Below, one piece after another: positions 1 through 64,000 of a stretch of DNA of 64,000 bases. Made by a program: the position numbers and the translations under genes. The DNA lies in assembly GCA_963710755.1 (NCBI GenBank), contig CAVQBK010000006.1, forward strand, positions 64,001 through 128,000. Reading direction: 5' to 3'. Under the pieces are notes generated by a model that saw nothing but the letters and a program-made list of their open reading frames with translations, was not told the origin of the DNA and made no database searches. The DNA is from an uncultured bacterium. GTDB lineage: Bacteria > Oederibacteriota > JAAXVQ01 > JAUVAV01. Position 1 is the first letter of the stretch. The number at the start of each line of letters is the position of its first letter.

Positions 1-2235
1 TTTAATCACCAAAACTTTCTTAACGACTTTTCGCCGGGCACTTTCCAGTACCACATAATAAAGCCCGGACGCCACGGTTTCATTGCTCCGGTTTCGCCCG
101 TCCCAGGTCAGATCAACCCGCCTAGCCGCCACGGTTGATTCTTCATAACTCGTAATCTTTCTACCTTTCAAAGAATAAATGATGACGTTGGCATTTTCCA
201 TGGGTAACAATTCCAAATGAATCTGCAGGATTTCGACAGTGGGATTAAAGCGGTTCTTATCAAGATAAAAAACCGGTGCCGGTGTGGGGGTAGTGGTGGG
301 GGGCACAGTCAAGGTAATGGTAGGTGATAAGGTAATACTGGGGGTTATGGTCACTGTGGCTGATTGGGTCAGCGTGGGGGTCCGGGTGGGTGTTGGTGAA
401 ACCGTGGAGGTTTTGGTATATGAGGCTGATGGTGTTAAAGTGGCGCTGATGGTAGCAGTAGGTGTGGCCGTGGGGCTCGGTGTCGGCGACAGCACGGGTG
501 TGGGCGTGCTGCTGTGTATGGGGGTTTCGCTTTGGGTAGACGTTGGGGTTGGCGAAGGTGACGGGGTCATCGGGGTTAACGTAGGTGTAATGGTTTGGGT
601 ATACGTAGCCGAAATGGTGGGCGACTTGGTAAAGGTGGGTGTCAGCGACAATGTGTAGGTGGCTGTCACGGTTTTGCTGGGCGAGTCTGTAGGTGTATGG
701 GTAAATGTCGGTGTTTCCAAAGGTGTGTTGGTAGTGGTGATAGTTGGCGTGTAGGTATCGGAAGGAAGCGGTGTTGGTGTAAGGGTAAACGTTGGCGTTG
801 GCGAAGCCGTATCCACCGGAGTAGGCGTAGCTGTGTCCGTCTCCTGTAAGTTAATATCGGCCACTTCCCAACGCATCTGCCCGGTAGGATTGGAAGCACC
901 CGTGCTTTCCCAAAACCAGACGGTAATGGTTTTTGTGCCCGGCCCGGAAGTCAACTCGGCAGGAATAATCAAAGGGTCGGCACGAAGGCTAGGCGTGTTG
1001 GTCCAAGTATCGCCACCGCAAGATAGCCATTGATCGAAAGTGCTGTTGGCTGTGCTGGTGTTGGGAAAGTTGAAGGACACCAGATCAGAATTGCTCTCCA
1101 CCCTGACAAACTGGGCATTGGGCAGGGCCCATTCCAAATTTACGGCAGTGGAGGTGGTATTAGCGGCACCGCCGTTAATGCGCAGAGGTGGCATGGCGGC
1201 ATCGGACAAAGAATAGTATTGGGCGTCGGTGTATGCGGCGGTATACAGACGCTGTTTATTGGCATCCAGGGCCATTGCCGTAAACTGAGCCCCGGTGTTG
1301 CTAAGGCTGCCGGATGGTGAACCGGGCAGACTGCCATCGGCATTCAAGTTAAACCAATATACGTAAGCGCCGCTGCCCACATAAAGAATACGTCGTGCCG
1401 CATCCAGGGTCAGGCTAAAGACAAAATTGCTTCCACCTAGATTCACCGTGGCCAGGTTGCCAAGTACACCATTGGCATCCAGATCAAAAACATAAATAAT
1501 GCTGCCGGAGTCACTGCCTGCGTACAATTTTCTTCTCACCGTATCCACGGCCAGCGTGGTGATCAAGCTCGTCCCGGCCGGTGAGTCAACTGTACTGCCT
1601 AAAGGTAAGCCGCTTGCATTCAAATCAAACCTTTGAATCTTGCCATTCCCGCCCATATACAATTTCCGGCGGCTCAGGTCCATGGCCAGAGCGCCGACTT
1701 GACTATTGGTGGTATAGGTGCTGGCTGCCCCACTGGGCAGGCCGGTGCCTGGATCCAAAGGATAAACAGCCAAACCGTTGACAGGGGCGGTCATCCCAAC
1801 ATACAAATAATGATCAAGAGGATTAAGCGCCAGGCATTTAGCATTGTTGCTTAAATCATTGTAGTTATTAACCGTTGTCGTCGTATTGCCCGAGCTGTCC
1901 AGGGAAATAACCGCTAAGGCATTATTTCCTACTGTGGAGTTGGCCAAATATAATTTTCCTCTTTCACTATCCAAAGCCAACCCATAGGTTGCATTGCTGA
2001 TGGTAATGGCCGGCAGGGCGACTGTTGGCGGATCGCCGGCGCTGTTAAGATCAAATACGTAAAGATTATTACTGGTACTGGTGGCATAATATAATTTCTG
2101 ATGGGTAGGATCAAGAGCCAAGGCCGTGCCTTGGTTGAAGCTGGAAAAATAGGTTTGTCCTGACTGGAGCGCAGACCAGCATACTTGGGGTAAGAAGAGG
2201 AGCAATAGCAATATTGGTAGCTTATGATTCTTCAT
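1..2235 (-). CDS. Secreted beta-propeller protein with Pro/Thr linker and C-terminal FlgD-Ig/T9SS-like CTD (stop codon outside window)
   Basis: Missing from the ORF track because it runs off the edge. Hand-translated from ATG 2235: signal peptide MKNHKLPILLLLLFLPQVCWSA, repeated 'LALD..R.KLY' blades, TPTPT linker (~280-840), C-terminus LTWDGRNRSNETVASGLYYVVLE..KKVLVIK. Confidence 0.8.
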   Translation of the reverse strand, partial: MKNHKLPILLLLLFLPQVCWSALQSGQTYFSSFNQGTALALDPTHQKLYYATSTSNNLYVFDLNSAGDPPTVALPAITISNATYGLALDSERGKLYLANSTVGNNALAVISLDSSGNTTTTVNNYNDLSNNAKCLALNPLDHYLYVGMTAPVNGLAVYPLDPGTGLPSGAASTYTTNSQVGALAMDLSRRKLYMGGNGKIQRFDLNASGLPLGSTVDSPAGTSLITTLAVDTVRRKLYAGSDSGSIIYVFDLDANGVLGNLATVNLGGSNFVFSLTLDAARRILYVGSGAYVYWFNLNADGSLPGSPSGSLSNTGAQFTAMALDANKQRLYTAAYTDAQYYSLSDAAMPPLRINGGAANTTSTAVNLEWALPNAQFVRVESNSDLVSFNFPNTSTANSTFDQWLSCGGDTWTNTPSLRADPLIIPAELTSGPGTKTITVWFWESTGASNPTGQMRWEVADINLQETDTATPTPVDTASPTPTFTLTPTPLPSDTYTPTITTTNTPLETPTFTHTPTDSPSKTVTATYTLSLTPTFTKSPTISATYTQTITPTLTPMTPSPSPTPTSTQSETPIHSSTPTPVLSPTPSPTATPTATISATLTPSASYTKTSTVSPTPTRTPTLTQSATVTITPSITLSPTITLTVPPTTTPTPAPVFYLDKNRFNPTVEILQIHLELLPMENANVIIYSLKGRKITSYEESTVAARRVDLTWDGRNRSNETVASGLYYVVLESARRKVVKKVLVIK

Positions 2236-2284
2236 GCCAGCCCTTTATGGTTTTCCTTGAAATTTCCCGCGTCAAAAATCCCGC

Positions 2285-2323
2285 AAAAAATTGGCCTCAG
2301 ATCACTTGTGATCCGAGGCCAAT
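2285..2323 (-). terminator. Rho-independent terminator
   Basis: ATTGGCCTCGGATCACAAGTGATCTGAGGCCAAT stem-loop followed by a T tract on the minus strand, just downstream of 2373..3464. Confidence 0.7.
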
Positions 2324-2372
2324 CAATTTTTAACACCCCATGATTAATCCTACCTTGCTATTGACAACGGGA

Positions 2373-3464
2373 CTACCAGCGGGCCGGATGTTTTCTGCCG
2401 TCGTTACGCGTCCAATATCCCCTGCCCCGTGCATCCAGTACATAAACATAGTGGTCCATGGTGCCGCGATGATTCAAAATATCCAAGGTCCCGCCGCCGG
2501 CACCGGTGCTATCAAATTGCAAAATCAAATCCAGGGTCCCATCACTACGATAGATGCGGTAGTAACCGCTCTTGTCCAAGACACTGATCCAAAAATCAAG
2601 CTGGGTTTGAACACCTTCCGGATCAAAGAATAACCCTTTAAGCGTTTTTAAATGGTTGCCCATGTCCCCGGATAAGTTGATACTGGCACTGGTTAAGGGC
2701 CCGGTAGGAGTCTTATAAAATAAACGCCATTGAAAATTAAGCATATCGGTTAGGTTTTTATAGACATCCACATAAAAAGATTGGGTATAGATGGCAAGCA
2801 CATCCTGGTCCACGCTGGTCTGGTCAAACGTATAGCCGTCCGTGCCATAACTGGGTGTGGCCACCCACCCCGGATTCAATGCACCGTAAAAGCCTCTATT
2901 GGGACGCCATTGGAACGGCACCAACGTTACTTCAGGGTCAAAGCCGGACGGATCGGTGCCTTCACCGGGCGCCCAGGTTTGGGTGACAATATCAGCTGCG
3001 GTTTGCATGACCACTCTATCCAAGTGATGGCGCAACACAACTTTGAGAAACAGCGGATGAGCAGTGAGTATATCATTGAGCGTGTCGTTACCGACAAACA
3101 TGCCCACCCACTTGCCTGCATAAGAAGTATAATATCGGTGCATCCAAAAACCCAGGCGTTGCTGCAAATGGGATTTTAACCGCATCAGGTAATTTTTATA
3201 TTTGTTTTTATAAAATTTGGCTTTAAATTTGTTTTTGAAATTTTTGGTACCCTTGCTGTAGTCATGACCGCCAAAACAGCTGGCATTAACCTGGTTGTCC
3301 GTAGACGTTGACTGAGTTAAGTCTGAGGTGGTGTCCATGGTGATAGGTGTGGTGGGATTGGTAATATCCGGTGCTGTTGGTCCTACGACATTTTGTCCAC
3401 ATCCTGAAATAACCAGTGCACTTGCAATAACGGCCATCCCCAAAATCTTATTAAGTCCCATCAT
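2373..3464 (-). CDS. Hypothetical lipoprotein
   Basis: 363-aa ORF with lipobox ISGC after a hydrophobic leader; no recognisable domain. Confidence 0.7.
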   Translation of the reverse strand: MMGLNKILGMAVIASALVISGCGQNVVGPTAPDITNPTTPITMDTTSDLTQSTSTDNQVNASCFGGHDYSKGTKNFKNKFKAKFYKNKYKNYLMRLKSHLQQRLGFWMHRYYTSYAGKWVGMFVGNDTLNDILTAHPLFLKVVLRHHLDRVVMQTAADIVTQTWAPGEGTDPSGFDPEVTLVPFQWRPNRGFYGALNPGWVATPSYGTDGYTFDQTSVDQDVLAIYTQSFYVDVYKNLTDMLNFQWRLFYKTPTGPLTSASINLSGDMGNHLKTLKGLFFDPEGVQTQLDFWISVLDKSGYYRIYRSDGTLDLILQFDSTGAGGGTLDILNHRGTMDHYVYVLDARGRGYWTRNDGRKHPARW

Positions 3465-3636
3465 TGTTTATCCCCCATCCTGATCGAGTCCCTTACAAAA
3501 ATCATTATACCATTGCTCTAGCAGGAAAACAACTATGTTTGTATTTTTTTTGTAATATTTAATGATATTAATTTTTGCAATATAATTGTTTCATTCTGCA
3601 CCATTCTTACTACTTGCCTTGGCCTCACTTGTCAGA

Positions 3637-4545
3637 CTATTTATTGGCCTTATAAACACTCTCGTCCTCCAGAAAATCATAGGGACTGGCTATTTCGTTG
3701 TTTATATTGACCTGAAAATGCAAATGGTTGCCCGTCGAGGAGCCGGTAGTACCAACCTTACCTATGATCTGGCCTTTTTTGACCTTATCCCCTTTTTCCA
3801 CCAGCCGTTCTTTTTGATGCAAGTAGGTGGTGGTTAAACCAAACCCATGATCAATCACAATAGTATTGCCATGGGCTTTAAAGCTTTTCGAGAGAATAAC
3901 CACACCATCCGCCGGAGCATGAATAGGGGTGCCACCAGGCGCCGCAATATCCAGACCACCATGGTACCAGGAATCAGCACCCTTATTATAAATACGCTTT
4001 ACGCCAAACTGTTCCGTAATCCGACCGTGAATGGGCCAGCTCAAGCTGTGAACCAAGTGGCCGGGAAGATAGTCGGCTCCGAGGCGGGCTTGGGCCATTA
4101 ATCGGGATTCAGGCGCAAATTTATAATTGGAAAATCCTTTTATCCAAAGATGGATCGTTTTAAAAGGAGATCGAGGCACCACTTTCAGCGCTTGGGTTTT
4201 GGTCACCACGTCACCCTTCTCCGGCAAGGACATGGTCAAGGTCAGCGGGTATTCACCAGGTGCTAAATCAAGGGGCACCGAAAGATAACGGGCATAATGG
4301 CCGGATTGACTGGCTACAGGATACAGGTCCAAGGGCGTTGGCCACCATCCACTTATGGTCGGTTGCCAAGGATCGGTACTGGAGTTGGTGGCCTCAACTT
4401 CAACGACATGGCCTGGTTCCAATGCTGTTGTTGAGAGCGTAAGGTTTAGGGTAGGTGGCTGAGGTGGTGCGGTCATTTTAACCGAAGGGGCACAAGCACT
4501 AATCAAAAACATCAGGGTTACGGGGACGAGGACTTCTTTTTTCAA
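3637..4545 (-). CDS. M23 family metallopeptidase (lipoprotein)
   Basis: HGGLD (HxxxD) and HLH motifs; TTG start at 4545 after AAGGAG; lipobox ISAC. Confidence 0.85.
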   Translation of the reverse strand: MKKEVLVPVTLMFLISACAPSVKMTAPPQPPTLNLTLSTTALEPGHVVEVEATNSSTDPWQPTISGWWPTPLDLYPVASQSGHYARYLSVPLDLAPGEYPLTLTMSLPEKGDVVTKTQALKVVPRSPFKTIHLWIKGFSNYKFAPESRLMAQARLGADYLPGHLVHSLSWPIHGRITEQFGVKRIYNKGADSWYHGGLDIAAPGGTPIHAPADGVVILSKSFKAHGNTIVIDHGFGLTTTYLHQKERLVEKGDKVKKGQIIGKVGTTGSSTGNHLHFQVNINNEIASPYDFLEDESVYKANK

Positions 4546-4561
4546 ATCGGACTCCTTGGAT

Positions 4562-7147
4562 TTATTTGGCCAGCAGCAGGACCTCGGCGCGCCGGTTTTT
4601 AGCCCGTTGCTGATCATTACCGCTGGTCACCATCAGTTGATCAATGCCTTTGCCAGCAACTTGTATATAATTAGCCGGGATTTTCTCCTGGCGAATGAGG
4701 TAATCCGCCACATGCTGAGCCCGCAAGCGGGATAATTCCATGGCTTGGTCCTTTCCTTCGCGGGAATCGCAGTGTCCGGTTATCTGCAATTGATACTCCA
4801 TATTATACTTGGTGACCGTCGCGGCTGCTGATTTCAAAGCTGACTTGGCTTGCTCGGTCAACTGGCTTTGATCCTTTTGAAATAGAACCCTAACCAAGTT
4901 CATGGCGAGCGCTTTTCCCCCGCCGTAAGCCGCCAAGTCACTCTGCACCACCTGACTGTCCGTGGCGGATTTGGCGCCCATGGTGGTGAGTACCAACAGA
5001 CGGGCCAGAAAACGATGGCCCCCGGGAACAGGTTTCCCGTTCTGATCCATGCCGTCCCAGGCAATGGTCCCCGGCACTTCCCCCTGCCCGCCGAGGGCGC
5101 GAACCTGGGCTTTACTATCCTGGTCAAGGATGATCATTTTCCAGTTCTTTATTTTGGCCGTGCCCTTTAGATTAAAAGAAAAGGTCAGCCCCTGGCCTCC
5201 CTCAGATACAGGCTTAAAGGTAGAAGCCGAGGCCGTTAAGTCAGTCTTCAATTCTGCATAATTGATTACAAAAGTAGTTTCCGTCCTGGTCCGCAGACCT
5301 ACGTCATCGCGATAACGCAACACGGCACGATAGGTACCGGCTGCCGGTGGTCGACTGGACAGGTTTGGTTTCCAAACGACTTTTTCAGGCATGCTGCTGT
5401 TACCATTGCGTTCAAATACCCGTTTGTCAGCAGGATTGTAAATCATGAAACGCCATTCGCTGCTGCCTAATACTTTGGGTATCGTGAAGTTCAGCGCTTG
5501 TTTCCCTCTCGGACCTCCCAAGGTCACCTTACCGGGACCTTCCATATCAACCGGCTTGGACTTGGTTCTTATTTCCAGCATTTCCGTTGCCGCCGCCAGT
5601 TCCAACCCATTTTTATCGAGCACTCTTAAAATAGCGCTGTACTCGCCGTCCGGCAATCGTCTGCCTTTTTCATCCTTGCCGTCCCATTCCAAGTTTCGGG
5701 GTAACCCGCTTCCGCCTTTATAAAGGCGGACTACTTCACTGCCTCGCAAAATATAGAGCCGCCAGCTGCTTACGCGCAGGCGGTCATTAACCAGGCGACC
5801 GACAAATATGGTTTTATCCCGTTTGCCATCATTATTGGGTGAAAAAGGATTGATCACCGCATGCAGGCGAACATCTTCATGGGCAATCGAAAATTGCTGG
5901 CCGCTATTACTAAAATATCCTGAAAAAGAAGCCGGCATCTCCGGATCCACCACCAAGTCCGCATGCTCTTGTCCTGCCGGTCCTTCCGGTACGGGCAGGC
6001 TGTAGGTCGAGGTTTGGGTCGCATCCGTGGATTCTTGATCCGAAGCCTGGTCAGCTTGGTAATCGCTTGTTTTAGGCGAGCTATATTCCAAAAAATCATC
6101 AGTGGCATCAGCTGCGGAGTCTAAAGCTGAAAAGAAAGACCGTTGGTCTTCATCGATTTTTTCTTTGGCGTGATGATCTTCAGGCGACGCTTTTTCAGAT
6201 TCCTTGAGAACAGTGGGAAGACCATGGCCGGGGCGGCCATAGGCCCAGGTAAGCGCCAATTCATGACGGCTGTTGTAAAACGAAGTTGGACACTGGAAAG
6301 CATAATCGAGGTGCCAATCGAGGAAGCCAAGGCCTAATCCGGCGGTAAGAACACCCGATTGGCCGGCTCGTTGAAAATAACCCAGGCGGGCTGCCAATCC
6401 CTTAGTGGAAGGCAAGGCCAATGTATGTTCCAGACCCATACGAACAACGCTGAAGGAATCGAGGCCGGGAAGCTGGCTATTTTGAGTATCCAGTTCCACA
6501 GTGGCCATCCATGCTTGGGCAAGTTGCCAAGACAAGCCGTAGCGAAAAACCATAGGCAAGGTATAACCTTTCCCATCCAGCTTGACAATAGACTGCGCAT
6601 CTTGCATGACCACGCCCAATCGCAGAACATTTTCGTTTTCACCCCGCCAAAGGGTAAGCAGCATCCCCAGGTCCACCCCTCCTCCAGCGGGCATACCTTC
6701 CACCTGAGGCAGGACCGTTTGAACAAACTTACCGGTGATCCCAGCCAGCAATTGACCGTTGGGCGAAAGCGGAAAGCCCAGGGCTAATTCGTAATTATTT
6801 TGGAGTGATTGAGTCAAACGGGGATTGCTGAGAGAAAGCGCATGGAACTGGGTGACCAGGCGAGGAATAAGCGGCATGGCGGCATTGAGATACCAGCCTT
6901 GTTCATCACCCAAATCCTGGTGGGCAAAACCAGCCGACAACTCGGGCCAGTTAATGAATACCAAATTGGCGGGATTAATGGTACCGCTGGAAGCACTGCC
7001 GGGCAGGGCCGCTCCGCTTCCGCCCATGGCGGAAGCGCGCGGATCGCTAAGGCCGGTGGCGCCCAAGGGATCAACACCGGCCAACACTAATTGGCTCATT
7101 CCAGCAATGGTAAAACCTGCAATGACAACCGCCTTGATAAGGCGCAC
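4562..7147 (-). CDS. PorV/PorQ-like beta-barrel + FlgD-Ig repeats + OmpA-like domain protein
   Basis: N-terminal 'RASAMGG...INPANL' barrel signature; FSPNNDG and WDGKD/WDGMD Ig motifs; C-terminal GHCD...LSRLRA...KNRRAE OmpA motif. Confidence 0.75.
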   Translation of the reverse strand: MRLIKAVVIAGFTIAGMSQLVLAGVDPLGATGLSDPRASAMGGSGAALPGSASSGTINPANLVFINWPELSAGFAHQDLGDEQGWYLNAAMPLIPRLVTQFHALSLSNPRLTQSLQNNYELALGFPLSPNGQLLAGITGKFVQTVLPQVEGMPAGGGVDLGMLLTLWRGENENVLRLGVVMQDAQSIVKLDGKGYTLPMVFRYGLSWQLAQAWMATVELDTQNSQLPGLDSFSVVRMGLEHTLALPSTKGLAARLGYFQRAGQSGVLTAGLGLGFLDWHLDYAFQCPTSFYNSRHELALTWAYGRPGHGLPTVLKESEKASPEDHHAKEKIDEDQRSFFSALDSAADATDDFLEYSSPKTSDYQADQASDQESTDATQTSTYSLPVPEGPAGQEHADLVVDPEMPASFSGYFSNSGQQFSIAHEDVRLHAVINPFSPNNDGKRDKTIFVGRLVNDRLRVSSWRLYILRGSEVVRLYKGGSGLPRNLEWDGKDEKGRRLPDGEYSAILRVLDKNGLELAAATEMLEIRTKSKPVDMEGPGKVTLGGPRGKQALNFTIPKVLGSSEWRFMIYNPADKRVFERNGNSSMPEKVVWKPNLSSRPPAAGTYRAVLRYRDDVGLRTRTETTFVINYAELKTDLTASASTFKPVSEGGQGLTFSFNLKGTAKIKNWKMIILDQDSKAQVRALGGQGEVPGTIAWDGMDQNGKPVPGGHRFLARLLVLTTMGAKSATDSQVVQSDLAAYGGGKALAMNLVRVLFQKDQSQLTEQAKSALKSAAATVTKYNMEYQLQITGHCDSREGKDQAMELSRLRAQHVADYLIRQEKIPANYIQVAGKGIDQLMVTSGNDQQRAKNRRAEVLLLAK

Positions 7148-7460
7148 AGCTATCCTCCGCCCTGCTTCCCGGAAATCAACCTTTCTTTCCCTGGTTAAGT
7201 CACGAAAAGGAAGCAGGCATAATAATCATCCATTGTGCGCCTGGCTTTATTAAGCTGACCCACATGGACTGCCTATCTCATTTTTCAGCATAGCACAGGC
7301 AAGGACGAGTTATCAATGGACGAAATGGTTTCCATGATGGATGACCTTACCCTATACCCTCTTGCCACCATCGCTATAGGAAAGCTCCAGTTGAACCTGC
7401 TTAGGGGTTTCTGGGATGGCATGATGGCTGCGGCCTTTTCCAGGGCGTGGGCAGGACTGC

Positions 7461-7550
7461 TTATTTTTTCAAATGACGATATTTACGACGATGTTTTTTA
7501 CGCTTGTGCGTTTTAATCTTCTTTAAATGGCGTTTTTTACCGCAACCCAC
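7461..7550 (-). CDS. Small basic protein, bS22/mS38 (AURKAIP1/COX24)-like ribosomal protein
   Basis: AAGGAGG RBS, GTG start, MGCGKKRHLKKIKTHKRKKHRRKYRHLKK* (29 aa); below the ORF-track cutoff. Confidence 0.75.
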   Translation of the reverse strand: MGCGKKRHLKKIKTHKRKKHRRKYRHLKK

Positions 7551-7654
7551 TGGTCGTCCTCCTTGATCTGATCGGATGAAATTTTCCCAAATCCACCCGG
7601 CATTTTACTGACGCAGAATTTTAACAAAAAAGTCTGGAAAAACAAGGAAAATAT

Positions 7655-8104
7655 TTAGGAATTAGCTGATTTCCAATCGACTTTCATGCACTTGGCATGA
7701 GCCGTGGCCAGCACCCGGCCGTTTTCCAGGCAAACCTGACCGTTGATGGAAAACAATCGGTTTTGTTTGGTTTCTTCCAGAGTGGCTGTGATAATGAGCT
7801 TTTTCCCAACCGGCGCCGGTTCGCGAAGCCGCATCTCGAATTTAGCGGTCACTACGGGCTGGTTCCATAAAACAATGGGTACATTGGCCATCGTCTCATC
7901 AAGCAGTAATCCAATAATCCCGCCGTGCACCACATCTTTATAACCTTGAAAAACCTTCTGCGCTGTGAATTCGGTTCGAATACTATCCTCATTCACCCGG
8001 GCGAAGGTTAGGTGCAAGCCAATAGGATTGTTTTCGCCGCAGGCAAAACACATACGGTCATCATCCCATCCGGCCGGTGTCTGCGGTGACAGTGTATCCC
8101 CCAC
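7655..8104 (-). CDS. PaaI family hotdog thioesterase
   Basis: CFACGENNPIGL and HGGIIGLLLDE motifs. Confidence 0.85.
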   Translation of the reverse strand: MGDTLSPQTPAGWDDDRMCFACGENNPIGLHLTFARVNEDSIRTEFTAQKVFQGYKDVVHGGIIGLLLDETMANVPIVLWNQPVVTAKFEMRLREPAPVGKKLIITATLEETKQNRLFSINGQVCLENGRVLATAHAKCMKVDWKSANS

Positions 8105-8107
8105 GGT

Positions 8108-9151
8108 TCAGCCCAACGTAGAAAACAGATTATTTAAATTTTGGTCATAAGGCGCGCGAATAATGCCCAAATCCGTGATCAGGGCACTGATGTATTTATG
8201 TTCGGTTTTATCAAACGCAGGTGCGATCACCTTGGCCCCGGGAATGGAAATAGCTTTGTTCTGCCATTTCAGGATACTTTCCGGACTGTGTTCTTGCAAG
8301 AGTACCGGTTCCGCTGAGACTAAAGTCCTGTCGAAGGTGGTGGTCGGGGCAATGATATATACTGGAATTTGGTGATGGTAAGCCAGCATGGCCAGACTGT
8401 AGGTGCCCACAGGCGCCACGACATCGCCATTCATGGCAATGCGGTAGGCACCGACCATGACGATATTGATTTGGCCTGATTTCATGAGATGACCCAGGGC
8501 ATTATCACTCACCAGATAAAAAGGAACCTTGGACTGCTTGAGCTCCAGTGCGGTTAACCGCGATCCCTCCAGCAACGGCCGGGTTTCAGGCACGATCACC
8601 GTTACATTTTTGGAGCTTTTCGCTTTAGCAATGACCGCCAAGGCGCTGCCGGCACCAATCGAGGAAAAACTGCCCGCATGGCCGTAGGTCAGGATGGTAT
8701 CGCCTTCCCGGATCAGTTCTTGGCCGTTGTCCACAATGCTTTTACCGGCATCCTCAAAATCTTTTAAAACTTTTACGGCCTCCCGAAGCACCAGATCCCG
8801 AAGGGTGTTGAGCTTATGATCACGGTTATTGAGAACGCACCGTTTCATTCGCTCCAAAGCCCATTCCAAGTCCCTGGACATGGGACTCAATTTCAAGAAT
8901 TGATTACTGACTTTTTCCACTTCCTGGCGCAGTTTATCAAAGGTCTTGGCCAAAGGGGGTTGCTTGACCGCGTAATAAATTCCAAAAGCCGCCAACGCGC
9001 CTACCAGAGCATTGCCGCTGACTTTTTTCAGCTTGATCGCATCCAGGATCTGGCTCAGAGAGCGCAATTGCACTTTGATAACGGTGGCAGGCAATTTGGA
9101 TTGATCCAGGATGAAAAGCTTTTGCTGCTTCCACTCCAGGGCTTTAGGCAT
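8108..9151 (-). CDS. MtnA/eIF2B-family protein, catalytically degenerate
   Basis: Fold motifs LDQ.KLP, ETRP..EG.RLT..EL and PAFD.T are present; catalytic motifs are altered (see findings). Confidence 0.8.
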   Translation of the reverse strand: MPKALEWKQQKLFILDQSKLPATVIKVQLRSLSQILDAIKLKKVSGNALVGALAAFGIYYAVKQPPLAKTFDKLRQEVEKVSNQFLKLSPMSRDLEWALERMKRCVLNNRDHKLNTLRDLVLREAVKVLKDFEDAGKSIVDNGQELIREGDTILTYGHAGSFSSIGAGSALAVIAKAKSSKNVTVIVPETRPLLEGSRLTALELKQSKVPFYLVSDNALGHLMKSGQINIVMVGAYRIAMNGDVVAPVGTYSLAMLAYHHQIPVYIIAPTTTFDRTLVSAEPVLLQEHSPESILKWQNKAISIPGAKVIAPAFDKTEHKYISALITDLGIIRAPYDQNLNNLFSTLG

Positions 9152-9163
9152 TAAAGTCCTCCT

Positions 9164-9988
9164 CTATTTTAAATGATGGATGATGGCTTTGGTCAAACGG
9201 GTCAAACGCGGCTGAGCTCCCATGGCGGCCTTGATAATTTCCGGCACACTGGCAGGACCCAGCTGATCAGGCACGCAGCGGTCGGTGACCACGGCTATAC
9301 CCAGAACCTTCATGCCGCTGTGGCGGGCCACAATCACTTCCGGCACGGTGGACATCCCCACGCAATCAGCACCAATGGTCTGCAGAAAGCGATACTCGGC
9401 CGCTGTTTCCAGACAGGGCCCTGACAAGGCTGCGTATACGCCTTGATGCAATTTAATTTTAAGATCCCGGGCTGTTTCCATGAGCAGGTTTTGAAACCCC
9501 TGATCATAGGCATTGTACATATCGGGAAAACGAGGACCGAGGCGATCGTCATTGGGGCCAATCAAGGGATTATCGCCGAGCAAATTGATGTGATCACTGA
9601 TCATCACCAGATCGCCGGGATAAAATGCGCGGTTAATGCCTCCGCAGGCCGAAAACACGGCCAGGGTTTTAGCGCCCATGGCATGCATAACGCGAAGAGG
9701 AAAGGTGATTTGTTGCAGCGAATAGCCTTCATAGCGGTGAAACCGGCCCTGCATGGCCACCACCGTTTTACCCATCAAGGTGCCCACCAATAACTTGCCG
9801 GCATGGGATTCCACTGTGCTCAGAGGAAAATAAGGAATGGTTTCATAAGGGATAACGACTTTATTTTTGATCTCTCCTGCCAAGGCCCCCAGACCTGTGC
9901 CCAGCACCATAGCCACGGCAGGTTTGGCCTTGGTTTTCTGCCGGATTACGGCCAAGGCTTCTTTCACCTGATCAACCAATTCTGTCAT
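9164..9988 (-). CDS. punA: Purine-nucleoside phosphorylase
   Basis: LGTGLG, GRFHRYEG and VGMSTVPE motifs. Confidence 0.92.
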   Translation of the reverse strand: MTELVDQVKEALAVIRQKTKAKPAVAMVLGTGLGALAGEIKNKVVIPYETIPYFPLSTVESHAGKLLVGTLMGKTVVAMQGRFHRYEGYSLQQITFPLRVMHAMGAKTLAVFSACGGINRAFYPGDLVMISDHINLLGDNPLIGPNDDRLGPRFPDMYNAYDQGFQNLLMETARDLKIKLHQGVYAALSGPCLETAAEYRFLQTIGADCVGMSTVPEVIVARHSGMKVLGIAVVTDRCVPDQLGPASVPEIIKAAMGAQPRLTRLTKAIIHHLK

Positions 9989-10060
9989 AGGTCCCCCTTT
10001 TTTCATCGCCATTACAGGACAGCCCTGCTTGCTGCACGCTTACCTGACCGCCACCGGCAA

Positions 10061-10360
10061 CTACGCCGCAGCCAGGACTTCCAGTTTTTGAGACAGGCTG
10101 GTTTTATCCATGCCCGTGACCTCGATAAGCTTCTCCTTGTGATGCAACCCCTGGACAATGGATAGCTGTTGCTGCGCTATGCCCAGCGTTTTCGCCAAAA
10201 ATTGCAGACAGGCCTTGTTGGCTGCGCCCCCTTCAGGTTTTTTGGCGATCTTTATTTTCAAAGCCTGCTGCCAAGCACCGGCCATGGCCGTTTGTCCGGC
10301 ACCGGCCTGGACTTTTATCATAAACCGAAGACCGTTTTTATGTTCCCTGACCAGTATCAT
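10061..10360 (-). CDS. yggU: DUF167/YggU family protein
   Basis: PEGGAAN motif; yggS-proC-yggT context. Confidence 0.75.
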   Translation of the reverse strand: MILVREHKNGLRFMIKVQAGAGQTAMAGAWQQALKIKIAKKPEGGAANKACLQFLAKTLGIAQQQLSIVQGLHHKEKLIEVTGMDKTSLSQKLEVLAAA

Positions 10361-10366
10361 GGCTGC

Positions 10367-10663
10367 TTATTGATGGAGCATGCCCCAATAAATAACCGCA
10401 CGAAAAACAAAAGTCTTCAATATAATTAGTCCCAAAAGGGTGATCCACGGGGAGAAATCAATATCACGATAAACCGTAGGCAAAAGTCGCCGCATCATAT
10501 TCACCGGCGGCAAGGCCAACCGGTTGATGAAGGCCACCGCCCAGCCGGGCTGGGATTGGAGTGAAGGTATTAAGTTCAGGACCAAGTCCACCAGAATAAG
10601 ACCGAGCCAGAAAAAACAGGCTGCATAGCCCAACCAACCGATGGTAATGAACAATTCAGCCAT
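10367..10663 (-). CDS. yggT: YggT family membrane protein
   Basis: RRLLP..IDFSP motif; gene context. Confidence 0.8.
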   Translation of the reverse strand: MAELFITIGWLGYAACFFWLGLILVDLVLNLIPSLQSQPGWAVAFINRLALPPVNMMRRLLPTVYRDIDFSPWITLLGLIILKTFVFRAVIYWGMLHQ

Positions 10664-10665
10664 GG

Positions 10666-11493
10666 CTAAGACTCCTTTTTTACCGGGCTTAAAGCGCGCC
10701 CTCTATCGCGGGCCGCGGTTAAGGCTTCATGAAAAATATCCTGGAACCGGCGCTTTTCCAGTACCCCTAAAGCAGCTTCCGTGGTGCCGCCGGGAGAGGT
10801 TACTGCTTTTCTCAAAGCCTCCGGACTTTGTTCCCCTTGTTTTAATAATTGTGCTGCCCCCCAAATAGTTTCAATGGCCAGGGCTTGTGCTTCCTGTTGG
10901 CCTAACCCCAGGGTGAGCGCGCTTTGAATCAGTGTTTCACATAAATAAAAAACATAAGCCGGACCAGAACCTGACAAGGCGGTCACCGCATCCATCAGCG
11001 ATTCCTCCACCGGCATTATGAGACCTACAGCTTGAAAAAGTACGGTGGTTAATTGAGCCTCTGCTGCCGTGGCCTGGGTACCCAAACAGTAAGCCGACGC
11101 ACCGGCTTGGATTCGGGCCGGTGTATTGGGCATCACCCGCACCACTTTGATCGCTTTTTCCACACATGCTTCCAAAAAGGTGGTGGTAAGCCCGGCGGCA
11201 ATGGAAATAAGCACATGCCGGTTGGTATCCAGAGCAGGCGCGATTTGGGCAAGCAGATCCGGAGCTTGTTGCGGTTTTACGGACAGCACCAGCACCTGGG
11301 CCTGGTCAACCAGTTGCAGGTTATCAGAAATAGGTTGAATGTGATAAGCTTGCTGGAGGGTTTGCAAACGTTCCCTGTTGACATCAGCGCACAAGATACG
11401 GTCAGCTGTTAAAACCCCTTTGTCCATCAGGCCTTTAATGAGCGCTTCCGCCATGTTGCCGCTGCCTAAAAATCCTAATGTGCTGTTAATCAC
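10666..11493 (-). CDS. proC: Pyrroline-5-carboxylate reductase
   Basis: GSGNMA, RVMPNTP, SGSGPAY and VTSPGGTT motifs; GTG start at 11493 after GGAG. Confidence 0.95.
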   Translation of the reverse strand: MINSTLGFLGSGNMAEALIKGLMDKGVLTADRILCADVNRERLQTLQQAYHIQPISDNLQLVDQAQVLVLSVKPQQAPDLLAQIAPALDTNRHVLISIAAGLTTTFLEACVEKAIKVVRVMPNTPARIQAGASAYCLGTQATAAEAQLTTVLFQAVGLIMPVEESLMDAVTALSGSGPAYVFYLCETLIQSALTLGLGQQEAQALAIETIWGAAQLLKQGEQSPEALRKAVTSPGGTTEAALGVLEKRRFQDIFHEALTAARDRGRALSPVKKES

Positions 11494-11611
11494 TAACCTC
11501 TCCTCAGGGATCTTGGGGTACAGGCTACTTGGCCGGTCCCTGCGCGATGTCTGTACCCTACAGCCCCGCAATACCAGCTTGGCCGGCTTTTGATCTTCCC
11601 TTAAACCGTCA

Positions 11612-12307
11612 TTAACCGGCAAATAAGCTGGTGCCGATCCGCACCATGGTCGCCCCTTCTTCTATAGCAATTTCATAATCATTGGACATACCCATGGAAA
11701 GCGTGTCCCATTGTGTACCCAAATTCATTTCGATTTTTATTTCTTGAAAGAGATCAGACAGCGCCTTGAAATAAGGCCGGACCAACTCCTGGTTTTCCAC
11801 ATAGGGGGCCATGGTCATCAGTCCTTTGATATGGAGATGTTCTTTTTGGGCCACCAAATCCACCAATTGCTTGGTTTCCTCCGGTTTGATGCCGAACTTG
11901 GATTCTTCCTGACTGATATTGACTTCGACCAGCACATCCAAACAGCGGTCAAGCCGCCCGGCTTCCCTGTCCAAGGCGTCGGCAATACGTTTGGAATCAA
12001 TGGAATGGATCATTTTAAAGATCGACGCTGCTTGCCGCGCTTTATTGGTTTGGAGATGGCCGATCAAATGCCAGTCCACTACAGGACCGAGCTGATAAAA
12101 TTTTTGCTTGGCATCCTGGATTTTGCTTTCCCCTACCGCCCGGATACCGGCATCAATGGCATAACGCATGTCCTCCAGAGACACAACCTTGGTTACAGCC
12201 AATAGAGTGATGGCCTTGGCCGGGCGCCCACTTTTTTCAGCAGCTTTTTTGATACGCTGTTGAATATTTTGGATGTTTCTCTTGATTATTTCTTTGCGCT
12301 CTGTCAT
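11612..12307 (-). CDS. yggS: PLP homeostasis protein YggS
   Basis: AVTK, WHLIGHLQTNK and LSMGMSND..A motifs. Confidence 0.95.
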   Translation of the reverse strand: MTERKEIIKRNIQNIQQRIKKAAEKSGRPAKAITLLAVTKVVSLEDMRYAIDAGIRAVGESKIQDAKQKFYQLGPVVDWHLIGHLQTNKARQAASIFKMIHSIDSKRIADALDREAGRLDRCLDVLVEVNISQEESKFGIKPEETKQLVDLVAQKEHLHIKGLMTMAPYVENQELVRPYFKALSDLFQEIKIEMNLGTQWDTLSMGMSNDYEIAIEEGATMVRIGTSLFAG

Positions 12308-12465
12308 TAGCTTGCATTATACGTTTATTTATTTTATTGACAATAAAAAATTATTATGTTCCAGTAAAAAAAATAAATATGACAAAATAATTAACGCAAT
12401 TTTTCTCAATTGCAAAAACAACTTATTGAGTACGGTCGCGCCCGTTCTTTATAGACAATCATTAA

Positions 12466-13272
12466 TCATGTGCCAATTTGAATCATGGAAAGCATGCGTC
12501 CTGTTTGGCCTTGATCGCGGCGATAGGAAAAATAATCCTTCTCTTTATCAAAGGTGCAATCAGGAACCCTTATAATATTATCTTCCTGCAACCCTTGCTC
12601 TTTGAGCTGCCTGACCGCTGCTTGCTGGAGGTCAACATAACCATAATGGTCCTGAATCCTGATAATGTCAGGAGACAACGCCATGAAAACATCAAATAAT
12701 TCGGCGGTTACCATAAAATGGTCCGGCCCAATGCATGGCCCCAATACAGCCAACAATGGTTGAGCTGCAAGAGGCCCAATTGCCCGGAGCTTTTTCACGC
12801 CCTCTGCAATAATGCCCTTCACCAAGCCTTTCCATCCGGCATGAACAATAGCCACAGCTTTGGCTTGAGGATGAATCAAGACTACCGGCAGACAATCAGC
12901 GGTTTTTATAGCAAGCGGCAAACCGGGAGTGGTGGTGATCAAGCCGTCTGCCTCAGGCAGGTTCTCTTCGTCGCTTATCCACCCCTGTCCGGCCTGGGCC
13001 TCTTCTACCGGCAAGATGGTCCGGCCATGGACTTGCCGGACCAGGACCGGGGCCAAAGGGCCAAAGCCGCCTGCCGCCAGGGCACGCTGACGATTGGAGA
13101 TCACCCGCTGGAATTGGTCGCCACAGTTAAATCCGCAATTGAGGCTTGCCCAGGAACCAAGACTTATGCCGCCATGGCGCTGAAAAAAAGCCACTCTGAT
13201 TCCCAGGGACTCCACGGTGGGGACCCGCCAAAAGGCTACCTTATCATTCCGTTCTAAAACCAGGCCGCTCAT
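12466..13272 (-). CDS. pgeF: Peptidoglycan editing factor PgeF (YfiH)
   Basis: QVHG, TADCLP, HAGWKG and FSYRR motifs; ATG overlaps the upstream TGA. Confidence 0.92.
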   Translation of the reverse strand: MSGLVLERNDKVAFWRVPTVESLGIRVAFFQRHGGISLGSWASLNCGFNCGDQFQRVISNRQRALAAGGFGPLAPVLVRQVHGRTILPVEEAQAGQGWISDEENLPEADGLITTTPGLPLAIKTADCLPVVLIHPQAKAVAIVHAGWKGLVKGIIAEGVKKLRAIGPLAAQPLLAVLGPCIGPDHFMVTAELFDVFMALSPDIIRIQDHYGYVDLQQAAVRQLKEQGLQEDNIIRVPDCTFDKEKDYFSYRRDQGQTGRMLSMIQIGT

Positions 13273-14978
13273 TTTGATCGCTTCTTTTTCAATACCATGG
13301 GCGGGCTCCAATTTTCATTAACTTTTTTCAAAGCCACCTTAGCCCAATTGGATGGCCCGGCCAGCGGTAATTGTATATAAAAGCAGGAGCCTTGTTGTTT
13401 ATGGCTGGTAAGCCAAAGCCGGCCGCTATGCAATTCCACCAAATCTTTGACTATGGCCAGCCCCAACCCAATGCCCCCCGCCTGGCGGGTTAAGGTATAA
13501 TTGCCTTGATGAAATTTATCGAAAACATGTTTTTGCTCCTCTTCATCCATACCGGGCCCTGTGTCGGCAACCGACAGTTCCATGACCTCTTCCTTGACGT
13601 GCATGGCCACGTTAATGGTGCCGCCCTCTGGGGTGAACTTCAAGGCGTTGGAAATCAAGTTGTTGAGCATTTGCTTGATCCGGCCGCTGTCCCCCATCAG
13701 GTGTGGCGAGTGGTCGACCAGGGTGCTGTGCAAGGTCAGCCCTTTTTTCACAGCTTCGTCACGAAATTCCTCCAGACATTCCCGAATCAGCCGGACCATA
13801 TCCACCTGCACGAGATCCAATTTCAACTGGCCGAATTCCAAGCGTGAGAGATCAAGTAAATCATCGAGCAGTAAAATAAGCCGTTCCGTGTTCTTTTGGG
13901 CCATTTTCATATATTTATCATAGCGCTCCGGGCCCATTTGGTCTTTTTCAGTATCTATCAAATTCAAAGCGCCTTTGATGATGGTTAAAGGCGTTCTTAA
14001 TTCGTGGGAAGTAATGGATAAAAAATAAGACTTCATGACATCCAGTTCTTTGAGCTGTTGCAGGGAGCGTTCCAATTCACTGTTGCGGCTCCTCACTTTT
14101 TCCTCCAGCTCCTGGGTCAAAGCACGATTGGCGACTAGCAATTCCTGCAATTTTTGATTAACATGGTGTAATTGCTGGTTCTGGTTGTCAATGATTTCAT
14201 AATCCTCGATCAGGCGGGTGCGGTAATCGGTCAACATTTTGGAGGTCCAAGGCAACTTGGTGAGCAAGGTGGACCAAAATTTTTTAGGGCTGATCCAGCG
14301 CAGGTGATAGACACAACGTTGGGTACCGTAAAGTGTACCTTCGTAAAAATAGGTTCCATGACTATCCAAAACCCCGCAATCGGTCCATTCCTTACTGATC
14401 AGATCTTCCTTCCACAACCTGCCCCGACGATAGTGAAAACGGCAATGATCAATGACGCCTTTTTCCCAAATAGGTACGGCGCATTCGCTCTCCTGGATGT
14501 CAAGCCAGGTCAGCGCCTTTTTTTGCAGCAGCCCTGCATACATCCCTTTAATCAGATCACAGGCTTGGCGCGTTTTGATGTAACCGGGAAGCATCTTCAC
14601 TTCCACCGTGCCGTGCTGCCGGGAATGGTCCCGCAGATGAATGGTGGAAATTTTGGTTAAAAGCGAGGAATAGTTGACACTAAGGGCCACAATCTTGGCT
14701 GGTTCAAGAATAAGATTGACGATGTTGTCCAATATACCCAGTTTGTCAAGCATCTGGGCTTGCCGGCCAATGGCCACCATAATATGGTCATCATCAAATA
14801 GTTCTTCCACTTTACGGAAAAGGAGGTTGGCCGTCTGATAGCTTATCCATTGATGTTCATCTTTGCAAAAATGGTTTTCTTGTTCCTCCAGGAAAGCCGG
14901 CAGTATCTCGGGCCTGCGTTTTTTAATATAATCAACAATTAAATTGAGGGTTCGGCAACTAACTTCATTGAAATACAC
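13269..14978 (-). CDS. Cytoplasmic sensor histidine kinase with uncharacterised N-terminal domain
   Basis: SHELRTPL H-box; NALKFT, DTGPG and GIGLGL boxes. Confidence 0.9.
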   Translation of the reverse strand: MYFNEVSCRTLNLIVDYIKKRRPEILPAFLEEQENHFCKDEHQWISYQTANLLFRKVEELFDDDHIMVAIGRQAQMLDKLGILDNIVNLILEPAKIVALSVNYSSLLTKISTIHLRDHSRQHGTVEVKMLPGYIKTRQACDLIKGMYAGLLQKKALTWLDIQESECAVPIWEKGVIDHCRFHYRRGRLWKEDLISKEWTDCGVLDSHGTYFYEGTLYGTQRCVYHLRWISPKKFWSTLLTKLPWTSKMLTDYRTRLIEDYEIIDNQNQQLHHVNQKLQELLVANRALTQELEEKVRSRNSELERSLQQLKELDVMKSYFLSITSHELRTPLTIIKGALNLIDTEKDQMGPERYDKYMKMAQKNTERLILLLDDLLDLSRLEFGQLKLDLVQVDMVRLIRECLEEFRDEAVKKGLTLHSTLVDHSPHLMGDSGRIKQMLNNLISNALKFTPEGGTINVAMHVKEEVMELSVADTGPGMDEEEQKHVFDKFHQGNYTLTRQAGGIGLGLAIVKDLVELHSGRLWLTSHKQQGSCFYIQLPLAGPSNWAKVALKKVNENWSPPMVLKKKRSK

Positions 14979-15052
14979 GGTGCGTCCGTCCTTTGCGGGC
15001 TAGGTAGGAAGCAGTCGCGACCGTTCCTTGCCTAATCCTATTCATGGGAAAA

Positions 15053-15077
15053 GCAGGGGCGATAGTTCCGCCCCTAC
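15053..15077. repeat. GYAGGGGC-type REP-like hairpin
   Basis: GCAGGGGCG-N7-CGCCCCTAC; related hairpins at 23827-23864 and 46208-46237. Confidence 0.55.
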
Positions 15078-15145
15078 AATTAATGAAGATCACAATGCGC
15101 GCTTGAAAGAGGAAAAGAATTGAAAAGCTTTGCCGGCTCTGAAAA

Positions 15146-15871
15146 TTATAAGGCGAATTTTGATGCAAAGCCAAACCAGTTTGACAGCTGCATTAGTTTT
15201 CCCGTCACCAGTAAAATCCCCAACACGATCAACAGCGCACCCGCTCCCCTTTCCACCCAAGGCAAGAAGCGCTTGAAGCCTTTCAACCAATTGAGAAAGG
15301 GATTGATCAGCGCCGCCGTCAGGATAAAGGGAATGCCCAGACCCAGGGAGTAGACGGTCAGCAGCAGCACCCCCTGGCCCACGGAATCCTTGGTGCTGGC
15401 CAAGGCCAGTATACCCGCCAACAACGGACCTACGCACGGTGACCATCCGAAAGCAAAAGCCGCGCCCACCAAAAAAGCACTCACCAAGCCGGCCTTGGCG
15501 TTGAGCGGACGATAGCGTTGTTCACGCATCAACAAAGGAATGCGCACCAGCCCGGTCATATGGATCCCCAGCACTATGATCATCACCCCGGCCACCTTGG
15601 TGATCCAGGTCATACTTTGGCTCAGCCATTGCCCGACCAGCGTGGCCGATGCCCCCAGCAATACAAAGATCAAGCTAAACCCCAGAACAAAACTCACCGC
15701 CAAGCTGATGGTGCGGCTCTGCATCTTCCGGTCCTGGCCATGGCTAAGCTGTTCCAGGTCATAGCCGGTGATAAATGAAATGTACGCCGGCACCAGGGGC
15801 AGCACGCAAGGGGATAAAAAAGAAACCACACCGGCCAAAAAGGCACTAAGCAGGGAAATGGAATCGTTCAT
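15146..15871 (-). CDS. ccdA: Cytochrome c biogenesis/thiol-disulfide transporter CcdA
   Basis: SPCVLPLVP and GWSPCVGP motifs. Confidence 0.92.
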   Translation of the reverse strand: MNDSISLLSAFLAGVVSFLSPCVLPLVPAYISFITGYDLEQLSHGQDRKMQSRTISLAVSFVLGFSLIFVLLGASATLVGQWLSQSMTWITKVAGVMIIVLGIHMTGLVRIPLLMREQRYRPLNAKAGLVSAFLVGAAFAFGWSPCVGPLLAGILALASTKDSVGQGVLLLTVYSLGLGIPFILTAALINPFLNWLKGFKRFLPWVERGAGALLIVLGILLVTGKLMQLSNWFGFASKFAL

Positions 15872-15872
15872 G

Positions 15873-17708
15873 TCAACACTCCTTGGTCGTTGTTGAGATT
15901 AATAACTGGTCGGGGATAATAACATCAAATTGGCTGCCCTCATTGAGCCGGCTTTTTACCTGCAACCGGCCGTGATGGAATTCCACAATGCGTTTGGCAA
16001 TCGTCAAGCCCAGACCGGCACCGCCGGCCTTGCGGGTGAGGGTATTTTCGGCTTGATAAAATTTCTCGAAAATCATCTGGCAGGTTTCCGGGGTCATGCC
16101 GATGCCCGAGTCAATGACACTGATGATGATTTCATTTTGGTTTTGATCATGGCGAGCACGGGCAATGATTCGGCCCGGTTTTTCGGTAAACTTGATGGCA
16201 TTGGTAATCAGATTGACCAACACCCGTTCAAACTGCTCCCGGTCCACCAACACGGCCGGGAACTTGGGCGGCAGATCGATCTTCAGTTTTTGTTTTTTGG
16301 ACTGCAGTTGCGGACTGAGGTCCATGGCCAAATCTTCCAGCATGTCTTTCAGATTCACCGGTTCCACCCGCAGGCGCAGACTGCCTGAATCCAGTTTTTG
16401 CAGGGCCAGGAGGTCTTCAATCATGATGGCCAATTTCTGAGCGTTTTCCAGACCGATGGTAATATAGCGCCGGATTTTTTTCATGCCCGCGGTATTGAAC
16501 TCCATCAGGGCGAAACTTAAAAACCCGATGATGGAGGTGAGCGGCGTGCGTAATTCATGGGAAATGGTGGCAATAAACTCCGATTTGATCCGGTCCACTT
16601 CCTTAAGCTTTTCAATATCCCGTTGCACCTGTTCATAAAGCCGGGCATTTTCAATAGCCCCGGCCACCTGGATACCAATGGCCAGCAGCATATCCCGTTC
16701 TTCATCCTGAATCTCGCGCGGGGTCATGGCCAGCAAGCTCATCACTCCGCATATTTGCCCCTTGATGCGCAGGGGGATGGCCACCGCCAGCCTTAGGGAA
16801 GAATCGAGACGGCCCAGCTCTTCTGCCTTGGTAGCCCATTGCAGGAAACCACTCTCCGCAGCGCGGCCGATCACGCTTTGCGGGTCTGTCAGCGAGCATA
16901 ACTTGTGCTGTATGGCCGCAGAAAGGTTCTTCTCCGCCTCCAACTTCATCCTGCCTTGGTCGTCAAGCAGACAGACCGCGCCCATGGGAAATCCGGTCAA
17001 TTCCAGCACCAGTTCCAGAATATTATTCAGCAATTGTACCAGGTCCTGGCTTTGCCCGGACACCGCGGAGATTTGGTTCATAACCATAAAGGATTGGGAC
17101 AGGGCTTCCAAATCCTGGGTACGTTTGCGCACCGTGCCTTCCAGCCTTTCATAGGCCTCACTCAGTGCATGTTCCAATTTCACTTCCCTGGTGATATCTT
17201 TGGAGATGGTTACCGTGCCCACCGGCCGGCCATGGCTCCCTTTCTCCCGCAGCAGGGAGATCGACATCAGCAGCTCCGCTGCTTCACCATCCTTTTTTTT
17301 GACCATGGTGCGGATATTGCGAAGATTGCCCTGGCCTTCCAGAGTATTGAGAAGTTGAAAATAATGTTGTTCATGATTAAACAATTCAGCCAGGGAATGG
17401 CCCATGACCTCATGTGCCAGGTAACCGGTGATTTCCTCCGCCATCTTATTAAAGCGGATGACTCTTTGTTCAGGATCGAGCACCCAGATGGCATCAGGGG
17501 AATAATTAAGTAAATCGGCTAAAAATTCACTGGTCTGCAGCAGTTCCTGACGGGCCTCTTCCAAAGCACGATTTTTGTCTTCCAGAGCCAGATTGGCATC
17601 AATCAGCAATACTTCCCGCTCTTTAAGCAATTTGGAAATATGATCCAACTTCTCATAAGTCCAGGAGATCTCGTCTTGTTTGGAAAAGCCTTTATTGTCC
17701 TCGGTCAT
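15873..17708 (-). CDS. PAS-GAF sensor histidine kinase
   Basis: PAS (SPDAIW..FNKMAE), GAF (AIENARLY), SHELRTPL and HATPase boxes. Confidence 0.92.
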   Translation of the reverse strand: MTEDNKGFSKQDEISWTYEKLDHISKLLKEREVLLIDANLALEDKNRALEEARQELLQTSEFLADLLNYSPDAIWVLDPEQRVIRFNKMAEEITGYLAHEVMGHSLAELFNHEQHYFQLLNTLEGQGNLRNIRTMVKKKDGEAAELLMSISLLREKGSHGRPVGTVTISKDITREVKLEHALSEAYERLEGTVRKRTQDLEALSQSFMVMNQISAVSGQSQDLVQLLNNILELVLELTGFPMGAVCLLDDQGRMKLEAEKNLSAAIQHKLCSLTDPQSVIGRAAESGFLQWATKAEELGRLDSSLRLAVAIPLRIKGQICGVMSLLAMTPREIQDEERDMLLAIGIQVAGAIENARLYEQVQRDIEKLKEVDRIKSEFIATISHELRTPLTSIIGFLSFALMEFNTAGMKKIRRYITIGLENAQKLAIMIEDLLALQKLDSGSLRLRVEPVNLKDMLEDLAMDLSPQLQSKKQKLKIDLPPKFPAVLVDREQFERVLVNLITNAIKFTEKPGRIIARARHDQNQNEIIISVIDSGIGMTPETCQMIFEKFYQAENTLTRKAGGAGLGLTIAKRIVEFHHGRLQVKSRLNEGSQFDVIIPDQLLISTTTKEC

Positions 17709-17790
17709 GGTTTTAACTCCGGATGTTTGGTATTCTCACGGATCGGGCTGTCTCTAAATATTTTCGGCTACTTCCCAACTCCCGGAAAGC

Positions 17791-18315
17791 CTAATCCACA
17801 ACCTTTTCCAAGGAGATGACGCCTTCATATTTGTTGCGAATCAGACCCTCGCCGTTTAATTCCAAAATGGTGGGAATGCCCTTGATCAAATCAGGATAAC
17901 GGTTCAGAAGTTGGGAAGCCATGAATAACCGGTTCCCATCCGGCTTGGCCGCAGGTCCTGAAAGAGCAGGATCCTCGTTGTCCTCGTAGAGATCAATCAC
18001 GATGATGCTTTCCAGCTCGTGATTAATCAGGGGCTGGAGTCGCTGGGCTTCCTCCAGCAAGGGCCGGCAATGACCGCACCACGTCGTGGTTAGAATCAAA
18101 AACGTTTTCGGCCGGAGGATCTCCCGCGAATCGACCCATTGCAGCTGGGTGTTGCGAAGCGAAAAGCTGATTTTTTGCTGATCCACCTCAAAGCGTTCGG
18201 TGGCCGGATGGATTTCCTTGATCTCGATATCAGGATCGCGGCGCTGTAAGCCCAACAATACCAGTGCGCTCACCAGCAGAACGGCCATGACGATAACCCC
18301 GGTGCGCCGTATCAC
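17791..18315 (-). CDS. Membrane-anchored thioredoxin-like (TlpA/ResA) protein
   Basis: N-terminal TM helix; WCGHC and GIPT motifs. Confidence 0.8.
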   Translation of the reverse strand: MIRRTGVIVMAVLLVSALVLLGLQRRDPDIEIKEIHPATERFEVDQQKISFSLRNTQLQWVDSREILRPKTFLILTTTWCGHCRPLLEEAQRLQPLINHELESIIVIDLYEDNEDPALSGPAAKPDGNRLFMASQLLNRYPDLIKGIPTILELNGEGLIRNKYEGVISLEKVVD

Positions 18316-19115
18316 TGGGCCTGCGTTCTTTGGGTGCGTTGGAACAGCCAGGTCAAGCGCATGCCTTCAAGCACCAAGTTAGGATTGATGGCCTCGATAG
18401 AGGGACATAACGGGCTCAGCATAGGGGCCCACCCCCCGGTGGCCACAACTTTGGCCGGTAAGTTGATTTGCGTTTTAATATGCTGAACCAGATATTCCAC
18501 AGCGCCGGCCGCGCCCAACAGGATACCGCAGCGCATGCTCTCGTCCGTATCCCGGCCAAAAGCGTCTTGCGGCATTTTCAACTCCACCCGGGGCAATAGC
18601 GAGGTACCCTTGGCCAAAGCTTCGGCCGAGAGCAACACCCCGGGCATGATGGCGCCTCCCAGATAGGCGCGGTCAGCACCCACCACATCAATGGTAGTGG
18701 CCGTGCCGAAATCCACCATAATGACCGGTGCACCATAGGCTTCCACTGCCGCCACTGCGCTCATCAGGCGGTCAGCACCCACATTGTGCGGGGCGTGATA
18801 GTGATTTTTAATGGGTAAAGGCAGGTTGGATTTGATGGTAAGGACCGAGACCTTGAGAACTTGCCTGGCGGCCAAGGCCATGTTGGCGTCCAGTTCGGGC
18901 ACCACACTGGAAATAACGACGCCTTCCCAAACAGGCGTCCCGGGCAGACCCCGGAAAAGACCATCGAGCACCAAGCCCAGCTCATCCGCCGTGGCACGAC
19001 GGTTGGTGGCCACGCGGAATTGCTTGATCAGGGCGGGCCCGTCAAAAAGACCTAAACAGCAATGGGTATTGCCAATATCAATCGTCACCAGCACGACAGA
19101 CTCCTTAAGGGGCAA
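18312..19115 (-). CDS. coaX: Type III pantothenate kinase
   Basis: DIGNT, GADR, DFGTATT and ATGG motifs. Confidence 0.95.
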   Translation of the reverse strand: MPLKESVVLVTIDIGNTHCCLGLFDGPALIKQFRVATNRRATADELGLVLDGLFRGLPGTPVWEGVVISSVVPELDANMALAARQVLKVSVLTIKSNLPLPIKNHYHAPHNVGADRLMSAVAAVEAYGAPVIMVDFGTATTIDVVGADRAYLGGAIMPGVLLSAEALAKGTSLLPRVELKMPQDAFGRDTDESMRCGILLGAAGAVEYLVQHIKTQINLPAKVVATGGWAPMLSPLCPSIEAINPNLVLEGMRLTWLFQRTQRTQAQ

Positions 19116-19169
19116 TATGGCATTACTATACCAGGTCCGGATGCTTATGAAAACAGGTGATTTTTATTT

Positions 19170-20144
19170 TTAAGACCGCCTGCTCGCGGCCATCTCCCCG
19201 CTGCTGATGGTCTCGATCAGGCCGTCCTCGGTTCTTAAAAGCAGACACCCTTGTTCGTCAATGCCCATGACCATGCCTTCCACTTCCCGGTAACCTTGTT
19301 CGATTTTGGCGATAGTACCGGTCATGGGGGCCCGCTGTTGCCAAGCGGCCATAATATGGGTCATGCCGTTATTTTTCACATTCAGGTAATGATGCTCCGT
19401 TTTTTCCAGAATCATTCTGAGCAATTGCACCCGGTCCAGGGCGCGATTTAATTCTTTGGCCAGGCTGGTGGCGGCATAGCGGGTGTTTTTCGGCGCCGGT
19501 CCATTGACATTGATGCCGGCGCCAACGGCCACATAATCCACCATGTCCGCCTGACCCTGCATCTCGGTAAGAATACCGGCCACTTTTTTTTGATTAATCA
19601 TCAGATCATTGGGCCATTTGACACTTACCGATAGGCCGCTTAGGCTCTCTATGGCTTCGGCCATGCTGATGGCCAAAACCTGGGTGAGACGGGGCGCCCA
19701 AGCCACGGACCAGGGCGGCCGAAAGATAATCGTGAAGAGCAGATGCCGGCCTTCCGCAGCCAGCCAGACCCGCTCGCGCCGACCCCGGCCGTGGGATTGA
19801 TACTCGGTGACCACCAGCGTACCTTCCGGCGCCCCGGCCCGCGCCAATTCAATGGCCCGGTCATTGGTGGAGGTGGTGGCCTTAAAGGCATAAATCTTAC
19901 GGCCGATCTTTTTGGTGTTTAATTGATAGTCGATTTCGTCAGGAAGCAGACGATCAGGAATGCCGACCAGGCGGTAACCGCTGTGCGGAACGGCTTCAAT
20001 GGTATAACCTTCCGCCTCCAAATGCTGCATGTGTTTCCAAACCGCGGCCCGCGAGATACCCAGGTGCTGGGACAGCTCTTCGCCTGAACACCAAGCGGTT
20101 CCATGACGTCGCAGCAGGGCCAGTACATCACTGGTGCTGGCCAT
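19170..20144 (-). CDS. birA: Bifunctional biotin ligase/repressor BirA
   Basis: N-terminal HTH (SGEELS..SRAAVWK); GRGR, KWPND and KVAGIL motifs; ATG at 20144. Confidence 0.95.
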   Translation of the reverse strand: MASTSDVLALLRRHGTAWCSGEELSQHLGISRAAVWKHMQHLEAEGYTIEAVPHSGYRLVGIPDRLLPDEIDYQLNTKKIGRKIYAFKATTSTNDRAIELARAGAPEGTLVVTEYQSHGRGRRERVWLAAEGRHLLFTIIFRPPWSVAWAPRLTQVLAISMAEAIESLSGLSVSVKWPNDLMINQKKVAGILTEMQGQADMVDYVAVGAGINVNGPAPKNTRYAATSLAKELNRALDRVQLLRMILEKTEHHYLNVKNNGMTHIMAAWQQRAPMTGTIAKIEQGYREVEGMVMGIDEQGCLLLRTEDGLIETISSGEMAASRRS

Positions 20145-20148
20145 GGGG

Positions 20149-20991
20149 CTATTCAAACTCCAGATGCAGCGCGAGCCAGGGCACGCTATGGGTAATAGCG
20201 CCCACGCTGATGCGATCCACGCCCAAGCGGGCATAAGCTTTCAATTTGGCCAGGGTTACGCCGCCGGAAATTTCGGTTTGGGCCTTGCGGCCGATGATGG
20301 TCAGCGCCTGCCGGAGCCTGGGCACGGAAAAATTATCGAGCAAAATAATATCCGCCTTATTGGCCAGGGCTTCTTTAACTTCCGCCAAGGTCTCCACTTC
20401 CACTTCAATGGGTCTTTGTTTACGGCCTGGTCGTCGCATCGCGGTAATAGCCGCGGTGATGGAGCCGGCCATTTTGATATGATTGTCCTTGATCAAAATG
20501 CCGTCAAACAACCCCAGGCGATGATTGGTGCCCCCGCCGGCCCGAACGGCATATTTTACCAATGCCCGTAAGCCGGGAATGGTTTTGCGCGTATCAAAAA
20601 TGCGGGTGCCCGTGGATTTTACCACCTCCACATAACGGGACGTTTCCGTGGCAATACCGGAGAGCATGCCCAGGAAATTAAGGGCCGTGCGCTCACCGGT
20701 CAGAAGAGCTTGAGCTGGTCCACTAAGCGTGCATAGGGCATCTCCTTTTTTCAGCACATCCCCGTCCTGATGATGCCAGGCAATCTTCACCTGTTGGTTT
20801 AATTGGCGGTAAACTTCATTGACCAGCGCACGCCCGGCCAGCACGCCCGGTGCCTGGGCGTAAATTTTGCCCTTTATTTTCGCGGCCTTGGGCGCAAGCC
20901 CCAGACTGGTAATATCACCGGCCCCCACATCTTCGGCCAGGGCCCGCCGGACCGCTTCTTGGACCATTGCTTGCTTAATGCTTGATGCCAT
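20149..20991 (-). CDS. nadC: Nicotinate-nucleotide diphosphorylase
   Basis: DTRKT, HRLGL.D.ILIKDNH and EVEVE motifs. Confidence 0.95.
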   Translation of the reverse strand: MASSIKQAMVQEAVRRALAEDVGAGDITSLGLAPKAAKIKGKIYAQAPGVLAGRALVNEVYRQLNQQVKIAWHHQDGDVLKKGDALCTLSGPAQALLTGERTALNFLGMLSGIATETSRYVEVVKSTGTRIFDTRKTIPGLRALVKYAVRAGGGTNHRLGLFDGILIKDNHIKMAGSITAAITAMRRPGRKQRPIEVEVETLAEVKEALANKADIILLDNFSVPRLRQALTIIGRKAQTEISGGVTLAKLKAYARLGVDRISVGAITHSVPWLALHLEFE

Positions 20992-21023
20992 CTTAACTCC
21001 TTTTACTTTCTTCCTGCCGGTCA

Positions 21024-23675
21024 TCACCCTAATTTTTCCAGATTGGCAGTAAGCTGGGTAATTTTTTGCTGATAATCCTGTTGTTTGTTCTTCTCATTAT
21101 CAATCACCTGCGCCGGCGCACGGGATACAAACTTCTCATTGGCCAGTTTGGTATTGATGTTGTTTAATAATTGCTGCAGTTGGCTGATCTCTTTACCGAG
21201 CCGGGCGCGCTCCTTGTCCAGGTCAATCAATCCGGCCAGAGGCACAAAAAGCTCCGCCTCCTCCGTTACGGCTACGGCTGATAAGGTCGGTTTTTCATGA
21301 GTGCTGTCGATGACCAGGCTCTCCAGCTTGGCCAATGCCCTGATGATGGCCTGCTGCTCATCATCAAAGGCCAGCGTCGTATTGAGCGGCCGAATAATGA
21401 GCTCCACTTTTTTTCCGGGCGCCACGTTCATCTCTCCCCGGATATTGCGCACGGCATAAATCACCGCCATGACGCGCTTCATCTGCTCTTCCACCTGAGG
21501 CTTACGCCGGTCGGCCACCATCACAGGCCATGCCGCCTGCATGATCGTTCCCTGGGTGCCGGGCAGATGGGACCAAAGTTCTTCGCTGATAAAAGGCATG
21601 AAAGGATGAATCAAACGCAGCATCTCGGCCAAGGTGGCCAGCAGCCAATATTGGGTGGCTTGCTTGGTCTCCGGGGTTTTGAACAATTTAACCTTGACCA
21701 TTTCCAGATACCAGTCACAGAACTCATGCCAAACAAAATCGTAAATGGCCTGGGCTGCTTCAGCAAAACGGTACTGGGCCAGGGCCTGATTAACGTTGTT
21801 CACGGCTTGGTCAAGCCGTGACTGGATCCACTGCTCCAGGAAGGTTTGCGCCGGCACGGTAGGGCCGGGACGGTACTCTTCCAGGTTCATCAAGGCAAAG
21901 CGCGAGGCATTCCATATTTTGTTTACAAAATTACGGCACGACTCCAGCCGGTCCGGGGTAAAGGCCACATAGCGGCTTTGGGTTTCTATCATGGCCATGG
22001 TAAAGCGCAGGCCGTCGGCACTGGTATGACCAATCAGGTCCAGGGGATCCACGGTGTTGCCCTTGGACTTGCTCATTTTCTTGCCTTCTTCATCACCTAC
22101 CAAAGAGTTAATGCACACTTCATGAAAAGGCACTTGTCCCATGAATTTCAAACCCATCATGGTCATGCGCGCCACCCAGAAGAAGATAATATCCCACGAG
22201 GTCACCAGCACGCTGGTGGGATAATAGGCCTTCAGGTCTTCGGTCTGGGCCGGCCAGCCCAAGGTGCTGAAAGGCCAGAGACCGCTGGAAAACCAGGTAT
22301 CGAGCACATCGGTCTCCTGCTTCAGATCCTTGCTGCCGCAGGCACACGCCGTGGGGGCTTCCTTGGCCACGATCAGTTCACCGCAGCTTTCGCAGGTCCA
22401 GGCCGGGATGCGATGGCCCCACCAGATCTGGCGGGAGATGCACCAGTCACGGATATTTTCCAGCCATTCCAAATAGTGTTTGGCCCAGTGGCTGGGCGTG
22501 AAGCGGATCTTGCCTTCCTGCACCGCCTTGATGGCCGGTTCCGCCAAGGGCTGCATTTTGACAAACCATTGCCTGGATAAGTAGGGCTCCACCACGGTAT
22601 GGCAGCGGTAACAATGGCCCACCGCGTGTTCATGTTCATCGACTTTGATGAGCAAGCCCTGGGCTTCCAGATCCGCCACCACTTTTTTCCGGCATTCAAA
22701 ACGGTCCATGCCCTGATAAGGCCCGGCGGCTTCGCTCATGGTGGCGTCGGGATTCATCACATTGATACGTTCCAGGTTATGGCGCTGCCCCACCAGAAAA
22801 TCATTGGGATCATGAGCCGGTGTGATCTTGACCGCACCGGATCCAAAAGATCGGTCCACATAGGTATCGGCAATAATGGGAATGGCGCGGTTCATGAGCG
22901 GCAGGATGACCTTTTTACCAATCAGAGGCTGATAGCGCTCATCGTCGGGATGGACCGCCACGGCTGTATCGCCCAGCATGGTTTCAGGCCTGGTGGTGGC
23001 CACGATGATGTCGCCGCTGCCGTCTTCCAGGGGATAACGGATATGCCAGAAATGACCCTGCACATCCTGGTGCTCACTTTCGATATCCGAAAGCGCGGTC
23101 TGACAGCGGGGGCACCAATTGATAATATAATCGCCGCGGTAAATCAGGCCTTCCTGATAAAGGCGGACAAACACTTCCTTGACGGCCTCACTGAGGCCTG
23201 CGTCCATGGTAAAGCGCTCCCGGGTCCAGTCGCAGGAGGCGCCCAGGCGGCGCAATTGCTTCATTATAGTGCCGCCGTACTGCTCTTTCCAGGACCAGAC
23301 TCTTTCTATAAAAGCTTCCCGGCCCAGATCGTAGCGGCTCTTGCCCTCTTTTTTCAATTCCCGCTCCACCACATTTTGCGTGGCAATACCGGCATGGTCA
23401 CAGCCCGGCACCCATAGCACGTCAAAGCCCTGCATACGTTTTTGACGGGATAGAATGTCCTGCAAAGTGTTATTCAGGGCATGGCCGATGTGCAGCGAGC
23501 CGGTCACATTGGGCGGTGGAATGACAATGGAAAAACGGGGTTTATCCGATTCCGGATGAGCCGTAAAATAACCGGACTGCTCCCAATGCTCATACCACTT
23601 CCCCTCAATTTCCTGGGGATCGTATTTGGTGGACAGGGTGGTCCTGTCTTCCGAACTAAGGTCTTCTGTAGCCAT
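21024..23675 (-). CDS. valS: Valine--tRNA ligase
   Basis: HIGH, KMSKS, DWCISRQ motifs and C-terminal coiled coil; ATG at 23675. Confidence 0.97.
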
Positions 23676-23826
23676 AACTTCCCTTTCCCATGAATCTAAA
23701 TAGGTTAAATAGGCTAAATAATATGCGACATATATACCACGGCAGGCCTTTGGCTGCAATAATGAATTGGTAGGAGGACAATGGGGGTACAGGGTGATGA
23801 CGGCTGGTTAACCAGGACTTTTCCGG

Positions 23827-23864
23827 TTGTCGCAGGGGCGAAAGATCATTAGCCCCTGCGACAA
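23827..23864. repeat. REP-like inverted repeat
   Basis: TTGTCGCAGGGG-N14-CCCCTGCGACAA, perfect 12-bp arms. Confidence 0.65.
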
Positions 23865-23961
23865 ATGCAGGATGATTTCGGCAAGGTGCAGCTAGTAGTG
23901 ACAACTAAAAGTTTTTATAAAGAGAACTTGGCACCAAGCCTTGTAACTAAAGTGAACCCAA

Positions 23962-24318
23962 TTAGAAAGACAGGGTTATCTGAGCATCCTGAATTTCGCT
24001 CATATAGGTGGTCGCGCCTACCAATTCCACACCTTCTCTTAAATCCTCTTTTTTTATACCCTTCACTTCCAAAGCTAATTCGCACAAATATATTTTTCCC
24101 TTCAAATCCAGGACTGCTTGATACAATTCCAGAATATCGGGCATGCCTTTGACATCTATTTTCTCAAGTGCCCCTTTCTTCAAGCTTTCCGATGCGGAAA
24201 CACTGAAAAACAAGATCACGTCGTTCCCCAAAGCCGCTGCCGAAGAACCTAAAATCAAGGTTGCATAAAGACTCTTCGACTCTGTACTGTTACACACTAT
24301 GGTGGTTTTTGTAGCCAT
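23962..24318 (-). CDS. DsrE/DsrF/DrsH-like family protein
   Basis: AAALG..V.LFF, IYLCELAL and VGA..Y...ITLSF motifs. Confidence 0.8.
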   Translation of the reverse strand: MATKTTIVCNSTESKSLYATLILGSSAAALGNDVILFFSVSASESLKKGALEKIDVKGMPDILELYQAVLDLKGKIYLCELALEVKGIKKEDLREGVELVGATTYMSEIQDAQITLSF

Positions 24319-24488
24319 ACAGCTCCTTCCTTAATCTTTTTATCGACAAGTCATCCGCTATGAGTATCGTCAGGTTGGCTTTCCACCCCAAGTAGCATTG
24401 TGATTGAGATTCATGACGCACGCTCTTCGCCCCTGCCTTATCGGCATTACCTGATTATCCTGGATTATTTCGCTTTGTGGCACAATTT

Positions 24489-24709
24489 TTGGTCGCCCGA
24501 GTCACTATTGACACCTTTGGCCATTTCAGACCTTGCTTAATATCCAAGAATCATTTCCCAATTATTTAATTATTATCGGATGGCTTTTATAGGGATTGAA
24601 TGAGATGAATATTTTGATGATTTTCGGGTACCCATAAAGGGCACCCTACCGTGGAAGGATAGTTGATGCGTCCATTTTTTCAGGGGAACTCTACTCCGGC
24701 CCCCATCAC
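24489..24709. repeat. Dispersed repeat family B, copy 1
   Basis: Close match to 37425-37692; partial matches at 38717-38817 and 40433-40466. Confidence 0.85.
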
Positions 24710-24914
24710 CATACTAATGGCGGTCTGTTCATTTTTAGCCGCGATCAAAACAGTTACACGCACGGCCATCCTCTTTCATGGAATGGCGTTTCGGGAAAAT
24801 GATCGTCGCAAAACCAGCCTTGCAGGCGGCATGGTCTTTAACAACAATGGTGGATATTAAAATAACGGGTTTAATTTTCCAAGGTGAAAGATGAATCACC
24901 TTTTCCCCGCACTG

Positions 24915-25223
24915 TTAACAACAGTTCGGATTTCGGCGGCCGGCCCCGTTTTTTTTCTTCGACGAGCAGCCGCACGTCGGCGCAGTACCCTTTAACGCCC
25001 CCTGGATCATTGCAGCCGCGCAGCCTACGCCGGTGGCCACTTGAATGGCGTCTGCGGGGCAATTACGCTGGCAGGCGCCGCATTCCATGCAACGCTGAAG
25101 GGCCTGGATGCCGGCCTTGTGTCCCATCATGGTAAAAACCGCATGTGGACAAACATCCACGCACATGCCGCATCCCGTGCATTTTTCCTTGTCCAGCCTC
25201 AAAGTCCCGCTTTGATAGGTCAT
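24915..25223 (-). CDS. hgcB: Mercury methylation ferredoxin HgcB
   Basis: Two CxxCxxCxxxC motifs including CMECGAC, GVGCA and C-terminal CC; ATG overlaps the hgcA TAA (TAATG). Confidence 0.93.
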   Translation of the reverse strand: MTYQSGTLRLDKEKCTGCGMCVDVCPHAVFTMMGHKAGIQALQRCMECGACQRNCPADAIQVATGVGCAAAMIQGALKGTAPTCGCSSKKKNGAGRRNPNCC

Positions 25224-26185
25224 TAAAAAAACCTCCCCACGCCAACATAAATCCAGAGCGCCACCGCCAACCCGGCAACGCTGATGATGACCGGCAGCAT
25301 CCTGGACATCTCTTTTTTCACGCCATTGACCGAGGTATAGGTGGTGGAACCGGTAAAATTTAAAGCCAGATAGGCCGAAACAGCAACAACTGACAGGGCC
25401 AGAGCCGCCCAGATCATCGCCGGCAAGGAAACCAGCATGACAGCCGCCAATAAGGCGAGGAAGGCCCAAACCATGCCCTTGATGGACAGCCATTTCCCAG
25501 GCAGCCAATCGTGGCAAATCGGAACCATGACAGGTGTTGACAATCCAATGGTGAAAAATACCATTCCTGCCCGTACCCCTGCAGCCAAGCTGATGCCAAC
25601 GGCTATGCCTAGCAAAGGAAAAAGTGAGGGAATAAGCTCCATAGGAATGACCGTCATTCTTTCGGGCAGCCGGAAGGTTACCCGCCTCATTTCCGGGGTG
25701 GCCTTTCCGGTATCAAGGAAAGCGGGTAAATCAGCCGCACGCACCGGGCCGTAAACCACCGTGAACCCCGTCTTTTTTCTGACCAAATGTGCCGCCACGC
25801 CCGGCGCGCCAAGCTGGGGAACGATCAACCGGCGGTGATTCACAAAGGTCTTCAGCCCATGCCGGGAAACCCGCTTGGCCAATTCGTCGGTTCCAAAGGT
25901 TCCTTTACCCGCAGCACACCAAACATTGATGCCTTTGGTATCTATCACCAATATCCAGGCGTCGCGGCCCGTCAAAACCGACCGCAATTTATCGAAGCTC
26001 ATCCTGTAATTTGCTGAAACCAGCACCGGCGATTGCGCCCCCGGATTTCCCACCCGGTACATACCCGGCGTGACCATGGCATGCATCCGCCCAATGCCCC
26101 AGCGGTAACCCCAATGCCGCAGCCGGTCACGCCATGTCAACATGGTGCCTATTTTATCATTATCGATTGTATGGGATATTTCCAT
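25223..26185 (-). CDS. hgcA: Mercury methylation corrinoid protein HgcA
   Basis: Cap helix GINVWCAAGKGTFG, PQLGAPG and GPVRA.D motifs; C-terminal TM helices ending LNFTGSTTYTS..GVKKEM. Confidence 0.95.
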   Translation of the reverse strand: MEISHTIDNDKIGTMLTWRDRLRHWGYRWGIGRMHAMVTPGMYRVGNPGAQSPVLVSANYRMSFDKLRSVLTGRDAWILVIDTKGINVWCAAGKGTFGTDELAKRVSRHGLKTFVNHRRLIVPQLGAPGVAAHLVRKKTGFTVVYGPVRAADLPAFLDTGKATPEMRRVTFRLPERMTVIPMELIPSLFPLLGIAVGISLAAGVRAGMVFFTIGLSTPVMVPICHDWLPGKWLSIKGMVWAFLALLAAVMLVSLPAMIWAALALSVVAVSAYLALNFTGSTTYTSVNGVKKEMSRMLPVIISVAGLAVALWIYVGVGRFF

Positions 26186-26280
26186 TTTAAGCCGCTCCTG
26201 ATCCCTTTTACGCCCTCATTCATGGCTTGCCGTGATTTACAATCCGGTGCTATGCTCTCTAAATACGCAGATTGGTCTTT

Positions 26281-26607
26281 TCATACACCCAAGTCGGTTA
26301 ACTGCGCTCTTGGTTTCTTCTTTATCCGGCAACATCCCATTACGATTCTTATGGCCTTTACGTTGACCAGTGCATCCGTCACTTTTTTATGGCCCGAGGT
26401 TATGATGCGCGAAATGGTAGACTGGTGAATTTTCATTTTCCTCGCGATCTGCGCTTGTTCCAGACCTTCCAGGTGGGCAAGCCGCAGGGCTTCAAACTCA
26501 TCCAAGGTTAAAATGACCCCTTCCATCTCATCAAGGGATTTACAATTCGGCCGGAAACAACGCTCTTCCGGCTGGCAGGCTACCCAACGCATTTACTTTG
26601 GCCGCAT
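26281..26607 (-). CDS. DUF134 HTH regulator with in-frame TAA at codon 5 (possible restart at 26592)
   Basis: LTLDEFEALRL..LEGLEQ.QIA..M.I and KKV.DALV motifs; the start reads ATG CGG CCA AAG TAA ATG. Confidence 0.8.
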
Positions 26608-26622
26608 CTTTGCTCCGTTTTT

Positions 26623-26663
26623 TGCATATATATGCATTATCTCGCGGGCATAAAAGTTGTCAA
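26623..26663 (-). promoter_or_regulatory. Sigma70-type promoter with adjacent palindromic operator candidate
   Basis: TTGACA (26663-26658), N16, GATAAT (26641-26636); perfect palindrome TGCATATATATGCA at 26623-26636. Confidence 0.6.
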
Positions 26664-26756
26664 GAAAATCGAAATATTCCTGCAACCATATCACTGGTTT
26701 TCGTTGTAGGATATTCAGGGACGTAGTTTGATAATTAGATATTGCTTTTCTCAGTG

Positions 26757-26940
26757 TTTCCGGGACGGCGTCAAATTGTCAAGTTAAGCTGATTTTGTTT
26801 TACATAATTTTCTCCCAGCCGTACCGCAGTGCCGGCTCCTTGCTTGCTAATTTCCAAATATCCGCCAAGTTCTGCACAACTAAATCCGAGTTCTCTGTCT
26901 GATAAAGGCAGCCTAACAACTGCCCTAGCTACAGGCGGGT
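26757..26940 (-). pseudogene. RAYT (REP-associated tyrosine transposase) C-terminal HTH remnant
   Basis: Translates RELGFSCAELGGYLEISKQGAGTAVRLGE..*, followed by GACGCCGTCCC; family assignment is by motif recognition. Confidence 0.55.
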
Positions 26941-27088
26941 GTCAGGTGAATACCGTTTCTGTACATATAATAGTTATTAAATTATAGGTGTCCCCCTATT
27001 CCCAGACTTTTTCTTTTTTCATTTCACTTTTTTACAAAAAAAGGACATGCCTATAGTTTCAAGTTAGACATGTCCCCTAATCTTTTCT

Positions 27089-27274
27089 CACAGCAGCTGC
27101 ACCCACTGCGGCAGCTGCGGCACGGTCTGCCCCATGAGCCTGAATGTCCGCCGGGCCCTTGAACAAGGACGATTGGAAAAGGAGTCCGAGTGCATCCTCT
27201 GCGGCAATTGTGCGGACCATTGCCCTCAGGCTGCCATCCGCTTCCGTTTCGGCGCGGGCCGGTTGGAGGGATGA
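27089..27274 (+). pseudogene. 5'-truncated 4Fe-4S dicluster protein fragment
   Basis: CTHCGSCGTVCPM...ECILCGNCADHCPQ..*; no start codon; cut beside GTCCCC at 27072. Confidence 0.75.
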
Positions 27275-27280
27275 ATCTCA

Positions 27281-27545
27281 GGGGACGTTGGTGCTTAGCG
27301 CGCATTAGCTCGTTACACTTTCTAATCGTGATAAAACCCGATTAATACCGGAGGTGCGTACTCCAAGGTAACTAGCTATTTCCGCCCCCGATGATCCTAA
27401 TTCTTTTTGCCCCCGAGTGGCTACTCTGGCGCGGACTTCACTTACAGGTCCACGTCTACTCCCTAGCTAATTGGGACGCCTGGAGCCTCCCGGTTTTGCT
27501 TTACTTCTTCCTCTATCCGGAATATTTCACCTACTCTTTTCGAGT
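27281..27545 (-). pseudogene. Second RAYT C-terminal remnant
   Basis: GSRRGPVSEVRARVATRGQKELGSSGAEIASYLGVRTSGINR*, followed by AACGTCCCC. Confidence 0.65.
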
Positions 27546-27564
27546 AAAGCGGTGGCTGGCGCCG

Positions 27565-27714
27565 ATCTCTCAGGAAAAGCTGGCAGAATTGGCAGGTGTT
27601 CATAGGAATTATATTGGCCTAATCGAGAGAGCCGAATTAGATCCTGCTATATCTTATATAGATAAAATCGCCAAAGCATTGAAAATCAAAATTAGTGATT
27701 TAATGGAAAGGTAG
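27565..27714 (+). pseudogene. XRE/HTH_3 regulator fragment (C-protein-like)
   Basis: ISQEKLAELAGVHRNYIGLIER..IAKAL.I; the genuine N-terminus is missing. Confidence 0.65.
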
Positions 27715-27885
27715 ATATTTAACTAACTCTTCTCAGGGGAAAATTTCTTAAATCATCAAAAAGTAATTAAGTAAGCCCGTCCCCTTTGACGTCAATTGGA
27801 GTTTTTGCTGGAAGGCGATATCGCCTTGACCTCGCCTGCCAACAGCGGCTTGTCAGGCGGGCTGATGATTTATTTTTAAAAACTC

Positions 27886-28239
27886 GATTTCCGGGGATAC
27901 CTACCAAAATGACACTATCTTGTGAGCTTATATTCTAACTTAAAAATCGACCCTCTATCAGGCCTATGTTGTTAACACCAACGTTTTGGCTGGGGTCCTG
28001 TTTTCTTTCGGTTTATTTTTACGGTTATCTTTAGTTCAATATTTTTATAAATTCCCGGGCTCCCAAAGAACAGCCTGTTTTTTCATGACTCCCAATGATT
28101 CCTGGCATTTTTTTTAACCTGTCCTTATAAAAACCTTGATATTTATTCAGACCGATTAATCAGGATTTTCATTCACTTTAGTCTCTAAAAATCTCAGGTT
28201 TAAAAAACACCTTCATTTAGGCAGGTGTCCCCGGAATTC
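27886..28239. mobile_element. MITE/REPIN-like element A, copy 1
   Basis: Direct copy of 28651-29006; ~27-bp terminal inverted repeats with a TTCCGGGGA core. Confidence 0.85.
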
Positions 28240-28256
28240 ATTGGATTTAACGCGGC

Positions 28257-28562
28257 TCATTTTCCGGTTCTTTTGCTGAGTATAAACTTCTGAGAAGGGC
28301 TTAATGCCTTATCCTTCCGGTGAGCGCAGCCAAACCAACAGCAAGGGCGGCGCATCCCTTCCTTAAGTTCCGAGACCACCCTGTCAACATGCTCCCGCCT
28401 CTTCTCCGGGGTTTTAACGGAGATGGTCCAACAAATCCACTCGTTGCGGGAAAGCGGCGTGAGATCTTCCCAAACCGCCAGCGCTTTAGGATCAGACGAC
28501 AATGCTTTACGCAAGTCAGCCGGCAGCTCATGCACGACGCCACTGGATATTTTTCTACTCAT
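28257..28562 (-). CDS. YdeI/OmpD-associated family protein
   Basis: ELPADLRKAL..WEDLTPLSRNEWICW..RRPCCW motif. Confidence 0.85.
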   Translation of the reverse strand: MSRKISSGVVHELPADLRKALSSDPKALAVWEDLTPLSRNEWICWTISVKTPEKRREHVDRVVSELKEGMRRPCCWFGCAHRKDKALSPSQKFILSKRTGK

Positions 28563-28650
28563 AAATTTATTTTACCTCAATGGATGGAAATTTACTTTTT
28601 CATAAAAAGTGTAGCACCGGCTTTTTCCAGCCGTCAACCGCTGATTTCGG

Positions 28651-29006
28651 GATTTCCGGGGACAGCTACCTAAATGACACTATCTTGTGAGCTTTTATTC
28701 TAAATTGATAAATCGACCCTCTATCAGGCCTATGTTGTTAACACCAACGTTTTGGCTGGGGTCCTGTTTTCTTTCGGTTTATTTTTACGGTTATCTTTAG
28801 TTCAATATTTTTCTATAAATTCCCGATCTCCCAAAGGACGACCTGTTTTTTCATGACTCCCAATGATTCATGGCATTTTTTTAACCTGTCCTTAGGAAAA
28901 CGTTGATATTTATTCAGACAGATTAATTAGGACTTTCATTTACTTTAGTCTCTAAAAATCTCAGGTTTACAAAACACCTTCATTTAGGTAGGTGTCCCCG
29001 GAATTC
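28651..29006. mobile_element. MITE/REPIN-like element A, copy 2
   Basis: TIRs GATTTCCGGGGACAGCTACCTAAATGA / TCATTTAGGTAGGTGTCCCCGGAATTC; the interior encodes a decayed RAYT tail HEKTGRPLGDREFIEK on the minus strand. Confidence 0.85.
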
Positions 29007-29027
29007 CCGGAATTAGCCTGCTTTCTA

Positions 29028-30485
29028 TTACTTCAAATCCCCTGCTATTGCCGCGAATTGGCCTAAAGCTGATTCCAAATCTTCGACAATCTCCAATGCC
29101 AGGATATCAGGATCAGGCAGATTGGCTGCATCTTCCAGAGAGTCGTCTTTTAGCCAGAATATATCGAGATTAACCTTATCTCTTTTCATTAGTTCGTCGT
29201 ATTCGAATGCCTTGAATCGCTCGGATTCTTTGCGTTTGTTTCTGTTTTTGGGATTAAAGCACTTAACAAAATCATCAAGATCGGTGCGTTTTAGGCAATT
29301 TTCTTTGAGGGTAAAATGCATATTGGTGCGAAGATCATAGATCCATAGTTTATTGGTCCATGGTTTTTCACTGGCAGGTTTGCGGTCAAAGAACAGGACA
29401 TTTGCCTTTACGCCCTGGGCATAAAAAATGCCGGTTGGCAGTCGTAAAAGCGTATGGACGTCTGCCTGTTTTAACAGCGCCCGGCGAATTGTTTCGCCTG
29501 CACCACCTTCGAAAAGTACATTATCCGGCAACACCACAGCCGCTTTACCGTGTTGTTCTAAAATTGTAAAGATATGCTGAAGGAAATTAAGTTGTTTATT
29601 ACTGGTACTGGCCCAGAAATCCTGGCGATTAATAACCAGCGAATCTTTCTCTGCTTCCCCCTCGGCATTAATAATGGTCACACTGCTCTTTTTACCAAAA
29701 GGAGGATTAGCCAGGACCATTTTATACTCGCCATGTTTATCAGCTAAGGCATCACGGGTTTGGACAGGCAACTCTTCGTCAGTATCCCCGCCAATACCAT
29801 GGAGAAGCATATTCATCGCACATAGACGGGTTACCCCATCAACCAATTCAAAACCAAACAAAGTTCCTGATCTAAGTTTCTTTTTTTGAGCCCGATCCAT
29901 ATCTTTATAATGATGCATCAAGTAATCATGAGCAGCCAACAAAAAGCCGCCCGTACCGCAGGCAGGATCACAGATAGTCAAGCCCGGTTCCGGTGCCATA
30001 GAATCCACAATCGCTTTGATAAGCGCGCGCGGCGTAAAATATTGACCGGCCCCGCCTTTGACATCCGCAGCATTCTTCTCTAACAAGCCCTCGTAGGCAT
30101 CGCCTTTCACATCGGCCTCAATGGTTGTCCATTGCTCCTTGTCGATCAAATCAACAATCAGACGCCGCAGCTTAGCCGGGTCCTGGATCTTGTTTTGGGC
30201 TTTGCGAAAAATAAGGCCCAACATGCCGTTACGTTTACCTAATTCTTCAAGTGTGTGCCGGTAATGGTTCTCCAGATCATCACCATCGAGCTTGACCAGC
30301 ACATCCCAGCCAAAGCCTTTGGGAATCTTGGACTCCTTTTTAAACGGCGGCTTACTCTGCTCATCAGCCATTTTGAGAAACAGCAGATAAGTCAATTGTT
30401 CCACATAATCACCGTATGACAACCCGTCATCCCGGAGGACATTACAATAATTCCATAATTTTTGTACTAATTGTGAAGGGGACAT
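29028..30485 (-). CDS. hsdM: Type I R-M methyltransferase subunit M
   Basis: GQYFTPR, DPACGTGGF and NPPF motifs. Confidence 0.96.
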   Translation of the reverse strand: MSPSQLVQKLWNYCNVLRDDGLSYGDYVEQLTYLLFLKMADEQSKPPFKKESKIPKGFGWDVLVKLDGDDLENHYRHTLEELGKRNGMLGLIFRKAQNKIQDPAKLRRLIVDLIDKEQWTTIEADVKGDAYEGLLEKNAADVKGGAGQYFTPRALIKAIVDSMAPEPGLTICDPACGTGGFLLAAHDYLMHHYKDMDRAQKKKLRSGTLFGFELVDGVTRLCAMNMLLHGIGGDTDEELPVQTRDALADKHGEYKMVLANPPFGKKSSVTIINAEGEAEKDSLVINRQDFWASTSNKQLNFLQHIFTILEQHGKAAVVLPDNVLFEGGAGETIRRALLKQADVHTLLRLPTGIFYAQGVKANVLFFDRKPASEKPWTNKLWIYDLRTNMHFTLKENCLKRTDLDDFVKCFNPKNRNKRKESERFKAFEYDELMKRDKVNLDIFWLKDDSLEDAANLPDPDILALEIVEDLESALGQFAAIAGDLK

Positions 30486-30500
30486 TATTACTCCTAAATA

Positions 30501-31055
30501 TCAATTGATTTTTATACCAAATGCCGCATAAGCCTCTTTCGTATAATAATTCAGACTTGTTTTTGGTTTGTTGGTTAGATTAAATTGAACAACTGCATCC
30601 TTCAATGGTTCCTTTTTAAAAGGGATGTGAATAGCCTTCACCGATTTATTTTCGATCCTAGCTTTTAGTGCTGCGGGCCACTTATATGACAAAGCTGAAG
30701 GATTCAAAATATAATCAGAATCAATATACACTACAACGAGGGGTAAACCACATGTATCAACTGCATACTCAATTTCAAAGGGAACCCAATCTTTGTCATT
30801 TTTGGTTGTATCACCAATAATAAGTATCATGTTTTTTGAATTTTTTAACCTATCCTTCAATCGCTCTCTTAAAGTAGCTTTTAAACTACTATCTCTTACA
30901 GCACAAGTTTTTTCATGGCTATCAATTATTGAAAAATCATCATCTTCTTTAGCAGTCCAAGCTTTTATCAAATTGTAATATTTAATGTCCGAATCAATTG
31001 GTATATTTGTCCCGTCAGCATGAAATGAGATATAAGTACCATTTCTGTACGCCAT
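30501..31055 (-). CDS. thsB: Thoeris ThsB-like TIR domain protein
   Basis: YISF..D, RL.NSK..IL.IG..T and WVPFEIEYA (catalytic Glu) motifs. Confidence 0.85.
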   Translation of the reverse strand: MAYRNGTYISFHADGTNIPIDSDIKYYNLIKAWTAKEDDDFSIIDSHEKTCAVRDSSLKATLRERLKDRLKNSKNMILIIGDTTKNDKDWVPFEIEYAVDTCGLPLVVVYIDSDYILNPSALSYKWPAALKARIENKSVKAIHIPFKKEPLKDAVVQFNLTNKPKTSLNYYTKEAYAAFGIKIN

Positions 31056-31891
31056 TAGTGCCTCCAGTATTCTAATATTTTTGTCAAATCAACATCTTCA
31101 AATACAGAATCATGTAAGATAATATTGATTTTGCTGGTAATTTCATTCTTTTTAGTTTCATTTAATATCGATATCAATATCAATTCAATTAATCGCATTG
31201 GCGGGAGTCCGGTTTTAGCAAGTCCAGAACCTATCAGAGGAATACTTACTTGTTGGCCATTACAATCACAACGAACTTTTTCCCACAATCCGCATAAACC
31301 CGTTAATATTAAATCCGGAGTTGTATAAGCTACATAATTTGCATTTGTTTTAGTTAATGCAAAAAGAAAATACTTTTTTTTCCCGAAATCGCCAACGGCT
31401 GTTGTTCCAATTTTATATTTGTTATGCTTGCCTTCTGAACGCGAAACGGTTTCGGAGTCTACCCCCCTCAAGGAATCTCTAATCATATCGTCGAATATTT
31501 GTGATTTACCACCTAGTGTTTTATTTATAAACATTCCATGTAAAGATTTTACGGAGACAGGTTTGCCGATTTCACTATCAAAGTATTCATTCACACTTAT
31601 TGCCAAGCATTCATCTTCTTCAAACAGGTCACCAAATTTAATCTTTATTTTCGTATTGGTGTTTTTAAGCTTTATTTCAATCTGTTTTTTCGGATAAACA
31701 TTCCATATAGCAATTACACAAGCAACTATTGAAAACATTAATAATTTCCAGCTCCCCTTTACATCCCATTCGGTGAATGCCACAATCGGTTCAATAACTG
31801 ACCAAAGCAGTGCAACTGATGATATCAATAAAAAGCCGGCCTTCTTATAATCACGTTTAATGCCTAAAAATACATTCCTAAGCATCTTCAT
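31055..31891 (-). CDS. thsA: Thoeris type II ThsA-like effector (2 TM + macro domain)
   Basis: Two N-terminal TM helices; IKFGDLF..AISVNEYFD..SLHG, YKIGT and IPLIGSG motifs; coupled to the TIR gene. Confidence 0.82.
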   Translation of the reverse strand: MKMLRNVFLGIKRDYKKAGFLLISSVALLWSVIEPIVAFTEWDVKGSWKLLMFSIVACVIAIWNVYPKKQIEIKLKNTNTKIKIKFGDLFEEDECLAISVNEYFDSEIGKPVSVKSLHGMFINKTLGGKSQIFDDMIRDSLRGVDSETVSRSEGKHNKYKIGTTAVGDFGKKKYFLFALTKTNANYVAYTTPDLILTGLCGLWEKVRCDCNGQQVSIPLIGSGLAKTGLPPMRLIELILISILNETKKNEITSKINIILHDSVFEDVDLTKILEYWRH

Positions 31892-33327
31892 TTCACCAAC
31901 TCCCCTTCAAAGGCTTTTTTAAGAATTGCCTGCCGTAGCCGTTCGGCTCGCTTGAGATTTGCATCGACAAGCGTTTCCAGCTCTTCAACCACACTTAATC
32001 GGCGTTCGACTTCGTCGACAATAAGCTTTTGTTCAGCTAAAGACGGCAGTGGAATAGGTAGATTCTTTATTTCTTCTAAGCTAAAATTAGCTCTAGCCAC
32101 ATCAACTTTTCTTAAATTAATTTGTTTCTGTGCATTGTATGACAAAATCCAAATTAGCGAATAACGGTTAAGAATCGTTTTTTCGATCAATCTGATCACA
32201 GCAACTGCTTGATTAACATTTCCATTTTCAATTTCAGGCCCAGCAATTGCTGCTCTCCCGATCGAGGCTCCTACAATATTTAGAAGAACATCGCCATTGA
32301 GTAATATTGATTTATTTTCCTTTTCATTGAATTTATAAGGAAGACGTGAAATCGTACTCAAATCTAAATATCCCCAACGGACATTTTCGCTTCTAATGAA
32401 GACAATGCCTTCCTCTGCATACTCAAATCCCTGCCAACGTGGTGACGAACCTTTTGTAATCAAACTACTTATTTGTTCTATAATTCCCCACGTCCACCCT
32501 TCCGACAACTCTGGCAGGTCGGTTGTATCGGGCACTTTGGGTTCGACATACTTTTTATTCTTTCCGGTTTTCTTCTGCTGCTCTTCAAAAGCTTTTTTGC
32601 GTTCTATCAGGATTCGTTTTAGCAATTCTTCGCCTGTTTCGTACGTCCTGCCTTCTTTCTTAGCCAGTTCTGCTTCTGTCGGCACCAGCTTCCCTTCGCA
32701 GGCTGCTTTGAGGACTGAGGCGCGGTAGCGTTTGAGTTTGGTCTGAATACTCTTTAGGGCTGCCACCCCGGCATCCAGACGAGTGAATTGCTTTTCGATT
32801 TCTTCGACAATGCGGTGTTGTTCTGGGAGAGGTGGAACAGGCATAGGAATAGTACTTAAGTTTTTTCTAGAAATTCTTTTTCGTGTCGAGCCAGATTGAC
32901 GAGATTCAATTACGGTTCTAAATGGCAATGCGTTCACAATGTGTGATAACCATTTGTTATTAATTTTTGTTTTATTAGGCCGAACTATACATACATCAAC
33001 TACAGTTACTGCTTCTTTTTCATCACCTGGAAAAACACATGATCTGCCTAACGGTTCTGGCATCCGAGCAATTAATACATCACCAGGTTTAATAAATGTA
33101 CACCTTAACTCTTCAGCCTTACCTCTAGTCAAAAACCTTGATGATTTATCTCTATAAGTTCCATCACCAATATCCGCCAACTGTATTAATCTTACATCAC
33201 CATTGGGATCTTGGTCTTTAGATTCAACCCAATCACCATCACAAAAAACACCATCATCTCCAATTATTTCTGGCAATGAGCTCCAACTCCAATTTTCAGG
33301 CAATTTATATTCACCAAAATTTTTCAC
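31888..33327 (-). CDS. hsdS: Type I R-M specificity subunit S
   Basis: Two TRDs with LPENW, PPLPEQ.RIV and LRQAILKKAFEGELV conserved regions. Confidence 0.95.
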   Translation of the reverse strand: MKNFGEYKLPENWSWSSLPEIIGDDGVFCDGDWVESKDQDPNGDVRLIQLADIGDGTYRDKSSRFLTRGKAEELRCTFIKPGDVLIARMPEPLGRSCVFPGDEKEAVTVVDVCIVRPNKTKINNKWLSHIVNALPFRTVIESRQSGSTRKRISRKNLSTIPMPVPPLPEQHRIVEEIEKQFTRLDAGVAALKSIQTKLKRYRASVLKAACEGKLVPTEAELAKKEGRTYETGEELLKRILIERKKAFEEQQKKTGKNKKYVEPKVPDTTDLPELSEGWTWGIIEQISSLITKGSSPRWQGFEYAEEGIVFIRSENVRWGYLDLSTISRLPYKFNEKENKSILLNGDVLLNIVGASIGRAAIAGPEIENGNVNQAVAVIRLIEKTILNRYSLIWILSYNAQKQINLRKVDVARANFSLEEIKNLPIPLPSLAEQKLIVDEVERRLSVVEELETLVDANLKRAERLRQAILKKAFEGELVK

Positions 33328-33365
33328 GCCACCAGCACCTCATTCAATTCTTCCAATAAACTATC
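33324..33365 (-). repeat. Duplicate of the hsdR 3' end
   Basis: 33324-33358 matches 34450-34484 with one mismatch (encodes LEELNEVLVA*). Confidence 0.85.
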
Positions 33366-33606
33366 TTATTTTTCCCAAAACCAGCTTGAAACCCTGACCA
33401 TTTTGTTAACATCAACAAACATGAATGTTCAAGGAAACCACAGGTTTCCCTGACGCAAACGCCAATGCGTTTTGCTTCTCTTCCTATCTTCGTCGGGGTG
33501 CTTCGCCCCCAAGCCCCCGCCTCATATTCTAGGATGAGGCATGGTATTTCTTGATCATGTTGTTGAAACCAACACGATTATCATTTTATAATAATTTGAC
33601 ATTGGT

Positions 33607-34440
33607 CTATTTACTCTCTCTGTTTTCTTTTTTTCCTTCGAGCTTTTTTATGCCCTGGTGATCGCTTAAGAGTCTCATCTGTTGAATTGCTATCCGGTTT
33701 AGTTTCACAAGTCTCTCGCTCTGCGGCAACCCCTCGCTGATAAAATGCGCATTGAGATTTTCCAGATTTGATAGACATACTAACTGAGACATGTCTGCGT
33801 CATCACGGATATTCCCCTGCTTAGCCGGATTCACATCGCGCCATTGTTTGGCAGTTTTTCCAAACAAAGCAATATTAAGCACATCTGCTTCAGAGGCATA
33901 TAGTTGATTAATTTGCCGTTTTGAAAGCTCATCAGGAATCAGATTCCCTTTAATCGCATCCGTATGGATACGGTAATTGATTTTTGCCAAATTTCTTTTG
34001 ATATCCCACCCGAGTTGCTTTCGTTCCTCCTCTTTTAAACGTTGGAATTCCTTAATTAGATACAGTTTGAATTCCGGAGAAATCCACGAGGCAAATTCAA
34101 ACGCAATATCCTTATGTGCGTATGTTCCGCCGTATCTGCCTGCTTTTGCCACAATTCCCCTGGAATGTGTCTTTTCTACCCATTGTTTTACGGATAGAAC
34201 AAACCGGTTTAAACCTGCCTGGTTTTTAATTCCCTCGAATTCGGGGGAATTAAAATCAGGGTTATACATTTCTTCCCAAATACCTAAAAACTCTATCGTG
34301 TTTTTATTCCTAAGCCATTTTTCAATCAGCGCAAGACCGTTCTCAACATCCTTGACCATATCCGTAAGCGAAATAAAATCCTCTTCATTTTTAGAAATAA
34401 TGGTTATTTCTTTCCCTTGGACATCAATTTTTCCAGTCAT
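33607..34440 (-). CDS. KilA-N domain DNA-binding protein
   Basis: DFISLTD, WLRNKNTIEFLGIWE and GRYGGTYAHKDIAFEFASW motifs. Confidence 0.9.
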   Translation of the reverse strand: MTGKIDVQGKEITIISKNEEDFISLTDMVKDVENGLALIEKWLRNKNTIEFLGIWEEMYNPDFNSPEFEGIKNQAGLNRFVLSVKQWVEKTHSRGIVAKAGRYGGTYAHKDIAFEFASWISPEFKLYLIKEFQRLKEEERKQLGWDIKRNLAKINYRIHTDAIKGNLIPDELSKRQINQLYASEADVLNIALFGKTAKQWRDVNPAKQGNIRDDADMSQLVCLSNLENLNAHFISEGLPQSERLVKLNRIAIQQMRLLSDHQGIKKLEGKKENRESK

Positions 34441-34449
34441 TTTCTCTCC

Positions 34450-37241
34450 TCACGCCACTAGCACCTCATTCAATTCTTCCAATATCCTATCCAATCCATC
34501 ACCAAACACCTGATGGGCTTTGCCTAATCCGCCTTGCTGGCTGAATGGTGCATAATCAAAGTCATCGGTCTCGATAGTCAACGTTGTTGCGATATGCTCT
34601 TTGATCAGGTTTAACCATGCTAGCTGTTCTTGGGTAAAGGTTACTCCTTCTTTGGCTTTGTCCATCATCCACTCGTTAAACCGCTCGGTGACGGACTCGG
34701 CAAAGGGTCGAAGTATTGGCTGCCGGGCTAATGAAAAGCGTATGATAGAAACCAGATCAGCAAAGCGTCCTACCTGGGATTTGCCGTTTACTTTTTCAGG
34801 CATAATGATGCCAAAAGCATTCCAGATATTTTCTTCGTTCCAGGTAGTATTGCTTTCTTTCAGCTTTGCTTCCAGTTCTTTTAACATGGTTTCTGTAAGC
34901 CGCTGGCTATAGGGCCGGCTGTACAGAATTTGCAAGGCCGTGATTTCTTCTTTGTGCTCTTCGATATATTCTTTGAAGGAGCTGATCATATTCTCTGCTT
35001 TTTCTCTGGCTGCTGCGTCAAAGCCTTGCTCCAATACGACATCAGCAGTTACTGTATCAATGGTTTGTTCTAACTGCTTTTTCATATTAATCAGCTTGTC
35101 CCTGAGCACAGGATCATCAAAAGCTTTGCAAGCTTCTGCTATTAATGCCTGCTTGGCTTTTTCGTAATCTTCATCACCAACTTCAGATCTGGAAGCATCT
35201 TTTTTTCCGGTTGCTTTCTCGACGATGCTATCCGATTCCAGGGCATTTAATAAATCCCCTGATAATTGCGCCAGACTCTTTCCTTTGGATACCTGATGCA
35301 AGTCTTCCCGCTGTTTGGGACTTATTTCCCGATCCAGTTTGGCCAGCCTTCCGGCTAATGATAGCAAAGTATCTTCATCGCGTTTGCCAAAGGCCACACC
35401 CAACAAAAGCTTATCAAAGGCTACACTGCGTTTTCTTTCCAATGGTCTGGAATCGGTTTTGTCACTCTCACAAACACCTATGGCATCAACAATATAAAAC
35501 TGGGTTTTAGCTCTGGCATCCGCACCACTGACCGCCTGCAATTCGGTTGATGATACCACACGGGTTCCGCGGCCTTTCATTTGTTCAAAGTACACCCGGC
35601 TTTTGACATCACGCATAAAGATCAAGACTTCCAGGGGTTTGATATCTGTGCCGGTGGCAATCATATCTACCGTCACAGCAATTCGTAATTGCGGTGATGT
35701 CCGAAATTCCTGGATAAGGTGTTCTGATTTTTCATAACGTCCGGTTTCAGGATTATAGGTTTTGTAGGTGATCTTTTTGCAAAAGTCATTGCCTTTGCCA
35801 AAAACTTCGCGACAGATCTGTACAATATCTTCAGCATGGGAATCATCTTTGGCAAAAATCAAAGTCTTGGGCAGCATGGTCCGATGCGGGAAAAGCTCGG
35901 TAAACACCGCCTCTTTGTAGGCTTGCAAAATGGTTCGGATTTGAGATGGCACCACCACTGAGCGATCCACTTCTTTTTCCGAATAAGCCAAGTCCTCGTC
36001 CAGTTGTTCCCAGCGCCTGGAGCGATCGAGCTTGCTCCGCTTATCAACATAAAAACCTTTTTCAACCGAACCGCCTTGCTCGGTTACCTGGGTTTTAATA
36101 CGATAGACCTCATAACCGACATTAACCCCATCCGCTACGGCACGCTCATGGCTGTATTCGGTTACCAAATTTTGATTAAAATAACCAATGGTCTGCCTGG
36201 ACGGTGTGGCTGTTAAGCCAACAATGAAGGCGTCAAAATATTCCAGCACCTGTCGCCATAGGTTATAGATTGAGCGATGGCATTCATCAGTAATAATAAA
36301 ATCAAAGGTTTCAATCGGGATTTCCGGATTATAGACTACTTCCTTGGGCCGGTTATCAGCAATGCTGATTTCAGCAGCAGAGATATCATCCAGGTCCTCT
36401 TCCAGCTCTTCTCCACGAAGCATGGAATATAGCCGCTGGATAGTACATATGGTCACCTTACAGACTTTATCCAGTTGATTGGACTTCACATGCTGTACAT
36501 TATAAAGTTCGGTAAATTTACGGTTGTTGTCGGGGGTGACATATAAATCAAACTCGCCTTTAGCCTGTTTGCCCAGATTGGAACGATCTACCAGAAATAA
36601 GATCCGTGTAGCATTAGCGTGCTTGATTAAGCGATAGACTAATGAACAGGCTGTATAGGTCTTGCCGCTACCTGTGGCCATTTGTAGTAAAGCTTTAGGG
36701 TGGTTATATTTAAAGGATTGTTCCAGATTTTTAATGGCATCTATCTGGCATTGACGCATGCCTGTTGTGTTTAAAGGATGTTTATCAAGCATTTGGTTGA
36801 GTAGATTACGAAGGGTAGTATCTTCCGTCAGCCATTCTACCAATGTTTCCGGCCGGTGAAAGCTATATACTCGTCTGGAACGGGCATCCCGATCTCTTTC
36901 ATCACGAAAAAAGGTCTCTACACCGGTTGACTCGTAAAAAAAAGGCATTTGCCCTAAGTTCTTCAGAAAATCGGGTAATTGTTTGCCGTAATAGGCGGAT
37001 TGTTCTGCCACCCCGGATAGGGTTTGACCTACTTTTTTGGCTTCAATGACACCCACAGGCTTACGGTCAACGATGAGCAGATAATCGCATACGCCGGACG
37101 CCAACGGTACTTCACGGAGTACAATGCCCAAGAGGCACCAAGATTCATGTCTTTGTAATCCTGAACCTGCCATCCAGCCTGGGTTAGCATCTTATCGATT
37201 TGTTCTCTAGCTTCCTGCTCTGGTTGTTGGTTAGGCGTCAT
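34450..37241 (-). pseudogene. hsdR: Type I R-M restriction subunit R with a 1-nt frameshift near 37131
   Basis: IEAK nuclease, ATGSGKT, DECH and QMKGRG motifs; the N-terminus MTPNQQPEQEAREQID lies in a different frame (37029..37268 ORF). Confidence 0.88.
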
Positions 37242-37367
37242 TAGTTGTTCTTTCGTTTGTTTTGTCACTGCTTATTTATGAAGATAATACAAAAAATAAC
37301 TTCCGCATATTATATCGAGTAGCTACTTGTTCTACTACTGCTTTTTCCCCTCCAGCAGACCAAGAAT

Positions 37368-37692
37368 TTCAGTTTTGTATTGGGGACGTGTATTGTGGAC
37401 GGGGTCAACTAACTCAACATCTGTTGGTCGCCGGAGTCACTTTGACACCTTTGGCCATTTCAGACCTTGCTCAATATCTAAGAATCATTTTCTAATTATT
37501 TAATTATTATCGGATGGTTTTTGTAGGGATTGAGTGAGATGAATATTTTTGATGATTTTCGGGTACTCATAAAGGGCACCCCTACCGTGGACGGATAGTT
37601 GATGTATCCACTTTTTGGAGAACTCCGGTTAATTGCCTTCTTGCCATCGACCCTCAACACTAAAAGTATCAAAGTACCGCCGGGCCCCATCA
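37368..37692. repeat. Dispersed repeat family B, copy 2
   Basis: Begins TTGGGGAC..GGGGTCAAC; matches 24489-24709 and 40388-40466. Confidence 0.85.
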
Positions 37693-37713
37693 TGTGAACA
37701 TTTCCACTCCAAC

Positions 37714-38621
37714 TTATTCTTCTCCGAAATAATCTGTATCAATACGTTTAATTTCGTAGGTCATTGCTGTTGCTACACCGAGACTATAATCTATCATTAG
37801 ATTTGCTAGTGTTCGACCATCAATTAAGATCACTTTAGGATCAATTGTATTTACATAATCAAGTGCATCTTCTGAAAAACGTCCAGTTGTAATAAAAACT
37901 CCTTTTTTGGCTCGTTTCCCATGTAATGCTCCAACAAATTTTTGAATTTCAGGTCGGCCGACTGTTCCTTCCCATCTTTTTGCCTGTAAATAAATAATAT
38001 CAAGCCCAAGCTTATCTTCTTTTATAATACCATCGATACCCTCATCGCTAGATTTCCCTATCGCTTTACCTGCATCACTATGGGAACCACCGTAACCCAT
38101 TGCCACCATTAGATCAACTACCAGCGTTTCAAAAAAAGAAGGCGAGTTGGACTTAACTATCGATAATATTTCAGCAGCTAATTCACTTCTTATACTACCA
38201 TATGCTTTTTGCAGCACCTCTTCAGGTGTTTCCGTGGAATGGACTTCTTCAACTTTATCTACTTCAGTTCCATTTTTACCAGCGGTGTGAAACTCAACAA
38301 ATTCAGGATATTGCTCGAGGACTTTTATATCTATTCTATCATGCCCCTAGACAGCAATTCTTGACCACGTTTGGTTATTTGAAAACAACCTCTACGGGTT
38401 GCTGCCAAAACTTTTGCCTGTATAAAATAACTCTTTGCCCAGGCAGCACGATTACCAAATTTGGTTTGTGTCCCGCTTGGCAAGCGCTCTGATATAGTTT
38501 CTTGATCAAGATTCATTTTTTCAGCAATTACTTTTCTGGCTTCTCCAATTGAATGTTCACCATTATCAGCTGCAAGTTCAAGTAGCGGTTTAAAGAAGGA
38601 CTGGAAATCAGGTACTTTCAT
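37714..38621 (-). pseudogene. mrr: Mrr-family type IV restriction endonuclease, frameshifted near 38344
   Basis: Mrr_N (NRAAWAKSYF) and Mrr_cat (DEGID..QAKRW) lie in different frames; one extra G restores RGHDRIDIKVLEQYPEF. Confidence 0.88.
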
Positions 38622-38700
38622 TTTTATTTCTCCCATTAAAGTTATTAACCGTCAACTCGACGATATACTTTTTTTAAAGTTACACTACTCCCCATTGACT

Positions 38701-38880
38701 AATGGGGGGCATTACAAATATTTTGATGATTTTCGGGTACTCATAAAGGGCACTCCTACCGTGGTCGGATAGTTGATGTGTCCACTTTTCGTAGGAAGAT
38801 CACTCCGGCCCCTATCAAAGAACGTGGCAGGCTTCTTCTTTACTATTTTTTCATTTTGTCAATATCTTAGTCCCCCATTT
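38701..38880. repeat. Family B short copy with imperfect terminal inverted repeats
   Basis: AATGGGGGGC...GTCCCCCATT ends; the interior matches copies 1 and 2. Confidence 0.7.
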
Positions 38881-38882
38881 CC

Positions 38883-39782
38883 TTACAGTGACGATCTAGC
38901 TGCAGCTCTATACGACTCAGGTTCATCTTTTATCAACTCAATTAAATAACGACGTCTATCCAGAACTTCCAACAATCCCATAATTTGTTTATCTTCTACC
39001 ACCAATTTTCCGTCCACTGGTTTCAGCTCGACCTTAGTTTTTGCGCAAAGCTGCTCAAGCTTTTTTTTATCGATGTCTTTCAATCTTTTTCTTGTACGAA
39101 TCGAGGCCAAATATCTGGCTGCCCGTGGGTGTTCTAATGCATAGGATTGAATATTTTCAAAATCAATAAAATTAATTTCTTTTTTAATTTTTATGATATT
39201 TTTAGGAACTGCCGCTTTGATTGCTTCTTGAAGTTGCCCAATAAATTCAAATCCGCTGGGCCTTAAAATATATACATTTTCTTTGTCTACAATCAAATCA
39301 AAATCCGCATCCAGTTTAAAAACATTATCCTCAATTATTTTTAAAGCATCTGATAAAAGTTTAATTAATTTATTCTTAAGAATCCCTTTAAATTGAGCTG
39401 CCCTTCTAACAGCAGTAAGACGATTTCTTTTTCTATCTATGAATCTAACAAAATAACAAAACATATCATCAGTTTCATTCAATACATTAGAATTATTTGT
39501 TAAATTATTAGCATGGTGTAATTGTTTGAACCAACTGGCATGCTCATCATTAATCGGTAAATAAACGTATTCAGCACTTCCATACTTTTCAGAGGGGTCA
39601 TATACCGCAGGTTCGGAGTCGTTCGTATTCATATTCTCCCAAGTGGTTATAGCCATTTCTTCCAAAGCTTCTTGAACACTCTTATCTGTTACAACACCAT
39701 AAATTGTTCGCCCATCTCCATCATCTTGACCAATACCAAACTCCGTAGTCACAATGTTGCTGAAGTCGAAATGCAATTTCAT
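38883..39782 (-). CDS. kwaB: Kiwa anti-phage protein KwaB (DUF4868-like)
   Basis: FKLD.DFD, FEFI and LLEVLDRRRY motifs; coupled to a TM partner. Confidence 0.8.
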   Translation of the reverse strand: MKLHFDFSNIVTTEFGIGQDDGDGRTIYGVVTDKSVQEALEEMAITTWENMNTNDSEPAVYDPSEKYGSAEYVYLPINDEHASWFKQLHHANNLTNNSNVLNETDDMFCYFVRFIDRKRNRLTAVRRAAQFKGILKNKLIKLLSDALKIIEDNVFKLDADFDLIVDKENVYILRPSGFEFIGQLQEAIKAAVPKNIIKIKKEINFIDFENIQSYALEHPRAARYLASIRTRKRLKDIDKKKLEQLCAKTKVELKPVDGKLVVEDKQIMGLLEVLDRRRYLIELIKDEPESYRAAARSSL

Positions 39783-40345
39783 TGTTTCACCTCCAAAGCT
39801 ACAGTATCGCTCAAGCGATAAACTGTTACGCTGTCGCCCTCAGTCAAATAAGAACGTTTAGTGATAAGAACCTGGCTTCCTTTCCCAGTTAATGGATTTC
39901 CATCTTGTGGCGCTCGAATTGTGAAAACACGATATTTAAAAACTGCAAAGATTAAGTTCATATAATGTAAATTTAGATGCCAAAACAAGAATAATATAAA
40001 AGCAAGTGCAGTCAATGCTGCTGAAAAATCACGCCAATTGTTGAAATCTGCAGCATAAAAAGGCAAAAGCATTGCAAATAAATAAACCAGTAAATGTTCC
40101 CGGTGATCCTCAGCTTTGCCGATTACTAACTGTTTTGTTTCATTATTTTTTTTTGCCACCAAATATCTTGCCCACAGGAACAAATTAGGCAATATTACCA
40201 ATCCAGTACAGAAACCCAAAAACCAACAATCGGGAATTAAATTGTTTCCACGGATAGCCCAAATAATGAACAAGGGTGATATGCTACTTAACACCATTAA
40301 GAATCTAGCTATTTTTAACCCTTCAACATGTTGTTTCTTGCCCAT
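39779..40345 (-). CDS. kwaA: Kiwa anti-phage membrane protein KwaA
   Basis: Four TM helices; SSISPLF, L.YL...LLP and Y.N..F....YRVF motifs; ATGA overlap with kwaB. Confidence 0.78.
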   Translation of the reverse strand: MGKKQHVEGLKIARFLMVLSSISPLFIIWAIRGNNLIPDCWFLGFCTGLVILPNLFLWARYLVAKKNNETKQLVIGKAEDHREHLLVYLFAMLLPFYAADFNNWRDFSAALTALAFILFLFWHLNLHYMNLIFAVFKYRVFTIRAPQDGNPLTGKGSQVLITKRSYLTEGDSVTVYRLSDTVALEVKQ

Positions 40346-40387
40346 TTAACTCCCCCCAACTGGTCGGCCTCTTTGGGCGTTCGGTCT

Positions 40388-40466
40388 TTCAGTGTGTATT
40401 GGGGACGGGGTCAACCAATTCAACATATGTTAGTCGCCGGAGTCACTTTGACACCTTTAGCCATTT
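40388..40466. repeat. Family B left-end copy
   Basis: TTCAGT..TATTGGGGACGGGGTCAAC..GTCGCCGGAGTCACTTTGACACCTTT matches 37368-37460. Confidence 0.8.
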
Positions 40467-40717
40467 ACACTGCTCCCCAAGGAACATGCATATTGTATAG
40501 GAACGGCATCATTGGATTAAAAGATAACAATGGTGAGCCTGCTCTTATGTTTCTATATTGAAGTAAGGCGACTTGGTTTGGCCACAATGATTTAATAAAA
40601 TGCCGTAACGGCGATGGCCCTTTATCCCTCAATGACGGTTTCACCTGATTATCCTGGATTATTTCGCTTGGTAATATTATGATGGCCGCCATTAATTTAT
40701 GAAAGCAGGGCGGGTTT

Positions 40718-41905
40718 ATGCCGGTTCACCGGACGGTTGCAGCCAACATTTGGAAGTCCTATCTCATCCGCATGCTCTTCTGGATGCATTTTGTGGCTGC
40801 GGTCATTGTGCCTTTTTACACCCAATGGGGCCATCTGCCCTTTTCCCGGATTTTGCTTATCAATGCCTGGTTTATGCTGTGGATGTTTATGTTTGAGGTG
40901 CCCACCGGCACTGTTGCCGACGTTCTGGGGCGCAAGCCGTCCCTGTTCATGGGCGCGGTCATTTCCATTTTGGGCACTTTGGTCTATGTCAGCCGTCCCA
41001 GCTTTTATATTTTCCTGCTGGCCGAGTTGATATTGGCCTGCGGTTATTCCCTGATATCCGGTGCCGAAGAAGCCTTGGCCTACGATTCCCTGCTGATGCT
41101 TAATCGTGAGGCTGAGTCCAAAAAAGTCCTGGCCCGCATGGAATCTTTTAAGCTGACCGGGATTATCATCGGTGCCCTGGCAGGCGGGGTGATCGCCAAA
41201 TACTTTGGCCTGCGCATGCCCATGCTTATGCAAGCCGTGCCGCTGCTGGCTGCGGCTTTACTGATTCTCAGCCTGAAAGAACCGGTCCGTCATGATGGCC
41301 ATAAAAAACCTCCTTACCTCGACCTCTTAAAAGCCGGGTGGCGACAGTTCCGGTCCAACCGGGTCATCCGGATTTTGATGCTGGATATGGTGGCGGTCGG
41401 CGCCTGGGTTTGGCTGATCATCTGGTTTTACCAGCAACTCTTGAAGCTGGCCCATGTGGATATTGTTTGGTTTGGATTGGTGCATACCCTGATGTGCGTG
41501 GCTCAGATCATGGTCCTGGAAAGTGTTCGTAAGCTGGAAACTTTTTTAGGCGGCAAGCGCTCGCTGCTCATGGTCCTGGCTTTGGTGTCCGGGGTAGGCT
41601 TTATTCTTCTCGGATTTCTGAAAAACCCCTGGCTGATAGCCGCGGTTATTGTGGTAACGTCCGGTTTCGGACTGGCCCGGGGGCCGCTTTTTATCAATTA
41701 TCTGAATAAATTCATCTCATCCGATAAGCGGGCAATCATGCTCTCCATGGTGTCCATGCTGCGCACCCTGACCATTGTGATGGTCAATATCCTGGCTGGT
41801 CTGGCCGCGGATCATTCCATCACGCTGACCATGGTGGGCGTTGGGGTCGCGATCATTGTTCTGGTGACTGTTTCCAAAGTGAGAGAAGATCATTTGTTGG
41901 ATTAG
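40718..41905 (+). CDS. MFS transporter
   Basis: EVPTG.VAD.LGRK and SGA.EAL.YDSL motifs; about 12 TM helices. Confidence 0.9.
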   Translation: MPVHRTVAANIWKSYLIRMLFWMHFVAAVIVPFYTQWGHLPFSRILLINAWFMLWMFMFEVPTGTVADVLGRKPSLFMGAVISILGTLVYVSRPSFYIFLLAELILACGYSLISGAEEALAYDSLLMLNREAESKKVLARMESFKLTGIIIGALAGGVIAKYFGLRMPMLMQAVPLLAAALLILSLKEPVRHDGHKKPPYLDLLKAGWRQFRSNRVIRILMLDMVAVGAWVWLIIWFYQQLLKLAHVDIVWFGLVHTLMCVAQIMVLESVRKLETFLGGKRSLLMVLALVSGVGFILLGFLKNPWLIAAVIVVTSGFGLARGPLFINYLNKFISSDKRAIMLSMVSMLRTLTIVMVNILAGLAADHSITLTMVGVGVAIIVLVTVSKVREDHLLD

Positions 41906-42075
41906 GGGCACGGAGCCTGTGACCATGGGAGGGGCGACTGTTTTTGAACCAGCTTTCCCTGTATCCGCCTGCTTGCGGGAACTGTTCTTCCCGTGGGCGC
42001 AGTTGCCGGTCCAGGAGGCCGTTGGTGGGGTGAGTCAGGCTGATGGCAGGGCTGGCCGGAGATGTGCGGGAGCGA

Positions 42076-43986
42076 TTAATTCTCCCCCGTCAATTTACGG
42101 ATGGCTTCCAGTTTGATGCGGGCCCGTTTGATGTTGACCTTGGCATCGTCATTGTCCGGATCAAGTTTGACCACTTTTTCCCACTCCGCAATGGCTTCCT
42201 CGATTTTGCCGTTCACGTAATAGTCCACCCCTTGATAGTAGGTGGCTTTAATGCGCTCCGCGGCCACCTTGGCTTGCGAACTGGCGCCGGTCAGTTTCAT
42301 AATGTACTGGTTGGCTTCCCGCTGTTGCGGATCATAATCCAGCACCCTATCAAAGTATTGCTTGGCCTCGGCCGTATTGCCCTGATTAAAGGCTTTTTTA
42401 CCTCGTGTCAGGTTGATGTCAATAGCGTCCTTGCGGCCGGCATTGGCCTTGGTCAAGAGCAGGAGCACCGATTTTTCTTGCCGTTTATTGTTAATCTTTT
42501 GGGCCAGCGTCAATAGCTGGCTCAGATTTTTCACGGCCCGGTTATAAGCGTGTTGGGCAATATCCGCCCTGGCCTTGGCCTTATCTCTGGCCATCTTTCT
42601 GGCCAGCACTTTTCCCAAATTGGCCATGGCGGTCTTGGCCGGAGTATAACCGGCTTTCAGCTTGAGGGCCCGGTCATAATAATCAATGGCTTCAAAATAA
42701 TCCCCGTTGGCCTGCGCAGCTTTGCCGGCCTTAACTTGTTTGGCCAAAAATCCGGCCATCTTGGCTTTGGTTTTCTCCAAGCCCTGTTTAGCCCTCAAAG
42801 AGGTCACGTTCAATTGCAGGGCCTGTTCATATAGCTGATAGGCATTTTCCAACATTCCTTTTTTGGAAAACCTGTCCGCTTCATCCAGATATTGAACGAG
42901 CAATTTGGCTTGTTTCTGTTTCGAATCCTGCAAATAAACCTGCGCCTTATGCTGCGTGGGATCAATAGCCAATACCTTTTCAAATTCAGCCATCGCTTCC
43001 GAGAGTTTCTCCTGGGCCAGATAAGTGGTGCCCTGCTGCAAATGGGTTTCAATGCCCAGTTGCTGTGATTGGCCCAACAGATTGAAGGCTTCCCCGTCTT
43101 TGGGATTTAATTCAATTACTTTTTTCAGGGAAGCAATGGCTAAATCGTAACGGGTTTGCAGGAAGTAGGCCATGCCCAGATTAAAATGTGCTTCCGCCAG
43201 ATCAGGTTTAACGGCAATGGCGCGCTTATAAGCGGCTTCCATTTTATCGTACTGCTTTTTCTTGAAATAATTCAGTCCCAAAAGGTAATTGGCTTGAAAG
43301 TGATCCGGATCAAGCTTGACCAGTTTTTCCAGATAAGTAATAGCATGATCCGCATCATTCTGCTGATGGTAAATGAGGGCAATATTGGCCAGGGCATCCT
43401 CGCCTTGAGGATTGATGGCCAAGGCTTGTTGATAGGCGGCCACGGCATCATCATTTTTTTTAGTCTGGGCATACAACCGCCCCAGCTGCAGGTAGGTATC
43501 GTAAAGGTTGTCACGCTGATTGGGTTTGTTTTTGCCGGCTTCGGCGGCCAGGGCCAGGGTCTCGATGGCTTTGTCTTCGCGACGATCGTCCCTATAAGCC
43601 GTGCCCAGCAAATAAAGCGTTTCAAAATCATTGGGCATGACCTTGATGCTTTTCTCAAAGGCATTGATCGCCTTGCCGGGGTCGTGCAGGCTAGAGAGAT
43701 AAAGGCTGCCCAAAATCTGATACGCCAGACCATCTACTTGGCCATGGGCCGCCCGGTCCCCGCGGTTGAGGTTGACACTTTTTTCCAGCATTTGCCTGGC
43801 TTCGTCCAGATGGCCTTGTTGATAAAGGGAGAGTCCCAGATTGTAGTGGGCAATCACATCATTGGGATTGGCGGCCACGGCCTGACGATACGATTTAATG
43901 ATAGGGTTTTCATCAGCTTTAAGCCCAGCCGGCAGAGCCAGCAGGGTGGCCACAATCAAGACATACCAGGATAACAGCGGTTTCAT
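42076..43986 (-). CDS. Exported TPR repeat protein
   Basis: Signal peptide followed by many TPR units. Confidence 0.85.
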   Translation of the reverse strand: MKPLLSWYVLIVATLLALPAGLKADENPIIKSYRQAVAANPNDVIAHYNLGLSLYQQGHLDEARQMLEKSVNLNRGDRAAHGQVDGLAYQILGSLYLSSLHDPGKAINAFEKSIKVMPNDFETLYLLGTAYRDDRREDKAIETLALAAEAGKNKPNQRDNLYDTYLQLGRLYAQTKKNDDAVAAYQQALAINPQGEDALANIALIYHQQNDADHAITYLEKLVKLDPDHFQANYLLGLNYFKKKQYDKMEAAYKRAIAVKPDLAEAHFNLGMAYFLQTRYDLAIASLKKVIELNPKDGEAFNLLGQSQQLGIETHLQQGTTYLAQEKLSEAMAEFEKVLAIDPTQHKAQVYLQDSKQKQAKLLVQYLDEADRFSKKGMLENAYQLYEQALQLNVTSLRAKQGLEKTKAKMAGFLAKQVKAGKAAQANGDYFEAIDYYDRALKLKAGYTPAKTAMANLGKVLARKMARDKAKARADIAQHAYNRAVKNLSQLLTLAQKINNKRQEKSVLLLLTKANAGRKDAIDINLTRGKKAFNQGNTAEAKQYFDRVLDYDPQQREANQYIMKLTGASSQAKVAAERIKATYYQGVDYYVNGKIEEAIAEWEKVVKLDPDNDDAKVNIKRARIKLEAIRKLTGEN

Positions 43987-43998
43987 GTGAGATAACTC

Positions 43999-45024
43999 CT
44001 ATCTTATAGTGAGCCCGGCTTTGTGCTTGCCGTGATCAGTGGATAAAACCAGGTCATAGCGGCCCGGTTGGGGCTGCTTGCCCATCAGGCCTTGGCCGCT
44101 CCAGGCAACCGTATTGAGCCCTGCTGAAAAATAACCTTTGCTGACAATGTCAAACAAGGTTTGACGATGACTGACCACTGATAACTCCACCTTCCCTGCC
44201 TGGGGCAAGGTGAAGTAAATGATTAGATGATCATCCTTGCCTGGTGTATACACTTTGGCGGCAGGCAGCAGCACCGTGTCCTGGGGCGGCAGAGGTAAAT
44301 AGCTGAGCTTCAGATCATCCAGATAGGCCTGGGTTTTATAAGTAAATACCCCTATTTTCCCGGCGCCCATTCCCGCATCATTGGTCACCCGTACTTCCTT
44401 GCCATTAAGCCCTACCGTTATGCGATCCCCATAGCACCCAATGCTCAGGGTATGCCATTGATCGGGCTTGGAGCCTATGGGCAGAATGAACAGAACCTCT
44501 TCCCCGGCAGGGGGACGTTTGCCTGTGACGCCGGCCACGCTCACCGGTGGCGCTTTCCCGGAGACAGACGGACGGGCGTCGTAACGGATGAGCGCAATAT
44601 TGGCCGCGGTCAGCCGGCATTTATAATAATGCTGATCATCACGACGGCGAAAAATCACGCCCATCTGCCAATTTTTAGTTTTGTGATCAAAGGTGTCGGC
44701 CCTCAGACGCACCGAAAATTCAAAATTGGCGTAGTCCGCCCGGCTGAGCAGCATTTGGGTGCTGCGGCGCAGCTCTTTTTGCCGGAGGACTTTATTGACC
44801 GGCTGTTGCGGTTCTTTGGTGATCTGCCAGTCTCCGCTTGCGGATTGCCAACCCATGGGCAATGCTTTGCCCTCCAGACGTTGCATGGTCCATTTTTTCC
44901 GGATAGGGTTGGTTAGATCATGACCCGGCTTGGACCCTTTTTGGGCGTGCGTTTCCTGTATCCACAATCCCGTGCTCACGGCCATCAAGGTCAAAACCAA
45001 TAAATATTTTCCTGCCAGCTTCAT
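43999..45024 (-). CDS. DUF1080/LamG-like domain + FlgD-Ig CTD protein
   Basis: Signal peptide; NFEFSV..W..L...G..I.V.LNG..GKIG jelly-roll pattern; C-terminal WSG..PGRY. Confidence 0.65.
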   Translation of the reverse strand: MKLAGKYLLVLTLMAVSTGLWIQETHAQKGSKPGHDLTNPIRKKWTMQRLEGKALPMGWQSASGDWQITKEPQQPVNKVLRQKELRRSTQMLLSRADYANFEFSVRLRADTFDHKTKNWQMGVIFRRRDDQHYYKCRLTAANIALIRYDARPSVSGKAPPVSVAGVTGKRPPAGEEVLFILPIGSKPDQWHTLSIGCYGDRITVGLNGKEVRVTNDAGMGAGKIGVFTYKTQAYLDDLKLSYLPLPPQDTVLLPAAKVYTPGKDDHLIIYFTLPQAGKVELSVVSHRQTLFDIVSKGYFSAGLNTVAWSGQGLMGKQPQPGRYDLVLSTDHGKHKAGLTIR

Positions 45025-45094
45025 AATTCACTCCTATGGTGACATTGGTTGCGTTAGTGGTGCCTTCCCAGGTGACGGCTTCACCGGGCGGCTT

Positions 45095-46147
45095 TTATTT
45101 GATCCGGTTGCGCCGGTAATTCATAATATCCGCACCATAGCCGGACCAGGGCTTGCCCAATAACCGTCCGGCAAATTGGAAGTCTTGTATGGCCTGGGCG
45201 TATTCCCCGTTTTTCTCCCTTAAGATGCCCAGATTGGCCACCGCCTCCGGACGGTTGCGGTCAAGATTGAACGCCTCCAGCCACCATTGTCCGGCCGCCT
45301 TCAGATCGCCTTTGGCCGCTGCGTCATTGCCCTGGCGTATTAACTGGTCGTATTTGGCCGGGCCCGTGGCCATGGCCAGTTGCCGGTCACGCAGGACGGT
45401 GTCCTGGAACAGGGGTTGAAACAGGCTCTGCGCCAATGTGTCCAGGGCCAGCTGGGAAGCTTGCTGATCATTCATCCAATAGCCCTGCGCACCTTGCTCC
45501 TCGTCCCATTGGCCATGGTAAGCGCGGGCCAGACTCGCCTCTCTTTCCCATAAGAGGGCTCCAGTGCGGGCATCCACAATACGGGCTTTGACCCGGACCT
45601 GCACCTGGCGGGAAACCGTGGTCACTGGAATCTGTTGATAGACAGGTTCATAGGTGACCACAACGCGGGTATTGCCGGCGCTGTCCACCAGCTTTTGTTC
45701 CACCGACTTTTCCCCGATTTTGCGGCGGCGATAGCTATAACGGGTATCTTTATCCATCTTCAGGTCACTGAGGTCACCGAAACAGAAAGCATCCGTATGG
45801 ATATGATCGGCAACGAATTGCAATGTCCTTAAGTCCTGGAACTGGCTTGGTCTTAGCCGGGCTTCGCGGATGAACATGCGGACAGATTCCGGGTCATTGA
45901 GGGCATACTGGCCGTCCTTTTCAAAAAGACGGCGGGCAGCCTGGGTAAACACCACACCCGTGTTGCGCTCACCCAGTTCCGTAGTGAAATCGAGAATGGC
46001 TATTTTTTGAATGTCCTTTAATTCCACCTGGCTGGGTCGCGGCTGCTGCAAACGCATCACCACCGTGGTCATACTGCATCCGGCCAGAGGCACGACCAGG
46101 GCCAGAGCAAGCCTGACTAATCCTTTTTGAAAGCTAAAACGTAGCAT
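45095..46147 (-). CDS. Lipoprotein, CsgG/TolB-N-like fold with C-terminal TPR
   Basis: Lipobox LAGC; IAILDF and IVDARTG.LLW motifs; TPR. Confidence 0.6.
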   Translation of the reverse strand: MLRFSFQKGLVRLALALVVPLAGCSMTTVVMRLQQPRPSQVELKDIQKIAILDFTTELGERNTGVVFTQAARRLFEKDGQYALNDPESVRMFIREARLRPSQFQDLRTLQFVADHIHTDAFCFGDLSDLKMDKDTRYSYRRRKIGEKSVEQKLVDSAGNTRVVVTYEPVYQQIPVTTVSRQVQVRVKARIVDARTGALLWEREASLARAYHGQWDEEQGAQGYWMNDQQASQLALDTLAQSLFQPLFQDTVLRDRQLAMATGPAKYDQLIRQGNDAAAKGDLKAAGQWWLEAFNLDRNRPEAVANLGILREKNGEYAQAIQDFQFAGRLLGKPWSGYGADIMNYRRNRIK

Positions 46148-46248
46148 AAAAATACCTTGACCCGTGTTATCCAAATAAAAGTATGGTACATAAAAATAAA
46201 TTTTACTTGTAGGGGCTCAACCGGTGGAGTCCCTGCAGAATCTCCGGC

Positions 46249-48081
46249 TCAGGATAGGACTTTTTTTAAATGCCGGTGGATAGCCAGTGCCAAGGCTTTA
46301 TCTATACCGGCAATAGTTTGCAAGCCTTCAATACTGGTATTCAATATGGCTTCCACGCTGCCGCATTGCTGCAAGAGTCTGCGTTTTTTAACCGGGCCCA
46401 GACCTTCGATCTGGTCCAGAACCGAAGCCTGCAACCGTTTGGATCTTAATTTGCGGTGATAGGTGATGGCAAAGCGGTGGGCTTCATCACGCAGCCTGGT
46501 CAGCAAGCCGATCGTGGGCGAGGTCATGGCCAGTTGCAGGGGCTCCATTTGCCCGGGCTGATAGATCTCTTCGTGTTTTTTGGCCAGGCCGATCATGGAA
46601 ATATGGGTTAAGCCCAATTCCTGCAGCACCTGCAACCCGGCGGAAAGTTGACCTGCACCACCGTCCACCACCACCAGATCAGGGACCTTGGCCCCTTCTT
46701 CCTGCAGGCGTTTAAAGCGCCGGAAGAGCATCTCCTGCATCATGGCAAAGTCGTTGGGTCCGCTAATGGAGTTGATTTTATAACGCCGGTATTCCTGCTT
46801 GTCGGGCAAGCCGTTGGTAAACACCACCCTTGATCCGACGGCATCCTGACCGCTAATGTTGGAGATGTCATAGCCTTCAATACGCACCGGCAGTTGCTCC
46901 AGAGAGAGTCGTTTTTTTACATCCTCCAGCACCTGACGCGATTCCTCGCTCAACCCTTCACTCCAGGTCTCATCCTGGTGTTTGAGATAGAGCCAGGCAT
47001 TGGTATCCGCCATGGCCAGCAGCCGCTGTTCCTCGTCATTTTCCGGTTGCCGTATAACCACCGGGCTTTCCTTCTTGGTCTCCAGCCATTTTAAGAGCAG
47101 CGGTTTATCGGCCGGGTCGCCGCGCAGGATGATCGTGGCTGGAATGTCCACGGGTTGGGCATAATATTGGGTGATCACCTGTGCATGCAGTTCGCTCTCC
47201 GAACTGAGCCCCACATGCTGCAGGCTGAAATTGCGGCGCCCTTCCAGATTACCCGCCCGTACATGGAACAACTCCACTGCGGCATGCTGCCCGCTTCGGG
47301 CCAGCGCCAGGAAATCTTTATTCTGAAAATCAGCGGACCGTACGGAAGGCAGGTTGCGGACTCTGGCAAAATGCTCCAATTGATCGCGGTAAGCAGCTGC
47401 AGCTTCAAAGTCTTCCCGGGCGGCCGCCTCGTTCATCTTGCGCTTCAGCTTCGGGGTGATGGAATCTTTGCGGCCTTCCATAAAATCCATTAAGCCCCGG
47501 ATCTGTTTACGGTAATCCTGGAGGGAAACCAATCCCAAACAGGCCCCGGTGCAGCGTTTCATTTGATAATAAAGGCAGGCTCGTTTATTTTTCGGCGGTC
47601 CCTGCAGCGGTATCTTCTTGGGACAAAGGCCAAAAGCCAGGACCAGTTCGCGCGCCACCAACTTGGCCGGCAGGCCCACATAGGGGCCGTAATAATGGCC
47701 CTGGTCCACATAGGGTTTTCTGGTCACCACCAGCCGTGGATAGTACTCATCTTGCGTAATTTTAAGATAGGGGTAACTTTTATCATCACGCATGAGTACG
47801 TTGTATTTGGGCCGGTGCTTTTTAATCAGGGTATATTCCAGCATGAGCGCTTCGATTTCCGAATCCGTCACCATGAATTCAACCCTGGCTATTTTGGTGA
47901 CCATGGCCCTGGTTTTGGGATCCAGACTGTCCAGAGGCCGTCGATAGGAGCTAAGCCGGTTTTTGAGGGTAATGGCCTTACCCACATAAATGATTTCATC
48001 TTTGGCGTCGTGCATCAGGTAAACGCCCGGTGCTTCCGGCGGATTGGAAGCCTTTATGATCGCATCTGCAGGATTAATCAT
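46249..48081 (-). CDS. uvrC: Excinuclease ABC subunit C
   Basis: [32 protein letters not shown] and HhH motifs. Confidence 0.97.
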
Positions 48082-50156
48082 TCCCTTCCCATTCTGCGTG
48101 CCACCCGTTTCTCCACGCTCCTGGAAACCTTACGCCGCGGTTTCTTCCTGCTCTTGATCTCCGGCATGGTTGCACGCCCCGGGTTTAGACCGCGCAGATA
48201 ATGGAGTTGATCGCGCAGCTCGGCCGCTTTTTCAAAATCCAGGTCCTTGGCGGCCTGCTTCATGGCCCGCTCTAAAGCCATAATACGGCGAGGCACTTCT
48301 TCGGGCAGGAGGTATTCGCCCTGCGCCTCGGCCGCGGTGGGAATGGTGAAGTAGTCGTGTTCGTAGATGCTCTCCAGCACCGGTTTGATGTCCTTTTTGA
48401 TGCTTTCCGGCGTGATATGATGGGCCTGATTATAAGCTAATTGATGTTCCCGGCGACGGTTGGTCTCGGAAATGGCGTATTCCAGGGATTTGGTCATATG
48501 ATCAGCGTAAAGAATTACCTGGCCGTTGACATGACGGGCCGCACGGCCAATGGTCTGGATTAGCGACGTGTTGGAGCGCAAAAACCCTTCTTTGTCCGCG
48601 TCCAGAATAGTCACCAGCGAGACTTCCGGTAAATCCAGGCCCTCCCGCAGCAGGTTAATGCCCACCAGGCAGTCAATCTCCCCCTCACGCAGGGACCGGA
48701 TGATTTGAATCCGCTGCAGCGTGTCAATATCGGAGTGCATATAACCCACTTTAATGCCCACTTCAGCCAGATATTTGCTTAAATCTTCGGCCATGCGTTT
48801 GGTCAGGGTGGTGACCAGTACCCGTTCCTGCAGGGCCACCCTTTTTTTGATCTCACCAATGAGGTGGTCCACCTGGCTTTTGGCCGGTTGAACGATGATT
48901 TCCGGATCAATTAAACCGGTAGGCCGGATGAGTTGTTCCACCACCTGATGCCGGCAGCGGGCTAACTCATAAGGTCCGGGCGTGGCGGAGACATAGAGCA
49001 CTTGCTTAACCCGCTGTTCAAATTCGTCAAAATTGAGAGGCCGGTTGTCATACGCCGAGGGCAACCGGAAACCGTAATTGATCAGATTTTTTTTGCGGGC
49101 CCGATCACCATTGTACATGGCCCGCAGTTGCGGTATGGTGACATGGGATTCATCAATGACCACCAAGCTGTCCTGGGGAAAGTAATCGAGCAGGGTGTAG
49201 GGTGGTTCGCCGGGTTTGCGCCCTTCCATATGGCGCGAATAATTTTCAATGCCCTGACAATAGCCCAGTTCCTGGATCATTTCGATGTCAAAAGCCGTTC
49301 GCCGTCTTAACCTTTCGGCTTCCAACACCTGCCCCGATTTTTCCATGACCGGAATCACGTCCTCCAATTCTTTACGGATGGAGGCTATGGCCAGCGTGAG
49401 TTTGTCCTGGGGCACAACATAATGCCGGGCCGGATAAATGTTAAGTCGATCCAGTTGGGCCTTGACTTTGCCGGTGATATTATCAATACGGGCGATTTTT
49501 TCCAGGGTGTTGCCAAAGAAATCCAGGCGGTAGGCATCCTCTTCATAAGCCGGATGAATTTCGATAACATCGCCTTTGACCCGAAAGCGGCCGCGGAAGA
49601 AATCCACATCGCCCCGTTCATACTGCATTTCCACCAACTGGGCCAGCAAGGCGTCCTGGCTCCAATCGCGGCCTGTTTCCAAGGCCAGGTACATGCCCTT
49701 GAAATTTTCAGGCGATCCCAAGCCATAGATACAAGAGACGGAGGCCACGACAATAGTGTCGCGCCGTTCCATCAGCGCATAAGTGGCTTCCAAGCGCAGA
49801 CGGTCCAGTTCCTCATTGATGGAAGCGTCCTTCTCAATGTAGGTGTCCGGACCGGGCAGATAAGCCTCCGGTTGGTAATAGTCATAGTAAGAAACAAAGT
49901 AACGGACAGCATTATTGGGAAAAAATTCCTTAAATTCCCCGTAGAGCTGGGCTGCCAGGGTTTTATTATGAGAGATCACCAAGGTAGGCCGCTGCAGCTC
50001 CTGAATCAGATTGGCGATGGTAAACGTTTTGCCCGAGCCTGTGACCCCGAGCAAGGTAGAGGCCCGCTCCCCGCTTTTAATGCGGTCCGCCAGCGCGTGG
50101 ATAGCCTGGGGCTGGTCACCATTGGGTTTAAAGGTAGAGTTCAGTTCAAAATTCAT
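48078..50156 (-). CDS. uvrB: Excinuclease ABC subunit B
   Basis: [18 protein letters not shown] and DESH motifs. Confidence 0.98.
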
Positions 50157-50158
50157 AA

Positions 50159-51313
50159 TTAGCCAATATTTTTCTTGTCATAAATTTTCTTTAATAATTT
50201 TCGCACTTCTTTATGCACGGGATCAATTTCCAAGACCCGTTGGCAGATGCGCAAGGCTTCCACCAGCATATGCTGGTTAATATACATTTGGGCCTGAGTC
50301 ATTAGTATTTGCAGATCCTTTTCCTCATCTTCCTGCGGCCCGGAAGGCATGCGCTCAACCGTTTCTTGGTTGTGCTCACTATTTTGAGACCCCAGTTTTT
50401 CCCGTTCGCGCCGGTCCTGAACCGCCTGTCGCAGGCGCGCTTCGGCCCGGCGCCGCAGCTCTTCCATCTCATTGAAGGTGGTGCTCAAATCCGTTTTGGG
50501 TATTTCTTTTTTGACACTTGCAGGTTGGCTGGGGGCAAAGGGCCCGGCCGGCGTCGAGGCCGCCTGCGGCGGGGCCGGTGACGCTGACTCAGCCGTCGTT
50601 TCACGGGTTAGTTCGCGATATAGAGCGTTGAGTTTGTTTTTGATGCGCTGATCATCGGGCTGGAAACGCAGAATGGTCAGATAGGTTTCAATAGCTTCGT
50701 CCCAGGATCGTTGGGTTTCGTACCGCTCCGCCATGCGGGCTAAATTACCGACCAATTCTTCATTGCTCTGCGGTTCGACAGACTCCGTTTTTTTTATAGC
50801 CACGAATCCTCTGGGCTGTGGTTTTTGATTATCCAAGGGTTGACTGCGCACCAGCAGTTCGATTTCTTCCAGTTTGCTTTCCACTGATTCCATTTCCGGA
50901 ACTTTAAAGGATAATTTCCGGCAATAATCAAGTGCGGTTTCCAGATCCCCACTGTGGATCAGGCCTTCTATGGTTTCCAGCCTTATGTCCACCAACTCGC
51001 CGATTTTCAGTTTGGCCTCGCCATGGTTCTGGTTTTGCTTTAAGACTTGTTTGTAAGCATGAATGGCTTTTTCGATGTTGTTGGTGGCGTAGAGCAAATT
51101 GGCGGCTTTCAAATATTCACTCACCGCCTTGCTTTTATCCCCTTTACGCAGATAAATTTCCGCCATCATGTTGTGCACCAGGAAATCCATGGGATCGATC
51201 AAGGCCAGTTTTTCATACTCCGAAAGGGCCAGATCCCACTTGCCGTCCTGGAAATAATTGTAGGCCACTTTGACAATAATGCGCTTTTCATCTTGGTCGG
51301 ACATGGAGGTCAC
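50159..51313 (-). CDS. Cytoplasmic TPR protein
   Basis: TPR units separated by low-complexity linkers. Confidence 0.75.
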
Positions 51314-51571
51314 ATTTTCCTTTTAAATTAAACCAGCAGTTTATTCTCTGAACATGGGATATGGGGCTTTTTTCCTTTGGGTGGCGCGATGTCCCTAGTG
51401 TACTGCCAATATAAGGAGATTGCAATTTTTTTATGACCTGCACCTGAGATGCGTCAAGCGGGCCTGCTCAGCCATTGCCCAAACGCTTTTACCCTATCCG
51501 GACCAGGCGACTGCTTGACAGTCCCGGTTTTGAAGGGTACCATAAAGCAAATTCAGAACAAAGGACAGTGC

Positions 51572-52063
51572 ATGAACAGCCTGGATGTGGTTATTATCAT
51601 TGCCTTGATCTTCAGTTTCTTTCTGGGATGGAAACTACGGGCCCTACATTTGCTGGGCATGCTTTTGTCTCTGGTGGTGGGCATTTGGGCGGCCAATCAC
51701 TATCACCACTATGCCCAGGGGTTGGTCGCGGCTTTGGGCCCCACGTTCACCCCCATGGCCGCTTGGCTCCTGACCTTTTTGGCTGCCGCCATCGCGGTCT
51801 CCCTGGTGGTGACCGTGGTAGCGAAAACCTTTGATTTGATCCGCCTGCAGTGGCTGGACCGGTTATTGGGTGCCGGGTTATCCATGGTATTCATGCTGGG
51901 GCTGCTTTCGATTCTGTTGATCATGATCAATGTTATGGCCCAGGCCAACCACTGGGTTATTATGGATAAAAGCCTTTTGGCCAAACCGCTTTTAAATATC
52001 ACCAAGCCTCTGTTACAAAAAAAATTAAAGCAATACCCCTCAACACGCCAAGTCGTGCTGTGA
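51572..52063 (+). CDS. cvpA: CvpA family membrane protein
   Basis: MNSLDVVII.. and LDRLLGA motifs. Confidence 0.75.
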   Translation: MNSLDVVIIIALIFSFFLGWKLRALHLLGMLLSLVVGIWAANHYHHYAQGLVAALGPTFTPMAAWLLTFLAAAIAVSLVVTVVAKTFDLIRLQWLDRLLGAGLSMVFMLGLLSILLIMINVMAQANHWVIMDKSLLAKPLLNITKPLLQKKLKQYPSTRQVVL

Positions 52064-52292
52064 CGCGGCCTCCCGACCTCTTCTGCCAGCTTCAATAACC
52101 AAGGGGAAAGAAGAACAAGCCACAGCTCACACTGATTAAGCTACCAACAGCGTTATGCTATTGACTATTTCTATTCGTTCCCATGCCGAAGGCATAGAAT
52201 CGAGATCGCTTTGTGCCGTATCGGGCAACAGCAGGACTTTTTTTTGTTCCAACAGGAATTGAGTTTTGGGATTTCTTCAGGAAGTAAGGTTT

Positions 52293-53309
52293 TTAAAATT
52301 GCTCCAAAAAGCGTAAGTCATTCTCAAAAAAGTAGCGCATATGGTCAATGCCATACTTTAGGATGGTGATGCGTTCCACGCCCATGCCAAAAGCAAACCC
52401 AGTATAACGTTCCGGGTCAATGTTTCCTGATTTGAGCACATTGGGATGGACCATGCCCGCTCCCAAAATCTCCATCCACCCTGTGCCTTTGCACAGGTTA
52501 CACCCTTTGCCACCACAGTTGACACAGCTAATATCAATCTCCGCCGAGGGTTCGGTAAAAGGGAAAAATGCCGGCCGAAAGCGCAGGGACAACTTTTCTC
52601 CGAACATGGCCTTCACAAATTGAGTCAGCACTGATTTTAAATCGGAAAAGGACACCGCTTCATCGATCATCAGGCCTTCCACCTGGTGAAACATGGGTGA
52701 ATGGGAGGCATCGTCATCGCAACGGTAGGTTTTTCCCGGCATGATGGCCCGGATGGGAGGACTGGTTTTTTCCATCAGCCGCACCTGTACCGGAGAAGTA
52801 TGGGTACGAAGCAGGATTTTGTCGGTAATAAAAAAAGTATCATGTTCATCCCGCGAAGGGTGATCGGCAGGAAAATTCATGGCTTCAAAATTATAGTAGT
52901 CACTCTCTACTTCCGGCCCTTCCACGGTCATGAAGCCCATGGAGGTGAAGATGTCTTTGATCTCGTCAATGGTCTGATTGAGAATATGCAGGTGTCCGGT
53001 GGATGAAGGCCGGCCCGGCAAAGTCGGATCAGGCTGCAGGTCGCGATCAGCCATCCATTGCTGTTTTTTAAGGGTTTCCGTCTGTTGTTCCAGGAGGATG
53101 GTTAACTTATCCTTGATTTCATTGGCCCGCTGGCCTACCATGGGCCTTTCCTCGGGGGTCAAGTCTTTTAACCCATGGAGCACTTTGGTCAAGGCACCTT
53201 TTCGCCCCAGCACAGCAATACGCAAGTCCTCCAACTGCTTCAACTCCCGGGACGCTTCCACCGTGCTTTTGGTATCTTGGTAAAGTTTGTCCAACTGTTC
53301 CAATATCAC
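52293..53309 (-). CDS. pheS: Phenylalanine--tRNA ligase alpha subunit
   Basis: LRTHTSPVQ, FHQVEG, FPFTEPS and GFAFGMGVER motifs. Confidence 0.98.
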   Translation of the reverse strand: MILEQLDKLYQDTKSTVEASRELKQLEDLRIAVLGRKGALTKVLHGLKDLTPEERPMVGQRANEIKDKLTILLEQQTETLKKQQWMADRDLQPDPTLPGRPSSTGHLHILNQTIDEIKDIFTSMGFMTVEGPEVESDYYNFEAMNFPADHPSRDEHDTFFITDKILLRTHTSPVQVRLMEKTSPPIRAIMPGKTYRCDDDASHSPMFHQVEGLMIDEAVSFSDLKSVLTQFVKAMFGEKLSLRFRPAFFPFTEPSAEIDISCVNCGGKGCNLCKGTGWMEILGAGMVHPNVLKSGNIDPERYTGFAFGMGVERITILKYGIDHMRYFFENDLRFLEQF

Positions 53310-54136
53310 TGATAGCTCCTCCGCTTGCCCGCACTGAGACGACGCTGACGCACGGCCTCAAAAATCATTACTGCCCCGGCGGTGGCCACATTAAGCGATT
53401 CCATTTTCCCAGGCATGGGAATGGAGGCAGCCTGGGTGCATTTGTCCACCACGTGGGCCGGCAACCCTTGACCCTCCCCGCCCAGAACCAGCATGGTCGG
53501 TTTGGTAAAATCAATGGCGGTGTAAGGCCGTCCCTGCCTGGGAACGGCAGCTATGGTTTGCAGCTCCTTTTTGTGGGCTGATTCGATAACTCGGAGAGGA
53601 TCTTTTTGTTCGAAGACCGGACATTTATAGAATGCTCCTGCAGATGCCCGGACCGTCTTGGGCGCTGTTGCTTCGGCACAGTCAGGATCCAGCCAGCAGC
53701 CACGTCCATTGGCAGCGGCCAACGTTCTGAGAAGCGTGCCCACATTGCCCGGATCCTGTACCCCTACGGCCAACATGCCGAAAAAGGCTTGTTCCGGATT
53801 ATGCCGCCACACCACGTTTTCATGCCATTGTGGTTTGGCCACCACCGCCAGGACGCCTGCGGGGGTGTCGGTCTTGGACAGCATTTTCAATTGTACTGCA
53901 TTGGCCAAGGCGGTATGAATCCCGGCCGACCCGCACAAAGCCAGCCAATCGCCGCGCTTTTGCCAAAAACCGGCAGTGGCCACAATCGTCTCAATTTTTT
54001 GCCCGTTGTGCAGCGCTTCTTGAATAAAACGTTCGCCTTCCAGCAGGGTTAAATTGGTGGCCAGCCGCTCTTTTTTTGTTTGTAAGGCTTTGATTTTCCC
54101 GAATTTATTTTTTGATATCGCGGACAGGGTAGACAG
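53306..54136 (-). CDS. TrmH/SpoU family RNA methyltransferase (probable CTG start)
   Basis: QDPGNVGT, GGEGQG and ESLNV motifs; the frame stays open upstream through LLEGERF to CTG 54136, 8 nt after AAGGAG. Confidence 0.85.
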   Translation of the reverse strand: MSTLSAISKNKFGKIKALQTKKERLATNLTLLEGERFIQEALHNGQKIETIVATAGFWQKRGDWLALCGSAGIHTALANAVQLKMLSKTDTPAGVLAVVAKPQWHENVVWRHNPEQAFFGMLAVGVQDPGNVGTLLRTLAAANGRGCWLDPDCAEATAPKTVRASAGAFYKCPVFEQKDPLRVIESAHKKELQTIAAVPRQGRPYTAIDFTKPTMLVLGGEGQGLPAHVVDKCTQAASIPMPGKMESLNVATAGAVMIFEAVRQRRLSAGKRRSYQ

Positions 54137-54148
54137 GATAAACGCTCC

Positions 54149-54508
54149 TTATGCTGCCAAAGCCTGTTTGGCAATATTGGCAATTTCCGTGAAGGCTTGG
54201 CTGTTGTTGACTGCCAATTCCGCCAGCATTTTCCGGTCAATATCCACCAAAGCGGTTTTAAGTCCTTTGATAAATTGGGAGTAACTCATCCCGTTATCTC
54301 GGGCAGCAGCATTGATGCGCACGATCCAGATCCCGCGAAATTCCCTTTTTCTTTGTTTCCGGTCGCGGGTGGCATATTTCAGGCTGTGCCGAACCTGTTC
54401 CTGGGCCAACTGAAATTGGTTTTTCTTGGCGCCCCAATAGCCTTTAGCGGCTTTAAAGACTTTCTTTTTACGTGCCCTTGTGGTCACGCCACCTTTTACT
54501 CTAGGCAT
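54149..54508 (-). CDS. rplT: 50S ribosomal protein L20
   Basis: MPRVK..AKGY..WI.RINAA. Confidence 0.98.
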
Positions 54509-54556
54509 GGTAATCTTCCTCCTGTATTAATTCAACCTGCATATGGAAATCACGGT

Positions 54557-54754
54557 TTACAAATAAGGCAAAACCGTTTTAACATTGCGCGCTACATTAC
54601 CTTCCAGCTCTACGGTACCGCGCATTTGCCGCTTTCTTTTAGGATTTTTATCCCCCAGCAGATGCCGTCTTCCGGTGGCCATGGCCAACACTTTTCCGTT
54701 TTTCGTCACCCGGAACCGCTTGGCCGCTTTTTTCTTGGTTTTCAATTTAGGCAT
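54557..54754 (-). CDS. rpmI: 50S ribosomal protein L35
   Basis: MPKLKT..AAKRF..LPY. Confidence 0.95.
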   Translation of the reverse strand: MPKLKTKKKAAKRFRVTKNGKVLAMATGRRHLLGDKNPKRKRQMRGTVELEGNVARNVKTVLPYL

Positions 54755-54819
54755 GGTTAACTCCTCTCTCAACTAAACCGCTGCTGTCCATTTGTTTGAT
54801 TTAGGAATGTGATGGCTGC

Positions 54820-55344
54820 TTAAGCGGTGGCTTTTTCCAATTTCTTGGGGGCGATCATCATCACCATATTTCGGCCTTCCACTTTGGGCATGGATTCCAC
54901 CAGAATGTCATCGGTCAATTCCTGGATCAGACGGTCCAGCAAAGCCCGGCCTAATTCCAGATGGTCCATTTCCCTTCCTCGGTACATGATGGTAACCTTG
55001 ACCTTGTTGCCCCCGTGGATAAACCGCTCGATATGGCCCTTTTTGGTATTAAAGTCATGATCGTCTATTTTAGGCCTGAATTTTATTTCTTTAACGTGGA
55101 TCACGTGTTGTCGCTTGCGCGCTTCCTTTTCACGCTTTCCTTGGTCAAATTTATATTTGCCATAGTCAAATATCTTGCATACCGGTGGCCGGGCATCAGG
55201 GGAAACTTCGACCAGGTCCTGATTCTGACTCTCTGCCATAGCCAACGCTTCTGCCAATGGCATGACGCCCAACTGTTCGCCATCTGCACTGATCACTCTG
55301 ACTTCGCGGGCTTTAATTTGCTCATTGATCCGTTGTTCTTGAAT
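54820..55344 (-). CDS. infC: Translation initiation factor IF-3 (ATT start)
   Basis: INEQI, PPVCKI.DYGK and GRE motifs; GGAGG followed by ATT (55344, or 55347). Confidence 0.95.
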   Translation of the reverse strand: MQEQRINEQIKAREVRVISADGEQLGVMPLAEALAMAESQNQDLVEVSPDARPPVCKIFDYGKYKFDQGKREKEARKRQHVIHVKEIKFRPKIDDHDFNTKKGHIERFIHGGNKVKVTIMYRGREMDHLELGRALLDRLIQELTDDILVESMPKVEGRNMVMMIAPKKLEKATA

Positions 55345-55359
55345 AATATCACCTCCAAA

Positions 55360-55492
55360 AATAAAAAAAGCGGATGACATAGATCACCCGCTTAAAATCA
55401 CACCCTGTGACAGCCCCACCAGTGGAGCTTAAAACCTAAGCGAACAGCTCAATGGCGTTGCTTGGTGAGAAGCGGATGCTTCTACTTTAACG
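55360..55492 (-). promoter_or_regulatory. L20 leader (ribosomal protein autoregulatory RNA)
   Basis: AGTAGAAGCATCCGCTTCTCACC...AAGCGGGTGA..TCATCCGCTTTTTTT upstream of infC-rpmI-rplT. Confidence 0.8.
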
Positions 55493-55510
55493 CTATTTAA
55501 TTGTGGTAAG

Positions 55511-55539
55511 ACTATACGGCTGCGCAATAATAAAGTCAA
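55511..55539 (-). promoter_or_regulatory. Sigma70 promoter of the infC operon
   Basis: TTGACT-N17-TATAGT immediately upstream of the leader. Confidence 0.65.
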
Positions 55540-55780
55540 GATAAAAATATAAAACCAACTAGAAGGGCCAATGGTGACCTATTCAGTCCCTGCATCAAAA
55601 TTAGAAACACCAACTCCACGGCTGTCCCCTCAATCTCGGGCCGGCTCGAAAACAGTTAGCGGTATTTTTTTCCTCAAATCCAACCGCATTTCACCTCTTC
55701 TAGGAGTCTGTCGGACTTAAAATCATTAAAAACCTTATGTATGTTGCGTCTCCATTAATAACTGCATCTATATGCTTTTT

Positions 55781-55815
55781 CCCCCTTTTGCAAAGGGGGA
55801 TCAAGGGGGATTTGA
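55781..55815. repeat. Internal 35-bp inverted repeat, left copy
   Basis: Perfect reverse complement of 57551-57585; contains the hairpin CCCCCTTTTGCAAAGGGGG. Confidence 0.9.
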
Positions 55816-57180
55816 TTATACCTGAGATGATTTCAGCCCGTGCAGCCGCTTCATGTTCCAAGCCAGACAGACCAAAGTCCATTCGCTGCTGACAGCTTGC
55901 AAACCTCGCAGCATGAACTGGCGAAAGCCCATGGCAGATTTAATAATTCCAAATACCGGCTCAACCGTGCTTTTACGTCGGGCATACAGTTTTCGGCCAG
56001 CTGGCATTTGCAACCGCCGCTTCATTCTTTCCACCGCATCAGCACGTTCAGGCAACGGCGGTGGTCCTGAAAAACGTTTTTTTAGCGATGGGTAGTGTTG
56101 CTCCCGCCTGTTGGCAATATATGGTTTGATCCCCTTGGATTCGCAAAGTTTAACATTGCTTTGGCTAAAGTATCCGCTGTCTGCCACCAATGCTTTTGCC
56201 TTTCCCAGCTCTTCTGGAAGAGCGGTTAATTGCACAAGTGCAGGCTCAAGTTGTTCTTTATCATTGGTCGCTTGAGTAACATGCTCAGTGACTATCAACA
56301 TCGTTTCCATGTCCACCCCGGCTTGCGCATTATAAGCTTGTTCGAACCCGCCACCGGAAACAGGCATGATGCGCGACTCGCCGTCGGTCAGGTTAACCTG
56401 ATCTTTTGCTTGTGGGCCTTTATCGCTTGGCGGTTGTGGTTCTGGACCGCGGGATTTTTGACCTCTTTTATTTTCACGCTCACGACGCTCGGTCAGCTTC
56501 TGTTCATACTCTTTTTGGGCTTGTTGGTCACGTTCAACGGCTCGTTGCTTGATGGCTGCTTTGGTTTTGGCAATAGCAGCCAAGCGATCTTCGCGACGAG
56601 CCAGCTCATCGGGCAGGTTCATCCCGTCAGGCTGGTCGGCCTCATCGGCTGCTTCGGCCAGTTGCAATAGGCGATTCACTTCCGCCCGGAGTTGCTTCTC
56701 TATCTTGTTGGCATGTCCCCAGGAAAGGGCACGATGTTTTGATGCATTCGCATGAACCTTGCTCCCGTCCAAACTGATTTTACCGAGCTTCAATAGTTTC
56801 ATGTCCTGAGCCAGGACCAGGACTTGTACGAATAATGATTCCAATTCGGGGAGAAATCGTTTGCGGAATTGGGCTATTGTATCATGATCGGGATGGGTGT
56901 TTGCCGCCAGATAACGAAAAGCTATCGAATCATAAGTGCTGCGTTCCAGCTGACGGCTCGAGAATAGGCCCGTGGCATATCCATACACCAGCACAGCCAG
57001 CAACATTTCAGGATGATAGGCCGACGATTCCCGCCCCGCATATGATTCTTTTAACTTCGTCAAGTCAAGTTGGGCGACAATTTCCGTTACAAACCGCGCC
57101 AAATGATTGACTGGGAGCCAATCATTCAACGATGGCGGCAGTAAAAAATCCGTATCACGATCGCAGGGAACAAAACTCAT
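55816..57180 (-). CDS. IS1182 family transposase
   Basis: LLPPSL.DWLP..HLA, SSR.LE, PDH.TI..FR, DGSK, TD.ESR.M, ADSGY and VEPVFG motifs. Confidence 0.93.
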   Translation of the reverse strand: MSFVPCDRDTDFLLPPSLNDWLPVNHLARFVTEIVAQLDLTKLKESYAGRESSAYHPEMLLAVLVYGYATGLFSSRQLERSTYDSIAFRYLAANTHPDHDTIAQFRKRFLPELESLFVQVLVLAQDMKLLKLGKISLDGSKVHANASKHRALSWGHANKIEKQLRAEVNRLLQLAEAADEADQPDGMNLPDELARREDRLAAIAKTKAAIKQRAVERDQQAQKEYEQKLTERRERENKRGQKSRGPEPQPPSDKGPQAKDQVNLTDGESRIMPVSGGGFEQAYNAQAGVDMETMLIVTEHVTQATNDKEQLEPALVQLTALPEELGKAKALVADSGYFSQSNVKLCESKGIKPYIANRREQHYPSLKKRFSGPPPLPERADAVERMKRRLQMPAGRKLYARRKSTVEPVFGIIKSAMGFRQFMLRGLQAVSSEWTLVCLAWNMKRLHGLKSSQV

Positions 57181-57547
57181 AATGCCTCCCTGCTTTGCAG
57201 GCAAGCTTGAGCCAGGATTTGCTTCAAGACGCCTTCCGTGTTTATGAACACGTCGCGATCGGAAAAACGCAATATCTGCAAGCCTTGCGTTTTCAAATAA
57301 CGGTCACGTTCCGCATCGCGGAGGATTCCATCGTCGGTATAATGCTGACCGCCATCCAGTTCAATTACCAGGCTTGCTTTGGGACAGAAAAAATCCACGA
57401 TGTAGTTGCCGATGATTTTTTGCCGAATTGCAAACCGCCAATTTGTTTTCCGCGAAGCCGTTTCCATAGATGTTTTTCAGCTTCGGTCATGTTATTCCTG
57501 AGAACCTGCGAGTTTCGTTTGAGGCCGCGATGGTAGGTTAAAATCAT
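57177..57547 (-). pseudogene. DUF559 (Vsr-like) endonuclease, frameshifted near 57427
   Basis: LRNNMTEAE..LW..LR in one frame; RQK.IG.YIVDF.C..LVIELDGGQH..RD..L..G..LRF in another. Confidence 0.85.
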
Positions 57548-57550
57548 TTA

Positions 57551-57585
57551 TCAAATCCCCCTTGATCCCCCTTTGCAAAAGGGGG
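57551..57585. repeat. Internal 35-bp inverted repeat, right copy
   Basis: TCAAATCCCCCTTGATCCCCCTTTGCAAAAGGGGG. Confidence 0.9.
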
Positions 57586-57634
57586 GGACTTCGTTATTAT
57601 ACCATATCATCAAACGAAAAAGTCCGACAGGCTC

Positions 57635-58030
57635 CTAGGCCTGCAATTGATCCAAAATACCGTTTACAAAGGCGCCGGCCTCTTCATTGCTATATTTCTT
57701 AGCAATTTCAATGGCCTCGTTGATCACCACATTTTTTGGTACATCAGGACAACGCAATAATTCATAGGCCGCGATTCTTAAAATATTACGCTCAATGGCC
57801 GCAATACGCTCCATTTTCCAATGATGCGCCTTCTTGGAAATGAGCTGATCAAACATACTCTGCTCCTTAAGCACACCCATGGTAATCGATTTGGCGTAAT
57901 CTTTGACTTCATCAGCGGCGTTCTGGTTTTCAAGGAAATAGGCTACCACCGGTTTGGGGTCCAGTTTACCCACGTCCATTTGGAATAACATTTTCAGAGC
58001 AAATTCCCTCGACTGCCTGCGTGGACTCAT
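57635..58030 (-). CDS. nusB: Transcription antitermination factor NusB
   Basis: RR.SRE.A, INEAIE.AK.Y and FVNGILD motifs. Confidence 0.96.
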   Translation of the reverse strand: MSPRRQSREFALKMLFQMDVGKLDPKPVVAYFLENQNAADEVKDYAKSITMGVLKEQSMFDQLISKKAHHWKMERIAAIERNILRIAAYELLRCPDVPKNVVINEAIEIAKKYSNEEAGAFVNGILDQLQA

Positions 58031-58032
58031 TC

Positions 58033-58503
58033 TTAGCCTCTGCTTAGGGCATCGTTGAGGTTAACCATTTCAATGGCGGCCAAGGCGGCATTGAATCCTT
58101 TGTTGCCAGCTTTGGTGCCGGCGCGCTCAATAGCCTGCTCCAAGGTATCGGTGGTAATAATGCCATTGATAATAGGGACGCCTGTTTCCAGAGAAGCCTG
58201 CGCCACTCCTTTGGCGGATTCGGCGGCCACAATATCAAAATGTGGCGTTCCGCCGCGGATGACTGCACCCAAACACACAATGGCATCCGGTTTTTTAGAC
58301 TGGGCAATTCGTTTGGCAATAAAGGGAATCTCAAAAGCCCCGGGAACCCAGGCGACTTCCACATCCTCTTCCTTGGCTCCATGACGCAGCAAGGCATCTT
58401 TGGCTCCTTCCAGCAGCTGATGGGAAATAAAGTCATTGAACCGGCTGACCACTAAAACAAACTTCTTGTTGTTGGCAAGCAATTGGCCCTCATAAGTTTT
58501 CAT
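58033..58503 (-). CDS. ribH: 6,7-dimethyl-8-ribityllumazine synthase
   Basis: [20 protein letters not shown] and GNKG motifs. Confidence 0.97.
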
Positions 58504-58630
58504 ACGTGCCTCCTTTGATATAATCATTAAATTCCTGGTTGAATAACTTTCGTTTTTCTGATGGTGTATTTTCCCCCGCCCGGAGCGTACCTTCTGCCCG
58601 CGCCGTCATTTGATGTCCGGCTCAACCGGT

Positions 58631-59830
58631 TTAGAGATTCAACAGGTGACCGAGCTTCTGTTTCTTGGTGCGAATATAATGCTCGTTGCATTCATTGGTC
58701 TGCATCTGAATGGAAACACGTTCAGCTATAGTCAATCCATAACCTTCAAGTCCCACAATTTTTCTGGGATTATTAGTCAATAAGCGTATTTTTTTCAACC
58801 CCAGATCCGCTAAAATTTGGGCGCCTGTACCATAGTCCCGCAGGTCCGCCTTGAATCCCAGGCTTTCGTTGGCCTCCACTGTGTCCATGCCTTGATCCTG
58901 CAGGTGATAAGCCTTGATCTTATTGGCTAGACCAATCCCGCGTCCTTCCTGGCGCATGTACAACAGCACCCCATAGCCATAGGCTTCAATCTGGCTAAGA
59001 GCGCTGTGCAATTGATCGCCGCAATCACAGCGCAAGGACCCCAACACATCTCCGGTCAGGCATTCGGAATGGACGCGGACTAAAGGCAGCTTTTTTTTAT
59101 TCTCGCCGATGGTACCTTTAACCAGGGCCAGATGTGGTCCTGGTTCTCCCATGGCCTCATAAGCAATCAAGCGAAAGGTACCATAAACAGAGGAAAAGTT
59201 TGCTTCCGCCACCCTCTCGATCAAACGTTCATGGCGGCGGCGATATTTTATCAAATCCGCAATAGAGATTATTTTTAAGTCGTGGTTTTTGGCAAAAACC
59301 CGCAATTGCGGCAGCCTGGCCATAGTGCCGTCATCATTCATGATCTCGCAGATCACCCCTGCCGGCGGCAGATTGGCCAGTTTGGCCAGATCCACGGCCG
59401 CTTCTGTATGGCCGGCTCGATGCAACACTCCGCCTTCATTGGCCCGTAGAGGGAAAACATGTCCGGGCCGCAATAAATCCAAAGGTTGGGCATCAGGGTT
59501 TATCAAGGTTTTAACGGTTTGAGCCCGGTCCTGAGCTGAGATGCCGGTGGTCACCCCTTCCCGGGCATCCACGGAAACCGTAAAGGCCGTGCGCAGACGA
59601 TCCGTATTTTCCTGTACCATGTGACCCAATTTCAAATGGTCCAACTGAGCACCGGTCATGGGAACACAAATCAAGCCCCGGCCATGTTTGGCCATAAAAT
59701 TGATGGACTTGGCCGTGGCCCGTGAAGCCGCCATCAATAAATCGCCTTCATTTTCACGGTCCGCATCGTCCACCACGACGATCATTTTACCTTTTTTAAT
59801 GTCTTTGATGGCGTCTTCTATTTTATCCAT
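58631..59830 (-). CDS. ribBA: Bifunctional DHBP synthase/GTP cyclohydrolase II
   Basis: [22 protein letters not shown] and QEGRGIG motifs. Confidence 0.97.
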
Positions 59831-59991
59831 GACTATTCAGTCTCGCTTTCTTCGCTCATTCAGGTTCACGGGCATTTTTAGCAGCTTGACAAGGTGATGA
59901 CAGGCCTTTGTATTATTGAAAAAGCGCTTTGGTAGGATACAGGCATGCCCGGCCCCGCGAGGGTCAACACCCTTTCCGCCGCGGCAGCTCA

Positions 59992-60633
59992 TTAATAACC
60001 ATATCTATTCAACAAAGCCTTACTCAGTCCTTGTCCCGCACTGCCCCCCTGTAATTGCTCCAAATATCTGGCCAAAATATCCACTTCCAAATGAACGGAC
60101 TGACCAGGTTGCCATGCCTGGGCAATGGTATGCTGATAAGTATGTGGAATCATGGCTACTGCAAACTGTCCCAAACCGGTTTTTTGGGCCACGGTTAGAC
60201 TAATACCATCGAGCGCTACTGATCCTTTTTCTGCGATGTATTTATCAAACTCAGCCGGTACGCTGAGCACAATCCGGTAAGCATCACCTTTGGCTTCCAA
60301 TAATTCAATTCGGGCCAATCCATCTACATGGCCGGTCACCAAATGGCCATCTAAAAGGGTATTCAAGGTCAGCGGCCTCTCCAAATTGACTTTTTTCCCT
60401 GGCTGCCATTGCTCAATGGTTGACCGTGCCAGGGTCTCAAAGACGGCTTGTACAGAAAAAACCTTATTACCCACAGCCGTAATGGTCAGGCATAGACCGT
60501 TTACCGCCATAGACTCTCCCAGCTTGACCTCTTCCTCGGTTAACAGGTCGCTTTCAATAGAAATGGTGCTTACATTGCCCTGACGTTCTATTTTTTTGAC
60601 TGTGCCCAATGCCTTGATCAAACCGGTAAACAT
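59992..60633 (-). CDS. ribE: Riboflavin synthase
   Basis: MFTG, GHLVTGHVD and KGSVALDGISLT motifs. Confidence 0.96.
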   Translation of the reverse strand: MFTGLIKALGTVKKIERQGNVSTISIESDLLTEEEVKLGESMAVNGLCLTITAVGNKVFSVQAVFETLARSTIEQWQPGKKVNLERPLTLNTLLDGHLVTGHVDGLARIELLEAKGDAYRIVLSVPAEFDKYIAEKGSVALDGISLTVAQKTGLGQFAVAMIPHTYQHTIAQAWQPGQSVHLEVDILARYLEQLQGGSAGQGLSKALLNRYGY

Positions 60634-60637
60634 GGCA

Positions 60638-61759
60638 TCACCTCATCATCCGCCCTTGAATAAGCCAATCTTTTCCTACCGGAGTAATCGAACAAATGTC
60701 AACGCCCCTGGCGGCTTGGGGAGAGGCTGCACCCAAACCGGCCACCACGCTCAAGGCCTTGACACCACCCATGATTTTTGGTGCCATGAACCACATGATT
60801 TCATCAACCAAGTTTTGTGTCCCCTTGTCCTGCAAACCAAGAAATCCGGCTTGCAGTTGGGCGCCCCCTTCCACCATCACACAATAATTCCCCTCTTCAT
60901 ACAGCTTGCGCAGGGCTGCCACAAGATCCACCTGGTGGTGACCAGCCCGGCAGGTCCACAACGCCACGCCCTCATAGCCGGCCAAGGGATGATACTTGAC
61001 TGGCCGCGGGGTAATCACGGCTAAGGGAAAATCTTTGGCCGTTTTAACCAAACGGCTGTTACAAGGCAGGGGGCGTTGTCCTTCAATCACAACGCGCAAC
61101 GGCTGACGGCCGCTTTTGGGGTTGAGATGACGTACCGTCAATAAGGGATCGTCCACCAGGGCTGTACCGCCACCAATGATAACGGCCTGACAAAGACCTC
61201 GATGATAATGGGTTAACCGCCTGGCCGCCTGGCCGGTGATCCATTGGGAACAGCCATCCGCCGCCGCAATTTTCCCGTCCAAGGTCATTGCCGCCTTGCT
61301 GATCACATAGGGCAGACCGGTGGTGATGTTTTTAATGAATACCCGGTTCAACCGTCGGGCTTCCCGGGCCATCAATCCCGTTTTTACCACCAGTCCTGCC
61401 TGTCGACATTTTTTAAAACCCCTGCCCGCAACTTTGGGATTGGGATCTTTCATTGCCGCGATCACCGTTTTAATGCCTGCAGCAATAATGGCCTCGGCAC
61501 AAGGCGGCGTCTTGCCATGATGACTACAAGGCTCCAAGGTCACATACAGGGTAGCGCCTTTAGCCCTTGTCCCCGCTGTTCGTAAAGCATGGATTTCCGC
61601 ATGGGGCCCGCCCCAGCGTTTGTGCCATCCTTGCCCAATGATTTTACCTGCTTTGACAATAACCGCGCCTACCATAGGATTGGGCCAAGTCTGCCCTTCG
61701 GCCTTGGCAGCCAACCGCAGCGCCAGAGTCATGATATCCTGGTCTTGTTGTGTCCACAT
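60638..61759 (-). CDS. ribD: Riboflavin biosynthesis deaminase/reductase RibD
   Basis: PNPMVG, HAE, LEPC..PPC and VEGG motifs. Confidence 0.96.
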   Translation of the reverse strand: MWTQQDQDIMTLALRLAAKAEGQTWPNPMVGAVIVKAGKIIGQGWHKRWGGPHAEIHALRTAGTRAKGATLYVTLEPCSHHGKTPPCAEAIIAAGIKTVIAAMKDPNPKVAGRGFKKCRQAGLVVKTGLMAREARRLNRVFIKNITTGLPYVISKAAMTLDGKIAAADGCSQWITGQAARRLTHYHRGLCQAVIIGGGTALVDDPLLTVRHLNPKSGRQPLRVVIEGQRPLPCNSRLVKTAKDFPLAVITPRPVKYHPLAGYEGVALWTCRAGHHQVDLVAALRKLYEEGNYCVMVEGGAQLQAGFLGLQDKGTQNLVDEIMWFMAPKIMGGVKALSVVAGLGAASPQAARGVDICSITPVGKDWLIQGRMMR

Positions 61760-61796
61760 AAAAAAACACCCCAAAGGAGACCTTCGGGGTGTTTTA
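61760..61796 (-). terminator. Riboswitch expression-platform terminator
   Basis: AAAACACCCCGAAGG-TCT-CCTTTGGGGTGTTTTTTT. Confidence 0.75.
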
Positions 61797-61817
61797 AATT
61801 AACATAACTTGTCAATT

Positions 61818-61945
61818 AACCTTCTCTCATCCCGACTTTAACGGTCGGTTTCGGAATTTCACCGAATCAGTCTTCTTAACCTGCAAGAAGAGTCGCGGAC
61901 TTTGACCGCCGGTGGGGATTTGCACCCCGCCCCGAAGGTGATATT
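61818..61945 (-). ncRNA. FMN riboswitch (RFN element)
   Basis: CTTCGGGGCGGGGTGCAAATCCCCACCGGCGGT..AGTCCGCGA..GATTCGGTGAAATTCCGAAACCGAC.GTTAAAGTCGGGATGAGAGAAG upstream of ribD. Confidence 0.95.
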
Positions 61946-61957
61946 AATAATGATAAT

Positions 61958-62887
61958 TTATTTTCTTATTTTAAAAACTACTTTTTCCAAACGTGCTTTC
62001 TTAGGCACTACTTTAAACTGCTCGGTAGGGAATGTCAAGTTTTCCGCCAGCTTTTTCTGAATAATTTCACCTTTGTAACTGGCGTCATCAACATCCTTCC
62101 CATAACTTTCGATCAAAAGCGGGAATTTCTGGTAACCCATCAGGAGATCGGCGATTTCTTTCAAATACAGTTCGCCCTTTTTGCTAATGCCGGTACGACG
62201 GCCCTTCTTTTCAAATAGAGCATCATAAATCACACTGGCCAAAATTACATTATTCTTTTCATACATTAGTGATTCCAGCACAATGGGTTTGCCCATTTGG
62301 CTGGTGGGATTGGAGGCCACGTCCACAATGGAAAAAATATAAGAATAGGACGTCCCCACATCAATCATTTTACTCCTATCGTTGTTAAGACCATCCCACA
62401 CAATTTGCTGCGGCAGGCTGCCACTGCCTGAAAAATCCTTAAACACATTGCCAAACCCGTCGGTGATACGCAGACGCCATTTGGCGATGGCCACATGGCT
62501 TTTGTATTTAGGATTCAAAGTCAGGAAAGGGGCTGTTTTAAACAACTTAATATAAGGCGCTGCCGCTTCATCGCTATTTAGGGTTTTCGGCACGGATACA
62601 GCCGGTTGATCCAGAGAAGCAGGCGCCATATCGAGAATGCTGTTCTCGGTTTTAACATAATCCACGGCAATTTCATCCACATCAAACTTCAGATCCGGGT
62701 CAGGTTTCTCCGCCTTAACTTTTAAACGCAGCTTACCTTTGACCACCACTTCCTTGGAGGAATCCTCTTTCTGCGGCTTTTTTTCCGGTGGACCCGCCGG
62801 CTCATCGGCTGCATTTGCCGCCCATGGCAGAATAGTAGCCATGACCACCATGGCTGCCACGACGATCATTGAAAAACGTTTGACCAT
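61958..62887 (-). CDS. Exported protein with FlgD-Ig-like and degenerate OmpA-like domains
   Basis: Signal peptide; W.L.I.D..G..F.G.G.LP..I.WDG motif. Confidence 0.6.
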   Translation of the reverse strand: MVKRFSMIVVAAMVVMATILPWAANAADEPAGPPEKKPQKEDSSKEVVVKGKLRLKVKAEKPDPDLKFDVDEIAVDYVKTENSILDMAPASLDQPAVSVPKTLNSDEAAAPYIKLFKTAPFLTLNPKYKSHVAIAKWRLRITDGFGNVFKDFSGSGSLPQQIVWDGLNNDRSKMIDVGTSYSYIFSIVDVASNPTSQMGKPIVLESLMYEKNNVILASVIYDALFEKKGRRTGISKKGELYLKEIADLLMGYQKFPLLIESYGKDVDDASYKGEIIQKKLAENLTFPTEQFKVVPKKARLEKVVFKIRK

Positions 62888-62891
62888 TATC

Positions 62892-63926
62892 TCACCTCGA
62901 AAGTCTGAAATAAAATGCGATGGTGCCCTCTTGTTCCACCTGCCGCTCGCTGGGCATAAGAGGGGCGAATTTAAATCGTTTCAATGCTTCCATGGCAAGA
63001 TTGTCAATCTCACCGTAGCCGGAGCCTTGCTCCACATATAAGTTGTTTTTAACATCCCCGCTGGGCATTACAAACAAGTGGATACTAACGGTACATTCTA
63101 TTCCTTGTTCTTCTGCCCATCGCGGATAGCGGGGCATAAACATTTTCAACACTTTACGATTGGCAATTTCTCCAAAAACCTGAAACGTATTCTGTTCCCG
63201 GTTCATGGTCAGACCCGCACCGGAAAGGTCTACTTTTTTTTCGACTTTTTTCTTTTTGATGGTCGGCATGTCCATCAAAGAACCACCGCGGGTTTGTAAA
63301 TTGGCCCGTTTGGCAAACCGCTGAGTGTTGAGTACGGGCGCTTGGCGGGCAGAAGCAAAGGAACTTTTCTTGCCCAATTTGATACCCGTTGGTAAATTGG
63401 CGGTCTTTGCCAAAGAAGTATTTTTCTTATTCATTTGCAAAGGATTAATATCCATGCCCGCCGGCGCCCGAACCGCTTTTTTACCTACCAAATCAAGAGG
63501 CTGGTTAGCCATGGACGGCTTATCCAAGTCCTTTTTCGAACCTAATTTCAAGGCATCGGGCATTGCCGACAGTTTGGGGGCATCTGCTTTTTTCGGCAGC
63601 TCCATAGGCAGTTGTGATGCCAATTCAGGCGCCTTTTTCAAAGGAATAGCCTGTTTCAGAAAGTCCCAAACATTGGTTTCTTCTTTGGGCATGGGGATGG
63701 GCGGTGGTGGTGGTGCTTGTTCTTCCGGGATAGGAATAATTTGCTCCACCATAGTTATTTCGGTTAGCATTAAATCATTTTTGGCTTGTTGATGGCTGAA
63801 AAAAGCAATCAGGAACAAAATCGAGCCATGCAACAGCAAAGATGTAAGGCTGCCTTTAATCAAGCCGGGCGGGTCAAAATCACCGGCAAATTTACGGTCT
63901 TCTTCGATGATAATTCTAAAACTCAT
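62892..63926 (-). CDS. TonB family energy transducer
   Basis: SLLLH TM helix, Pro-rich linker, C-terminal PRYP..A..G..SG...D..A..F.P domain. Confidence 0.85.
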   Translation of the reverse strand: MSFRIIIEEDRKFAGDFDPPGLIKGSLTSLLLHGSILFLIAFFSHQQAKNDLMLTEITMVEQIIPIPEEQAPPPPPIPMPKEETNVWDFLKQAIPLKKAPELASQLPMELPKKADAPKLSAMPDALKLGSKKDLDKPSMANQPLDLVGKKAVRAPAGMDINPLQMNKKNTSLAKTANLPTGIKLGKKSSFASARQAPVLNTQRFAKRANLQTRGGSLMDMPTIKKKKVEKKVDLSGAGLTMNREQNTFQVFGEIANRKVLKMFMPRYPRWAEEQGIECTVSIHLFVMPSGDVKNNLYVEQGSGYGEIDNLAMEALKRFKFAPLMPSERQVEQEGTIAFYFRLSR

Positions 63927-63937
63927 GGTTGGCTTCC

Positions 63938-64000
63938 TTATTTTTTATGTTCGGTGGCGAACACCAGCTTTTTGGCGCCTAACTCTTTCGCTAAATCAAG
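63938..64000 (-). CDS. exbD: ExbD/TolR 3' end (partial)
   Basis: LDLAKELGAKKLVFATEHKK* directly upstream of tonB. Confidence 0.7.
   Translation of the reverse strand, partial: LDLAKELGAKKLVFATEHKK

Follow-up and report, generated by a model that had tools for sequence, protein, structure and literature searches.

The region that begins shortly after valS and extends to the MFS transporter gene in our window (the whole stretch of 64,000 nt analyzed here) is a hot spot of horizontally acquired modules, and a complete, truncated or gene-less TIRtron copy is found at nearly every module joint (Table 1). TIRtrons are small transposons with a RAYT-like Y1 (HUH) transposase, termed TIRYT, and inverted-repeat ends GGGGAC(G/A)...GTCCCC. 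On balance, we regard it as probable that the island is an IS-built mosaic, in which modules were placed by movement resembling that of composite transposons or translocatable units, or by recombination between element copies. A sequence-only reading of this region described an integron-like, RAYT/REP-driven array of cassettes bounded by GTCCCC...GGGGAC; its observations were on the whole confirmed by our analysis, while its interpretation is supported only in part.

The element that carries the motif

The genome under study (G000) encodes seven intact RAYT-like Y1 transposases (R1-R7), all elsewhere than in the island. HUH and catalytic Tyr motifs are readable in all seven genes, each of which has a GGGGAC-type 5' end; five also have an exact GTCCCC 3' end, the 3' ends of R5 and R7 being degenerate. 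The proposed tie between the motif and RAYT-like Y1 elements is thus borne out, including the expectation of intact genes with the same flanks. A scan for paired hexamers in which 13 or more of the 20 inner bases are complementary returned eight pairs, which include five transposase elements (R1, R2, R3, R4, R6), repeat copy B2 and a 207-nt gene-less element. Of the full-length relatives from other species, 55 had flanks long enough for the end search, and 49 of these have inverted repeats with at least 13/16 nt matching, most of which start with (G)GGGACG; the ends of 33 of the other-species relatives match the regular expression GGGG[AT][CG], and many of the others have one G fewer. The ends of R1, R3 and R4 read GGGGACAT or GGGGACGG, one base away from the published TIRtron/TIRYT consensus GGGGWSAS (PMC3733652, PMC6006769). 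The elements that carry the motif are therefore small transposons of a type already known, the published TIRtrons/TIRYTs (Di Nocera et al. 2013, PMC3733652), which correspond to TnpA_REP subclass 2.1 (Quentin et al. 2018, PMC6006769). Shared features include the transposase of ~330 aa, with a C-terminal Bac_DnaA_C/HTH domain in its close relatives, terminal inverted repeats that start with GGGGAC, and gene-less TIR-bounded derivatives in the same genome.

Because GGGGAC...GTCCCC encloses the element, in the arrangement GTCCCC-cargo-GGGGAC one element closes with its right end, some DNA intervenes, and the following element opens with its left end. The polarity suggested earlier, with the motif as cargo boundary, is therefore reversed: the mobile units are the spacers, which consist of TIRtron copies, truncated or lacking a gene, and of debris from other ISs, and any DNA that falls between them makes up the cargo.

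All motif positions listed in the sequence-only reading are present (GTCCCC at 26990, 27072, 27779, 28227, 28994 and 38870; GGGGAC at 27281, 28658, 37382 and 40401), together with one additional coding hexamer at 30478. Degenerate versions flank the mrr and hgcAB blocks as described (GGCCCC at ~24698 and ~37684, CGGGAC at 26761, GGGGGC at ~38703). There is no overall excess of the hexamers in the window (25 vs 33.1 +/- 5.4 expected), but they are strongly clustered at block joints. In 24319-40717, 10 of 11 are non-coding, although non-coding bases make up 23.6% (binomial 4.7e-6), and a first-order Markov simulation of the non-coding segments gave a mean of 1.8 hexamers with at least 10 in 0 of 2000 runs, the sites being partly non-independent since B1/B2 and A2/A4 are repeat copies. 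Genome-wide, 10 of 1027 anchor sites define 13.5-kb windows with at least 11 hexamers.

Modules and relics of the island

Table 1. Modules, repeats and transposon relics between valS and the MFS gene (window positions)
Feature	Position	Strand	Description
37-nt piece	24442..24478		copy of MFS-upstream 40636-40672, 89%, core 29/30; left edge of repeat-bounded region
Repeat A copy 1 (A1)	24489..24708	-	gene-less R4-type TIRtron derivative without first ~36 nt; right end GGCCCCC 24698-24704
hgcAB module	24714..26760	-	hgcB-like ferredoxin, hgcA-like CdhD-domain protein, DUF134 regulator (Pfam)
Probable TIRtron 3' end relic	26761..26896	-	degenerate end CGGGACGGCGTCAA; weak C-terminal HTH-like frame; repeated in G001
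IS481-like (rve) insertion sequence, right-end fragment	26906..26978		related rve ORF L045:141-758
R1/R2-type TIRtron 5' end	27003..27082	-	80 nt, 100% identical; stops before transposase ORF; ends GTCCCCTAATC
4Fe-4S dicluster protein gene, 3' fragment	27083..27275	+	5' side cut by element end; direct reading
TIRtron relic E2	27281..27784	-	left end GGGGACGTTGGTG; right end GTCCCC with R3-type end repeat
Repeat B copy 1 (B1)	27886..28239		354-nt gene-less element; 27-nt terminal inverted repeats GGGGAT... / ...GTCCCC
ydeI (OmdA-domain) module	28240..28650	-	exactly between B1 and B2 (Pfam)
Repeat B copy 2 (B2)	28651..29006		93% to B1; terminal inverted repeats GGGGACAGCTACC... / ...GGTAGGTGTCCCC; 15/20 inner bases complementary
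Type I R-M (hsdM, hsdS, hsdR) and Thoeris (thsB, thsA)	29007..37381	-	KilA-N / PDC-S22 gene embedded; low GC
Repeat A copy 2 (A2), most complete	37382..37690	-	left GGGGAC + GGACGGGGTCAAC, like R4/R6 3' end; right GGGCCCCATCA
mrr (type IV restriction)	37714..38636	-	two ORFs: Mrr_cat 37714-38217, Mrr_N 38331-38636
Repeat A copy 3 (A3)	38717..38875	-	right ~100 nt, ends GGCCCC ~38812; further GTCCCC at 38870
Kiwa	38883..40345	-	kwaB 38883-39782 (KwaB 1.2e-130), kwaA 39779-40345 (KwaA 4.4e-87)
Repeat A copy 4 (A4)	40394..40466	-	left 73 nt only; 40401-40430 = 28/30 nt to R4/R6 3' end
MFS transporter gene and upstream region	40467..41925	+	94% identical to G001

All intact cargo ORFs lie on the minus strand, in agreement with the co-orientation noted earlier, and the description of the region as integrase-free also holds: no integrase family was detected among 26 ORFs (Pfam) or among 39 ORFs, 11 of which had no NCBIfam match. 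The cargo is partly broken. The 4Fe-4S gene breaks off at 27083-27087, 4 nt past the 80-nt R1/R2 5'-end stretch and thus beside the motif as claimed; the hgcAB module also carries the first ~17 codons of a glycosyltransferase of the type found in the congener G001; and the two mrr ORFs cover profile positions 150-315 and 1-94 of 317, and a 74-nt part of repeat A stands in direct orientation on either side of them. KwaB was found in 1 of 99 phylum genomes searched, that one being G000 itself.

Both repeated elements reported earlier are real. Copies of repeat A align at 24489-24691 with 37424-37625 (91%), at 40394-40466 with 37388-37460 (92%) and further at 38717-38817, and the B copies (27886-28239 and 28651-29006, 93%) have terminal inverted repeats of 27-49 nt. 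Within the genome both repeats are confined to this locus, and no matches were found in the 10 family relatives searched, which makes them unlike dispersing miniature elements; local duplication or recombination accounts for them no less well than transposition. As for the decayed RAYT C-termini proposed for the spacers, the one in E2 is solid (27308-27466, minus strand; E 3.6e-11; 62% identity, E 2.3e-12) and its G001 copy leads to 327-aa PF01797 proteins (best E 1.1e-24), E2 also holding an HTH_3 ORF on the plus strand. The candidate at 26774-26941 is marginal (E 0.73, profile positions 284-325), and repeat A retains only the last ~5 codons and the end repeat of an R4/R6-type element (28/30 nt). 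The end of the 26761..26896 relic matches the R4 5' end repeat at 19/29 and the R4 3' end at 17/29 positions; for A (right end) and E2, the end repeats match weakly and were in part read by eye.

Two direct duplications carry no motif: that of the hsdR 3' end (33324-33381 / 34450-34507), which brackets the KilA-N gene, and that of the MFS-upstream piece (24442-24478 / 40636-40672), the right copy of the latter being conserved in G001, again upstream of the MFS gene. These duplications, which have no element end, speak against a transposon-built reading.

Comparison with the congener G001

G001 is the only congener, available as a 500-contig assembly, and each breakpoint given here rests on one comparison. 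Flanking core genes of the two genomes are 70-86% identical; the MFS block, at 94%, exceeds this level and is possibly an exchanged block itself. The hgcAB segment 24714-26691 is 97% identical to G001 contig C226, where it adjoins an intact glycosyltransferase gene; the ortholog of that gene in G000 (C3:1109541, ~80%) has no hgcAB beside it. Homology to G001 begins at 24714, and that of A1 to A3 stops at 24708. The 4Fe-4S piece is 99% identical to contig C284 from 27087 onwards, and there the upstream part is present and the gene uncut. The ydeI module is 94% identical to contig C334 over 28237-28648 only, with different neighbors on both sides, and its G001 neighbors are absent from the window. 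These modules, which lie on three G001 contigs among other neighbors, all lose homology 0-10 nt from an element end, a result in favor of the sequence-only reading, which had proposed such a comparison of related loci; the alignments show them as translocated pieces whose similarity to G001 stops at element ends. No nucleotide match in G001 was found for the R-M/Thoeris block, and the defense modules have no G001 counterpart. Homology on the MFS side resumes at ~40470, and in the corresponding place near the MFS gene G001 has other defense genes (WYL regulator, Cas3-HD-like ORF). Neither a clean empty site nor a target duplication or excision junction was recovered.

The pattern recurs in other parts of G000, where co-oriented transposase genes form three pairs around 13.4, 16.2 and ~7.9 kb of accessory genes. 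The R6..R4 block is 94-98% identical to G001, with homology that stops 6-11 nt from the element ends and different neighbors beyond. Among 80 loci examined in other species, just 2 contain two transposase copies within 10 kb, so pairing is not typical of the family.

Origin of the island

TIRtrons have been described as single-gene elements with dispersed TIR repeats (PMC3733652, PMC6006769), whereas the relics found here mark the junctions within a 16-kb mosaic, and three pairs of transposase genes have 8-16 kb of cargo between them. With composite transposons and IS26-type arrays the island shares the alternation of co-oriented copies and cut-out cargo, including truncated genes, and the potential for an enzyme acting in trans. 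IS26 relies on a DDE transposase, and the IS copies that it leaves behind are intact; the transposase here is a Y1 enzyme that would act on single strands, most copies are decayed, and the movement of units is putative. In the mechanism that we favor, elements would first have inserted beside genes (on either side) or into them in a donor context, and the segment between two co-oriented copies would have moved here with one or both copies, much as composite transposons or IS26-type translocatable units do. The joining step may have been the work of TIRYT supplied in trans or of homologous recombination between two copies of an element, both of which fit the data, and later deletions would have reduced the elements to relics. 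The supply of enzyme in trans, also envisaged in the sequence-only reading, could come from the seven intact genes.

A passive origin, which we consider unlikely though worth serious attention, would have the modules arrive by transformation and recombination or with a lost integrative element, the transposons landing later and decaying, with adjacent deletions truncating genes and the elements taking no part in module movement. The spacers are indeed mixed debris, with an IS481-like end and pieces repeated elsewhere; the R1-type fragment, 100% identical to active copies, implies a recent simple insertion; and the low GC is that of a typical defense island. The different defense genes of G001 at the MFS-proximal spot and the mosaic identity of colinear G000/G001 segments, 81% next to 96%, which suggests frequent recombinational import, fit as well. 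Such an origin is hard to reconcile with three modules from three separate G001 contexts that each end at an element end, with ydeI as the exact interval between the B copies, its G001 neighbors being absent, and with the glycosyltransferase stub, which shows that the hgcAB block was excised from a donor locus. Since direct duplications also flank motif-less inserts, much of the pattern could be obtained by recombination alone: circular DNA bearing a copy of local sequence plus cargo would integrate by a single crossover, leaving A, B, the hsdR 3' end and the MFS-upstream piece as scars, the transposon origin of some being incidental. The repeat pairs are all direct and nested, A and B are limited to the locus, and duplications without element ends surround the KilA-N gene and the whole region; we nevertheless judge this improbable, as it does not explain why repeat units terminate exactly at transposon termini or why cargo of three donor loci was cut there.

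Integrons stack co-oriented acquired genes with recurring sequence between them, and in this the island resembles them. A dedicated RAYT/REP system that captures and stacks GTCCCC...GGGGAC cassettes would account for the motif pairs that flank blocks and could draw on the enzyme in trans; moreover, the outward-facing ends of neighboring elements are complementary (28213-28239 / 28651-28677, 89%), and in single-stranded DNA such ends could pair around cargo as the element's own ends do. We regard such a system as very improbable. No integrase (IntI), attI- or attC-type site, Pc or other promoter logic was found here; the spacers are 66-500-nt transposon relics that include unrelated IS debris, and the modules are multi-gene or fragmentary, the glycosyltransferase 5' stub and the 4Fe-4S 3' piece among them. 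The motif encloses the element in every intact copy, and the 80 loci of other species yielded no second example. Nor does the REP identity stand: the transposases are related to RAYTs but match NCBIfam REP_Tyr_transpos at 70.5-77.1 bits, below the family cut-off of 80 bits, and the genome has no REP-type high-copy palindrome family, the hexamer occurring 1027 times or at 0.94x its 4th-order Markov expectation. REP/REPIN sequences are short non-autonomous repeats thought to be mobilized in trans (Bertels 2017, PMC5581495), while here there are no 20-40-nt high-copy palindromes and the transposase genes occur in several copies, as those of ISs do, and not as single domesticated genes. Thus, this island of foreign defense and mercury-methylation genes looks transposon-built, not like a new integron-like system.

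Termini of the inverted hexamer

The hexamer GTCCCC/GGGGAC, all positions of which named in the sequence-only reading are present in the window, C6:64001-128000 of the genome, is not enriched overall: the window contains 25 sites against 33.1 ± 5.4 expected, and the 1027 sites found genome-wide correspond to 0.94 times expectation. Its placement is distinctly uneven. Ten of the 11 sites in 24319–40717, corresponding to about eight independent events as some are copies of each other, fall in the non-coding 23.6% of this interval (binomial probability 4.7e-6). Simulated non-coding segments of the same interval held 1.8 hexamers on average, and ten were reached in none of 2000 runs.

The genome possesses seven intact Y1_Tnp genes outside the array (R1–R7), which encode proteins of ~330 aa in three near-identical groups. 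All seven match PF01797 (E 7e-13 to 3e-10), and their translations contain HLH/HYH and NRYK motifs, i.e. both the HUH signature and the catalytic tyrosine. The 5' ends of the seven elements read GGGGAC(A/G), and five of them terminate in an exact GTCCCC 3' inverted repeat, the 3' ends of R5 and R7 being degenerate. A blind scan for GGGGAC/GTCCCC pairs within 3 kb returned eight pairs in which 13 or more of the 20 inner bases are complementary: R1, R2, R3, R4 and R6, one copy of repeat B from the array (B2), a gene-less element of 207 nt (C3:250596-250802) and one 2.3-kb candidate. Among 80 loci with relatives of these genes, sampled from many phyla, 55 full copies had enough flanking sequence, and 49 of these carry inverted repeats of at least 13/16 nt, most of which start with (G)GGGACG (33 were flagged by a regular expression).

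According to the excerpted text of Di Nocera et al. (2013, PMC3733652), such elements are named TIRtrons and their enzymes TIRYTs, with the TIR motif GGGGWSAS; the excerpts of Quentin et al. (2018, PMC6006769) equate TIRtrons with TnpA_REP subclass 2.1, characterized by a C-terminal Bac_DnaA_C/HTH extension. The ends of repeat B, GGGGACAG and GGGGACAC, fit GGGGWSAS exactly, while the end of R1, GGGGACAT, and that of R3/R4, GGGGACGG, are one position off. With TIRtrons and TIRYTs our elements have in common the Y1 domain, a gene flanked by inverted repeats of the GGGGAC type, and gene-less derivatives with the same termini (B1/B2 and A1–A4, the copies of repeats A and B in the window, and the 207-nt element). 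The C-terminal domain was detected in relatives only; among our own copies R1, R3 and R4 were scanned, and it is absent from their Pfam results (E 0.01), even though at ~330 aa these proteins are long enough that an extension is present. The hexamer marks the ends of transposons that belong to an already described family. It had been proposed to bound the cargo; at the ends of the intact Y1 elements and in the relatives, what it encloses is the element.

Both R1 and R2 are preceded, immediately beyond the left end, by partial copies of the terminus in tandem (two or three), similar to GATTAGGGGAC. Another cluster of hexamers was found in C3:244001-253000, where the 207-nt element and a truncated Y1 gene occur together with segments identical in sequence to 26969–27087 of the window and with genes for Fic, SocA/Panacea, ArsR and SdpI.

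Spacers and gene blocks between valS and the MFS gene

The description of the spacers as RAYT-derived was largely right, except that they contain one solid transposase C-terminus and not several, and that 26906–26978 represents an IS481-like right end. The segment 27003–27082 is the 5' end of R1/R2 (100% identity), stopping just before the expected start of the ORF. The relic E2 (27281–27784) starts with GGGGACG, ends with an R3-like end repeat and retains on the minus strand, at 27308–27466, a transposase C-terminus of 53 residues, the only Y1 coding remnant in the window. Our own eight Y1 proteins failed to match the spacers (tblastn against the window gave nothing below E 0.27 and nothing in the spacers, and phmmer comparison of two spacer peptides with these proteins gave no match); this relic was recognized only via a better-kept copy in the sole congener (G001). 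That copy matches 43 proteins (best E 1.1e-24), mostly of 311–327 aa with PF01797, many of which also possess PF08299 or else PF13384. These relatives are 62% identical to the window sequence (E 2.3e-12), and a profile built from them (E 3.6e-11) found here its sole significant match among 633 six-frame segments of 24300–41000. A second C-terminus was sought at 26774–26941 and rejected, as the profile reached only E 0.73 and the IS481-like end adjoins; 26761–26896 is a probable further TIRtron 3' relic (profile E 0.73).

Repeats A and B proved to be real, as had been claimed, and neither has a copy elsewhere in the genome or in the 10 family relatives searched. Repeat B (354–356 nt, two copies, 93% identity) has terminal inverted repeats of 27–49 nt, GGGGACAG... 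and ...GTGTCCCC. Repeat A occurs four times in a single orientation, once in full and three times in part; its start resembles the 3' end of R4/R6 (28/30 nt, including the last codons), and at its end GGCCCC lies inside a stretch that, read by eye, matches the 5' end repeat of R4 in 13/15 positions. The stop codon of the MFS gene is directly followed, at 41906–41925, by GGGGCACGGAGCC, a sequence similar to the end repeats of the R4 type but longer by one base; a contig of the congener ends at the matching spot, and identity to the congener is 94% in the MFS block, above the core level.

Features of the region and of the transposase pairs elsewhere in the genome (window positions unless a contig is named)
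Feature	Location	Strand	Distance	Remarks
valS	21024-23759	minus		left flank of region
MFS transporter gene	40718-41905	plus		right flank of region
R1/R2	C3:1365718-1381381		13.4 kb	sigma-54 regulator, Fe-S/NifU-like and other metabolic genes between
R6/R4	C13:17846-36174		16.2 kb	transporters, arsenic-type genes, eCIS-core-domain protein between
R3/R7	C2:1036-11128		~7.9 kb	IS21 and UvrD/PD-(D/E)XK protein between
Tandem terminus copies	C3:~1365660-1365720			upstream of R1 (locus L001)
Tandem terminus copies	C3:~1380230-1380275			upstream of R2 (locus L002)

Between valS and the MFS gene, a DsrE-like gene is followed by the acquired blocks, which according to Pfam and PADLOC comprise genes for an hgcB-like ferredoxin, an hgcA-like protein with the CdhD domain and a DUF134 regulator, a short OmdA/YdeI gene, then hsdM, thsB, thsA, hsdS, a KilA-N gene and hsdR, a split mrr, and kwaB with kwaA. 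All of these are on the minus strand, the plus-strand exceptions being an HTH_3 ORF and the 3' remnant of a gene for a 4Fe-4S protein. PADLOC calls type I R-M, ThsA/ThsB, PDC-S22, Mrr and KwaA/KwaB. The GC content is 0.34–0.45 over 28–40 kb versus ~0.51 in the flanks, and the region is a defence island in that several unrelated systems are clustered in a variable and compositionally deviant stretch. The remainder of the window contains housekeeping genes and one IS1182 transposase.

The mrr gene (37714–38636) consists of two ORFs that cover profile positions 150–315 and 1–94 of 317, and has probably become a pseudogene; on either side of it, a 74-nt portion of repeat A is present as a direct copy (37542–37615 and 38717–38789). 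A 58-nt duplication of the 3' end of hsdR (33324–33381 and 34450–34507; 93% over the first 42 nt) flanks the KilA-N/PDC-S22 gene and suggests that this gene was inserted between hsdR and hsdS; likewise, Thoeris is placed between hsdM and hsdS. The ends of the IS1182-family element at 55819–57204 (region of 55698–55753 and 57500–57650) match the ends of dozens of contigs of the congener at 97–100%; this is a high-copy element common to both genomes and a main cause of the fragmentation of the latter assembly.

Breakpoints in the congener and co-oriented transposase pairs

The core genes around the locus are 70–86% identical at the nucleotide level to those of the congener, the one genus relative compared (500 contigs), while four pieces of the array recur there at 91–99% on separate contigs. 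The hgcAB segment (24714–26691) is 97% identical to contig C226, where it adjoins an intact glycosyltransferase gene; the block in the window holds the first ~17 codons of that gene, and its cut at 24713 lies 9 nt away from the end of A1, which is degenerate. The genome's own ortholog of the glycosyltransferase (~80%) is located at C3:1109541-1110239, with no hgcAB beside it, and both hgcA and hgcB are single-copy. The 4Fe-4S piece (27087–27334) is 99% identical to the congener, in which the remaining upstream part of the gene exists. The ydeI piece (28237–28648, 94%) is exactly the interval from B1 (ending at 28239) to B2 (starting at 28651), and has other genes on both sides in the congener; the left part of E2 (27282–27464) is found at 91%. 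On the MFS side, homology begins at ~40470, where the A4 fragment has its inner edge. The breaks thus do not fall at unrelated positions, in keeping with the sequence-only reading: homology to the congener stops at element ends. Judging from these alignments, three modules originate from separate loci of a genome similar to G001, out of which they were cut at element ends, and TIRtron ends and module breakpoints are genuinely linked. The block of hgcAB and the DUF134 gene looks like a recent horizontal transfer of mercury-methylation genes, on account of its 97% identity against 70–86% in the core, the stub of the donor glycosyltransferase and its being the only copy in the genome.

The defence blocks have no match in the congener, and no relatives of KwaB were found in 98 other genomes of the phylum. 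In place of Kiwa, the MFS-proximal spot of the congener (C383, 1–1540) contains a WYL-type regulator together with the first part of a Cas3-HD-like ORF, and therefore the same site holds different defence genes in the two genomes.

Six of the seven intact transposase genes are arranged in three co-oriented pairs, 7.9–16.2 kb apart, around accessory genes (see table). The interior of the R6/R4 pair matches the congener at 94–98% on four contigs, with one additional colinear piece at 81%; these matches end 6–11 nt from the element ends, beyond which the sequence differs. The interior of R1/R2 yielded weak matches only. A clean empty site of R4 or R6 was sought in the congener and none was found, the neighbours being different. 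Paired copies are rare in other species (2 of 80 loci, as seen within ±10 kb in mostly fragmentary assemblies).

Assembly of the array and relation to known systems

We infer that the array was most likely assembled with the participation of the elements. These would have landed next to genes, or within them, at donor sites. DNA lying between two copies of like orientation would then have been transferred to the present locus, accompanied by one of the copies or by both, and connected to a copy already residing there. The Y1 enzyme would have made this connection, or else homologous recombination among the copies, and the elements would have decayed afterwards. This proposal builds on what the data show: the identity of the elements, the location of their ends at the joints, the translocated and partly truncated cargo, and the availability in trans of intact enzymes encoded elsewhere in the genome. 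Two co-oriented copies bracket cargo in B1-ydeI-B2, in the A copies around blocks, and in the R1/R2, R6/R4 and R3/R7 pairs. As to the joining step, homologous recombination between copies agrees with the confinement of A and B to this locus, with the direct and nested character of all repeats, and with duplications that are free of the motif, namely those around the KilA-N gene and around the whole region (24442–24478 and 40636–40672). For transposase action speak the repeat units, which end exactly at the element termini, and the cargo of three donor loci, which is cut there. The duplication around the whole 16.2-kb region is direct, 37 nt long and derived from sequence upstream of the MFS gene. 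It was considered as an att scar of a single island insertion, a model that we rejected, because the 170 nt that precede the right copy on its left are present in the congener too, immediately 5' of the MFS gene there. We likewise discarded the idea that repeat A attaches at a tRNA, tmRNA or small RNA, as the window has no tRNA genes and Rfam yielded nothing credible in 23000–42000.

The right end of one copy is complementary to the left end of the next (28213–28239 with 28651–28677, 89%). As the outward-facing ends are complementary, the same stem as between the element's own ends could form in single-stranded DNA, and for a single-strand enzyme that recognizes paired ends, both the element loop and the cargo loop might be substrates. 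It is conceivable, if rather unlikely, that TIRYT can mobilise DNA that extends from an element's right end to the left end of its neighbour, and that rows of relics serve as a platform for capture and stacking. If true, this would be the first cargo-carrying mode for the RAYT/TIRYT branch, here gathering defence systems and hgcAB. On the passive alternative, the region would be an ordinary defence island littered with IS elements. No second copy of any whole unit was found in the genome, in 10 relatives or in metagenome contigs. A salt-marsh metagenome run (5% of words) contained low-depth contig fragments of a relative only, including a piece of repeat A (24539–24709) and a piece starting at 27276, each non-matching beyond the aligned part, and none of these fragments displayed a joint at an element end. 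The metagenome scan with the MFS protein returned three loci, all at most 38% identical, and a scan of the genome collection with the B end repeat returned no matches.

Membership in the REP/REPIN and integron classes fails on defining features. In contrast to REP/REPIN-RAYT systems, there are no high-copy palindromes, the hexamer stays below expectation, the transposase gene is present in seven copies of three near-identical groups instead of one, and the NCBIfam scores (70.5–77.1 bits) are below the 80-bit cut-off. In contrast to integrons, no IntI with attI and promoter was found, and no recombinase or integrase family was detected among 26 + 39 ORFs, although 11 of the 39 have no NCBIfam match and might include a novel enzyme. 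The spacers are element relics of 66–500 nt, of at least four sequence types, with IS481-like debris, and not attC-type palindromes; the Rfam scan of 23000–42000 gave no match (two chance-level hits). The integron-like character originally proposed for the array is therefore unlikely. The arrangement is similar to that of a composite transposon or translocatable-unit array, but the enzyme family is Y1. Group 1 RAYTs are the most IS-like according to the excerpts of Bertels (2017, PMC5581495).

Among the literature matches listed, the excerpts describe no carriage of cargo by RAYTs or TIRYTs, and TIRYTs and TIRtrons appear in them only as single-gene elements and derived repeats. We know of no experimental test of their transposition chemistry. 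The genome analyzed here provides a concrete case in which TIRtron ends are found at the breakpoints of translocated modules and co-oriented pairs surround 8–16 kb of accessory genes, and thereby cargo movement by RAYT-like Y1 enzymes becomes directly testable. The apparent recent exchange of hgcAB as a relic-bounded block with a stub of the donor gene bears on the spread of mercury methylation.
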